This document shows positions 1 to 64,000 of a stretch of 64,000 nt of DNA, one piece after another (the first letter of the stretch is position 1; each line of letters begins with the position of its first letter). Position numbers and translations under genes: made by a program. This DNA comes from Macrostomum lignano (lineage: Eukaryota): contig NIVC01000031.1 in assembly GCA_002269645.1 (NCBI GenBank), positions 124,001 to 188,000 on the forward strand, in the 5' to 3' direction. The notes beneath the pieces are model-generated. The model ran no database searches, had not been told where the DNA came from, and was given only the letters and a program-made list of their open reading frames with translations.

Positions 1-3000
1 TTCACTTCGCTTCGATGCAGTTCGTCTTCTAAACCGAAGATTCGCTGCTTGTCGGCCTCGCGCTGGACTCGGCGGTGTTCGCGTTCGTCCGACCGGACTC
101 GATCGGTGCGGCCCTCCTCGACAAGCCACTGGCGCCAATTTGGCTGAATTCCGCCGTCCACGCGACCGGTGTTGGGATCTGTCAGGCAGAGAAAGAGGAA
201 GTGAAGGGAGGTGAGTAAAATCCAGGTGAAGTGAGGTGAGTAAAATCCAGGTGGAGTGAGGTGAGTAAAATCCAGGTGGAGTGAGGTGGGTGAAGCTAGG
301 CGGAGTGAGGTGGGTGAAGCTAGGCGGAGTGAGGTGGGTGAAGCTAGGCGAAGTGAGGTGGGTGAAGCTAGGCGGAGTGAGGTGGGTGAAGCTAGGCGAA
401 GTGAGGTGGGTGAAGCTAGGCGGAGTGAGGTGGGTGAAGCTAGGTGAAGTGAGGTGGGTGAAGCTAGGCGGAGTGAGGTGGGTGAAGCTAGGCGGAGTGA
501 GGTGGGTAAAAGCTAGGCGGAGTGAGGTGCGTGAAGCTAGGCGGAGTGAGGTGGGTAAAAGCTAGGCGGAGTGAAGTGGGTAAAAGCTAGGCGGAGTGAG
601 GTGGGTAAAAGCTAGGCGGAGTGAGGTGGGTAAAAGCTAGGCGGAGTGAAGTGGGTAAAAGCTAGGCGGAGTGAGGTGGGTAAAGCTTATTTGGTGGTCG
701 ACATTTTGAATCTACCACGTAACAGATCAAATTATATTTAAGAAGTCTGATAACAAAGAATTAAGAGCTCTGCTTACTTTGAGTCGGGTCCAAAATTGGA
801 GCAGTCTTGTCAAAGTTGATCAACCGGTATAGATCGGAAAAGTAGAACCGATTGATGAGGTATTGGAAGTCGCGAGCTAGTAGCTTCAGACCCTCGGTTT
901 TCAAAGCCTTTTCAAAGGCTGCCAGCTGTCAAAAATTTGTAAAATTTTATAGCTTTTGTTTTAAACAAGCGATGGGAATATCACATTGTAGGAAGTGGTG
1001 TGGGTGAACAAGATTAGTGTCGCAGCCTTTTATGGGGTTTTGTAGGGATAGTTGTAGGGAGTGTTGTAGGCAGTGTTGTAGGGATTGTTGTAGGGAGTGT
1101 TGTAGGAAATGTTGCAGGGAGTTTTGTTGGGAGTCTTGTAGGGAGTGTTGTTGCAAGGATGTAAGAAGGTGCTGTAACCCATAATGAAGCATCTTTGAGA
1201 AGGTATTCCACACAACGCTCCAATTGTTAAGGTAGATTCTGCAGAGGGGTGTTTCAAAGTCCTGCAATTAAAGTTGCTCACATTAGCTCCAGCCTTCAGC
1301 GGCGCCTTCATCAAGATGAAGTAGCAAGCAACAGCGATGGCCACAAATTCCTCCTGCAGCCCTGGCATGTCCAAGGACACAACGTACTGATCCCAGATGA
1401 ACAGCAGGGCGTCCATGCCCAGGATGCCTGCGAAATATGAAATGATGAATTACTTTCGATTGAAGCTTACTACTTGAACAGAATCTACTCAAACAAAGCA
1501 ACAACTTATTCTCTGCAATCCAGCAGCATCTCAAATCCTACAATCCAGCATACAATCCAGCATCTCAAATCCTGCAAAACAGCATCTCAAATCCTACAAT
1601 CCATCATCTCAAATCCTACAATCCAGCATCTCAAATCCTACAATCCAGCATTAAAGATCTAAACGCCCAACTCACCAACAAAGAACGGCTTCAGCAGGGT
1701 CTTCATCAGCGGCATCATCGCACCGGCTAGGTACATGTCGTCGTCTTGATCGGAGAAGTCGGCTCCATGCTCCCGACCCGGCGCCAGGGCAGCGGCAAAC
1801 ACGTTGATAATTTCAGCATCAGCCTGACGGGCCAACGCAATCACTCGAGCAGTGAAGTGCTTAAGTGCGGATTCGTTCTCCTCGTGCCCGGTGTCCACCA
1901 TGAATTTGGGCCGGCCGCTCATGAAGGTGAAGTACTCTTGCACCAGAACTTCTACTACAGCTGTTGGCGGCGGTTCATGTCTGGAAAATGATAAGGCACC
2001 GGGAGTAGATGCGACGTTAGAATATGCAAACACACGGCTGATGGCATTATAATCAGGGAGTGACTGACTGACAATAAGGACATCGCAAAATGGCATCGAA
2101 ATCAGGGAGTGACTGACTGTAAAGACATCGAGAAATGGCATCGATATCAGGGAGTGACTGACTGTAAAGACATCGAGAAATGGCATCGAAATCAGGGAGT
2201 GACTGACTGTAAAGACATCGAGAAATGGCATCGAAATCAGGGAGTGACTGACTGTAAAGACATCGAGAAATAGCATCGAAATCAGGGAGTGACTGACTGT
2301 TAAGACATCGAGAAATGGCATCGAAATCAGGGAGTGACTGACTGTAAAGACATCGAGAAATAGCATCGAAATCAGGGAGTGACTGACTGTAAAGACATCG
2401 AGAAATGGCATCGAAATCAGGGAGTGACTGACTGTAAAGACATCGAGAAATAGCATCGAAATCAGGGAGTGACTGACTGTAAAGACATCGAGAAATGGCA
2501 TCGAAATCAGGGAGTGACTGACTGTAAAGACATCGAGAAATGGCATCGAAATCAGGGAGTGACTGACTGTAAAGACATCGAGAAATGGCATCGAAATCAG
2601 GGAGTGACTGACTGTTAAGACATCGTGAAATGGCATCGATACTAGGGAGTGACTGACTGTTAAGACATCGAGAAATGGCATCGATACTAGGGAGTGACTG
2701 ACTGTTAAGACATCGAGAAATGGCATCGATATCAGGGAGTGACTGACTGTTAAGACATCGAGAAATGGCATCGAAATCAGGGAGTGACTGACTGTAAAGA
2801 CATCGAGAAATGGCATCGAAATCAGGGAGTGACTGACTGTTAAGACATCGAGAAATGGCATCGAAATCAGGGAGTGACTGACTGTTAAGACATCGAGAAA
2901 TGGCATCGATATCAGGGAGTGACTGACTGTTAAGACATCGAGAAATGGCATCGAAATCAGGGAGTGACTGACTGTAAAGACACCGAGAAATGGCATCGAA

Positions 3001-4737
3001 ATCAGGGAGTGACTGACTGTTAAGACATCGAGAAATGGCATCGAAATCAGGGAGTGACTGACTGTTAAGACATCGAGAAATGGCATCGAAATCAGGGAGT
3101 GACTGACTGTAAAGACATCGAAAAATGGCATCGAAATCAGGGAGTGACTGACTGTTAAGACATCGAGAAATGGCATCGAAATCAGGGAGTAACTGACAGC
3201 GAAACGCCCAGACACTAAAGTACAGAAATCTCAGCTTGGATAAAAACTGAAACGTTCATAAAGTACTTGTAAACACCCAAGCTAACCTGGCAATCCGGTG
3301 CTGAATAACCTGCAGAAACGGTGCAATCAACAAGATCTCGGAGTCAGTGAGACGCTGCTGCGAGCTTTTCATCGCATGATAGTAGGATAACACAGCTTTC
3401 ATGGCGTACCAAGCACCAGTTGATCCGTGCATATCCTTCAGGCTGGGCTCCTTGGATAGGATCTGCTTGCACCGCTCGCTAATTCCGTAGTCGTCGATGG
3501 AAATTGCCTGCTGAGGATTTGAGTGCAGTATCCGATGGTACTGCTGCAGAACTGTGGAAGGAAAGAAAACAATATTGGGATGTTAACTGTCTGCCAAGCC
3601 TATTCACTCACGGCGGCTTCCTGTAGAGGTGATGCAAGCAGCCCTATTCCACTGCGTACTAACCAAAATTCAGTCAGCTTAACTGCAACAAGACCACTAG
3701 AATTTACCGTTGCCTCAGGACATAACACTCGCGTTCTAAGAAAGTTTGTTTACGAGCGTATAAAACCCAAATTCTTCCAAATTCATTTTACTGGAGTCTA
3801 ATCTATAAGTTGGTTGAATTGATTGAATTGATAGTTGAATCTTCTGGAAGCGGGAAAAAGCGAAAGTAATCTATAATCATATAAATTTGACTCACCATAC
3901 TCGTTGTTAAAGTACACTCTCCACACGTGCAGCCTCAAGCCTAGCGGTAGCGACTGGTTGAGAAAGCGAACGAACTGACTTTTGAGATCCGGCCACTTGT
4001 ACAACAGGGACACAATGCCTTCCACAACGCCGGCATGGATAGCCTCTGATCGTGTCTGATAGGGACTGTTTAGTTCGAATTCTTTGCTAACCTGATCATT
4101 CAGATTCGTTTCAGTAGCTCTGGACAGCGCGTGAAATAGCTGTTGATGAGTTTCGCCTAAAAATGATTAAATTTATTTATCGAACCTTCAAAACCGTACC
4201 AATACTCAATAGTATCATTATCTCTAAGAACTCACCTCCAGAAAGCATTCTGAGTCCTTTCTCCTCAAATAGAATTTTTTCCGCCTCGGACAGATCGGTG
4301 AACTGTTGAACGTGACTTTCAACCAGCTGCTGCTGAATAGCGTCTTGCAGTTCTCCGAGAAAACCGTTCCATTCCTAAAGAAATAGCATAGAAAGAAGTA
4401 TAAATTGCAAGCTTGCTTTAGCAATGACTATATATAATATGTGCTTCTTATCGGTTGGCATTAGCGTTAAGTCACAGTTAAAATATATACATCCTTATTA
4501 AAAAAGTAATGACAAAGATTAAGTACGCAAAGAAACATTAAATCATAAAAATACCAATCAAAGATCGGCAAGAACTGTTTTTCTGACGACAGACGGATTT
4601 TGAAACTAAATATCTCTGCCTGTTTGAGGCAGAACAAACGTCAATAAATTCAATGAAAATATTACCTTGGTCGTTGCAACATCATCAACAGACTTATTTA
4701 ACCACAATGGTGCCTTGGCGTCGAATAAGTGAGACAT
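1..4737 (-). CDS. Uncharacterised spliced protein with TBC/Rab-GAP-like motifs (3' end beyond the window)
   Basis: Phase-consistent GT-AG exons 4737-4666 (MSHLFDAK...), 4374-4236, 4156-3896, 3551-3287, 1980-1676, 1427-1282, 925-778, 178-<1, open throughout. LPLGLRLHVWRVY and FFVGILGMDALLFIWDQY resemble the N- and C-terminal TBC motifs. Gene structure is well supported; the family call is weaker. Confidence 0.7.
205..690. repeat. Intronic minisatellite, 24/25-bp unit (gaggtgggtgaagctaggcggagt)
   Basis: Direct tandem repeats; they generate the spurious ORF 281-565. Confidence 0.95.
1030..1160. repeat. Intronic 12-bp tandem repeat (tgttgtagggag-like)
   Basis: Degenerate tandem copies in the intron between exons 1427-1282 and 925-778. 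Confidence 0.8.
1515..1650. repeat. Intronic ~22-bp tandem repeat (atccagcatctcaaatcctaca)
   Basis: Degenerate tandem copies. Confidence 0.8.
2050..3200. repeat. Intronic minisatellite, 42-bp unit, about 27 copies
   Basis: Unit atcagggagtgactgactgtaaagacatcgagaaatggcatcgaa-like; it explains the 14-aa periodic ORF 1659-3215. Confidence 0.95.
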
Positions 4738-5178
4738 ATTGGGAAGCTAAATTGGGATGATAAATTAAAAAATCACAACGCGATTGTTCAAGAGCCAAAA
4801 AAGTTCATTAGGAATTATAAAAATACCTAACTTGTAATTCAAATTTTGTTTGCGTCTAAAGAAGCAAAAATGCGAACTAAAAACACTAAAATTAAACATC
4901 TTGTTTCAAAATAAAACTATTTTTTCACGTATATAACAGTTAACAGAATATTTTTAAGTTTCCTGCAAAGTTTTCGACATAAATTTGATTTAATAATCTA
5001 AAAAGCTGTAAACAATTATAAATTCCTTGGGAAAACGAATTTCGAAGATATGCGTTTTGTTTTGTCCAATTTCATATTTACATTTTTACTCTTATTTAAT
5101 ACCTATCTAAAGACTCCAGTGGTTAATTAAGTAGGTTAAATACCCTAAAAATCGCAGTGTAATTTTAAGTGCCTTGCT

Positions 5179-8100
5179 ATGGTCTCCGATTCTATCACTT
5201 CAGTATTTCCTAACAATACTGATGTTGTGTCAGTACAAGGAGGATATGGTGTTATGATTGGCACTATCATTTTCTTCAACATTCTTAACCGCATCGTTAG
5301 TTACATTGGAGTTCCTGTAGCTGTCGTTAAACATGCAGTAAATAAGGAAGAGGAAGCCTGGAAATGGAAAAATCTTTTGTTGTCCTGGATTCATGCATTT
5401 ATTGTTGGTCTCTGGGATATATTATGGTAAGTTTCTATTCTAACAATAGTTTAGAACAAGTAGTAGGCATTTCTTTTTGATTTAATAGAAATTACCTAAT
5501 AATATGTTCTTTTTTCTGTGAATATGAGACTAAAATATATATTTTTTTAAATAAGTAAATTTCATTTTTTTAAATGATTCTAATTTTATTGGCAATAATT
5601 AATAAAAACTGATTTGTATATTTTTTGAATTAGATAAACAATTGTAATGTTATTTAAACTAAATTGTCATTCAGTCCTAGATAGTATTTAGTTTTAATAT
5701 AAGGATAAATTTTGGAGAGAAGCATATATGCGCAACTTTGGGAATCATCTAGCCATTTCTATTATTGGCAACATATACACGACATAGTTAGGAATGGCCT
5801 TTTTCACAGAAAATTCTGGCACAAAAGGGTTGGACATGCACTGTGCTGGCACATTCTAGTGCAAAAAGAGGCAAAAGAGAAAAATCTAGTGCAGCACGGC
5901 GCAAAAAAAATTGGCACAATTTGGTATAGGAAAAAAACTTCCAACAAGACCATATTTTCTCTAAAAAAATAAGCATGTATAATTTTTTGTTATTAGCACT
6001 TTTTGTTTGTTGATATATTGACAGCTTTCTAATTCATTTATGTTAACATTGCATTTTCTATGAAACAGATTCAAATATAATAAGTTTTACTAGTATTTTC
6101 AAACAGAAAATTACTGATTTTTGTGTTTTTTTTCAAAACTTGCAGTACATGGCGCAAGTAAACTTTTTTGATAAGATTTGTTCTAGTGCATGGCGCAATC
6201 AAACTTTTTTTGATAGGATTCATTCTAGTACAGGTGTGCCATGATCCTGACTAGGCCCTTATGGCATATATTAAGTTGCTATTGGCTAAGAGCAATCACG
6301 TGACTACTATTCTATCTAATAGTGACTTATGTGTGTGTTTTGCCAATAGAAACAGCCAAGTGAATCCCAAGGTTGTACCCAAGCATAGAGGAAAGTGAGA
6401 GTACCATAGTCCAAATCATGCTAGGTGCGTACTTAAGCACAAATTGAATAATTACAAATGCCCACACAAATTGAGTGCATGCCCACTCTCAAATCTATGC
6501 AATATACTAATGTTGCAATAATAAAAGACCTTTTTATATTGCAAAAATAAATGATCATTCTTTTAATTGCATAATAGACCCTTTAAGGCTATAAATTATT
6601 TTATATTTTTCCACTTAACATTAATTCTTCCACATAATTCTATAAAAAACACACTAAGTATGCATGCCTACTTTTGGCTTACAAGGCAATGCATGCCCAA
6701 ATTTTTAGGCATATATTATATGATCTAAAATATGGCAAAAGAAGTGGCCATCCTTCCCAAAAAGCTTGACAGAACTTTATGGCTCCAAAAAACCTAAGTT
6801 TATGCCTCCTAAACTTGATTTTTTACCTCTAAACACATTTTTATGCCTCTAAGCTTGATTCTTTGCCTCTAAATGCTTTTTTGCATCTCTAAGCTTGATT
6901 TTTTGTCCTTTTTATGGACTTTTGCATCCATAGCTTAAAAATTGGCACCTTTTATACTCATGTTGGCATCCTAAACTTGGATTGCCCCCTTTCCCCCTAA
7001 ATGAAACTCTAGATCTACTACTGATTTAGTATTTCAACATTTGCAAACAATTTGTTAATCAAGTTTTTTTATTTTCTATTATAATATTTAATGCTAAAAT
7101 TGAGGTTAAAAAGGCAAAGAATATATGTGCAACTAGTGATAAGTCTAGATATTCAGATTTGGGATTTTTTGTACATTTGGATTCAGTTTTAGAAACTTGC
7201 AAAATTCTATTATCACTATGTGTAACCCCTCTGATATACATTGACTATAGAACTTAATTTTTTGACTAAGAATAAAAATAGAACTTACTTATATAAGAAT
7301 TCTAAGCAAAAATTAATGTATTTTTTATAAATGGCAAGACTAAGTATAGCTATATAATATTATTAAAGCTAAATGCCTCATAATCCAATTAGTACTATGT
7401 CTATGTTTTTCTAATGGGAATTTTTGCAACTTATCTTAGCATGTATTATTCATGTTTTTTTAATAGCTTAACAGCTTTTATAATATATTTATCAACTGAA
7501 GTAAATATATTCTATAATGCCAAGATACATTTTTAAGACTATTTATTAGTCCTAGCCTTAGGTTAGTCAGGATTATAGCATAAGGAACTAGTACAAAAAA
7601 AGTAGCTGATTCATTGAAAGGATGATAGTCAAGAAGACAATACCTAAAAAGATAATACTCAAATGGATAATTGTCCAAATATTTTAAACTATTATTTGTT
7701 AATTTTTTAAATATATTCAAATTTATTTCACTTATTGCCTTCAATATACTAGATCTACTAAATGGTTGCTACATTTGAATTTAAAAAATAAAATTTCTTA
7801 ATTGTTTTGTTAAAGTTAAGCTTATCATTCAGTAGTGGTCCAAAAGTTCTGATCTAACTATGGCAATATAATTCTATATGTTGTTAATTTAACAATGTAT
7901 ATTATTGTATTAGTCCATTATATCTAGACTTTGGGTAGTATATATATGCCAAAAAAGTCTAGCATATAGGACTTATAATACACCATTGATATTCAACTTG
8001 GCATATAAAAGAGCCTAACATGCCCTTTTGGCATATAGCTTGACATTTAGAGATTGCTGAGACAATAAGTGGGACAAAGTTCCAAGTCCCAACCAATGTA

Positions 8101-11100
8101 CTTAATTAATATACAAAAAATGACCAAGTTTAAGTTAAGCATAATTTTTATATTTATAGTTGGAAAAGCAAAATTTTAATCAAAAACTGAATAAGAATAT
8201 TTTCTAAAAAATAATGAAAAAATAAATTAAAATTCATGGTGTTTATAACTTTTCTAAGATAAAAAATTAACTAGTTCTTTATAATTTGTTTTTTTTGCAG
8301 AGATAAAAAATAAGATTAAAATATAGTTAGTACTTTTTTGCCTTAGTGTATTTTCCTGTGATATAAATTCATTGGCATATAGGAACTATAGAAACAAATT
8401 TCATTTTGGTGTACACTGGTACACAATCCTAAAACTGGCAATACATTTTAACTATTTGTACATTTTAACAAATATAAGTATTGTATAAGTCTAGTGCATT
8501 TTAGCTACCTTGTTACTTATAAAGCTTAAAAATACAAGTCTAATGAATGTGAACTTATAATTGGTCCTACCTTAAAGTAGTCCTAATTTCTGCTTCCAAG
8601 GTCCAATTTATTAATTTAGTCATTTTTTATCTAGATCTATAATCTAATATTGGCCAACAAATGGGAAAAATGGCTTTGCTCTATCATGCCAAATGCACCA
8701 CAGGAAAAAGGAATTATAGTCAAACCTCAGTGGGCAATTCTCTTGGACCCATTACTAGTCAGTCCTAGGTAATTACCATTTTAATATCAAGGTATTCATA
8801 ACTCAACTCAATAGATGATTGTTAAGCTGCTTAGATGATTTCTAAGCTGTTGGAGTTTCTATAACTCTCTAACCCTTTGACTCATGCCCCTCTAAATTCT
8901 TAAATGTATATAATGAATATAATATTTTAAATTTATTTTAAATAAAATTAGTCTATATTTATATTTTTCCTAACTTGATCTATATCTAATATCTGACAGA
9001 TGAAACAGTCTAGTAAGATAATAAAAAAATAGCATTAGCATTAGTTAATTTTGTTGTAAAAAAGTTCTTGTAAATACAAAATCTTCTAAATGGACTTGAT
9101 TCTACATGTAGTCACATTAATTTGCCACTAAATTGAAATCTTTGCTTGGGTCTATTGTGAAATTAAGATCCTTCAGGGCCTAGCCTCCTAGGCAAGGTGA
9201 AGTATGTATTGCCTAACAATAAATAAAGTTAGACCATTAACATTCCTGTGTCTATGTATATAACTGTGTATGTATGTGCACTTGGTATTGCTGCTCAGTG
9301 GAGTTAATGGAATGGTCAGTAATGCCACTCCCTAGTTGTGTAACAAATTTGTTTTTAGTATACCATCTTGCATACAGACCCCATGTCTACAAGTACCTAT
9401 TAAAATATTTAATTCCTTTAAAACTTTTTTATTAAAAAACCTAATTCTATACAATTTCAAATTCAATTTGTAGTTTTTACTACTACCCCGAGATTTGGCA
9501 AGATCTCATCACTCACATCACACCATTCACCTATTATATGGTGGCTGTGTCCACAGGTAAGATATAATCTTTGCATTTTGTTTCTATTTCTGGGTGTGCT
9601 CTATCTCAATTTTGAATCTTTCACTTTATCCAAACTTCATTAGGTCCAAAACTTCATTTAATTTCAAAATATTTAAGAACTTCCCAGAATCTGATCTGAT
9701 CTTCATCAACACAGAATATCCACAGTTTGTTGCTGCTGTGTAAAATCATACTAATCCCTGGCACTTTCCTCTCCACCCACTAAAGGCTACTTCATGTACG
9801 ACTTTGGCGACCTAATTGTTCAAAAGAAAGTATTGGAAATGTGGCAATTAACGTTGCACCATATTGCGGTAAGTGTTGTTAAAAGTTACAATTAATTTTA
9901 GCATTTACTATTTTTACTCTATTTTAGATAAGCTTGCAAGCTGGATTAGTTAAACCTTTGTCTTTATTGGCACATACACACAGCGGTAGCTGCTATGCAC
10001 CAATTATTATTTTGCTGAATTACCTCAATTGCTTCATCTGATAGTCGTAAAATCAATCGTCACTACAGCTAAGAAGAATGAGCGAGTAGATGAGAAGGGA
10101 TCGTGAGAAGAGAGCTGAGAAGAGACAAAAATACTGAGCGGTCTGGATTGCTATTGTGAACTTTCAAAGGTCCCGAGGGCCCGGATAGAGAGGCATCGAT
10201 TTGATAGTGTTCATTGGTAGATTTTTCTAACAAATCAAACACAACACACGATGGCGTGTCTGCTTGTCTGTATCTGTAAAGGTTGTTCAAAGTTCAACAC
10301 TAAGTAAAACCATTGACAACAAGTATAAAACTCTGTAGAACTACTCGTAGATATCGGTTCAAACTGCAGTCACACCACCGCGTGCCCAACTCTTATGGTG
10401 CACTCTTGGCTTCTGTAAGAGGGGCAGTGCTTATGGGGACAGTACTGGAGTACCCCACTGCTACTATAATAAAAGAGTTCGCTTGAGAGAGGGAGAGAGA
10501 AAGAACGTGCTCACCAAAACGTTCAAGAGAAGTGCAAACGAGAAGAGAAATCGACTATACCCACGCAATAATGAACAGTGTTTTCCTTTCTGCAATGCGT
10601 TTTCTCTTACGTCGACTTTTTTTTCCTGCCAAGCTGGCACAAGCTATGGAACTCGTGTCTTGCACAACTGGACCTTAGAAATGGTTTACGCACCGCACTG
10701 GCAAGCGTCCTTACTCAGCCTTCACTTATCTTCTCCTGCCCGACCGTATCAGACAATTTATGAGCCTTAGTAGGGTTGGCTTGCGAATGAAATGCTCTGA
10801 GCCAAGCACTACTTAGCAAACCCACATATGCGTGCCTATTAATAGAAGCATTCATGGCATAGCATTAAGAAGAGAATGGGAACATTTGAAGGCCAATATA
10901 GGCGAAATTATAGAAGAATTTATAATCGATCCTAGTTAAATTTCTTTCCTAAAAATTTGTTCGCAATTTTTAGAATAAAAGTTAAAATTTAACTGCTTAA
11001 GGTAACGTATTTTGGTAATTCATGTATCAGAAAATGACATGCTTGCAACACTTATTTTAAAGTTGAACAGTTCGTTATGATTTACCTGTTTTATTTTTGT

Positions 11101-12073
11101 TTCGGTTTAAACGATGCGTTTCCAATGTAGACTAATTGATTTGTACTTTTGTCAGTGCCCTCTGACAACAGAGACCTCGGTTTACTTCTTACTCCACTCC
11201 TCTCAATCTCACTCCGTCTGCTCTAACTCTGCTCTCTTCTCAATTTACTCTTACTCTGTTTACTCTCACTCCACTCTCACTCTACTCTCTACTCTCGCTC
11301 TACTCCCACTCTGTTTACTCTCACTCCACTCTCACTCTACTCTCTACTCTCGCTCTACTCCCACTCTGTTTACTCTCACTCCACTCTCACTCTACTCGCC
11401 CTAACTCTAACTCTTCTTTATTCTAGGTCTAACTCTGCTCTATTCTCACTTCTCACTCAGTTTTTCATTCCAATCTTGCTCCTTTCGCCCACCCTTCTGC
11501 TAATCCATATTAGTCCCAACTTTCTCTAGCTAATCTGTTACTCATACTGATATTACAAATTTGCAGGTAACGTCAATGTTCTTCTACAATCTGACCACAA
11601 GAAGATGCGTCGCCTACAATGTCGTAGCACTCATGGCCGAGATTAATTCGTTTTTCTTGCACTCGCGCAAACTCATGCAAATGCAACAGTTCAAATTCAG
11701 CAGTCCAATTTATCGGGCCAACGCGCTAGTTAATCTGGTCACATTCTTATTTTGTCGCGGCTTCGGCCTGGGTAGAATCACCTACGGCATGATTGTTGAA
11801 GGTCACCGGGTTGACTCGGTGTACTTTTACACGCTGACCGGATCCATGTTCATCATGAATATGATTAACCCCGGCCTGTTTATCATCTTGTTAAAGAATG
11901 ACTTTCTAAGAAAAGATTATCACAGTAAGGCGACTAAGAAGCAGCTGAGAGGCTCTGGTGAGTCTGTTAAGCCGGTGCAAAACGGGCTTCATCCGACTGA
12001 GTCTACAGACTCCCTGCCCGGCTACAGTAAACTGCTAGCTGAAGGCAGTATTGACGCTCACAAGATTGATTAG
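5179..12073 (+). CDS. TLC (TRAM/LAG1/CLN8) domain membrane protein, TLCD1/TLCD2-like, ~306 aa
   Basis: Exons 5179-5426, 9474-9556, 9786-9868, 11567-12073 (921 nt, GT-AG, in frame). Motifs WKWKNLLLSWIHA, GYFMYD...LHHI and AEINSFFLHSRKL are typical of TLC proteins. Confidence 0.9.
11195..11460. repeat. CT-rich low-complexity repeat (ctcactctact-like)
   Basis: Degenerate pyrimidine-rich repeats in intron 3 of the TLC gene. Confidence 0.8.
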
Positions 12074-12332
12074 ATAAAATCTGAGGATTTTTATATATTT
12101 ATCCATTTCTTTTCTAAGCCAGATAACCGTCTAAAAGCTTAACTTTATTTATAAAAAAATTCTTTCTTTCTTATAATAATGTGTCCTATAGCTTGGTTTC
12201 TATTTACAGATGCACGTATATATATGAATTTTATTTAGTAATAGCTAGATTAATGCTATATTTATAGTTTTTCTGTTTACACGTATTTCAATTTGAATTT
12301 GTCTATTAATTTTATATCATAATTATCACCAG

Positions 12333-12950
12333 CCTCCCAGAGTGACAGTTGCTGGGCCAGCCTCCCAGATCCTCAGTTGCTGGGCCAGCCTCCCAGATCC
12401 TCAGTTGCTGGGCCAGCCTCTCAGATCCTCAGTTGCTGGGCCAGCCTCTCAGATCCTCAGTTGCTGGGCCAGCCTCTCAGATCCTCAGTTGCTGGGCCAG
12501 CCTCTCAGATCCTCAGTTGCTGGGCCAGCCTCTCAGATCCTCAGTTGCTGGGCCAGCCTCTCAGATCCTCAGTTGCTGGGCCAGCCTCTCAGATCCTCAG
12601 TTGCTGGGCCAGCCTCTCAGATCCTCAGTTGCTGGGCCAGCCTCTCAGATCCTCAGTTGCTGGGCCAGCCTCTCAGATCGTCAGTTTCTGGGCCAGCCTC
12701 TCAGATCCTCAGTTGCTGGGCCAGCCTCTCAGATCGTCAGTTTCTGGGCCAGACTCTCAGATCCTCAGTTGCTGGGCCAGCCTCTCAGATCCTCAGTTGC
12801 TGGGCCAGCCTCTCAGATCCTCAGTTGCTGGGCCAGCCTCTCAGATCCTCAGTTGCTGGGCCAGCCTCTCAGATCCTCAGTTGCTGGACCAGCCTCTCAG
12901 ATCCTCAATTGCTGTTCCAGCCTGCCAGATCCTCAATTGCTGGGCCACCA
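12333..12950. repeat. Minisatellite, 28-bp unit (ccagcctctcagatcctcagttgctggg), about 22 copies
   Basis: Tandem repeats; ORFs in all three plus frames are repeat artefacts. Confidence 0.95.
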
Positions 12951-14079
12951 GCCTCCCATTGCCATATCCAGAATCTAAAGTTTACCTTTAAATGAGCAAC
13001 TAAAGTAGCACCTCAATGTAACTTTCCAGTTTTTTATTTGTGAATCTTGTGTGTACTGTGTGCTACTGCTTAATACAATTAGTAGTCAATCTATCTTTTA
13101 TAAATTTTCGTGCTTCATGTCACCATTCTGCTCAGTCTATTATAATAAGAGCCTGCTAAAAATTCGTTTCTTTAACTTCTACGAGTAGCCGCAGCTATTT
13201 ATTAAAAACGGTCCTAACTAAAAAAAATCTTAAGTTTCTACTTACAGTAGCAAAGCGGAACAATTTTCTTTTTCTTTATTCATTTTACTGCTGAAATCAG
13301 TGTTTCGTTAATTGTTCTTTTGTTATATCGATTGCAATTTAAACGTATTCTCGAGTACTTAAATAATTAAAGTTGCTGGTGTCTCTTTGAAATTTTTGAC
13401 TTAATTAACTTTTTAAAGTTTATTACTCAACTGCTTTGTCAGAGAATTTAAATTAACTGACATGTGATGTGGTTGCATGAAATTTTTATTTATTATACTT
13501 GCTTTTTGTTGTTTTCTCATTCTTAACCAAAAAAATTGCACATTTTACGCAATCGTGTTAACTTAATATATCCGTTTAACTGTATTTCTATATAAAGATG
13601 TCCCTCTAGTTATTATTATTCATATTTTTTTCTAAAATGGGCCGCCTCTGTCTTTGCTGCGCAAGTGCAATGCTGCTTAGTCACATCCTAGATTTTTTGT
13701 TTTTTTTCTAAAAAAAATGTCATATCTTTTCTCTCTTGTTTGGAATATTGAATTAGAAGTGTTTTTAGGAATCAGTCTCACCTTTGCTCTAATCTCCTAA
13801 CTTTTCATTTTCATCATTATTAGTTGACAGGTGATTTATTGACTAATGTTTGTGACAGTTCTAGAATGGAGTTAACTATTTATTTTTAGAAGACAGTACT
13901 TTAATACTGTTGGAATGTAGTTCTATCTCTTGCTGACAGTAATAGTTTAGTCCAAAGTTTTCTTTATTGCTTCTTAATACTCGTAATTGGAGAAATGCTT
14001 GGAAACAGTAAATATCAAATAGTGGTTTGGCGTCTGTCACTGATGCTAGCAGACTAAATTATAGTGCGTCGTACCCCAT

Positions 14080-14850
14080 TCTCCCTAAAATGAGCCCAAG
14101 AAAGCCTAAGCCACCCACCCCATTCTCTCGGCAATGTAGAGAGCCTGCTCCACCCACCCCATTCTCTCGGCAATGTAGATAGGCTGAGCCACCCACCCCA
14201 TTCTCTCGGCAATGTAGATAGGCTGAGCCATCCACCCCATTCTCCCGGCAATGTAGATAGGCTGAGCCACCCACCCCATTCTCTCGGCAATGTAGATAGG
14301 CTGAGCCACCCACCCCATTCTCTTGGCAGTGTACGCACTCGCCCCTAGATAGGCTGAGCCACCCACCCCATTCTCTCGGCAGTGTACGCACTCGGCCGTA
14401 GAAAGCCTGAGCCACCCACCCCATATTCTCGGCAATGTAGAGAGCCTGAGCCACCCACCCCATTCTCTCGGCAATGTAGAGAGCCTGCTCCACCCACCCC
14501 ATTCTCTCGGCAATGTAGATAGGCTGAGCCACCCACCCCATTCTCTCGGCAGTGTACGCACTCGCCCCTAGATAGGCTGAGCCACCCACCCCATTCTCTC
14601 GGCAATGTAGATAGGCTGAGCCACCCACCCCATTCTCTTGGCAGTGTACGCACTCGCCCCTAGATAGGCTGAGCCACCCACCCCATTCTCTCGGCAATGT
14701 AGATAGGCTGAGCCACCCACCCTATTCTCTCGGCAGTGTACGCACTCGGTCGTAGAGAGCCTGGGCCACCCACCCCATTCTCTCGGCAATGTATGCATGC
14801 ACTTGGCCCTAGAAATTGTGAGCCACCCACCCATTCTCTCTGCAATGTCC
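14080..14850. repeat. Minisatellite with a 39-bp unit and a longer variant unit
   Basis: Core gagccacccaccccattctctcggcaatgtagataggct, interspersed with longer units containing gtacgcactcg. Confidence 0.9.
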
Positions 14851-16029
14851 GCACTCGCTTTTGGGTAAATAAAATTTTTGGTTGGCGTAGCAAAAGAATA
14901 ATAGTTTTTTTAAATAATGCTTTTCCTCACTAATCTTTGAGGCAGCTACTGTTTGTATTACTAATACTACATATAAAAACCATACAAATGAAGAAAATCT
15001 AATCTCAAACTAAGGTCACAGTTAACTTAAATTGCCTCAATGTTTATTTTTCAAAGAAACGGTAAAGCTTTTTAGATTCCTTTGACAAAGAAAAAATTCA
15101 GGTATTCGTTCTTATACCAGCTATATTTTCCTATAAAAATCCATGCTACTGAATCTATTGTATTTGTCTATCACCGCTTTTGTAGTGCAATTTGATTTTC
15201 TGCGCGCTTATAAAAAAACAATAACAAAACAATTCCAATATGCGTTTCTTATTTGACCAGTTGTTTAAGCTACTATCAGTAGTATACGATATTGTTGCTT
15301 TATTTTCCCGTCTCATGAATTCTGTCAGTCTGATTTCAATGTTCTATATTTAATAATATAGTTTATCTTTATAGTTTATTTTTGCCTATATAAATATTGT
15401 CGAAATTTGTCCTAATTCTTGAATAAGAGAAGTCGTACTTTGCTATCTAATATTGCTATAGTAATGATACTGATAATGAATCATTTAAAAGTCAATCTTT
15501 ATTCTTTATTATGCCTGATGATGTCATTGATTCCTGCGAACTGTTTTCAATCTGTCATGTCAATCTGTCAAATCAAACGTTTATAAAGTTTTCTCTTTTA
15601 ATACTGCGTTTGAGTCCGTTTTAGTTAATCTAGTAGCAAGCGTTAATAACTGAAAGTCTGTGAGCGCTGTGTGTATTTTTTGAACGGAAGTAAACCAATT
15701 TGATCAACTTGATATGCCAATCATTTTCAAAATTACTGTTTTCTATGTCTCTGACTTATTTTTTAATCTGTTTGTTTTCAATGTATATTAGTTAAGTTTT
15801 TAGTACTTTATTAAGGGCGCCAGTGTCTTAGACACAAATAATAGCTGGTAAATATGAGCCCCATTGAGAATCAGAGTCCATCTTATTCAGAATCCGGCTT
15901 AAATCTTATTGAGAATCTGGAGTCCAATGTCATTGAGAATCTGGCTCAAATCTCATTTAAAATCATAGTCAAATCTCACTGCGAATTAGAGTCAAATCTC
16001 ATTCAGAGTCCAGCTCAAATCTCATTGAG

Positions 16030-16225
16030 AATTGAACTCAGCACCTTTAGAATCGGACTCAGCACCTTTAGAATCGGACTCAGCACCTTTAGAATCGGAC
16101 TCAGCACCTTTAGAATCGGCCTCAGCACCTTTAGAATCGGACTCAGCACCTTTAGAATCGGACTCAGCACCTTTAGAATCGGCCTCAGCACCTTTAGAAT
16201 CAGACTCAGCAACCTCAATAAGAAT
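16030..16225. repeat. 21-bp tandem repeat (ttagaatcggactcagcacct) just upstream of the GGT start
   Basis: About 9 tandem copies. Confidence 0.9.
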
Positions 16226-16274
16226 CTGACCGTTTTTATGCATGCGCACTTCAGCCAATCGCCAGCCCGCAAGC

Positions 16275-19200
16275 ATGAGCGAAGGTGACAAAACAAATCT
16301 GGTGAACCAGACCGACGAAGGCGCCGATCCGAACAACGCCGCAGGCGCTGCCGCTATCGGCGCTGATGAGCCGTCGTCAGCAGACAAGCCGGCCAGCTCG
16401 TCTCCATTGCAACGAAAATTGCGCTGCCCCCCGCCGCGCGGCATGACACTAATCGTATTAGTCTCTGTGATATTCAGCGCCGCAGTGACCTTGGCTCTCA
16501 TTCTGACCATAATATTCGGCGAGCCGCAAGTTCAACGACTTGGCGCGGTGGCCGCCGACACAACCGAAGCGGGAAAATGCGGCCTTGAGATGCTCACCAA
16601 CGGTGGTAGCGCTGTTGATGCAGCTGTTGCCGCCGCTCTATGCAATGCCGTTATACAATATCCAATCACTGGTCTGGGCGGCGGAGGCCTCATGCTGGTG
16701 CACAGTCATCGGGCGGACAAGACTACTTTGTTTGATTTCTTAGAAACTGCGCCAGCCACCGTCACCGCGAAATCGTTTGCAGCGGCTGGCGGCGAGTCCA
16801 GAGCGTTGAAATCTGCGCTTGGTGCTGGCGTGCCCGGCTTTGCGCGCGGTTTAGAGGTGGCGCATAAGTGAGTTTTTTGTTGTTACTATGCCGTTGCTAT
16901 GTGGGTTTTATGGTGTTTCGCCACTTGCTATGCTGTTTCTATGTCGTTGCTATGGTGTTTCTAGTCTGGTTGCAATGGTGTTTCTATTCTGGTTGCTATG
17001 GTGTTTCTAGTCTGGTTGCTATGGTGTTTCTAGTCTGGTTGCAATGGTGTTTCTATTCTGGTTGCTATGGTGTTTCTAGTCTGGTTGCTATGGTGTTTCT
17101 AGTCTGGTTGCTATGGTGTTTCTAGTCTGGTTGCTATGGTGTTTCTAGTCTGGTTGCTATTGTGTTTCTAGTCTGGTTGCTATAGTGTTTCTAGTCTGGT
17201 TGCTATGGTGTTTCTAGTCTGGTTGCTATGGTGTTTCTAGTCTGGTTGCTATGCCGCTCGTCTGTCAACGCCGTATTTATTAGCCCTCTTCTTTCCCCCA
17301 TCAAGGCGGTTCGGCCGGCTGAAATGGTCCAGCCTATTTGCTCCGGCGATTCGCCTGGCAACAAGCGGCTTTCACATGCCGGCCGATGTTCACCTATTAG
17401 TGGCGAACAATGCGGCCCGTTTAGCCGGCAATCCTTTGTTAAAGCGCGTGTACCTGACACCTAGCGGAGCTCCCAAGCCAACTGGCACCCTGATCACCAT
17501 GCCTGAGCTTGCTGGCGCTTTGAAATTTCTACGGGACCAAGGCGCCAATGCGATGTACAGCGGCAGTCTGTCCGCCCAGCTGCTGTCCACTTCGTCTGAC
17601 AATGGCGGCTTTCTGGCCCAGGCGGATCTGACCGGCTACAAAGTGCAGGAGCGAACCGCTCTGGTTGGGCACTACCGCAATTTTACCATTAGAACTTTTC
17701 CTCCGCCTTCTTCTGGCGGCGCCTACACTCTGCTGCTGGCCCAAGTGTTGGCCGGATATCCGGGTTAGTCCCCACCTTTGTTGACCTGTTAGCGAAATCA
17801 ATATTTTGCTTTAGGGCGACAACAAATGAGTGCCTGTGGCGCTAAAATGAGTGCCTGTGGCGCTAAAATGAGTGCCTGTGGCGCTAAAATGAGTGGCTGC
17901 GGCGCTAAAATGAGTGCCTGTGGCGCTAAAATGAGTGCCTGTGGCGCTAAAATGAGTGCCTGCGGCGCTAAAATGAGTGCCTGCGGCGCTAAAATGAGTG
18001 TCTGCGGCGCTAAAATGAGTGCCTGCGGCGCCAAAATGAGTACCTGCGGCGCTAAAATGAGTGCCTGCGGCGCTAAAATGAGTGTCTGCGGCACTAAAAT
18101 GAGTGCCTGCGGCGCTAAAATGAGTGCCTGCGGCGCTAAAATGAGTGCCTGCGGCACTAAAATGAGTGCCTGCGGCGCTAAAATGAGTGTCTGCGGCACT
18201 AAAATGAGTGCCTGTGGCGCTAAAATGAGTGCCTGTGGCGCTAAAATGAGTGCCTGCGGCGCTAAAATGAGTGCCTGCGGCGCTAAAATGAGTGCCTGCG
18301 GCGCTAAAATGAGTGTCTGCGGCGCTAAAATGAGTGTCTGCGGCGCTAAAATGAGTGCCTGCGGCGCTAAAATGAGTGCCTGTGGCGCTAAAATGAGTGC
18401 CTGCGGCGCTAAAATGAGTGCCTGCGGCGCTAAAATGAGTGCTGCGGCGCCAAAATGAGTGCCCCGATTCTGAAAATAATAAACGTAGAAATTTAGTCAT
18501 GTACATGCAAAACTCTTGGCTTTGTCCCCCCCCCTCTACCATAGAATCCATGGCGACGCCCCCCCCCGTGAGGAGAGACAAACCTTGAGAGGGCCAGATT
18601 GCTATTGTAAAGTTACAAAGGACCCGAGGGCTATCGAATACCTCCCCCCCCTCATCACCCTTACTTCCAGCATCCAGCAACGACTTGTCCAATTCCACCG
18701 GCCTTCTGCTCCATCGGTTCGCCGAAGCTGCCAAATTCGCCCTCGGCGCTGTACAATCCATCGGCGAGTCCTCTACCGCCCTCGCCGCCGACCTGTCGAC
18801 GCCCGCTTACGCCGACCGACTTCGAAGTCGAATTGCCGACAATCGCGTATTCAACGCCGACAATTCGACTGCCTACGCCGAGCAGCCGTGGCCTCAGCCG
18901 AATCGCCCGCTGCAGGCCAGCTCTAGCCTGGTTGCCGTTGACAACGACGAACTATACGTATCCATGGAGACGAGTATTAACACGCCGTTCGCCGCCGGTT
19001 TGACCACCTCGCCTAATGGCATCTTGCTTAACAATGCGCTGGCTAATTTCGATCTGTCCGGCGGCTCCGCTGGTAACCATAGCAACGCACCGGCCGGTGG
19101 CAGACGGCCGGCCACGCTAATGTCGCCATCGTTCGCCTTCAATCCGCGTCAACGATGCGGCCTGAGATTCGCCTTTGGCGCCTCAAATAGCACCGCTGTG

Positions 19201-20892
19201 CCCAGCGTTACCGCTTGGTTGGCTGCCAGGTTAGGGGCCTTCAGATTCTTTAATAATCCTCTTTATACCCCTTTATGAGCATCGTACTTAAAGTTCTCCT
19301 TCCCGAGAATCCTACTCAAGATCCCCTACCTGAAAATCCTACTTAAGATCCTCTCCCTGAGAATCCTACTCAAGATTCCCTACCTGATAATCCTACTCAA
19401 GATCCCCTCCCTGATAATCCTACTCAAGATTCCCTACCTGATAATCCTACTCAAAGATCCCCTCCCTGAGAATCCTACTCAAGATCCCCTCCCTGATAAT
19501 CCTACTCAAGATCCCCTCCCTAATAATCCTACTCAAGATTCCCTACCTGATAATCCTACTCAAGATCCCCTCCCTGATAATCCTACTCAAGATTCCCTAC
19601 CTGATAATCCTACTCAAAGATCCCCTCCCTGATAATCCTACTCAAGATCCCCTCCCTGATAATCCTACTCAAGATTCCCTACCTGATATCCTACTCAAAT
19701 ATCCCCTCCCTGAGAATCCTACTCAAATATCCCCTCCCTGATAATCCTCCTCAAGATCCTCTCTCTGATAATCCTACTCAAAGATCCCCTCCCTGAGAAT
19801 CCTACTCAAGATCCCCTCCCTGATAATCCTACTCAAGATTCCCTACATGATAATCCTACTCAAGATCCCCTCCCTGATAGTCCTCCTCAAGATCCCCTCC
19901 CTGATAATCCTACTCAAGATTCCCTACCTGATAATCCTACTAAAAGATCCCCTCCCTGAGAATCCTACTCAAATATCCCCTCTCTGATAATCCTACTCAA
20001 GATTCCCTACCTGATAATCCTACTTAAAGATCCCCTCCCTGAGAATCCTACTCAAGATCCCCTCCCTGATAATCCTACTCAAATATCCCCTCCCTGATAA
20101 TCCTACTCAAGATTCCCTACCTGATAATCCTACTCAAAGATCCCCTCCCTGAGAATCCTACTCAAGATCCCCTCCCTGATAATCCTACTCAAATATCCCC
20201 TCCCTGATAATCCTACTCAAGATCCCCTCCCTGATAATCCTACTCAAAGATCCCCTCCCTGAGAATCCTACTCAAGATCCCCTCCCTGATAATCCTACTC
20301 AAATATCCCCTCCCTGATAATCCTACTCAAGATCCCCTCCCTGATAATCCTACTCAAGATTCCCTACCTGATAATCCTACTCAAATATCCCCTACCTGGT
20401 AATCCTACTCAAAGATCCCATTCCGGATAATCCTACTCGCCTCCTTGACAATCGCTCTCTATCTTCTGAAAACGCAACAGTTCTCTGAACCTTACGTAGC
20501 GCAGCCTTTTCCTTGTCTATAAAAAAGTGCTAATCACCTTTTCACACAGACTGTCGGACCTCTCCGCCGACACCAGCGTGTGCCCGCACGTTGTGAGCAG
20601 CCGTCGAAAGGACTCGAAACGACAGCCCTGCCTGCCTTTGGCATCGACCGACAAAGCGCCCAGAGTGAATCCGCTGCTGCCGCCCGACCATCCGGTGCTG
20701 GAATCCGAAAGCCGCTTACCAACCGATATTGGCAAGATGCTCACCGCTATGGGGCATAAATTAGTTGTACAGCCTAACGGACTGGCTCGAGCCCAGCTAG
20801 TTGCCATGGACATGTACAGCTTGGCTGCTGATAGCGACCTCCCTCGATCTGGTGCCGTAGCTGCTCTCCTGCCGCAGAGTGGCAGCTCCTAA
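16275..20892 (+). CDS. GGT7: Gamma-glutamyltranspeptidase / glutathione hydrolase 7-like, type II membrane protein, ~650 aa
   Basis: Exons 16275-16867, 17306-17763, 18671-19229, 20550-20892 (1953 nt, in frame). N-terminal TM helix and GGT motifs GGSAVDAAVAAALC, GLGGGGLML, FDFLETAP, GVPGF, FGRLKWSSLFAPAI, PPPSSGG, SINTPF, GILLNN. The C-terminal half (RRPATLMSP, RCGLRFAFGA) resembles the GGT7 clade from recall. The start could alternatively be 16242. Confidence 0.88.
16940..17250. repeat. 23-bp minisatellite in GGT intron 1 (tggtgtttctagtctggttgcta)
   Basis: Tandem copies; same family as the 40.1-42.1 kb array. Confidence 0.95.
17815..18460. repeat. 21-bp minisatellite in GGT intron 2 (aaaatgagtgcctgcggcgct), about 30 copies
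   Basis: Tandem copies; they explain the MSACGAK ORF. Confidence 0.95.
19305..20440. repeat. 27/28-bp minisatellite in GGT intron 3 (gataatcctactcaagatcccctccct)
   Basis: About 40 tandem copies. Confidence 0.95.
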
Positions 20893-21057
20893 ATTGAAGG
20901 GAGTTGCGTGTCCATTTAATCAATTAATCAATTATCTTCTACATATCAGTGTGTGTTGATCACAAATATTTATTTTTAATTTCCCGAGGTTTTTGTGCGT
21001 TTTTTTTCTGTTATAATAAACTTTAATTCCAACATTTGACCTAACTGTTTGACTAGC

Positions 21058-21570
21058 GTAAAATGGCATCTTGGATTTGAACTTCCCTAGAGTCAAAATG
21101 GCATTTTGGTTTTAAACTTCCCTAGAGTCAAAATAGCATCTTGGATTTAAACTTCCCTAGAGTCAAAATGGCATCTTGGATTTAAACTTCCCTAGAGTCA
21201 AAATGGCATCTTGGATTTAAACTTCCCTAGAGTCAAAATGGCATCTTGGATTTAAACTTCCCTAGAGTCAAAATGGCATCTTGGATTTAAACTTCCCTAG
21301 AGTCAAAATGGCATCTTGGATTTAAACTTTCCTAGAGTCAAAATGGCATCTTGGATTTAAACTTCCCTAGAGTCAAAATGGCATTTTGGTTTTAAACTTC
21401 CCTAGAGTCAAAATGGCATCTTGGATTTGAACTTCCCTAGAGTCAAAATGACATTTTGGTTTTAAACTTCCCTAGAGTCAAAATAGCATCTTGGATTTGA
21501 ACTTCCCTAGAGTCAAAATGGCGTCCTGAAGTTGAACTTCCCTAGAGCCAAAATGACATTTTGGATTCGA
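21058..21570. repeat. 35-bp minisatellite (caaaatggcatcttggatttaaacttccctagagt), about 14 copies
   Basis: Tandem copies. Confidence 0.95.
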
Positions 21571-22444
21571 CAAGTATGACACGTCACCCCAGTGAACAAA
21601 GTAATTATAGAAAGAATAAACTTTGAAAATATCAATTGAAGTTTTTTTCTAACAAATTTTGTCAGATTTTTTGGCTTGATAATGAGTGACTTTTAACTAG
21701 CGAGATTTACAGTATGCAATTTGCTTTGAATTCATTATCTATTATTTCTTTAAAGTTTAAATTGCTTCGACTTTTTTGGTGGTTTGAATCTCCCATGTTT
21801 TTATTGTTGTGCCCTGTGCCTGGTATAATTGTTTGTTTAGAATTTTCTTCCTTTATTTCTATGGGTTGAACCCTAGTATATCTAGACATAATATTCACAG
21901 CTGAAATTTGAATGACACAGCACTTAATGGTCTAGGATTTATGATGAATACTGATAATAAATCTTCAATGCTATTTTTCTATTGTATTTAAGTACTTTGT
22001 GTTATCTCTGGTTGTTGTTTGGTCTTCCGAAATCAATACAAAGTTAATCCATGACAGGACAAAATATTTATTATATAATATACTATTTGTGTCACTATAA
22101 ACATACTGGCTATATTGTATTTATTTAATAGCATTTTAATAGTAGAACTACAAAAGCAACGCTGGCACAGGAAATTCAGGAACACGGGTCTGTATTTTTA
22201 TTTGCGCACCTTCTAAACCAAAAATCAAGTCGAGATGTTCAACAATTCTGCTAGAAGGTCTGATTTTTCCCGTAAGCTCTATAGGTGTATTTAATACACT
22301 CCTTTGCGCTAATCAGCACCTCCTACCACACCTGTCTGCATCAGTTCTGACTTTCTTGCAAAAGAATTCTCGGTATTCCTACTGTGAAAGCACAACTTAG
22401 TTACATTGATGATATCACAACTTCCATATGATTCTTTACTACTG

Positions 22445-22570
22445 GCATAAATCCTTGTTGTAAGCCAGCGTCTGAGTTTTGGTCCATTCACCAGCCGTTC
22501 TCCAGATTCGTGTGAGTGCGCGAGTGTCCTCAGTAGTGCTAGTTGGTGAATTTCCATCCAGGGCTCAGTG
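22445..22570 (-). pseudogene. Decayed F-type lectin exon fragment
   Basis: gtaagccagcgtctgagttttggtccattcaccagccgttctccagattcgtgtgagtgcgcgagtgtcctcagtagtgc aligns to the A-type lectin exons (GNTNQ..GHSCTHTKLE.GW region), with stops. Confidence 0.75.
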
Positions 22571-22680
22571 CTAAATAAATTGTGGATTATATACGTAGTG
22601 ATTTTCATGAATATTACGAGTAACTTCAATATTATTTATTGAAGTTGAACTTTATTCAACGATTCTGCTAAATTGTGACA

Positions 22681-22850
22681 GGGGTTGTGGCCTAATAGTT
22701 AGAGCGTCGAACTCTCGAAAAGAAGGTCGGGGGTTCGTTTTTTAATCATCCACCACTCGGAACAATGTTTCGTGCAGAGTTAGGTGTCCTAACTCTGCAT
22801 TGCTTCAGTTCACCCAGCTGTAGAATGGGTGTTAGTACCCAGCCCGGAAG
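22681..22850 (+). mobile_element. tRNA-derived SINE, CORE-like
   Basis: Head ggggttgtggcctaatagttagagcg (A-box-like) and ggttcg (B-box-like), followed by tgcttcagttcacccagctgtagaatggg, which resembles the CORE-SINE motif. Confidence 0.55.
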
Positions 22851-24268
22851 GAAACCAGAGAAACAGAGGAACACCGAGGTTGGCGAGAACACAGAGGCGA
22901 AGCAACGGCCTCCAACACGGCTCGAAGGCTTGTATATTTGGTGACGAACACGGCATTAACAGCCGAATAAAAACCGAAGAAAAATTAAAAAATCGACTAA
23001 GGTTAGCGAGAGCGAGAACGCAGGAGCTCCTGCGAAACCAGGCATAAAAAACCCTCAGCAGGCGGAGGGGGGAGGGCCGCTGCACAAAGGAGGGTATAGA
23101 GACACACAACGCACAACCCCCCCCCCACGCCGACCCTGCGCACGCACAAAGGCCCAAAACCAACCCCCGGGGGTACTAAAGCTGGTCTGCTCAAAGGCAT
23201 GCCTCAGAGCAAACCAAGGCACCTTGGACTGAACAGCCGTACGCAGCTTTCAGATGCGCCGCGCAATAGCTGCGGCTGAGCTGTCGGTTGCACATCTGCC
23301 TATTAGAGTCAGCGTAATCAATTATTAATATATGATTAAGTGAGACAAATATTAATTCGACGGTATTATTATCGACGGTACTCATCGTTAACTTGGATGG
23401 TGGATCTTTTACTTCACCTATTTTTTCTGTAAAAAAGTAAAATGGCAAAACGCAGGACAGTTCGACAAGATGCTCGACTCGCAGTCATTCAGCTTTAAAT
23501 TCTAAGAAATTGTTTACTTTAAACTTTTCAATTTGGACTATTCGACTGCCGGCAGAGAAGTATAGTCTGCATGGTACCGCTTGTGTCGTGACTTGTAGTA
23601 TAGTCTGTACCGCCAGAAAGTTGAAATCTGTGTTAAGTGTTTTTTTAATGAAGAAAACAGATTTTGACTATCTTGGCAGTGTACTTTTTCCAAGATATTG
23701 GTTTCCAAAAAATCACGATCCTTGAGTCTTGTGGTCTGTTATACTACAGTGGTCATTGGCTGATTATTAAAAAAACAGTTTTTACAATGTTTTCATCTTA
23801 TGCAATGCCAGTCAATATCTGACAGGCACATGGTGGCTCCCACAGTAGATTGCATAAAGGCGAAAGTCAAATTTCCCATATGAGACGTTACATTTGCTTT
23901 CTTTCGTAATCAAGTGCATCCAATGCTCGTGGTCAAGTTTTAGCATATGCATAGCTGTTCAGTTTAGTTATTAAGATGCTCTGTTTGCACCAACAGAGAC
24001 ACATCCGGCAGTAAAAATTGTAAAGAGAAAAGACAAACAAAAACGACTGTCTGATTGACAATGCAAGATGTTAATCACCAGTTGTAGTATATTAAATAAC
24101 ACGGGTACTAAATCAAGTCCACTGACAATTCACCTGTTTCTAATTAAGTAGAGAATAAAACCGAAAATCCAGTATTTAGTTGTTTAACCTAAACCATTAC
24201 ACTATATTTTAGACTTTATTGTAGCTTCTTGTCAAGCCACTCCAAGGAGTAGCCACGTTCACAAAACT

Positions 24269-27200
24269 TCACGACACGTTTTTATCCACCTCGAACACGG
24301 CGTTCCGCATTTTGCCGCCGCACTTGATTCCTGAGTCTCCAGAGCACGGCACGTTGCAGTCTCCGTCCTCCGCTTCTCCATTGCCGTAAATGTAGTTTTC
24401 GCCGCAGAAGCACCGACTGCCGGACTGCACTGCAAAGTAAGTAGTGCCGCGGGACTTGCAGAACCGGTTGCACTTGCGCTGCGTCATTTTTCTGCTTGAA
24501 GCCGCTTTAATGGAAAATTGCGGGTACTCCTTGCTGTCATAGAAGCAGCCAAGATACTCTGAAAGTAGAAGCAAAGTACTTCATAGTTACTATCATAGCT
24601 CACAAAAGCTCACTAAGAGAAAATAGAAATAAGAGAAAAAGACTCACTAAACTTGGGCCGTTTCTTGAAATAATCACCAAACACCTGAACTTCGCATAGA
24701 GTCAGGTAAGTTTTCTTGCGACTGCTGATCATCACGACCCTGCCTACTCTGTTGCACCTGAACGTCGTCACCTTGAAGACGCTGTGAGAGTGGTACGAGC
24801 CGCACACGTGACCGTCCACCGTGACCACAAAGTTTGTGAGTCTATCAAAGCAGCAGTCGAGTCTGTTGAAGATCTTGATCTCCTTGATGTGAGCCAGCTT
24901 CTGAGTCTTGGCCATCCACCAGCCGCTCTCCAGCTTCGTGTGAGTGCACGAGTGTCCCCAGTAGTTCTGGTTGGTGTTTCCATCGATGGCTTTGCTGCAG
25001 ACGCCGTTCCAGCCGACAGAGCTCTGAGAGCAACGGCTCAGAGGCAAAATATCTGCAATTGAGTCAGTATTCACTCATAATACTCTCTACTGAAATGCAT
25101 CACGCAATAATTATTTCCCACTCACCAGATCTCTTAGCTGCCAGCTTAGTGTACTCTCCGAACACTTCGACCTCGCACAGAGTGAACCACTTCTTCAGAT
25201 TGTTCCTGATGATGACATTCTGACCGACCTTGTCGCACTTGAATCTCTTCACCGAGAAGAACGTGCTGGACCTGTGTCTGGCGCACACCTGTCCGTCCAC
25301 GATGATGTCGAAGTTGTTGAGTAGGTTGGAGCAACAGTCGAGCCTGTTGTAGATGACGACCTCCTTGATGTGAGCGGGTCTGGTAAAGCTTCCTTGCCAG
25401 AATCCGCCAGGGGCTTTAGTGTGGGTGCAGGAGTGCTTGCCGTAATCCTGGTTTTTGTTTCCATCCATGGCTCGCTTGCAGACTCCGTTCCATCCCGTCG
25501 ATGTCTGGAAGCACGTGTTGAAGCTCAGCTTGTCTGTGGATTCAGTTCAGTTGGTTTGTTTTGTGTGCTGGCTTTAACTAATAAAGTTTAGCAACAAGAG
25601 ACCTACTTTTGGTTGTGAAACATCAAATGAAGTTTGCTTTGTATGTACTCAATTTCACAAATTAGTGGTACATGTACTTCTAAAACAGTAGGTCTGGTTG
25701 CTTGTCGGTCTGGTACCTGGGCTATATGATAAATTTTGTATCTGAATAGACGCTTGTAGGAAAGAGGAGAATTTTGTTAATAAATTCGTAAATCTGAAGT
25801 CATAACTTAGTATAGTTGGGACACACATGTAGGTTTAAACGAAAATGGTAATAAATTTGTTATTTAGCCAATGAAGATTGGAGGCTATCATTGAATGAAA
25901 GGCAGCGTCTGCCTAAACTCTAAAGCATGCTTTGGCAAACCCTAGGCTCTGCCTCTGTCAAGGTGGGTTTAAGTAAAACATAGTGTTTAAATTGACATGG
26001 TGTAACTAATATATTAGGTTATGATTGTATTGTATCGTTTTTTTGCTTGTACAAACCATTCTGCATTGCCAGTCTATCTTCCTCATCCACTGTTACGCTC
26101 GTAAAACTGCAGAGTTGGCCAACATTAGTATTGTGGACAGTTGTTAGAATTTCTCACTAGACTGCTCTAAGGCTTCCGTAGCCTCCATAAAATATCACCC
26201 ACAGCAGCAGCATCAGCATCAGCAGCAGTTGCCTTGGTCCAACAACAACAGAATTGCTGCGCCCGCATCATCTCGGGCTGCATCACTCCGACCCGTGCCA
26301 CTAACCTGGCCACCACCAACCTTCCGCCCATCGGCCACATTGCTGCGGAACGAGCGGCTAACCTCGGCTACCGTCCACCCCCACGCTGGACTCCCACAAC
26401 CGGGAGACGCATCCGCCGCGCCGGCTAGATCCGACAAACGTCCCGACGAACCTGACGATCCAGCTGGACCTCACCGCCTCCTGCGGACACAGCACCCTGC
26501 ATGACCTGAAGCGGGATCGTGCCGTCGCCTACCTCGCCGACCTTGCGACGCCGGACATTGAAGTCTGGACGGACGGCTCAGCATCGGAGGGCACTACTAA
26601 CAGTAGGAGCGCGGCTGTGATAATCACCAAGCTGTGGCACCAGGTCGTCACTAGTCCAGCCGGCATTCTCACCAGCTCCACTCAAGCAGAACTGACTGCC
26701 ATCCGCACTGCCATCCAGATCACGGCCGAGCTGCACCCAGGTTTTGGACAGACGGTCCGTGTCCACTCCGACTCGCTGGCGGCTCTCAAAGCTGGACACT
26801 GGGGCCCTCACCCAGTCCACCCAGCTGGCGGCGGACTGCTGGTTTGAGCTAGCTGCCAGCAACCGCTCCTATGAACTGATCTGGGTGCCGGCCCACTGCT
26901 GTATCTCCGGCAATGAAGTCCCCGACAGGGCGGCCAACAGAGCGGTAAACCTCAACGGCGCTACTGCGGCTCCCATTACCTTCCAAGCGGCCAAAGCGGC
27001 GATCAAGCGGGACCGCCGCACCAAAGATCGGAAATTCTTTGCGACCGATCCCTGGCCACCCCTTCCGACCAACCTGACTCGCACCGAGGCGGTCGCTGTG
27101 AACCAGCTGCGGGCCGGAGCTTCCATGCTGGCTGCAGCCACTCGCCACCGAATCGGCATTGAAACCGACCCTCCCTGCCGCGATTGCGTGGCCGTGGACA

Positions 27201-30200
27201 ACGAGGATCATCTTCTGCACGAGTGCCCCCGCGCCGATCGCGTCAGGGGCCAGCTGGACCCGGATGTTCGGGATGACCTGCTTGCCCATCCGGTGGCGGT
27301 CATCAAAATTCTGCGTGCCCTAGGGCGCCTCTAGGCGCCTACCCCAGCTGCAGCCGCAGCGTTGTGGGCGCTGGCAAGAAGAAGTTGCCTTGGTGAAGTA
27401 TGGCGTGCAAATTTGACGAAAGTGCCTTCCAATGTTGAAAGAATGCATTCCAAATGATGGTCACTAACTGCGTCATCTTTACCTGTTTGCAATGTTACAC
27501 TTTGACTGCTTCCCCCCCCCCGACAATTTCTTGCTGCGCCGGAACGAAGCAACGCAGGCACACGAAATTCAAAAACACCGGCTAACTTTTTGTTGCGCAC
27601 CTTTTGAAACAAAAATCAAATCGCCAGCCCTCCGGACCGTCGAGATATTCGACGATTCTGCCAGAAGATTTAATTTTTTCCATAAGCGCTAATGTATTAT
27701 TCAGTATACCCCTGTACGCCAATCAGCACTGTGCCTCAGCGCAGCCTTGCCAAGACTCCAACTTTCATCAGTACGTTGATCACATGTGTCTGCATCAGCT
27801 CTGACTTCGTTAGTCACTGGCCTTCACCGAGACGGAGCTTCTAGACCATTAACAGGTGGCACCAGGTGACTATGAACACCCTGATACAAATTTCACGAGT
27901 TTCGCCGATCATGCCTCGACAGTGAGCAAACCTCAACTTCTGGACACCCTCAGCTGGTCTCTCGAGCATTCCATCATCACCACAACACCGTCGGCACCTT
28001 CAACATGTGGCATCAGATAACTATGGACATCCTTTTAAAACTATCAGGTTAAATGTGATTATATACCTGAAAATTTAGATTGGTCCATTTTAGTAAAACG
28101 AAAAAGAAAGACTTATCAACTTACTGCCTGTGGATCTCTTTGTGTACAATCCGAAAACCTGAACTTCGCATAGAGTCAGGTAAGTCCTCTTGCGACTTCT
28201 GATCATCACGACCTTGCCGACTTTATTACACCTGAACGTTTTCACCTTGAAGACACCGCGAGAGTTGTACGAGCCGCACACGTGACCGTCCACCGTGACC
28301 ACAAAGTTTGTGAGTCGATTAGAACAGCAGTCGAGTCTGTTGAAGATCTTGATCTCCTTGATGTGAGCCAGCTTCTGAGTCTTGGCCATCCACCAGCCGC
28401 TCTCCAGCTTCGTGTGAGTGCACGAGTGTCCCCAGTAGTTCTGGTTGGTGTTTCCATCGATGGCTTTGCTGCAGACGCCGTTCCCGCCGACAGAGCTCTG
28501 AGAGCAACGGCTCAGAGGCAAAATATCTGCAATTGAGTCAGTATTCACTCATAATACTCTCTACTGAAATGCATCACGCAATAATTATTTCCCACTCACC
28601 AGATCTCTTAGCTGCCAGCTTAGTGTACTCTCCGAACACTTCGACCTCGCACAGAGTGAGGTACTTCTTCAGATTGTTCCTGATGATGACATTCTGACCG
28701 ACCTTGTCGCACTTGAATCTCTTCACTGAGAAGAACGTGCTGGACCTGTGTCTGGCGCACACCTGTCCGTCCACGATGATGTCGAAGTTGTTGAGTCGGT
28801 TGGAGCAACAATCGAGTCTGTTGTAGATGACGACCTCCTTGATGTGAGCGGGTCTGGTAAAGCTTCCTTGCCAGAATCCGCCAGGGGCTTTAGTGTGGGT
28901 GCAGGAGTGCTTGCTGTAATCCTGGTTTTTGTTTCCATCCATGGCTCGCTTGCAGACTCCGTTCCATCCCGTCGTGGTCTGGAAGCACGTGTTGAAGCTC
29001 AGCTTGTCTGTGGATTCAGTTCAGTTGGTTGGTTTTGTGTGCTGGCTTTAACTAATAAAGTTTAGCAACAAGAGACCTACTTTTGGTTGTGAAACATCAA
29101 ATGAAGTTTGCTTTGTATGTACTCAATTTCACAAATTAGTGGTACATGTGCTTCTAAAACAGTAGGTCTGGTTGCTTGTCGGTCTGGTACCTGGGCTATA
29201 TGATAAATTTTGTATCTGAATAGACGCTTGTAGGAAAGAGGAGAATTTTGTTAATAAATTCGTAAATCTGAAGTCAGAACTTAGTATAGTTGGGACACAC
29301 ATGTAGGTTTAAACGAAAATGGTAATAAATTTGTTATTTAGCCAATGAAGATTGGAGGCTATCATTGAATGAAAGGCAGCGTCTGCCTAAACTCTAAAGC
29401 ATGCTTTGGCAAACCCTAGGCTCTGCCTCTGTCAAGGTGGGTTTAAGTAAAACATAGTGTTTAAATTGACATGGTGTAACTAATATATTAGGTTATGATT
29501 GTATTGTATCGTTTTTTTGCTTGTACACACCATTCTGCATTGCCAGTCTATCTTCCTCATCCACTGTTACGCTCGTAAAACTGCAGAGTTGGCCAACATT
29601 AGTATTGTGGACAGTTGTTAGAATTTCTCACTAGACTGCTCTAAGGCTTCCGTAGCCTCCATAAAATATCACCCACAGCAGCAGCATCAGCATCAGCAGC
29701 AGTTGCCTTGGTCCAACAACAACAGAATTGCTGCGCCCGCATCATCTCGGGCTGCATCACTCCGACCCGTGCCACTAACCTGGCCACCACCAACCTTCCG
29801 CCCATCGGCCACATTGCTGCGGAACGAGCGGCCAACCTCGGCTACCGTCCACCCCCACGCTGGACTCCCACAACCGGGAGACGCATCCGCCGCGCCGGCT
29901 AGATCCGACAAACGTCCCGACGAACCTGACGATCCAGCTGGACCTCACCGCCTCCTGCGGACACAGCACCCTACATGACCTGAAGCGGGATCGTGCCGTC
30001 GCCTACCTCGCCGACCTTGCGACGCCGGACATTGAAGTCTGGACGGACGGCTCAGCATCGGAGGGCACTACTAACAGTAGGAGCGCGGCTGTGATAATCA
30101 CCAAGCTGTGGCACCAGGTCGTCACTAGTCCAGCCGGCATTCTCACCAGCTCCACTCAAGCAGAACTGACTGCCATCCGCACTGCCATCCAGATCACGGC

Positions 30201-33200
30201 CGAGCTGCACCCAGGTTTTGGACAGACGGTCCGTGTCCACTCCGACTCGCTGGCGGCTCTCAAAGCTGGACACTGGGGCCCTCACCCAGTCCACCCAGCT
30301 GGCGGCGGACTGCTGGTTTGAGCTAGCTGCCAGCAACCGCTCCTATGAACTGATCTGGGTGCCGGCCCACTGCTGTATCTCCGGCAATGAAGTCCCCGAC
30401 AGGGCGGCCAACAGAGCGGTAAACCTCAACGGCGCTACTGCGGCTCCCATTACCTTCCAAGCGGCCAAAGCGGCGATCAAGCGGGACCGCCGCACCAAAG
30501 ATCGGAAATTCTTTGCGACCGATCCCTGGCCACCCCTTCCGACCAACCTGACTCGCACCGAGGCGGTCGCTGTGAACCAGCTGCGGGCCGGAGCTTCCAT
30601 GCTGGCTGCAGCCACTCGCCACCAAAATCGGCATTGAAACGGACCCTCCCTGCCGCGATTGCGTGGCCGTGGACAACGAGGATCATCTTCTGCACGAGTG
30701 CCCCCGCGCCGATCGCGTCAGGGGCCAGCTGGACCCGGATGTTCGGGATGACCTGCTTGCCCATCCGGTGGCGGTCATCAAAATTCTGCGTGCCCTAGGG
30801 CGCCTCTAGGCGCCTACCCCCAGCTGCAGCCGCAGCGTTGTGGGCGCTGGCAAGAAGAAGTTGCCTTGGTGAAGTATGGCGTGCAAATTTGACGAAAGTG
30901 CCTTCCAATGTTGAAAGAATGCATTCCAAATGATGGTCACTAACTGCGTCATCTTTACCTGTTTGCAATGTTACACTTTGACTGCTTCCCCCCCCCCCGA
31001 CAATTTCTTGCTGCGCCGGAACGAAGCAACGCAGGCACACGAAATTCAAAAACACCGGCTAACTTTTTGTTGCGCACCTTTTGAAACAAAAATCAAATCG
31101 CCAGCCCTCCGGACCGTCGAGATATTCGACGATTCTGCCAGAAGATTTAATTTTTTCCATAAGCGCTAATGTATTATTCAGTATACCCCTGTACGCCAAT
31201 CAGCACTGTGCCTCAGCGCAGCCTTGCCAAGACTCCAACTTTCATCAGTACGTTGATCACATGTGTCTGCATCAGCTCTGACTTCGTTAGTCACTGGCCT
31301 TCACCGAGACGGAGCTTCTAGACCATTAACAGGTGGCACCAGGTGACTATGAACACCCTGATACAAATTTCACGAGTTTCGCCGATCATGCCTCGACAGT
31401 GAGCAAACCTCAACTTCTGGACACCCTCAGCTGGTCTCTCGAGCATTCCATCATCACCACAACACCGTCGGCACCTTCAACATGTGGCATCAGATAACTA
31501 TGGACATCCTTTTAAAACTATCAGGTTATACGTGATTATATACCTGAAAATTTAGATTGGTCCATTTTAGTAAAACGAAAAAGAAAGACTTATCAACTTA
31601 CTGCCTGTGGATCTCTTTGTGTACAATCCGAAAACCTGAACTTCGCATAGAGTCAGGTAAGTCCTCTTGCGACTTCTGATCATCACGACCTTGCCGACTT
31701 TATTACACCTGAACGTTTTCACCTTGAAGACACCGCGAGAGTTGTACGATGCGCACACGTGACCGTCCACCGTGACCACAAAGTTTGTGAGTCTATCAAA
31801 GCAGCAGTCGAGTCTGTTGAAGATCTTGATCTCCTTGATGTGAGCCAGCTTCTGAGTCTTGGCCATCCACCAGCCGCTCTCCAGCTTCGTGTGAGTGCAC
31901 GAGTGTCCCCAGTAGTTCTGGTTGGTGTTTCCATCGATGGCTTTGCTGCAGACGCCGTTCCAGCCGACAGAGCTCTGAGAGCAACGGCTCAGAGGCAAAA
32001 TATCTGCAATTGAGTCAGTATTCACTCATAATACTCTCTACTGAAATGCATCACGCAATAATTATTTCCCACTCACCAGATCTCTTAGCTGCCAGCTTAG
32101 TGTACTCTCCGAACACTTCGACCTCGCACAGAGTGAACCACTTCTTCAGATTGTTCCTGATGATGACATTCTGACCGACCTTGTCGCACTTGAATCTCTT
32201 CACCGAGAAGAACGTGCTGGACCTGTGTCTGGCGCACACCTGTCCGTCCACGATGATGTCGAAGTTGTTGAGTAGGTTGGAGCAACAGTCGAGTCTGTTG
32301 TAGATGACGACCTCCTTGATGCGAGCGGGTCTGGTAAAGCTTCCTTGCCAGAATCCGCTAGGGGATTTAGTGTGGGTGCAGGAGTGCTTGCCGTAATCCT
32401 GGTTTTTGTTTCCATCCATGGCTCGCTTGCAGACTCCGTTCCAGCCCGTCGAGGTCTGGAAGCACTTGTTGAAGCTCAGCTTGTCTGTGGATTCAGTTCA
32501 GTTGGTTGGTAATGAAGCTCGCTTAATAAACAGTAAATAAATGGAGGAGATAATCAACATGTTTTAATGCCGATGCATACTGCCATAATGGATATCGTCA
32601 GGGCTTACCAAATGTATTAAAGGAAATGAAATTTCGCTCTTATATATTGTTTTTTTTATTAGAGGCAGGGGGTTGTGTGCACCCTGGCGCACTTTAAGCG
32701 GCACAGACACACAACCGGCGAGAGGCATTACCACCCATTCCGCCGACTCCCCTGAGCAGGCACACAAGCGCGCGGATACCTACGCAGGCACACACCCACA
32801 CAGGAGTGTACAGCGGCCCTAACTTTATTTTATCGTTAGGCATGTACACTTCACTGCGCATTGGGGGGTTGGCCCTCAAGGCCGTTAATTGCACGAGCAG
32901 AGCCAAGCCGAGATTCCAATTCAGCCCCAAATTAATTTGACTGCACTTGGAATCGAGCCTGGGTCGCTGGCACACGAGAGCCTGCGCTAGACCGCAGGGC
33001 TACGCCCCCTCTTCTCTTATATATTGACGTGAGACTATTGAATTTTGTAAGAACGATAACAAACTTAGCTTATTAGAGGCTATGCACATCAAGGCCCAAC
33101 AACCTACTCTGAACCATCAGCTTGCCATGGGGGCGGTGCTAGCCGTCAGCTTCAACATTTTTTAGCTCGCTCAATAACCAGACTGGACTATTTTGATTTG

Positions 33201-36200
33201 TACCACGCCTTTCACCCAAACTAGTGTTACCCTGTTATGCACTTAATTTTTACTCCTGTCAAATAGTTGATTGTTCAAGTCTATGTATTAGAGCAAAATT
33301 TAATTTCGTTTAATAAATTTAGTAAGCCCTGAGGATGTCCATTGGGTGACGAAATGCATCGGCATTAAAACATGTTTATTATCTCCTTCAGTTGATTGTT
33401 TTTCTGTGCTGGCTTTAACTGATAAAGTTTAGTAGCGAAAGACCTACTTTGGGTTGTGAAACATCAAATGAAGTTTGCTTTTTGGGTACTAAATTTCACA
33501 TATTAGTGACACCAGACGCGCAGTTTATCCTTGTCTAAAAGTGTCTCGTCTAAAAGTCTTGTCTAAAAGTCTTGTCCAATATTTAAAAAGTGCTTGGGAT
33601 TTCCTTTCGAGAATCGTAGATTACGTCAAGCTATATTAGCACCACCAGCCTGTGCCTGCGCCTCCTTTTCTTGGATGTGGTAGTTGACCTTGCCCAAGCG
33701 CCTCGAGACTCGGTACGACCTTTCCACTTGTCGCTCAGGCACCGCGTATGCCTGCGCTTTATGACGAAGTTGCGAGCGGAGCATCACGAGTAGGCCCTCC
33801 TCAATTGACACGAACTGACAGTCATGGTGGGATCATGGTTCAGGCGCTCTGATGATTTTTCTTGAGTCCGCGGCAGAAAGCCGTGATGTCTGCCGTCCGC
33901 TGTCGGCAGGTCGTCGTTCATTTGTCAGCTGTCAAGAGCCAGCCGTGAAAGACCTTGTACGACTGATGTGGGTGGTACTGTGCACCGAGGTGTTATAGAA
34001 CCAAGTAATGTACAGTACGACAGCTTCCGGTCTGTGAGAATCTTCTTGACGCCCAGTCGCTAGCAGTGACGGCTGAACATCTCGCTCTGGAATTGCTGAC
34101 CCTGTTCGCTGTGCTGCACCAGATGGGATCGATCGTCACAAAAGCTGCGTCTCCATCCGCTTAGAGAACGTGTCGCACATGCTCAGGATATATGAGTTGC
34201 ACGTCGCATGCGATTACGCGTCGGGTTCCTCGTGCAGGTCACCATCGTCGTCCCACCGAGTCTGCAGACGAGTACAGGCCACCCGGCTTGACGCATCCGG
34301 CACCACGTTGTCTCTGCACGGCCGGTACCGCAACTCGAAAAAGAACTGCTACAGAGTCGACAGTCCCCGTGCCAGCCGACCCTATACGTGTCCTTGGTCA
34401 CCAGCCGACCTTGCAGCGGTCGGTGGTCCGAATAGACTGTAGAGCACGGTACACTCAGCAAGTCCGTTCTGACGTGCTTCAGAATCCAAACCGTGCCAGC
34501 AGCTCCAGGTCTGTAGCCGGGTAGTCTCGCTCGGCCTTGTTGAGGGTGGGAGAGGCGAACGCCACCGGCAGCTTAGCGTCCCCATGCAGCTGGCTGAGTA
34601 CCGCGCTGACGGCGAACTGGCTGCTGTCCCAGCTGAGCACAAACTACCTGGTGAAATCCCGGCACTTTCACAACCGAGCCATCGTCAGCTAGTTCTCCAG
34701 TTCCTTGAAAGCTCGCTCGCAGTCGCTGGTCCATGTGAAGTCTGTTGATTTCACGCCGACCTCGCGCAGGACTCTCGCCGTCTGGCTGAACTCTTCGATG
34801 AAACGGCCGTAGAATCCATGCCGAGAGACCGCTTGACCTCTTCGGCCGAATTTGAACTAGGCATGTGGCGAATGACCTCCACCTTGCTAGGGTTCGGTGC
34901 AATGCCCTGCTCGTTGATCAGTTGTCCCAGGTACAGCAGCTGGCTATGGCCGAACACGCTCTTTGCCTTGTGTATTTTGAGACCCACATCACGCAGCCAC
35001 TGAAAAAGGCGCTCCAGCCTCACCAGATGCTCGGCGAAGGTCCTGATGACGAGAACGACATCTTCGATGCAAGTCAGCACTGCAAGTTCCAGAAATAGGC
35101 CCGACATCACCAGCTTCATGAGCCGCAGAAACGTCGCTGGGGCGGTTTACATTCCAAAGCCCATTTTGCGAAACTGCATGAGGCCAAGGGTCGAATAGAA
35201 GGCCGTATTATATAGGTCCTCCTCCGCCAACTTCACCTGGTGGTAAGAACCAGGAGCACCCGACCAGAGCATCCATAGTGTGCTGCAGGTGCGGTAACGG
35301 GTACGCCGAGCAGATTTGTGCTTCGCCTGTCCCAAGCAGCTTCAGCTTCTAGGTCTTCATATTTTCATTCCATTCGCAGTCATTGGCAAGTCCACAAACG
35401 TGTTGAGCAACTTTCTCACATTGGTTTCGCCGCTAAACTTTAGAGCCAGTAAAATGAAAACCACTTTCAAACCATGCTGTTTCACGTCAGAGTTACCAAA
35501 ACGCATCAGGCTCACTTCAATACCGGTATATGAAGGCTAGAACCTGGGTAGAACCAATGAAACCTGGGCGCCAGTGTCAAGCAGAGCGGGTGCTAACAAC
35601 TGCCAGGACGTACCTCCACGAAGACCGAGCGCACAACACTAAAGGTCCATTAGAGCGGTGCGAGCGTACGAGTACCGTTTTTTACATCTTATATTCGCTT
35701 GCCGCTTTCCACTTTGTGCCGATTGATATGACTTTGGTTACAGTAATTGCATGGAGAAAAAAGTTGGGAATTATTTTTGCAGCTGCAGTTGCTGTCATGA
35801 AATCTATACGTGAAAATTTAGATTGGCCCATTTTAGTAAAATGAAAAAAAACATTTATCAACTTACTGCCTGTGGATCTCTTTGTGTACGATCCGAACAC
35901 CTGAACTTCGCATAGAGTCAGGTAGGTCCTCTTGCGACTGCGGATCATCACGACCCTGCCTACTCTGTTGCACCTGAACGTCGTCACCTTGAAGACGCTG
36001 TGAGAGTGGTACGAGCCGCACACGTGACCGTCCACCGTGACCACAAAGTTTGTGAGTCTATCAAAGCAGCAGTCGAGTCTGTTGAAGATCTTGATCTCCT
36101 TGATGTGAGCCAGCTTCTGAGTCTTGGCCATCCACCAGCCGCTCTCCAGCTTTGTGTGAGTGCACGAGTGTCCCCAGTAGTTCTGGTTGGTGTTTCCATC

Positions 36201-37798
36201 GATGGCTCTGCTGCAGACGCCGCTCCAGCCGACAGAGCTCTGAGAGCAATGGCTCAGAGGCAGCATATCTGCAATTGAGTCAGCAATCACTCATATACTC
36301 TCTACTGAAATGTATCACGCAATAATTATTTCTCACTCACCAGATCTCTTAGCGCCAGCTTGGTGTACTCTCCGAACACTTCGACCTCGCACAGAGTGAG
36401 GTACTTCTTCAGATTTGTCCTGATGATGACATTCTGACCGACCTTGTCGCACTTGAATCTCTTCACTGAAAGAACGTGCTGGACCTGTGTCTGGCGCACA
36501 CCTGTCCGTCCACGATGATGTCGAAGTTGTTGAGTAGGTTGGAGCAACAGTCGAGCCTGTTGTAGATGACGACCTCCTTGATGTGAGCGGGTCTGGTAAA
36601 GCTTCCTTGCCAGAATCCGCCAGGGGCTTTAGTGTGGGTGCAGGAGTGCTTGCCGTAATCCTGGTTTTTGTTTCCATCCATGGCTCGCTTGCAGACTCCG
36701 TTCCATCCCGTCGAGGTCTGGAAGCACGTGTTGAAGCTCAGCTTGTCTGTGGATTCAGTTCAGTTGGTTGGTTTTGTGTGCTGGCTTTAACTAATAAAGT
36801 TTAGCAGCAAGAGACCTACTTTGGGTGGAGAAACATCGAATGAAGTTAGTGATGTAGGTACTAAATGTCACATATCAGTGGTACTTATTTACAGTTTTTA
36901 GTGTCTCTAAAGAATGTCTAAAAAGAAAGTCAATGCATGAGAAATACTCCTACGTTGACTTGTTGACTTGCTGTAAAGCTGGTTAGTAAAAATTCACCGG
37001 TATTCTTACAGCTGCGAGCGGGGCCAAAATATGCTGAGGGCAAAAATCTTCTTTGTCAACTAATACCTCGCGTCATTGCGTTTTGTTATACTACGATAAC
37101 ACAGTTGACGTGGTTTTAAGCTTTGATGTATGGTTATGATTTTTTAATTAGCAGCTGAAGTTTAATTAAGAAGAAAAAATTAAAAAGTAACAACTCTCTT
37201 ACTATGGAGAATTGGGTTAGCAAGAGGATATCGTTTGATTCCCTGATCGTGTGTTAGCATTGAACGTCTACGTTGACTACTGTGTAGAATCTGTGTTTAG
37301 AATTAAGATACGTTTTAAAAGCAATCTTTTAAGGCTGTAAAATGTTTTTGTTTATTCCTTTAATCTTCTGCGGATTCAAAATGATTTAAGCAAAATCACT
37401 AAAGTTGTCAATGCACGGGATTACACCCACAAGTTTGATATTATACTATGATGGGCAAAGCAAAAAGGGTAACAAAATAAGTTTGTTCTGGGACTTCGTG
37501 GCAGTGAAACTTCGTATAGTCTAAAATTGGAGTTTCTTTGCTGTGGGCAACTTTGCTGTGCAGAACACTGAAGTGGTGCAGAAGTTGATGGTAGAGTTTA
37601 TACATTTCTGACGCTTGCTACGGCTTATATTTCCGGATTCACTTTTTCGTCATGGAGTTTTAATCTAGTACGTTAGAAATAAATTATGAATCAATCAGCA
37701 TAGGAAATTGGCTTACTGTTGGCAGTAACAGCCTGAAGTAGCATCAAAAATAGAAGCCATCGATGCCAAGCCACTTGAAAATTCGACCTGCTGGTCAT
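24269..37798 (-). CDS. Secreted multi-domain lectin 1: signal peptide + 8 F-type lectin domains + WSC domain (~1204 aa if repaired)
   Basis: Exons: SP 37798-37717 (MTSRSNFQVAWHRWLLFLMLLQAVTAN); FTLD 36746-36341 (two 1-bp deletions), 36268-35867, 32484-32077, 32003-31602, 29007-28600, 28526-28125, 25533-25126, 25052-24648; WSC 24558-24269. All GT-AG, phase 1. FTLD motifs AIDGN, SCTH, NRLDCC..R, LCEV; WSC motifs YLGCFYD, MT..KC..FC, FAVQ...CFCG, C..PC.G....CGG. AATAAA at 24220-24215. Confidence 0.9.
26239..27382 (+). mobile_element. 5'-truncated non-LTR retrotransposon (RNase H-bearing, I/Ingi-like clade), copy 1
   Basis: RNase H motifs WTDGS, QAELTAI, HSDS, LIWVPAHCCISGNE..DRAA; C-terminal CCHC (CRDC..DNEDHLLHEC); short (GAA)n tail; 12-bp TSD agttgccttggt at 26227-26238 and 27383-27394; frameshift near 26790. 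Confidence 0.9.
27520..28030. repeat. Unclassified dispersed repeat (~500 bp), possibly a non-autonomous DNA element
   Basis: Copies at 31000-31510, at 50290-50640 (partial), inverted at 50670-51140, and decayed at 22165-22355. Confidence 0.7.
29713..30858 (+). mobile_element. RNase H non-LTR retrotransposon fragment, copy 2 (co-duplicated with the lectin unit)
   Basis: Near-identical to 26239-27382 with the same TSD (29701-29712 / 30859-30870); extra indel near 30625. Confidence 0.9.
32650..33013 (-). mobile_element. tRNA-derived SINE nested in the Penelope fragment
   Basis: Minus-strand head GGGGGCGTAGCCCTGCGGTCTAGCG (A box) and GGCTCGATTCC (B box), A-rich tail, 13-bp TSD ctcttatatattg at 32637-32649 and 33014-33026. 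Confidence 0.85.
33326..33363 (+). ncRNA. Minimal type I hammerhead ribozyme motif
   Basis: gcc-CTGAGGA-t-gtc(cattgggt)gac-GAAA-tgc-ATC-ggc: conserved core, stem I gcc/ggc, stem II gtc/gac, palindromic stem III ATGCAT, AUC cleavage triplet. Confidence 0.7.
33560..35340 (-). mobile_element. Degenerate Ty3/Gypsy LTR retrotransposon pol (RT, RNase H, integrase remnants)
   Basis: GSYHQVKL..ED...TAF.S.LG...F..MGFGM.TAPATF.RLM, degenerate YXDD (CIEDV), HLVRLERLF..LR..GLK, YLGQLI...GI.PNP.KV, DSSQFAVSAVLSQ, YNTSVHSTT; multiple stops and frameshifts. Confidence 0.85.
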
Positions 37799-37894
37799 GC
37801 TGAACCGTTAGAATCCTTTTGATAGTCGAATACTATCCCTTTGATAGTCTGTTATTGCTCAATTTTGAAAGGGCTTTGTGTTCAAAATTTTTGG

Positions 37895-37956
37895 CAGCTC
37901 AGCTCAACCGTTGGAGATCGGTTGGGCCTCAAGGCTGAGGCCGTGTCTATTTTATA
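37895..37956 (-). promoter_or_regulatory. Putative core promoter of lectin 1 (TATAAATA at 37955-37948 plus conserved 31-nt block)
   Basis: TATA-like octamer ~150 bp upstream of ATG 37798; block 37895-37925 is identical to 61385-61415 of lectin 2. Confidence 0.5.
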
Positions 37957-40124
37957 GTCTTTAGAATTTCGCCTCTGATGGGGTGGCTTCCGCATGGTTG
38001 GCAGCGGCATAGACAGTTTCATGCCACGGTTTATCCGGGTTTTATCCATTACACCTGTATCCTTCTACGTGAGGCAAGGGTATAGATTAGCTAGGGCTTT
38101 TGCTTTCGGTGAGTCAGGAGAGTTAAGCAAGGGCAGTCGTTGAGTCTTTTGCCGCTCTTTCGTGCGGGTCGGCCACTCGGGGTTGGCCGTCGGTCTGTCG
38201 GTCTTTTGGGTTCGCTCGCAGCTTCTCATCCCGCGGCAGACTCCGGGTTGTGCTCACGCTGCGCTAATTAATGTTAATAGTCTCGCCGGTAAGCTGCTTT
38301 GCTCAACTCGCCGCATCGGCCTTGTCTTTTGTCTGGAATGGCTGGTGGCTGCTATTGTCTTCTCTCGCGCTGTTTCTTTTTGTCTCTGCTCATGCTCTAC
38401 TCTGGCTTCGGCTCGCTTTACGGCTGCTCAGTTTTGCTTTTTAGCTCGTATACGGCCCTTTCTTGCGGATTTCTAAGCCTTCCATCTCCTTCATGCAAAC
38501 AGGAGGCCGTCTCTCGCTCCTGTTTTTATTGGCAACTCCAATACTGTGCTAGCTTTAGCTATAACGTTATATGGGGCCGTTTTGATTGCCAGGTGAAGTT
38601 TAATTATGAAATCGAAAATCACTACTGTCGAGACAATAAACTGAAATGTTTTCTACATTAAAAAGAAAATTTTCTGTAAAATCTAACACCTAAGAGGAGC
38701 TGTTAACAATTGTAGCCAGACAGTATTACCGCACTGTGGAATTCAAGTGTTGGTTTTCGATATTCTCATTCAACTTTTTTTGCAGATATTGATTGGGATT
38801 CGTTGGAAAGATCGAGAGGTCTTTTAGAAGCAACTGTGTGCAATTCTACGATACTGAAGTCTTCGTGGGTTTCAATTCCGAACAGTATAAAGTTTTCTAA
38901 TTTTTGTTTGGTCATTTTACTCATAAAACGTACGGTTAAGTGAAATAGTGAATAGTATAAAAAAGATATACTATTGAGAAGAGGTGTAGAGATCTCCAAA
39001 CACAGTAGCCTACTAAAAGTAGTAACATAAAATTACGAACACAAATTTAAAAATAGCTATGTGTCATACTCTATTTTTAGTAATACCAGTCATATCACGC
39101 AAACAGCGAGTGACTATGCTATTGTTCGAAAAACCGGTTCTCGACATCTATTTTTAGAACTTCCAAATATGGTAAATGTTAACCTGAATGTAACCCAAGT
39201 CTCACCCCTTTCTATTCAAAAACCCCACCTGTCAAATAATAAAATTCCTTTCGTGAACTCATCAAAAAACCGGTTTTGAGCTCAAGGTCGACTCAAGGCC
39301 GACAAATTGTGTATAAATATAAACGAAAAATCCGAGCTGAAGTCTCAGACTCGGAGCAGCCTCCGAAGAGGCTACATCTCTGAGGAAGAAATAAATACCA
39401 ATTGGTAAGCTTTGTTCAAGTCTTCGTTATTTTGATTATTGAGAGCGATTGTTATTGCCGGCCGTTACTGTTCAGTTGATTTTATTGAGTCTATTGAGTT
39501 TGAGGCCTCCCTTTTCCTAAGGGATTGGATAGGATCTGCGGACCGATTCCGATACCCTTAGAGGATTATTGATTTGATTGATTTTGGTTATCCTAGATTA
39601 ACCGATAGGAGCACACGACTCCGATTCCGTTAGTTCTAGAAGAAGACGCCCTTTCTGGAGGACCTCGTATTGTGATAGAAGTTGATTCTGCTACTAGGGC
39701 GCATCGTTGACATTGATTTCGGCACTCGAGAATACATTGAATTCTGCACTTGAAGAAATACTGCGACGTCGATTTAATTGCTACGCTCTCACTTTCGGCC
39801 GATTCTAGACTTCAAGAAGACCACCCCGGAAGGAACAGCTCTAAGGAGACCAGCTCTACAGACGCGCGACAAAGAAGAGGAGCCCGCAACAGTAAGTGAT
39901 CACTGATTTTGTTCCCAGGCTTAAGTGTCTGGAAGTGGGAGTTTTCGGGGGACTGATCACCTCCCGAATCAACTCTTCAGCGGCGCGATATGCCGCCACT
40001 TTTTCTGGCATTGAGCAACTGTAGAAGAAATGCAAATACACTTTGTATCTGTAGGCAAAAGTGTTCTTTATTTTCCTGGTTTTCTTTCTAGACACAAGCA
40101 AGATTTCTCATTTTGTGAAAATTT

Positions 40125-42060
40125 GCCATGGTGTTTCTGGTCTAGTTGCCATGGTGTTTCTGGTCTAGTTGCCATGGTGTTTCTGGTCTGGTTGCTATGG
40201 TGTTTCTGGTCTGGTTGTAATGGTGTTTCTGGTCTGGTTGTAATGGTGTTTCTGGTCTGGTTGTAATGGTGTTTCTGGTCTGGTTGTAATGGTGTTTCTG
40301 GTCTGGTTGTAATGGTGTTTCTGGTCTGGTTGTAATGGTGTTTCTGGTCTGGTTGTAATCGTGTTTCTGGTCTGGTTGTAATGGTGTTTCTGGTCTGGTT
40401 GTAATGGTGTTTCTGGTCTGGTTGTAATCGTGTTTCTGGTCTGGTTGCAATGATGTTTCTGGTCTGGTTGTAATGGTGTTTCTGGTATAGATGCAATGAT
40501 GTTTCTGGTCTGGTTGCTATGGTGTTTCTGGTCTGGTTGTAATGGTGTTTCTGGTCTGGTTGTAATGGTGTTTCTGGTCTGGTTGTAATGGTGTTTCTGG
40601 TCTGGTTGTAATGGTGTTTCTGGTCTGGTTGTAATGGTGTTTCTGGTCTGGTTGTAATGGTGTTTCTGGTCTGGTTGTAATGGTGTTTCTGGTCTGGTTG
40701 TAATGGTGTTTCTGGTCTGGTTGTAATGGTGTTTCTGGTCTGGTTGTAATGGTGTTTCTGGTATAGATGCAATGATGTTTCTGGTCTGGTTGCTATGGTG
40801 TTTCTGGTCTGGTTGTAATGGTGTTTCTGGTCTGGTTGTAATGGTGTTTCTGGTCTGGTTGTAATGGTGTTTCTGGTCTGGTTGCTATGGTGTTTCTGGT
40901 ATAGATGCAATGATGTTTCTGGTCTGGTTGCTATGGTGTTTCTGGTCTGGTTGTAATGGTGTTTCTGGTCTGGTTGTAATGGTGTTTCTGGTCTGGTTGT
41001 AATGGTGTTTCTGGTCTGGTTGTAATGGTGTTTCTGGTCTGGTTGCAATGATGTTTCTGGTCTGGTTGTAATGGTGTTTCTGGTCTGGTTGCAATGATGT
41101 TTCTGGTCTGGTTGTAATGGTGTTTCTGGTCTGGTTGCAATGATGTTTCTGGTCTGGTTGTAATGGTGTTTCTGGTCTGGTTGCAATGATGTTTCTGGTC
41201 TGGTTGTAATGGTGTTTCTGGTCTAGATGCAATGATGTTTCTGGTCTGGTTGCTATGGTGTTTCTGGTATAGATGCAATGGTGTTTCTGGTCTGGTTGCT
41301 ATGGTGTTTCTGGTTTAGTTGCAATGGTGTTTCTGGTCTGGTTGCGATGGTGTTTCTAGTCTGGTTGCTATGGTGTTTCTGGTCTGGTTGTAATGGTGTT
41401 TCTGGTCTGGTTGTAATGGTGTTTATGGTCTGGTTGTAATGGTGTTTCTGGTCTGGTTGTAATGGTGTTTCTGGTCTGGTTGTAATAGTGTTTCTGGTCT
41501 GGTTGTAATGGTGTTTCTGGTCTGGTTGTAATAGTGTTTCTGGTCTGGTTGTAATGGTGTTTCTGGTCTGGTTGTAATGGTGTTTCTGGTCTGGTTGTAA
41601 TGGTGTTTCTGGTCTGGTTGCTATGGTGTTTCTGGTCTGGTTGTAATGGTGTTTCTGGTCTGGTTGTAATGGTGTTTCTGGTCTGGTTGTAATAGTGTTT
41701 CTGGTCTGGTTGTAATGGTGTTTCTGGTCTGGTTGTAATGGTGTTTATGGTCTGGTTGTAATGGTGTTTCTGGTCTGGTTGTAATGGTGTTTCTGGTCTG
41801 GTTGTAATAGTGTTTCTGGTCTGGTTGTAATGGTGTTTCTGGTCTGGTTGTAATCGTGTTTCTGGTCTGGTTGTAATGGTGTTTCTGGTCTGGTTGTAAT
41901 GGTGTTTCTGGTCTGGTTGTAATGGTGTTTCTGGTCTGGTTGTAATGGTGTTTCTGGTCTGGTTGTAACGGTGTTTCTGGTCTGGTTGTAATAGTGTTTC
42001 TGGTCTGGTTGTAATGGTGTTTCTGGTCTGGTTATAATGGTGTTTCTGGTCTAGATGCCA
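40125..42060. repeat. 23-bp minisatellite array (tggtgtttctggtctggttgtaa), about 84 copies
   Basis: Tandem copies with point variants; same family as GGT intron 1. Confidence 0.95.
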
Positions 42061-42074
42061 GTCTTGTATCATTC

Positions 42075-42191
42075 CTACGCCGTGCTTATTGGCTGCTGCA
42101 AAATTACTTCCTCCACTTCTTCCCCCATCAAGGCGATTAGGCTGGCTGAAATGGTCCAGCCAATCTACTCAGGCGATTCGCCTGGCAGCAA
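42075..42191 (+). pseudogene. Non-functional copy of the GGT intron 1 acceptor and start of exon 2
   Basis: cccccatcaag|gcgattaggctggctgaaatggtccagccaatctactcaggcgattcgcctggca aligns to 17295-17362; RLGWLKWSSQSTQAIRLA versus RFGRLKWSSLFAPAIRLA. Confidence 0.85.
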
Positions 42192-42450
42192 AAATCATAA
42201 ACAGAAAATACTTACATAATTTTTGCCTGATTTACCAATAAATATATTAATCACGATTGATTTTGTAGTATATTTGGGTAAGACAGGTACTAAATCAAGT
42301 CCACTGACAATTCACCTGTTTCTAATTAAGTAGAGAATAAAACCAATAATCCAGTATTTAGTTGTTTCACCTAAACCATTTCACTATATTTTAGACTTTA
42401 TTGTAGCTTTTTGTCAAGCCACTTCAAGGCGTAGTCACGTTCACAAAACT

Positions 42451-45400
42451 TCACGACACGTTTTTATCCACCTCGAACACGGCGTTCCGCATTTTGCCGC
42501 CGCACTTGATTCCCGAGTCTCCCGAGCACGGCACGTTGCAGTCTCCGTCCTCCGCTTCTCCATTGTTGCCGTAGTTTTCGCCGCAGAAGCACCGATTGCC
42601 GGACTGCACTGCGAAGTAAGTAGTGCCGCGGGACTTGCAGAACCGGTTGCACTTCCGCTGCGTCATTTTGCTGTTTGAAGCCGCCTTGATGAAGAAGTCC
42701 GGATACTCCTCGCTGTCATAAAAACAGCCAAGATACTCTGAAAGTAAAAGTAAAATACTTCGTAGTTAGTATCATAGCTCACAAAATCTATACATAGAAA
42801 ACTCACCAAATTTTGGCCGTCTCTTGAAATATTTGCCGAAAACTTGCACCTCGCATAGAGTCAGGTAGGTCCTCTTGCGACTGCGGATCATCACGACCCT
42901 ACCGACTTTATTACACTTGAACGTCTTAACTTTGAAGACGCTGCGAGAGTTGTACGATGCGCACACGTGACCGTCCACTGTGACAACAAAGTTTGTGAGT
43001 CGATTAGAACAGCAATCAACTCTGTTGAAGATCTTGATCTCCTTGATGTGAGCCAGCTTCTGAGTCTTGGCGGTCCACCAGCCCTTCTGCAGCTTTGTGT
43101 GAGTGCACGAGTGTCCCCAGTAGTGCTGGTTGGTGTTTCCGTCGATGGCTCTGCTGCAGACGCCGTTCCAGCCAACAGAGCTCTGAGAGCAATGGCTCAG
43201 AGGCAGCACATCTGCAATTGGGTCAGCAATCACTCATATACTCTCTACTGAAATGTATCAAGCTATAATTATTTCCAACTCACCAGATCTCTTAGCGGCC
43301 AGCTTGGTGTACTCTCCGAACACTTCGACCTCGCACAGAGTGAGCCACTTTTTCGAATGCGACTTGATGGCCACGTTCCGGCCCACCCTGTTGCACTTGA
43401 AGCTCTTCACCGAGAAGAAGGTGCTGGACCGGTGTCTGACGCACACGTGGCCGTCCACGATGATGTCAAAGCTGTTGAGTCGGTTCGAGCAGCAGTCGAG
43501 TCTGTTGTAGATAACGACCTCCTTGATGTGAGCGGGCCGGCTCAAACTCGCATGCCAGTATCCGCCTACTGGATTTTTGGTATGTGTGCAGGATTTAGCA
43601 CCATAGTTCTGGTTTGTGTTTCCGTCGATGGCTCTCTCGCAAACTCCTTTGTGAGCCACAGAATTTTGAAAGCACTTGTTGAACTTCAGCTTTTCTGGAA
43701 TTCAGTAATTAAGCAAGGATGCACATCGAGTGGTTTCGATTTCGATTTGATTTGATGCCACCATTATTTAACTGCAACTATGCTTTCTCAGGTTAGAAAT
43801 TAATCCGCAGATGTTATTCCACGGCTAAACTAATTTGTCAATGCAATCGTACGAAAGTAAGTGTACAATTGTAGGACATCCAAAAGCAAAAGTAGTAAAT
43901 TCTGAGGCACATTTTTAAAATCGTCCTATACGGTACAGAGAATAGAATCATGCGACTCAAATTGCCGGGTTTTGCAATTCCCTATCAACTCTAAAAAAAC
44001 TTCTCAACTCACTGCCACTCCTTCGCGTCGTGTACTGTCCGAATACTTGCACCTCGCACAGAGTCAGGTACGTCCTCTTCCGGCTCATGATCATGACTTC
44101 CCTACCAACTAGGTTGCACCGGAATGATTTGACCATGAACACATCTGCAGACTTGTAACTGCCGCACACGTTACCGTCCACAGTAACCACAAAGTCTGTG
44201 AGTCGGTTAGCGCAGCAATCAGCTCTGTTGAAGATTTTGATTTCTCTGATGCGAGCGAGCTTCTGAGTCCTGGCAATCCACCAGCCATTATTCTCGAGCT
44301 TGTTGTGAGAGCACGACTTGCCTTTAGGAGCGCTCTGGTTTGTGTTTCCATCAATGGCTTTGGCGCAGCCAGTACTCGGGATTGCAGTTGAGCTCTGTCG
44401 ACAGCTGCCCAGCTTCAACTGGTCTGAAGTAGCGAGATCAAGATCATTGCCAAACATGATTACTGCCACATTAGTACACAAAACTCGAAACTCTACCTAA
44501 GCTTAATAACTTACTCCAGCCTTGTGATACTGTTAATGTTTCAGCTAAGCGTCAAATGTATTTTTGCTTCGTTGTTAAGGTGTGGCAAAGGTTCAGGACT
44601 GTAGGCGAGAATTTGGTACGTTGTAGCGCCTGCGCGACGTGGCAGCAACTACGAGAGTACTTTTGTGTCTTTTAACTAGGGGTGCCACGTAATAATTTTT
44701 TCGCATTACTGCGTTTTCATCTCTAGCTCTGCGAATTTCCAACTATAGGTCTGCAACTTGAAAACTAGTACTGAATCTTACTAACCAGAACTGCTTCCTA
44801 CCAAAATAGCTTTGCGTGTTAACTAACACTGCTTCTAACTTACTATCCATAGCCCTGAGCTTTACTATGCAACAGTTAGTACTGGGCTATTGTGAGTGAA
44901 CTAAGGACAATCTCTTTTTGTCACTTGAGCCGATCAGATCCTAAGGAAACTCAAATTCCTACATGTATTTTGGGCAAACTCGAATTCTGATCAGTACACG
45001 AGCCCAGACCTATCATATCGAGCCTTAGAAAATTCATTCACAGGCGTATGCAAAAAACTGTTTCAAATGAAATTACCAGTACCAATAGTTTCTGATTTGC
45101 TCATCAAATCAAAGACTGACGTGAAATTCCGTACAAATATAAGAAAGCGATGACTTACTGCCTGTGGATCGCTTAACGTACGTGCCGAACACCTGAACTT
45201 CGCATAGAGTCAGGTAGGTCCTCTTGCGACTGCGGATCATCACGACCCTACCGACTTTATTACACTTGAACGTCTTAACTTTGAAGACGCTGCGAGAGTT
45301 GTACGATGCGCACACGTGACCGTCCACTGTGACAACAAAGTTTGTGAGTCGATTAGAACAGCAATCAACTCTGTTGAAGATCTTGATCTCCTTGATGTGA

Positions 45401-48400
45401 GCCAGCTTCTGAGTCTTGGCGGTCCACCAGCCCTTCTGCAGCTTTGTGTGAGTGCACGAGTGTCCCCAGTAGTGCTGGTTGGTGTTTCCGTCGATGGCTC
45501 TGCTGCAGACGCCGTTCCAGCCAACAGAGCTCTGAGAGCAATGGCTCAGAGGCAGCACATCTGCAATTGGGTCAGCAATCACTCATATACTCTCTACTGA
45601 AATGTATCAAGCTATAATTATTTCCAACTCACCAGATCTCTTAGCGGCCAGCTTGGTGTACTCTCCGAACACTTCGACCTCGCACAGAGTGAGCCACTTT
45701 TTCGAATGCGACTTGATGGCCACGTTCCGGCCCACCCTGTTGCACTTGAAGCTCTTCACCGAGAAGAAGGTGCTGGACCGGTGTCTGACGCACACGTGGC
45801 CGTCCACGATGATGTCAAAGCTGTTGAGTCGGTTCGAGCAGCAGTCGAGTCTGTTGTAGATAACGACCTCCTTGATGTGAGCGGGCCGGCTCAAACTCGC
45901 ATGCCAGTATCCGCCTACTGGATTTTTGGTATGTGTGCAGGATTTAGCACCATAGTTCTGGTTTGTGTTTCCGTCGATGGCTCTCTCGCAAACTCCTTTG
46001 TGAGCCACAGAATTTTGAAAGCACTTGTTGAACTTCAGCTTTTCTGGAATTCAGTAATTAAGCAAGGATGCACATCGAGTGGTTTCGATTTCGATTTGAT
46101 TTGATGCCATCATTATTTAACTGCAACTATGCTTTCTCAGGTTAGAAATTAATCCGCAGATGTTATTCCACGGCTAAACTAATTTGTCAATGCAATCGTA
46201 CGAAAGTAAGTGTACAATTGTAGGACATCCAAAAGCAAAAGTAGTAAATTCTGAGGCACATTTTTAAAATCGTCCTATACGGTACAGAGAATAGAATCAT
46301 GCGACTCAAATTGCCGGGTTTTGCAATTCCCTATCAACTCTAAAAAAACTTCTCAACTCACTGCCACTCCTTCGCGTCGTGTACTGTCCGAATACTTGCA
46401 CCTCGCACAGAGTCAGGTACGTCCTCTTCCGGCTCATGATCATGACTTCCCTACCAACTAGGTTGCACCGGAATGATTTGACCATGAACACATCTGCAGA
46501 CTTGTAACTGCCGCACACGTTACCGTCCACAGTAACCACAAAGTCTGTGAGTCGGTTAGCGCAGCAATCAGCTCTGTTGAAGATTTTGATTTCTCTGATG
46601 CGAGCGAGCTTCTGAGTCCTGGCAATCCACCAGCCATTATTCTCGAGCTTGTTGTGAGAGCACGACTTGCCTTTAGGAGCGCTCTGGTTTGTGTTTCCAT
46701 CAATGGCTTTGGCGCAGCCAGTACTCGGGATTGCAGTTGAGCTCTGTCGACAGCTGCCCAGCTTCAACAGGTCTGAAGTAGCGAGATCAAGATCATTGCC
46801 AAATATGATTACTGCTCCGTGAATTCAAAAACAAAAACTCGAAATTCTACCAAATGTAAGTTTACTAGCTTACTCCAACGTGATATTGTTAATGCTTTAG
46901 TTAATCGTCAGCTTTGTTTTTGCTTCGTTATTTAGATGTGGTGAAGGTTCACGACTAGGCGGGAATGAGCTATTGCGATTATTCTGTTATCTGTAATTTA
47001 TTAGAATTTTTAATTTCGCCAACAGCTTAGAGTTAAACGCAAAATATCTACAGACAGTAAAACTGGCGAGCCAGAATAGAATAAAAAACGAGAGGTTACA
47101 AGTAAAGCAACAACTTTAAAGCAACGAACAAACCAATTATGCTGAATTATAGAGGCATCAATAAGCAAGAGATGAGTGGCCTGTCAACTGATAAACTTTA
47201 TTTTGTGACAGAACTGAGAACTACGCTCGTATATGCCATCCAAGAACTGGCTTTCCCTACCAGGGCTCGACACAAATATTATACGAGCGTAAAAGCTTTT
47301 CTGAATGACGTCTCCATTTACGTCGTACACTTCGCCTGGGGATAGGCGATCTAAGTGAAATTGACAAGATGGAAGATCTGGGCTGTCTTTGGTTAACTGA
47401 GACTGAGACATCTAGAAAAAAGACGCCATTGAAAATGAGTTGACTGGTGGTTTCATGTGTATCGACGTGATGAAGGAGAAGGAGAAAAATGGCTGTACCC
47501 ATGCAGCACATACTAACCGGCAGATTAGTATTTCGGCTGCGCGTGAAAATTCTGTGTGTTCTGTTGAAGCGATCAAAATTCATCTATCAAAGCTTCCTCC
47601 AGCAATGACTGCCTTTTTGCCAGCCCTTCAGTCAAGTGGCAGAACGCTGATTAAACGTTCAATTGGTCGGAAGGACGTTTTTGAAAAAATAATTTTGAAA
47701 TACTCTGGGTAGCATAAGGATCATCTCAAGAGAAGCTAGGCTTTCTAAGGATTTCACAAACAATTCTATCCGCTCGACAATCAATACAAGCCTGTCGACA
47801 GTTGGATTCACCGTTGAATTGATTCAAACTGTCTCTAGGCACGAGTGGGTCGACAGTGTCACTCGCTATAAAGAGCGAACGACTGTGGCTCAGACGCTTG
47901 TACGAGTACTGTCCTCGCGGAAACCTCCAGCAAACCTCTACTTCAGACTTTGTCGACAGGGAGCCACTATACACTTCGGGTGTCGAAGGAGACTGGGAAG
48001 TCACATCAGAGTGCCAGCTAAGCGTGCGCTTTACGAGAGTATTCGAGAAAAACGACGGTTCGAAGTTCCTCATCTACATTTCATCATCAAAGAGAGATGA
48101 GGCAGAAGCTAAAAATAGCTCTCAAATTACCTTGTAAATTTGTTTGTTAAACGATCAAATGTTAATGTTTTACCTAACAAATACACCAATATAATAAAAC
48201 AATCGGGCTGACACTAGCTTTATCGGCCCACCTTTGCGAGCCAAAATGTAACTCTCAATGGTAAAATTTAAATATTAGCGAGCCCGATTGACGCTTAGCC
48301 AGAGTACAAACGAAATTATCAGCACTAATAAATTTGATTTGTTCATCAAATCAAAGACTGATCAGCATTCCGAACGCATATAAAGAAACGGTGACTTACT

Positions 48401-51400
48401 GCCTGTGGATCGCTTCGTGTACGAGCCGAACACCTGAACTTCGCATAGGGTCAGGTAGGTCCTCTTGCGACTTCTGATCATCACGGTCCTACCCACTCTA
48501 TTGCACCTGAACGTCTTCACCCTGAAGACGCTGCGAGAGTTATAAGAGGCGCACGCGTGACCGTCCACCGTGACCACAAAGTTTGTGAGTCGATTAGAAC
48601 AGCAGTCGAGTCTGTTGAAGATCTTGATCTCCTTGATGTGAGCCAGCTTCTGAGTCTTGGCCATCCACCAGCCCTTCTGCAGCTTTGTGTGAGTGCACGA
48701 GTATCCCCAGTAGTACTGGTTGGTGTTTCCGTCGATGGCTCTGCTGCAGACGCCGCTCCAGCCGACAGAGCTCTGAGAGCAATGGCTCAGAGGCAGCATA
48801 TCTGCAACCGTTGCATGTTAGATATGTAAGACTAAATGTCTGATGACTGACTAGCAGCAAATTGAGTACATGTACTAAAAGAAAGAAATGAGCGTCTTCG
48901 AGACTGACCGGCTCTCTTCTTTTGCTTGATGTACTCTCCGAACACTTCGACCTCGCACAGAGTGAGCCACTTCTTCAGATTGGTCCTGATGATGACATTC
49001 TGACCGACCTTGTCGCACTTGAATCTCTTCACTGAGAAGAACGTGCTGGACCTGTGTCTGGCGCACACCTGTCCGTCCACGATGATGTCGAAGTTGTTGA
49101 GTCGGTTGGAGCAACAGTCGAGCCTGTTGTAGATAACGACCTCCTTGATGCGAGCGGGTCTGGTAAAGCTTCCTTGCCAGAATCCGCTAGGGGATTTAGT
49201 GTGGCTGCAGGAGTGCTTCTTGTAGTCCTGGCTTTTGTTTCCATCCATGGCTCGCTTGCAGACTCCGTTCCAGCCCGTCGAGGTCTGGAAGCACTTGTTG
49301 AAGCTCAGCTTGTCTGTGGATTCAGTTCAGTTGGTTAGTTTCAAGTGCATGAATTTAACTGATAAGTTTTAGCTGTAATAGAGTTACTTGGGGGCGGCAA
49401 AATTAGACAAAGTCTGCTTTTTAGGTACTTTAAAAAAAATTAGTGCCATTGCTATACAGTAGGTGTAGTAACTTGAAGCTCTGTAGTTTGCATTTTGCGT
49501 ACGTGGCCTATGTAACAAATAAGGGGCAAAGAGACAACTGGGAGCAACATTGAAGAGAAATGCCTTGAATATTTATTTTTTTGCTTTCGCCCTTTGTGTA
49601 CTACTTGTCTGCCATACCTATATTTAACTAACCCAGTCTGCATTGCTGCTATTTGTATTGTTGTTTTAGGTTTTGTGTTTCATTAGATTTGATGCACAAC
49701 GTTCACATTTGCTCAAATTCAGTTTGCCTAATATTGTTGACGTAATCGTTCAAACCAAACTTATTTCAGTTTTCTATACACTGCTTTCTAACAGCTTTCT
49801 AACTCAGGAAAATTGTATATACGTTTTTTTCTCTCAAAACGCACTGTGCTGATTATAATCCTACACTGGTCATACAGAGGCATCCCAAGTCTTTCGCTGA
49901 CACAGCTGAATAAAAAGATAATTTAATAATCGTTTCAGCTATTGAAAAATATGCGCATTAACTACTGAAAACTAGCTGAAATCACCGCTTCTTGAAAAGC
50001 TTATCATAGACTGAATGCTTTGGCTGGGTGCCACTGAGTGGCCTATATAGTGTACATAAGATCTATGGAACCATGTCACTAGTCATAACAAAACATAAAT
50101 CATGTTACCAATAAGAGCGCAAAGTATGAACCAAGATGAACCATATTAGCGTTAACAACGAATCATGACCCCAAAAAAGTAAAGAGTGCATTTAATCTCG
50201 CTATGCTCACTAAAGTCTATTTAACAGTAGGAATACCACGCCATTTTTCTGCCCGTCGAACTACCAAGAGGGGGAATCCTCCCTGACAATATTTTTTGCT
50301 GCGCCGTGTTGGAGCAACGCAGGCACACGAAATTCAAGAACATGCGCTAACTTTTTGTTGCGCACCTTCTCAAACAAGAATCAAGTCGCCAGCCCTCTGG
50401 ACCGTCGAGATATTCGACGATTCTGCCAGAAGGTCGGATTTTCCCATAAGCGCTAGTGTGTTCAGTACACTAGCGCTTCAGTACACTAGCGCATTCCGTC
50501 ATCACCTAGACGCCATCGGTACCTTCAACAGATGTCACCAGGTGACTATGAAGATTCTGTTGCAACTATGTCAGATTTTTCTAATCAAGCTTCAATAACG
50601 GGCAAACTTTAACTCCTGATAATTCTCAGCTAGACTCTCAAACAGTCTATCATCACCCGACATGATGACGTGAACGTGATTGTCCATAGTCATCTGGTGT
50701 CATCTGTTGAAGGTGCCGACGGCGTCCGTGTGACAACGGAATGCTCGAGAGATTAGCTGAGGATACCTAGCAGTTGAGGTTTGCTCACTGTCGAGGCTTG
50801 ATAAGCGAAACTAGAGAAATTTGCAGCAAGGTGTCCATAGTCACCTGGTGCCACCTGTTGAAGGTCCAGAAGCTCCGCCTGGGTGAAGGCTAGTGACCAA
50901 CGAAGTCAGAGATGTGGTCGATGTGCTGGTGAAATTTGGAGACTTGGCAAGGCTGCACTGAGGCGCAGTGCTAATTGGCGCACAGGGGTGTACTGAATAC
51001 ACTGGCGCTTATGGGAAAAATCCGACCTTCTGGCAGAATCGTCGAATATCTCGACGGTCCGGAGGGCTGGCGACTTGATTCATGTTTGAGAAGGTGCGCA
51101 ACAAAAAGGTAGCCCATGTTTTTGAATTTCGTGTACCTGTGTTTCTCTGTGCTTCTCTCCAGAAAAAAAAACTTTCTGGAGGAGCTACATAGTTTTGCTG
51201 TCATACAACTGATTATACAAACTAGTGAGCATCTCTGATTTGACTACCGAGCTGCAGGAAAAAAGTCAAAGCGGAAGAATTGAAGAGTTTCGGGTACTAA
51301 ATTTTTTCTTGCATACGGCCGCCTTCAGAATAGAAGAGAAGAAACCAGCGCAGGGAAGAACCTACACTATACAAGAAAAGAGGCCCGCGACAGTGAGTGG

Positions 51401-51482
51401 TCACTAAATTTTGTTCACAGGCCTGCGGTCTCGTAGTAAAAATTCGTGCATTTGGACACTAAACATAACTCTATCACTCTCC

Positions 51483-51554
<72 letters not shown>

Positions 51555-54500
51555 ATATCTTTAACTCTTAGCCCTGTTTGCGTAAGGCAAGAAAGAAAGA
51601 CTTCTCTACTTACTGCCTGTGGATCGCTTTGTGTACGAGCCGAACACCTGAACTTCGCACAGGGTCAGGTAGGTCCTCTTGCGACTGCTGATCTTCACGA
51701 TCCTGCCTACTCTGTTGCACCTGAACGTCTTCACCCTGAAGACGCTGCGAGAGTTGTACGAGACGCACGCGTGACCGTCCACCGTGACCACAAAGTTTGT
51801 GAGTCGGTTGGAACAGCAGTCGAGTCTGTTGAAGATCTTGATCTCCTTGATGTGAGCCAGCTTCTGAGTTTTGGCCATCCACCAGCCCTTCTGCAGCTTT
51901 GTGTGAGTGCACGAGTATCCCCAGTAGTACTGGTTGGTGTTTCCGTCGATGGCTCTGCTGCAGACGCCGCTCCAGCCGACAGAGCTCTGAGAGCAATGGC
52001 TCAGAGGCAGCATATCTGCAACCGTTGCATGTTAGATATGTAAGACTAAATGTCTGATGACTGACAAGCAGAAAATTGAGTACATGTACTAAAAGAAAGA
52101 AATGAGCGTCTTCGAGACTGACCGGCTCTCTTCTTTTGCTTGATGTACTCTCCGAACACTTCGACCTCGCACAGAGTGAGCCACTTCTTCAGATTGGTCC
52201 TGATGATGACATTCTGACCGACCTTGTCGCACTTGAATCTCTTCACTGAGAAGAACGTGCTGGACCTGTGTCTGGCGCACACCTGTCCGTCCACGATGAT
52301 GTCGAAGTTGTTGAGTCGGTTTGAGCAACAGTCGAGCCTGTTGTAGATAACGACCTCCTTGATGCGAGCGGGTCTGGTAAAGCTTCCTTGCCAGAATCCG
52401 CTAGGGGATTTAGTGTGGCTGCAAGAGTGCTTCTTGTAGTCCTGGCTTTTGTTTCCATCCATGGCTCGCTTGCAGACTCCGTTCCAGCCCGTCGAGGTCT
52501 GGAAGCACTTGTTGAAGCTCAGCTTGTCTGTGGATCCAGTTCAGTTGGTTAGTTTCAATTGCATGGATTAAAATGATAAGTTTTAGCAGCAAGAGACATT
52601 TTACGGAGTGAAAATCAAATGAGGCTTGCGTTGTCAGTACTTTATCTCTGATATTTGAGGTACCTCTATATATTAGGTGCTGTGATTTTTGGTGTGACTG
52701 AACTAGTGTTTAAGTCGAGTCTCTTCGAGCAATTAAGTCGACTATTTGCTCTTTGAAATAAGTTAAAGCATGAGGATGCTACGCAGACATTACATAGATA
52801 TCCGCGAGTAATAATACTGTCATTGAGAAGTCAGTCTTCTTCAGATACAAAAGAAATAATGGACAGTCATTAGTATTTTGATAGAAAATATAAGAAAGGT
52901 CTGAATATTTTGATACGAGTTATTAAAAATAATTTTTTCGCAGAGGATACTGACAGCAAGCGTCAGGGTGAATTTGATTCACTTCCAGTTGGGAGTGTGG
53001 CGTTGGAATAAACGAAATTGGCTTAATCGAAAAGTCCATAATTAACGAGATTTCCTCTAATCGTGTGCTAGCTATCTTATCTACACAGTATACGAGCTAG
53101 TTACCGTGTGCACTTCTCTGGCGGAAACCGTTCTGTCCTTGCAAGCTTCTTCAAAAAGATCAGCATTTTTCGGTGTGCAATTTAAGAATTTACGAGGGAT
53201 GTTCCATAAGTACTTATACTTTTGCATGCTGCTCAGGAACTACGCAACCAATCATTGTAAGTTTTATGTCGGTGGAAAGCGGCTTTACTCATCTTTAATC
53301 TGTCGCTAAAATCATTTCGTTCTGTCAACTATGTCAAAAGTTACAACAAAAAACGTAGTCAAAGGTTACCTTTGACTACTCAAGTACTACTCAAGTACTA
53401 CTACCTTTGACTACTCTTGTTCTTAAACAAGAAATTTAAAGAGCAACAACTACAATGGCAAGCATGAAAACAGAGGCGCGTTGTTGATGACAGAAAGTTG
53501 ACTTCTTTGTCACTCATCCTCGGTCGGTACCGACACCTTCTCAACGTAGTTTCCACCGGAGTTGATGCACTTGGTCCACCTGTTAAACATGCTTTTGATG
53601 GCTTCTGCGTACAGCTGTCGGGGGATGACATACAGCAGAATTCTGCGGACTTCCTCCTCGATCTGGTTCCTGGTCTCGTACACGCGTCCTTTCAGATGGC
53701 GCTTCAACTCTGGAAATAAAGCAAAGTCTGCTGGTGCCAGGTCTGGAGAGTAAGGAGGGTGAGGTAGAAGATGGAGCTTCAGCTTGCTGATTGCCTCGAC
53801 TGTCTTTTGTGCTGTATGAGGCCTTGCATTGTCATGATGAAGAATGAAAGGTCTGGGATTTTCACGACGCTTGTTCTGGATGTCATGATGCAGCTTTGTT
53901 AGCGTTTCAACGTAGCGCTCAGAGTTTATTGTAGTGTTTGGCTCCAAAAACTCGACAGTTAGAGGACCATTGCAGTCGAAAAACAGAGACAGCATGATCT
54001 TCTTTCCATGTGCGTCCCTTTGAGCTTTTACCGGAGGATCAGAGCCCTTCAGCATCCAGACCTGGGAATCACGTTTCGTTGGTGGATCAAAATGGGGAAT
54101 CCAGGTTTCATCTCCAGTGACTATCATTCGATGGAAGAGATCCCAACCACCGTATTCTTCCATCATCCGAATATTGGCCTGACAAATCTGCTGCCTCTGC
54201 AGTCTCAAGTCCGAGGTGAGTAGGCGTGGCACCCAACGAGCAGTCAGCTTGACAAAGTCCATGCGCGACAAGCAGCGATGCACAGTTGTGCTCGGCGTGT
54301 CCAGTCTATCTGCAATCTGTCGAATCGTTAGCCGACAATCTTCGTCCAGCAGATCAAGAATTCGATCGGTGAGAGCATCAGAGCCTGATGTGCAGGGGCG
54401 GCCCGACCTCGGCAAATCAGCAACATTGGTCCTTCCTGCTTCGAACTGCTCAACCCAGTTGTAGACGGTCATCCTGCTCACCGCATTAGCTCCATGAATG

Positions 54501-57500
54501 TTGCATAAATCCGCATAAATCTCTGATAGCTTTTTTCCGAGTTTCCAGAGGGTAAAAATTGCAGCGCGCTGTCCTTCCCTTGAGTTCACATCCATGGTGA
54601 TGCAGCAGCAGCCAAGGTGGTGAAACTTTACAAGATTAAGATGCTGTGATCTTAAGATTAAGATGCTGTGAAAGCTTAGGCCAGTATTTTCCATAGACGA
54701 AAAGGGTGTGGCATTCGCTTATGAAGCAAAAAAGAATGCATTATGTAGAATCCGAAATAACTCTGCGTGCTGAACTTTGAAGTTTTGATTTTGAAAATTT
54801 CTTGTAAGTCTATGGGTGACCTTTGACTACGTTTTTTGTTGTAACTTTTGACATAGTTGACAGAACGAAATGATTTTGGCGACAGATTAAAGATGAGTAA
54901 AGCCGCTTTCCAGCGACATAAAACTTACAATGATTGGTTGCGTAGTTCCTGAGCAGCATGCAAAAGTATAAGTACTTATGGAACATCCTCCATAAGTATA
55001 AGCATAAGTTATAATTTGATATAATTTAGGGAGCTACACTTTATGAACTTTCTGTTATCAGAAGTGTCTTTGTGGCAGTGATGAAGGCGAAATATTGAAT
55101 ACATCTGGCCTCCTGGAAGACAGAAATAGCCTTGAAAGATTGCCTTTCCGTGTTACTGAGACAGAAAAGCCTGTCATCCAAACAAGCAAATATAGAAGAA
55201 ATGCGAGTGACATCTGAACCGCTAACGTAAAAACTGGCACTAAGCGCACAATGATACTGAAACGTAAGGGGAAAATGTGTTATTTTGCGCAAAATGCGTA
55301 TGCGTGAAGGCGTTGGTGTTGATTTCTCTAGCTATTTCTCTATAGTAATTTCTCTATAGTACACGATAGTTGTAGTTGCCATACCATCGTAGATGTACTT
55401 AACACTATCCAATCTTGGTTCAATTTTAAGCTATCCGGCTGGCTATATCCGGGGTCAAAATTTGACGTTTCCAAAATCGCACATTAAAGCCGCGTGTCTT
55501 GTTAATCATTCACATTTTTAAGCTTGATTAAAGAACTTATTCTAGTACCTGAATAACGCTTCTAAAAACCTTACCCTAGAAACCCTAGACCTAGACCTTA
55601 CCCTATAAAAACCTTCGGAGGGCGGACAAGCCGCGGTGAGGCCTTTGGGAGTCACCGCGGCGGAGAAGTACCCCGGGGAGTCTGGTGGCGCGGCTGGACC
55701 ATCAGAAACCGCCGTGTCCTCGAACTCTCAGGGGGGGGGGCAACCCTGCTAGCCTTCCGCCTTACAACAATGAAGCGGTCCGGACACGACCTCGGAGACC
55801 TACGCCTCAAAGGTCAAGCAGCCGCTCTAACCTGCCCTGAGGATCCTCGGCGGGGACTGCGATTTGACGCCTGAGCAGCTCGACGTCGCGTGGCGTACCA
55901 TCGACGAGGGCCTGCTAAACCTAACCCAGAAGGGGGTCTTCGTTGACATCATCAAGTCCACAAAGACGAACGGATACATCCTACTGTGGTGCAAATCCGA
56001 GGAGAGCACCCAACTCCTGCGAGATCAGCTGCCCAAGTTCGACTGGCACAGCGACCTGGTCAGCTGACCTTCACCCTGGAGAGCGAGCGTCCGAAAAGAC
56101 CATCCGCCATCGGATTTGGATCAAGCGGCAGCCGGATCTCGACGCCAGTGGTCTTGTGTACCACAACACGGTCCACAAGGGCACGACCGGGACCTTTGTC
56201 GTCCTCGGCGTGACGAAGGGATGGACCAAGCGGCTACCATATGGCTCGACCCTCCACCTTGGTCTCCATTAACAGACCATCGTCCGTTGTGAGGAGGGCA
56301 AGACGGAGGTCAAGAACGACGGGAAGCGCGCCGCACCCGGAGCTGGGGCTCCGGCTCCGCCGGCCAAGCGGCAACAGCAACCTGATCCCGAGCCTAACAA
56401 GGCACTTCGTGCTGCTGATTCTGCCTCGTGCGGACGTAGACCCGTCCGCGGTAGTCGGCGGTCAGGACTAATTCAGCACGCCTTTAACGAAGCTCAGTCT
56501 CTGAGACTTCACCTCTAGTGGACTCGTGCCCCTTGTTAAACTGCTCAAAGCCAGCCAAAGGAACTGGACTGCGGCCCGGCTCCGCCATCCAACAGGTGGA
56601 ATCGCCACAGGTGGAGGATGCTGTCGGCCGAGCCAGACTCCTGACGGCGGGGTGCTGAGGAAAAAGGCGGTGCAGTGCGGCCAGGTGTCTCACCTGCCGC
56701 GGGCGCCGCGTCCACCTCCGCGGCTGGGGAGGCGGCTGAGCCTTAGCCAATGGAAATTGGCGACTCAACTCTTACGGATGAAACTGAGGACGAGCCGTTT
56801 TTTGCCTTCCCTTGAGAGTAGACATGACTGTCTTTCAGGGAATTCACTGCTTGCAGGTCAACCTGCAGCACAGGTTTGCTGCTTCAGTCAATCTTATGAA
56901 GCACATTGACTTAAATGCACCACGGATCATCCTGCACCCGGGAGGTAAATATGGCACCAAGATCCTGTATCATATTGTCAAGCTCAATAACGCATGGCTC
57001 AGATCGGAACTGTCCACCAGGGACATATGTGTCATCCAATCTGAAGACATACTTCCTGGGAGGACTACACTCATCGCCTCGGTTTGCCTACCGGGCAACG
57101 GCGAAATGATTTAAGAAGAGCTTGTCACACTGGTCGAGCTTTGCTTCACCAGTAAAATCCGACCGTCGAAAATTGGCAACTTTTGCAACCTCGAAAACGA
57201 AGACGCCAAACACTTCGTCTGCTACTGGCCAGATTTAAATCGAGACCAGATAAACTATAATTACCTCGGGCTCAACCCGTCCAGGGACGACGCTTGCCGG
57301 ACCGAGAATATCACACGACTCATTCGGTTTCTCCAGGCTACCAAACGAGTCTCCGTCTTTTCCAACGAAGACCACGCTGCACGTTAAAGCGTTGCTTTCA
57401 TTTTCCTGGTCAATGATATTCCCAAAAAGCTCTTGAACATATAAAGAAGAAAAAAAACTTTCGCAACAAGGAACCAGAAGTATGCTGGCAATTCTGAACT

Positions 57501-58910
57501 GTCAAATATTAACAACTTTGGACTTACTGCCTGTGGATCGCTTTGTGTACGTGCCGAACACCTGAACTTCGCATAGGGTCAGGTAGGTCCTCTTGCGACT
57601 GAAGATCTTCACGATCCTGCCTACTCTGTTGCATCTGAACGTCTTCACCTTGAAGACGCTGCGAGAGTTATAAGAGGCGCACGCGTGACCGTCCACCGTG
57701 ACCACAAAGTTTGTGAGTCGATTAGAACAGCAGTCGAGTCTGTTGAAGATCTTGATCTCCTTGATGTGAGCCAGCTTCTGAGTCTTGGCCATCCACCAGC
57801 CCTTCTGCAGCTTCGTGTGAGTGCACGAGTATCCCCAGTAGTACTGGTTGGTGTTTCCGTCGATGGCTCTGCTGCAGACGCCGCTCCAGCCGACAGAGCT
57901 CTGAGAGCAATGGCTCAGAGGCAGCATATCTGCAACCGTTGCATGTTAGATATGTAGGACTAAATGTCTGATGACTGACAAGCGGCAAATTGAGTACATG
58001 TACTAAAAGAAAGAAATGAGCGTCTTCGAGACTGACCGGCTCTCTTCTTTTGCTTGATGTACTCTCCGAACACTTCGACCTCGCACAGAGTGAGCCACTT
58101 CTTCAGATTGGTCCTGATGATGACATTCTGACCGACCTTGTCGCACTTGAATCTCTTCACTGAGAAGAACGTGCTGGACCTGTGTCTGGCGCACACCTGT
58201 CCGTCCACGATGATGTCGAAGTTGTTGAGTCGGTTGGAGCAACAATCGAGTCTGTTGTAGATGACGACCTCCTTGATGCGAGCGGGTCTGGTAAAGCTTC
58301 CTTGCCAGAATCCGCTAGGGGATTTAGTGTGGCTGCAAGAGTGCTTCCAGTAGCTCTGGCTTTTGTTACCGTCCATGGCTCGCTTGCAGACTCCGTTCCA
58401 GCCCGTCGAGGTCTGGAAGCACTTGTTGAAGCTCAGCTTGTCTGTGGATTCAGTTCAGTTGGTTAGTTCTTACGTGCTGTATTTAAGTGAAAACCTTTAG
58501 CAGCAAGAAACTTACTTCGGGGCGTCAAAATCTTACGAAAATTTTCGTTTTAGGTACTCGTGCTAAAATTTACGTATTTGTGGTACGTCTTCATAGTGGT
58601 AGGTGTGGTGTTTTAGTTTTTGACTTATGGTTACGATTCGTTTAAAAGGTTGAGTCTTTTTGGCACTAACTTTATAAGTAAGTTTTTGACTGGACGCTTG
58701 GAGGGCTAAGAGACAGCAATACTCGTATAATAGCTGGTATCAGATCTGATTCTCTACTCTGTGTCAGTACTGTTACACTAGACCGACGTTCGATGATAGA
58801 TGATATGACGTCGTTATTGGTCAGCGTGATATAAAATAGTCATTTGCCAACGACGCCCATTGATGTCGAGCAGATCACATACGTCAGCGGGCGTTGAAAT
58901 ATTGCATGGG

Positions 58911-58952
<42 letters not shown>

Positions 58953-61305
58953 AGGGAAGGGGGGAGAAAGAGAGAGATATCGAGCGAGTATGAGCAATGA
59001 CGAGTATTTGCTATTGATAAGCAACGCAGGAGTCTTAGGGCATTGCATTCATTTTCATGCTCGAAACAATGCCTAAAAAGCAGTCGAATAAAATAAGGAG
59101 AAAACAACAACAAAAACAAAAACAACAAGGTACTGCTCCCGCCGGCCACGCAGTAGCCAGAAAGGGGGAGCAGTCAGAAAACGCGTCTCTGGGCCATCGC
59201 CCTCAAGAAGTCGCCTCCTGCACGTCTTCGCAAGTCTGCACGTTTGCTTGACCCGGCCCCTATCCAATCGGTTCTGCCAGGTGGCGCTGGAGACCGTGAG
59301 GCCCAATTAGTCCGGGCCCCAGCTGTACCAGGAAGCGCGTTTAGGAGAAAAGCAAAAAATCGTCACAAAGAATCAGAAGTACATGTATGCTGGCAATTGT
59401 AAAACGTCCAATATAAACAGCATTACACCCGCGTTGCAGTTGTTATACGAGTAATAGCTTTTATACGGGACAATTAAGCCTGGCCATGCTGTCGTAAAAC
59501 AAAAAAGACTTCTCTACTTACTGCCTGTGGATCGCTTCGTGTACGAGCCGAACACCTGAACTTCGCATAGGGTCAGGTAGGTCCTCTTGCGACTGCTGAT
59601 CTTCACGATCCTGCCTACTCTGTTGCACTGAACGTCTTCACCTGAAGACGCTGCGAGAGTTGTACGAGACGCACGCGTGACCGTCCACCGTGACAACAAA
59701 GTTTGTGAGTCGATTAGAACAGCAGTCGAGTCTGTTGAAGATCTTGATCTCCTTGATGTGAGCCAGCTTCTGAGTCTTGGCCATCCACCAGCCCTTCTGC
59801 AGCTTCGTGTGAGTGCACGAGTATCCCCAGTAGTACTGGTTGGTGTTTCCGTCGATGGCTCTGCTGCAGACGCCGCTCCAGCCGACAGAGCTCTGAGAGC
59901 AATGGCTCAGAGGCAGCATATCTGCAACCGTTGCATGTTAGATATTAAGACTAAATGTCTGATGACTGACAAGCAGCAAATTGAGTACATGTACTAAAAG
60001 AAAGAAATGAGCGTCTTCGAGACTGACCGGCTCTCTTCTTTTGCTTGATGTACTCTCCGAACACTTCGACCTCGCACAGAGTGAGCCACTTCTTCAGATT
60101 GGTCCTGATGATGACATTCTGACCGACCTTGTCGCACTTGAATCTCTTCACTGAGAAGAACGTGCTGGACCTGTGTCTGGCGCACACCTGTCCGTCCACG
60201 ATGATGTCGAAGTTGTTGAGTCGGTTGGAGCAACAGTCGAGCCTGTTGTAGATAACGACCTCCTTGATGCGAGCGGGTCTGGTAAAGCTTCCTTGCCAGA
60301 ATCCGCTAGGGGATTTAGTGTGGCTGCAAGAGTGCTTCCAGTAGCTCTGGCTTTTGTTTCCGTCCATGGCTCGCTTGCAGACTCCGTTCCAGCCCGTCGA
60401 GGTCTGGAAGCACTTGTTGAAGCTTAGTTTTCCTGGGAATTGGTTTTGATATTTTAACTTAGTTACCCAATTTTTACATGTACTTGTACTCTTTTACATG
60501 TATTTTTACATGTTTCTTGTACTCTTTGTGGGTCTTTCTGGTCGCAGTCATTCGCTCACAGTATAAATTAAGTTACAAGAAATTCTCAAAGCCCAAATTT
60601 GAAATAGGTCACTTGATTTGCGCAACCTACGTCCGCTTCTGCGTGTTGTGTACGCGCCGAAGACCTGAACTTCGCAGAGAGTTAAATAGGTTCTCGCTCG
60701 ACTTCGGATCATCACGGAGCGACCGACGCGGTTGCAGTGGAATGTCTTCACACTGAAGGCGCTGCGAGAATGGTATGAAGCACACTGATGGCCATCCACC
60801 ATCACCACAAAGTTTGTGAGTCGGTTGGCGCAACAGTCAGCTCTGTTATAGATTTTAATCTGTCTGATGTGAGCCAGCTTCTGAGTCTTGGCCACCCACC
60901 AGCCGTGTTCAAGCTTCGTGTGAGTACACGAGTGTCCCCAGTAGTTCCGGTTGGTGTTTCCGTCGATGGCTCTGCCGCAAACGCCTTTCCAGCCAACGGA
61001 GCTCTGAGAGCAATGGCTAAGCTTCAGCATGCCTGAAAATATTTTCAGACATGTTAGTTATATTTGAATGTATAAAACCGTTCATTCGTAGGCATACGTT
61101 GAATGTGAAGTCAGTAATTCATGACTCATGCTACAGCTCATGCTTTCGGACTCGCTTTTTTGACAGTGTTTCTCTGTATGTTATAAAGAAATAAACGAAT
61201 CAAAATTTAGGAGATAAACTTACTGTAGGCAGTTACAGCCTGGAATAGCATCAAAAACAGAAGCCATTGATGGCAAGCCACTTGAAAAGTCGGCCTGCTG
61301 ATCAT
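42451..61305 (-). CDS. Secreted multi-domain lectin 2: signal peptide + 15 F-type lectin domains + WSC domain (~2149 aa if repaired)
   Basis: Exons: SP 61305-61224 (MISRPTFQVACHQWLLFLMLFQAVTAY); FTLD 61032-60631, 60432-60028, 59921-59522 (two 1-bp deletions), 58441-58037, 57929-57528, 52527-52123, 52015-51614, 49313-48909, 48801-48400, 46772-46362, 46043-45633, 45560-45159, 44423-44013, 43694-43284, 43211-42807; WSC 42737-42451. All GT-AG, phase 1. AATAAA at 42402-42397. Confidence 0.9.
47140..48130 (+). mobile_element. Crypton-like tyrosine recombinase relic
   Basis: Fragmented frames give CSVEAIKIHLSKLP and LSKDFTNNSIRST...VSRHEWVDSVTRY, resembling the CPV...YLSKL, TNHSLRAT and SGH..S...Y motifs of Crypton/DUF3504 recombinases. 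Confidence 0.6.
51481..51553. repeat. (CT)n microsatellite
   Basis: Direct. Confidence 0.95.
53193..54991 (-). mobile_element. Mariner (DD34D) DNA transposon with ~178-bp TIRs
   Basis: TA at 53191-53192 then CGAGGG; TIRs 53193-53370 and 54815-54991 with about 5-6 differences, right terminus imperfect. Confidence 0.95.
53510..54595 (-). CDS. Mariner transposase, uninterrupted ORF (~361 aa from MDVNSREG)
   Basis: HTH region, WVPRLL, IVTGDETW, HHDNARPH, HPPYSPDLAPADF; 34 residues between the second and third catalytic Asp. Confidence 0.95.
   Translation of the reverse strand: MDVNSREGQRAAIFTLWKLGKKLSEIYADLCNIHGANAVSRMTVYNWVEQFEAGRTNVADLPRSGRPCTSGSDALTDRILDLLDEDCRLTIRQIADRLDTPSTTVHRCLSRMDFVKLTARWVPRLLTSDLRLQRQQICQANIRMMEEYGGWDLFHRMIVTGDETWIPHFDPPTKRDSQVWMLKGSDPPVKAQRDAHGKKIMLSLFFDCNGPLTVEFLEPNTTINSERYVETLTKLHHDIQNKRRENPRPFILHHDNARPHTAQKTVEAISKLKLHLLPHPPYSPDLAPADFALFPELKRHLKGRVYETRNQIEEEVRRILLYVIPRQLYAEAIKSMFNRWTKCINSGGNYVEKVSVPTEDE
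55600..57390 (+). mobile_element. Internally deleted non-LTR retrotransposon (R1/Jockey/I-like): ORF1 remnant + AP endonuclease start
   Basis: CLQVNLQHRFAAS is a typical APE N-terminus; STRDICV...IASVCLP follows; broken ORF1-like frames upstream at 55770-56272; no RT seen. Confidence 0.7.
58915..58949. repeat. (GA)n microsatellite
   Basis: Direct. Confidence 0.95.
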
Positions 61306-61384
61306 GGTGAACCGTTAGAATCCCTTTTCCAGCCTTTTTACCGCTCGATTCGATCTAAAAGGGTTTTGTCTACGAATTTCGTAT

Positions 61385-61830
61385 CAGCTCAGCTCAACCG
61401 TTGGAGATCGGTTGGCGGATTCTCGCCTTCATAAATACAAGAGGCGCCCTCTCGCCCCCGCAGTTTTGTTGAGCAAACAGCTTTTTCATTGGCAACTCCC
61501 TGACTGTGGGAGCTCCAGCTGGATATCGGCTGTTCTGCTTTCCAGGTGACGCTTATTCCAAAATCGAAAAAAATACTGTCGAAGCAGAAAACTGAAAGAT
61601 GTTCTTGAGTTGAGAAAATTTTCTGTAAAATTTTATTTCTCACAAGCGGAGCGGTTAACAGTCAGATCAGACTAGCTATCGGACAACTGAGCTGTAAAAG
61701 TTGGTTCTCAATCTTGTCCCTCAATTCTTTATTCGCAGATATTGATTTTGATTCGTTGGGAAGATCGAGAGGTTTTGTATAGAAGCAACGGAGTGCAATT
61801 CTCTGTAGTCACTGTGTCTGTGTGTCGAGT
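61385..61830 (-). promoter_or_regulatory. Putative promoter of lectin 2 (TATTTAT at 61437-61431, CCAAT near 61490)
   Basis: Non-coding region alignable with 38466-38900 upstream of lectin 1; TATA-like and CCAAT motifs at plausible spacing. Confidence 0.5.
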
Positions 61831-62599
61831 CCAAACTTCCATGCCAAGCTTCATGCCAAAGAGTGGCGAATCTCTGCCACTCTCCACTCTTCTTACTGAC
61901 ATGAGCAACTGCAGAAGAACGCCCACATATGCATAAGTTTTCAGCTATTTTTCTGGATATTTTATGGACAATAGCAATCTTTTTAAATTCTTGAAATGAC
62001 TTACAGCTGAAAAGAGGGCCCGTGTGGCATCTGGAAGGGACGCGGCTAAATGAGTTAGTAGAAGTTAAAGATTTCTGGGGGCGATTGTCGAAGCGATTTT
62101 CAGTTTAGTGGCAGCAATTGAATGGCTTTGAAACTTTCCTAAGCTGAGATCGATCAATGCGTCGAAATCTTTTTGAATTTTATATCTCCTAATATCTTAG
62201 CTTTGACTGCCAGCAAGGAAGACTTCAGAAGCCGCGAATTCGCTTCAATTAAGCATGACACAATTACTCCTATTTTAGCTCAGCTGGAAATCAGTTAGAC
62301 CCTGCGGCAATTATTTTGTTGTGTACTCTAAAATTCTAGTTTTAAGTGGCAAGTCTTTCAATCTAACATAGTATATACATAGACTTTTTGTTTCTCGCTG
62401 AAAATAGTGACAGCGATCAGTGAACAGGAAATGCTCAAGAAAACAATGCCTAGAATTCTATTCTATTTTCTGTGGTGTGAACAGCGTAGTGTACCAAATT
62501 CTGTACCTGGTCCAGTCTACATATGTACGGAAACATCTTTATAACACACGGAAGTAAACGTGTTAGACAGATACTACGTGTAGTGCATTTATTGCCTTA

Positions 62600-63620
62600 A
62601 TTTTATGTTCAGCGCGCATCGGGGTCTTGATTAATGACGAGCTAGCGTTATTAGATACAGTTTCCACCTGAAAGTCCCAGGAAGTTCAGACATACATGTA
62701 GAGCCAAGATTGGTCGCTCGCCCTCGTAGCCCTTTGGTAGCGGAGAAGCTGGCAGAGATTCTCGGGCCCAGGTAAGTGCAGAGTCTTCCGAGTAAAGTTG
62801 AGGTGCAGTCAGTCACGCACAAGTGTTAGCTGCATTCTCAACACAGCTAGTAGTTGCAGCGCTGGCAATGGATACCTCTCTGGAGGTAATCTCTTTGGAG
62901 CTGAACTGCGTACCGTGGCGCTAGAATAATCGTGCTAACAACACCGATTTGCAACAAAATAATGTAGGAAATATAGGAATTCTTGGCCCTTGACATTCAT
63001 TGAACCCAAGGTAAAACTGCGCTATCAGTAAAGGCGTGACCTCTGGTATGCCTTAATTTGAATGCCATTTAGGCTTTAATGGTGCTCCATGTGTACAATG
63101 TGCCAGAGGTTGGATTTCACCGCCGACGGCGATGCACCATGACAAAAATTATGGCGGTTATTTCAACACTTGACGGCCTATCGGACTTCTTCGAGACATC
63201 ATTTGTGTTGTGTTCCTGTTAGTCCTGCATGGTACTTAACGGGGTGCTATGGAATGGAATGCTCTTCCAACCAACGAAGACCGTTGCGGAGGGTCTCGTC
63301 TGGACAAGCTGGTTGCTGCAGCGAGTTGTTAGCCTGAAGCTATAAGCCCCGCGGTATGCCAGACTCCACGGAGGCTGCGATTTAATGCCCATGGGCAATG
63401 ATGTACACGGGCGACACAATTTTCCCAATCTACAGTTCGTCTACATTTACCTCGAAGGTCTGATTCCCAACATCCGCGCAAGGATCCGCGGAGTCGCTGT
63501 GGGCTTATCTGAGTTGCATTCGTTTCGTGAGCACGGGGCATGCAGTCGTGAGGCGTTACTTCAGGTGATGGTTGAGATCGTCCCGATTCACAACACAATA
63601 AACGTCAAGTACGAGTAAGC
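62600..63620 (+). mobile_element. Possible highly degenerate P/THAP-type transposase relic
   Basis: Only short motifs (RIGVLINDE, FTADGDAP) across broken frames. Confidence 0.3.
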
Positions 63621-64000
63621 TGCCATACAGGACAGATGGTGCATGAGGTGCAGGCAGCTCTCTTCTGCTCTCGAAAGTTTTGAAATTGTTTCGCTAGTCC
63701 GTACAAGAAGGATCGTACTTTACTAAGTGTAAATATACGCTCCTATAATATTCAATAGGTAACTATTAAGCATGGTCTAGGCTAAATCGATATGCAGATC
63801 CTAAGTGCCTATAATAGACTATCTACAATATCCACAGTTCGATCTGCAGCTGTTGTGAAAGGCTCAGAAATGCCAGCTTAACTGGAAAGAAAAATGGATA
63901 TAAAAATATTTAATATTTAAAGAAATTTTATAGAAATGAAAAACATTTTTTTACAAACTATATAGTCTCTATAAGCTTTTGAATGCGACGAAATTGCCAA

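Follow-up and report, generated by a model that had tools for sequence, protein, structure and literature searches.

The avidity of tandem F-type lectins is generally attributed to their remaining multivalent. Prohormone and neuropeptide precursors, pacifastin-type inhibitor precursors and fungal Kex2-processed repeat proteins carry KR or RR sites with a small P1′ residue (Ser or Ala), Pro at P1′ being disfavoured, and the products released from their flexible spacers are short peptides or small knots. Within the F-type lectin family, purification of FBP32 gave an intact two-domain protein of 32 kDa, and the number of F-type lectin domains (FTLDs) in oyster bindins is 1-5; action as an intact protein is the only documented state of the tandem members, and the review mentions neither proteolysis nor cleavage nor polyproteins (F-lectin family review). 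Polyproteins built of folded units are termed rare in nature, and the criteria for nematode polyprotein allergens (NPAs) are regular K/R-X-K/R-R sites and few or no introns in the repeat-coding region (PMC3079579).

The window analysed here, a stretch of 64,000 nt, lies entirely in Macrostomum lignano contig NIVC01000031.1 (Mlig_3_7), with 100% identity over 31,550 nt. Two tandemly duplicated genes on the minus strand span 24269-61305, from the ATG of gene 1 (61305) to the stop codon of gene 2 (24269). Together they hold 23 FTLD modules and two WSC domains, all on the minus strand, and a tblastn search of the window for hidden or degenerate FTLD exons gave no extras. Gene 1 consists of a signal-peptide exon, 15 FTLD exons and a WSC exon, in the order SP-B0-[A1-B1]x4-[C-A2-B2]x2-WSC, and gene 2 of a signal-peptide exon, 8 FTLD exons and a WSC exon, in the order SP-[A3-B3]x4-WSC. 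Each FTLD corresponds to one exon in both genes. All FTLD exons are phase 1-1, the intact ones are 402-411 nt long and divisible by 3, splice sites are canonical GT/AG, and introns of 69-5000 nt separate every unit. The exons of gene 1 are listed first, a hyphen in each linker marking the exon boundary:

61224-61305, minus strand: exon 1, start codon and putative signal peptide MISRPTFQVACHQWLLFLMLFQAVTAY, ends in phase 1
60631-61032, minus strand: FTLD module 1, type B0, linker AYTTRRSG-R
60028-60432, minus strand: FTLD module 2, type A1, linker EYIKQKKRA-D
59522-59921, minus strand: FTLD module 3, type B1, linker SYTKRSTG-N
58037-58441, minus strand: FTLD module 4, A1, linker EYIKQKKRA-D
57528-57929, minus strand: FTLD module 5, B1, linker TYTKRSTG-N
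52123-52527, minus strand: FTLD module 6, A1, linker EYIKQKKRA-D
51614-52015, minus strand: FTLD module 7, B1, linker SYTKRSTG-N
48909-49313, minus strand: FTLD module 8, A1, linker EYIKQKKRA-D
48400-48801, minus strand: FTLD module 9, B1, linker SYTKRSTG-N
46362-46772, minus strand: FTLD module 10, type C, linker QYTTRRSG-K
45633-46043, minus strand: FTLD module 11, A2, linker EYTKLAAKRS-D
45159-45560, minus strand: FTLD module 12, B2, linker TYVKRSTG-N
44013-44423, minus strand: FTLD module 13, C, linker QYTTRRSG-K
43284-43694, minus strand: FTLD module 14, A2, linker EYTKLAAKRS-D
42807-43211, minus strand: FTLD module 15, B2L, linker to WSC KYFKRRPKF-E
42451-42737, minus strand: last exon, WSC domain and stop codon

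Gene 2 is built in the same way:

37717-37798, minus strand: exon 1, start codon and putative signal peptide MTSRSNFQVAWHRWLLFLMLLQAVTAN, phase 1
36341-36746, minus strand: FTLD module 1, A3, linker reads KLALRDL in this assembly
35867-36268, minus strand: FTLD module 2, B3, linker SYTKRSTG-N
32077-32484, minus strand: FTLD module 3, A3, linker EYTKLAAKRS-D; Leu at the third basic position of the fucose triad
31602-32003, minus strand: FTLD module 4, B3b, linker LYTKRSTG-N
28600-29007, minus strand: FTLD module 5, A3, linker EYTKLAAKRS-D
28125-28526, minus strand: FTLD module 6, B3b, linker LYTKRSTG-N
25126-25533, minus strand: FTLD module 7, A3, linker EYTKLAAKRS-D; Leu at the third basic position of the fucose triad
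24648-25052, minus strand: FTLD module 8, B3L, linker to WSC DYFKKRPKF-K
24269-24558, minus strand: last exon, WSC domain and stop codon

Each N-terminus resembles a signal peptide, with Arg at position 4, a hydrophobic core LFLMLFQAV and then V-T-A, in line with the signal peptides that the initial annotation proposed for both genes. Each gene model joins such a putative signal peptide to many similar folded units in a single reading frame. Two of the 23 FTLD exons are frame-broken in this assembly through single-base deletions: gene 1 module 3 (59921-59522) has two 1-nt deletions in G runs (400 versus 402 nt), and gene 2 module 1 (36746-36341) likewise has two 1-nt deletions (406 versus 408 nt). 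Intact counterparts of both exons occur in the database proteins P0002, P0001 and P0126; P0002 has the intact version of the gene 1 module, and the intact form of the gene 2 linker, EYTKLAAKRS-D, is found in P0001, P0003 and P0126. Skipping the two broken exons leaves open reading frames of 2015 aa (gene 1) and 1068 aa (gene 2). The annotated gene BOX15_Mlig033443g2 (protein P0127) has the same splice junctions as our exon model, and in the portion of the NCBI record consulted no gene is called for gene 2. An AATAAA lies about 60 nt downstream of the last exon of gene 1. Long ORFs at 40068-42072 (TRPETPLQPDQKHHYNQTRNTIT repeats), considered as a mucin-like part of gene 1, are not coding; they represent 84 copies of a 23-nt satellite read in all three frames, downstream of both the gene 1 stop and the AATAAA.

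A phmmer search of the PDB matched the FTLDs to the tandem F-lectin FBP32 (3cqo, E = 3e-28), followed by 2j22 (2e-16), 3le0 (1e-14) and 1k12 (4e-10), and FTLD scores exceed the cut-offs of Pfam PF22633 and PF00754. The AlphaFold2 model of P0005 (mean pLDDT 89.9) adopts the F-type jelly-roll fold; its top Foldseek match is 3cqo, and single domains give TM scores of 0.73-0.83 to 1k12, 2j1r and 2j1t. The units are beta-sandwich domains of 134-137 residues, each self-contained because every intact module has its own 8 Cys. The fucose motif H-X25/26-R-x-D-C-C-x-x-R is present in 19 of the 21 intact modules (His-Arg spacing 25-26 here versus 24 in the published motif), suggesting that these modules bind fucose. 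Its last position is Leu in two intact gene 2 A3 modules (32484 and 25533), as well as in the frame-broken A3 exon at 36746. The WSC domain, present in both genes, matches Pfam PF01822 with 66.2 bits (cut-off 27.8) over profile positions 1-82 of 82.

Recent unequal crossing-over of two- or three-exon units enlarged the arrays. Transposon fragments in the long introns were carried along with the duplicating units, and one crossing-over breakpoint falls inside a linker. Module 15 (B2L) of gene 1 is identical to module 12 in its domain, while the two linkers differ. In the module tree, A+B+C is monophyletic in 3 of 200 bootstraps and A and B are not each other's closest relatives; the dibasic pair follows modules of both lineages. 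The locus illustrates how exon-per-domain arrays grow through unequal crossing-over.

After splicing, the inter-FTLD linkers read YTKRSTG-N, YVKRSTG-N, TTRRSG-R/K, TKLAAKRS-D and IKQKKRA-D, and those before WSC read FKRRPKF (gene 1) and FKKRPKF (gene 2). The splice sites place every dibasic motif within an exon, with donors after KRSTG-a, KRS-g, KKRA-g, RRSG-a/c, RRPKF-g and KRPKF-a. The initial annotation had stated that all 23 modules end in a dibasic linker. The observation itself holds and the motifs are exonic, but '23 of 23' is pseudo-replicated because the modules are recent duplicates, with just 5-6 distinct linkers among 11 module variants, and two of the exons are frame-broken. Two linkers reported there as LAAKRSG and IKQKKRAG do contain the pair, but their final G is intron read-through past the donor, the spliced residue being Asp.

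We then compared the linkers with their background, a check suggested at the outset, and the outcome favours constraint. Within 14 residues of the FTLD end, [KR]R occurs in 12/12 real linkers of this clade, 0/17 linkers of the diverged paralogues in M. lignano and 6/102 linkers from other taxa. By this comparison the Lys/Arg-Arg pair is specific to this gene clade, and we are moderately confident that the motif goes beyond chance. Family-wide conservation of the dibasic linker is rejected, as the pair is absent from all diverged M. lignano paralogues. Linkers make up about 10.5% of residues yet account for half of the proteins' [KR]R sites, and they are 26% basic versus 11-16% in relatives, the whole proteins being 15-17% K+R with a pI of 9.6-9.9. 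The pair also seems to be maintained, persisting across the variants KRS, TRR, KRR and KKR and across AAKRS versus KKRA while its neighbours change, and adjacency with Arg in second place is common to all the variants. Between A1 and A3, whose domains share 90% identity, 5 linker positions have changed around an AAG AGA that has not; the linker Arg codons vary synonymously (CGA/AGA, CGC/CGA and AGA/AGG). 'YTK' is common to A and B linkers, so the motif may have arisen once and then spread through duplication or conversion. The protein database held no close orthologues from other Macrostomum species, the nearest match outside M. lignano being 41% identical.

Only the P2-P1 pair of the linkers is basic. 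P4 is Y, A, Q, T or F throughout, which leads us to reject a furin or NPA-type site and bears out the earlier caveat that the linkers do not match the furin consensus R-X-K/R-R. The pair of the inter-FTLD linkers is followed by a permissive P1′ Ser or Ala. The AlphaFold model places the linker sites in coils of only ~8 residues with the lowest internal pLDDT (78-83), short stretches that are therefore predicted not to be disordered. Internal KR sites are modelled in helix, strand or a tight 6-residue hairpin loop, which leaves the linkers as the only [KR]R sites in extended coil.

We favour an intact multivalent secreted lectin over a polyprotein, with a probability of roughly 0.55. We infer that the strongly basic protein, comprising a signal peptide, a long FTLD array and a single C-terminal WSC carbohydrate-binding domain, is secreted and acts mainly intact. 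It would serve as a highly multivalent cross-linker or agglutinin of fucosylated glycans of mucus, secretions or microbes, and the WSC domain may add a second glycan specificity. A WSC+FTLD paralogue (2090 aa) yields peptides in a published footprint mass-spectrometry dataset (Wunderer 2019), which indicates that the family is secreted. None of six tryptic peptides from the window genes turned up in the portion of the Wunderer 2019 datasets consulted, and trypsin data are blind to cleavage.

Arrays of 8 and 15 FTLDs are unusually long, even without cleavage. The short linker coils and their non-basic P4 support an intact protein. A uniform dibasic pair is unexpected for a simple spacer, given 0/17 paralogue and 6/102 other-taxa linkers, and its survival through linker turnover, its presence after both A and B modules and its unique location in extended coil of the model also count against this reading, as do the two exons that are frame-broken in this assembly. 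A literature search on Macrostomum F-lectins, these locus tags and Macrostomum convertases returned nothing, and one on lectin polyproteins returned unrelated papers only.

The initial annotation had instead read each gene as the precursor of a lectin mixture. This polyprotein interpretation is plausible, though we consider it doubtful that a PC1/3-, PC2- or kexin-type convertase cuts each linker KR or RR in the regulated secretory pathway to give single lectins. The products would be 14 (gene 1) or 7 (gene 2) lectins of ~15 kDa, of three or four sequence types, together with one FTLD-WSC unit, in which Pro would shield the linker from cutting. The pair, followed by Ser or Ala in every inter-FTLD linker of this clade only, and the constant retention of at least two adjacent basic residues while neighbours change are what such processing would predict, and the motif tracks the gene rather than module ancestry, as the bootstraps indicate. 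However, the 'YTK' common to A and B linkers means that there may be only 1 independent observation, and at 15-17% K+R in the proteins, composition alone makes neighbouring basic residues nothing unusual. On the polyprotein reading, cleavability would have been acquired by the linkers of this gene clade alone, and in each of the two module lineages.

The predicted structure likewise cuts both ways. Low-pLDDT linker coils and structured internal KR sites speak for cleavage at the linkers, but an internal SRKR/T in a surface loop would also be at risk. The proposed block before WSC stands insofar as both pre-WSC linkers contain Pro, but it is incomplete in FKRRPKF, where the first pair (KR) has Arg at P1′. 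A putative signal peptide and self-contained 8-Cys modules suit a polyprotein, and nematode polyprotein allergens, with folded units of ~15 kDa, offer a precedent. Without Lys or Arg at P4, however, neither furin nor the NPA motif K/R-X-K/R-R fits, and cleavage would need a neuroendocrine-type convertase in the producing cells. In addition, an intron of up to 5 kb lies between every unit, where tandemly repetitive polyproteins reportedly have few or none, and cutting would destroy multivalency, the usual benefit of tandem lectins. If true, this would be the first processed polyprotein in the F-lectin family, going by a review that mentions no proteolytic processing, and a rare tandemly repetitive polyprotein with every unit a separate exon. 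Cutting into monomers would deliver a fixed-ratio lectin mixture in bulk from one transcript, unlike a strategy of multivalent avidity. RNAi, in situ hybridisation and transgenesis can all be applied in M. lignano, which makes the question directly testable.

It is unlikely that the locus is a generator of isoforms, in which exon skipping or unequal recombination varies the number and order of lectins and the dibasic linker has no bearing on the outcome. Every intact FTLD exon is symmetric (phase 1-1, a multiple of 3), both ORFs are restored when the two broken exons are skipped, and the repeat number of oyster bindin (1-5) is set by alternative splicing (F-lectin review). In P0127, which has 7 of the 15 modules, B1 (48801) is followed immediately by C (44423), and P0122 joins A1 to A1 and B1 to A2, but repeat collapse in short-read transcript assembly or copy-number differences between assemblies explain such short models equally well, and the clade-specific pair is left unexplained. 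Least probable is a different role for the basic linkers, whether charge-based binding of anionic glycans (compatible with the pI of 9.6-9.9, the 26% basic linkers and the Lys/Arg-rich regions of the M. lignano adhesion protein Mlig-ap1, which bind anionic carbohydrates), extracellular trypsin-like cutting in gut or secretions, or functionless hitch-hiking from an ancestral 'YTKRS' (compatible with the shared 'YTK'), since charge needs no adjacency, a feature that all variants nevertheless preserve with Arg in second place, and pure hitch-hiking fails to account for a pair that outlasted the rewriting of the A1 linker and the alternation of KRS with TRR.

Read as intact multivalent lectins, these genes would represent unusually long arrays with a WSC-ending architecture within the known F-type lectin family, the FTLD-WSC combination being unmentioned in two F-lectin reviews. 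Among the tandem F-type lectins of vertebrates, striped bass MsaFBP32 (PDB 3cqo) shares the domain family, the fold, the fucose motif, the adjacent Cys-Cys and the head-to-tail arrangement of FTLDs with a short linker, its 'GY-RAPTGENLAL' aligning with 'GSYTKRSTGNKLSF' here. It has two domains and neither WSC nor a dibasic linker pair, whereas the M. lignano genes have 8 or 15 domains, WSC and KR/RR. The sperm bindins of the oyster Crassostrea gigas also carry variable arrays of near-identical FTLDs formed by intragenic duplication, with retroelement sequence and a CT microsatellite adjoining the repeats and a repeat number that can shift in frame. These proteins are acrosomal, with WSC and a dibasic linker unreported, whereas the genes here encode one whole FTLD per exon. 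Nematode polyprotein allergens such as ABA-1 resemble the M. lignano genes in their signal peptide, followed by about a dozen similar folded units of ~15 kDa with a basic motif regularly spaced between them. They differ in being helical lipid binders with demonstrated cleavage at K/R-X-K/R-R (furin-like) and few or no introns in the repeat region; the linkers of the M. lignano genes contain no such site, and each unit is its own exon. Compared with KR-spaced precursors of short peptides and small knots, the units here are whole beta-sandwich domains of 134-137 residues, joined by linkers predicted to span only ~8 residues.

The predicted proteins are 85–97% identical to Macrostomum lignano entries, and contig NIVC01000031.1 (assembly GCA_002269645.1) matches the window at 100% identity over 31,550 nt. 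Scanning the window for the C-terminal motif CEVxV[FY]G of the F-type lectin domain (FTLD) yielded 23 modules at 24.6–61.0 kb, every one of them on the minus strand and with its own open frame between canonical splice signals (acceptors …TTGCAG|AT, …CCACAG|AC, …CTTCAG|AC, …TTCCAG|AA, …TTTCAG|GC and …CCCAG|GA; donors GTAAGT, GTGAGT, GTCAGT and GTAGGT). The exons are 402–411 nt long and phase 1-1, bar two that are frame-broken, and a tblastn search of the window found no additional FTLD or WSC fragments. This exon and domain inventory therefore defines two tandem genes.

Landmark exons of the two genes
61305-61224, minus: gene 1 exon 1, ATG start, signal-peptide-like N-terminus, end phase 1
59921-59522, minus: frame-broken FTLD exon of gene 1, 400 nt
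42737-42451, minus: gene 1 last exon, WSC domain and stop codon
37798-37717, minus: gene 2 exon 1, ATG start, signal-peptide-like N-terminus, end phase 1
36746-36341, minus: frame-broken FTLD exon of gene 2, 406 nt
24558-24269, minus: gene 2 last exon, WSC domain and stop codon

Gene 1 is laid out as SP-B0-[A1-B1]x4-[C-A2-B2]x2-WSC and gene 2 as SP-[A3-B3]x4-WSC (SP, signal peptide; letters, FTLD module types). Once the odd-length exon of each is skipped, their ORFs are intact at 2015 aa (227 kDa, pI 9.9) and 1068 aa (118.5 kDa, pI 9.6), respectively. The introns separating an A exon from its following B exon span 72–107 nt; those leading out of a B exon into the next unit span 0.7–5 kb and contain transposon fragments. 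The annotated gene BOX15_Mlig033443g2 (P0127, 1020 aa; window 58376-42451) has the inferred junctions (…KKRA-D-MLPL…, …KRSTG-N-KLSF…, …RRSG-K-KLKF…, …AAKRS-D-VLPL… and …KRRPKF-E-YLGC…) and contains only 7 of the 15 gene 1 modules, a shortfall that could come from collapsed repeats in the transcript assembly or from genuine exon skipping.

Four single-base deletions break the two aberrant exons, intact versions of which occur among the proteins P0002, P0001 and P0126, predicted from another assembly. Both gene 1 deletions sit in G runs, a pattern typical of long-read assembly errors. The 'GGC-GC' deletion that yields KLALRDL in gene 2 recurs in a different module of P0003 and P0126, also from the other assembly, and so may be genuine variation propagated by conversion, not an assembly error.

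A two-module fragment matches the tandem F-lectin FBP32 (3cqo; E = 3e-28) and further solved F-type lectins. An AlphaFold2 model (pLDDT 89.9) has 3cqo as top Foldseek match, and individual domains align structurally with 1k12 and 2j1r at TM 0.73–0.83. The WSC domain reaches 66 bits (cut-off 27.8). Every intact module has eight Cys, and the motif H…R-x-D-C-C-x-x-R is present in all intact modules but two A3 modules of gene 2. In three of the four gene 2 A-type modules the fucose-binding His-Arg-Arg triad ends in Leu rather than Arg (NRLDCCSNLL), and the sugar specificity of these three may be lost or altered.

A3 modules with Leu in the triad
32077-32484, minus
25126-25533, minus
36341-36746, minus: frame-broken

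The initial annotation reported dibasic linkers in the modules, which the spliced sequences bear out: the motifs are exonic. The dibasic pair and Ser or Ala after it, at P1′ of the putative convertase cut, stand, but 'LAAKRSG' and 'IKQKKRAG' had overrun the donor by one codon into the intron.

Spliced linkers
S/T/L-YTKRSTG-N
TYVKRSTG-N
A/Q-YTTRRSG-R/K
EYTKLAAKRS-D
EYIKQKKRA-D
K/D-YFK(R/K)RPKF-E/K, ahead of WSC

The 23 modules amount to 11 variants rather than 23 independent observations, with only 5–6 linker variants (identities: A versus B ~50%, C versus B 66–68%, A1 versus A3 90%). When [KR]R was sought within 14 residues of the FTLD end, it occurred in 12/12 real linkers of the gene 1/gene 2 clade, in 6/102 linkers from other taxa and in 0/17 distinct linkers from diverged multi-FTLD paralogues in M. 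lignano (for example YASLAHKGGKLPL, YAEVSTARLPL and YLSGNPYGARLPM). Three aligned positions of the B/C linkers read KRS, TRR, KRR or KKR and never the non-dibasic TRS. Between A1 and A3, whose domains are 90% identical, five linker positions differ (nine substituted bases and one deleted codon) while AAG AGA is unchanged; Arg codons vary synonymously among linker variants. Half of all [KR]R sites fall in linkers, which make up 10.5% of residues. In a neighbour-joining module tree (200 bootstraps), A types are monophyletic in 200/200 replicates and B+C in 173/200, with A+B+C in only 3/200; modules of paralogues P0008 and P0014 fall alongside the A types, and those of P0006, P0007 and P0009 alongside the B types. 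The dibasic motif therefore tracks the gene rather than module descent. Background, retention through change, module ancestry and location thus argue against chance, although K+R reaches 15–17% of both proteins. A further counterpoint is that A and B linkers have 'YTK' in common, so that one ancestral linker may have been propagated by conversion or duplication. The domains of gene 1 modules 12 (45159-45560) and 15 (42807-43211) are identical, and the two diverge only at the linker (TYVKRSTG versus KYFKRRPKF), which places a recent unequal-crossover breakpoint at the extreme 3′ end of the exon.

Between the genes (40128-42052) lies a 23-nt satellite (ATGGTGTTTCTGGTCTGGTTGTA; ~84 copies, 93% matches, extreme GC and AT skew); its unit length is not divisible by 3, so it gives long spurious ORFs of up to 372 aa that show a 23-residue protein 'repeat'. 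Gene 1 carries an uninterrupted 394-aa mariner/Tc1-type transposase ORF (53510-54694, minus strand; HTH_48, Transposase_1 and DDE_3 domains) in the 5-kb intron that separates modules 5 and 6; this element may have been recently active. Retroelement fragments with weak RNase H and reverse-transcriptase matches occupy long gene 2 introns (26229-27612, 29703-30764 and 34170-35119), the first two near-identical and duplicated along with the A3-B3 exon pair. A (CT)42 microsatellite (51469-51552) directly follows a B1 exon, with a further occurrence around 58.9 kb; in oyster bindin genes, too, a CT microsatellite and a retroposon adjoin the duplicating F-lectin repeats (F-lectin review), and by analogy that expansion context may apply here. 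Gamma-glutamyltranspeptidase-type ORFs (PF01019, E = 2e-24 and 1.5e-22; 16242-19278, plus strand) apparently belong as exons to an adjacent gene on the opposite strand.

A 2090-aa M. lignano paralogue of P0006/P0016 type from outside the window alternates WSC and FTLD domains (WSC-to-FTLD linker LPARRRPRVSRLPL). Its peptides NSIYTTGLPAR, AIDGNTNQNYGK and TATGAWWQAR occur in the footprint mass spectrometry of Wunderer et al. 2019 (Dataset S2), which fits a family role in secretions; neither gene 1 nor gene 2 turned up in the portion of those data searched. The nearest homologue beyond M. lignano, P0020 (41% identity; JGI sample 3300037891, intronless contig Ga0395524_0251819, locus L002), is very Arg/Lys-rich and carries 'PKR' behind each complete FTLD (inter-FTLD PKRSG and PKRVP; C-terminal tail PKRVK), possibly a second lineage with dibasic FTLD linkers.

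Our preferred reading (probability about 0.55) is of a fucose-type lectin array that is secreted and stays intact, highly multivalent and with WSC as its C-terminal domain. Its main rival, which we consider rather unlikely, is the precursor cut into single lectins initially proposed; cleavage at the linkers is a reasonable, testable hypothesis whose support is comparative, from sequence. Furin and the nematode polyprotein allergen (NPA) motif K/R-X-K/R-R are excluded because P4 is basic in no linker, and cutting would require a PC1/3-, PC2- or kexin-type enzyme in the producing cells. In the model the linkers are ~8-residue coils of lowest internal confidence (block pLDDT 78–83; residues 186–193, IKQKKRAD), whereas internal basic sites lie in a short helix (VCKRAMD), a strand (SVKRFKC) or a 6-residue hairpin loop (SRKRTYL), an arrangement compatible with selective cutting, though far from proof. 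As for the proposed Pro block, Pro does follow the pair before WSC, but the first basic pair of FKRRPKF is followed by Arg at P1′; on a simpler reading, the FTLD-to-WSC joint is an evolutionarily separate linker, and the duplication breakpoint seen in gene 1 modules 12 and 15 falls there. NPAs, known polyproteins of folded units, have furin-like sites and few introns (PMC3079579), whereas gene 1 and gene 2 have neither, which also counts against a cleaved precursor. The F-lectin family review does not mention proteolysis, cleavage or polyproteins, and it describes FBP32 and the oyster bindins as intact multi-domain proteins.
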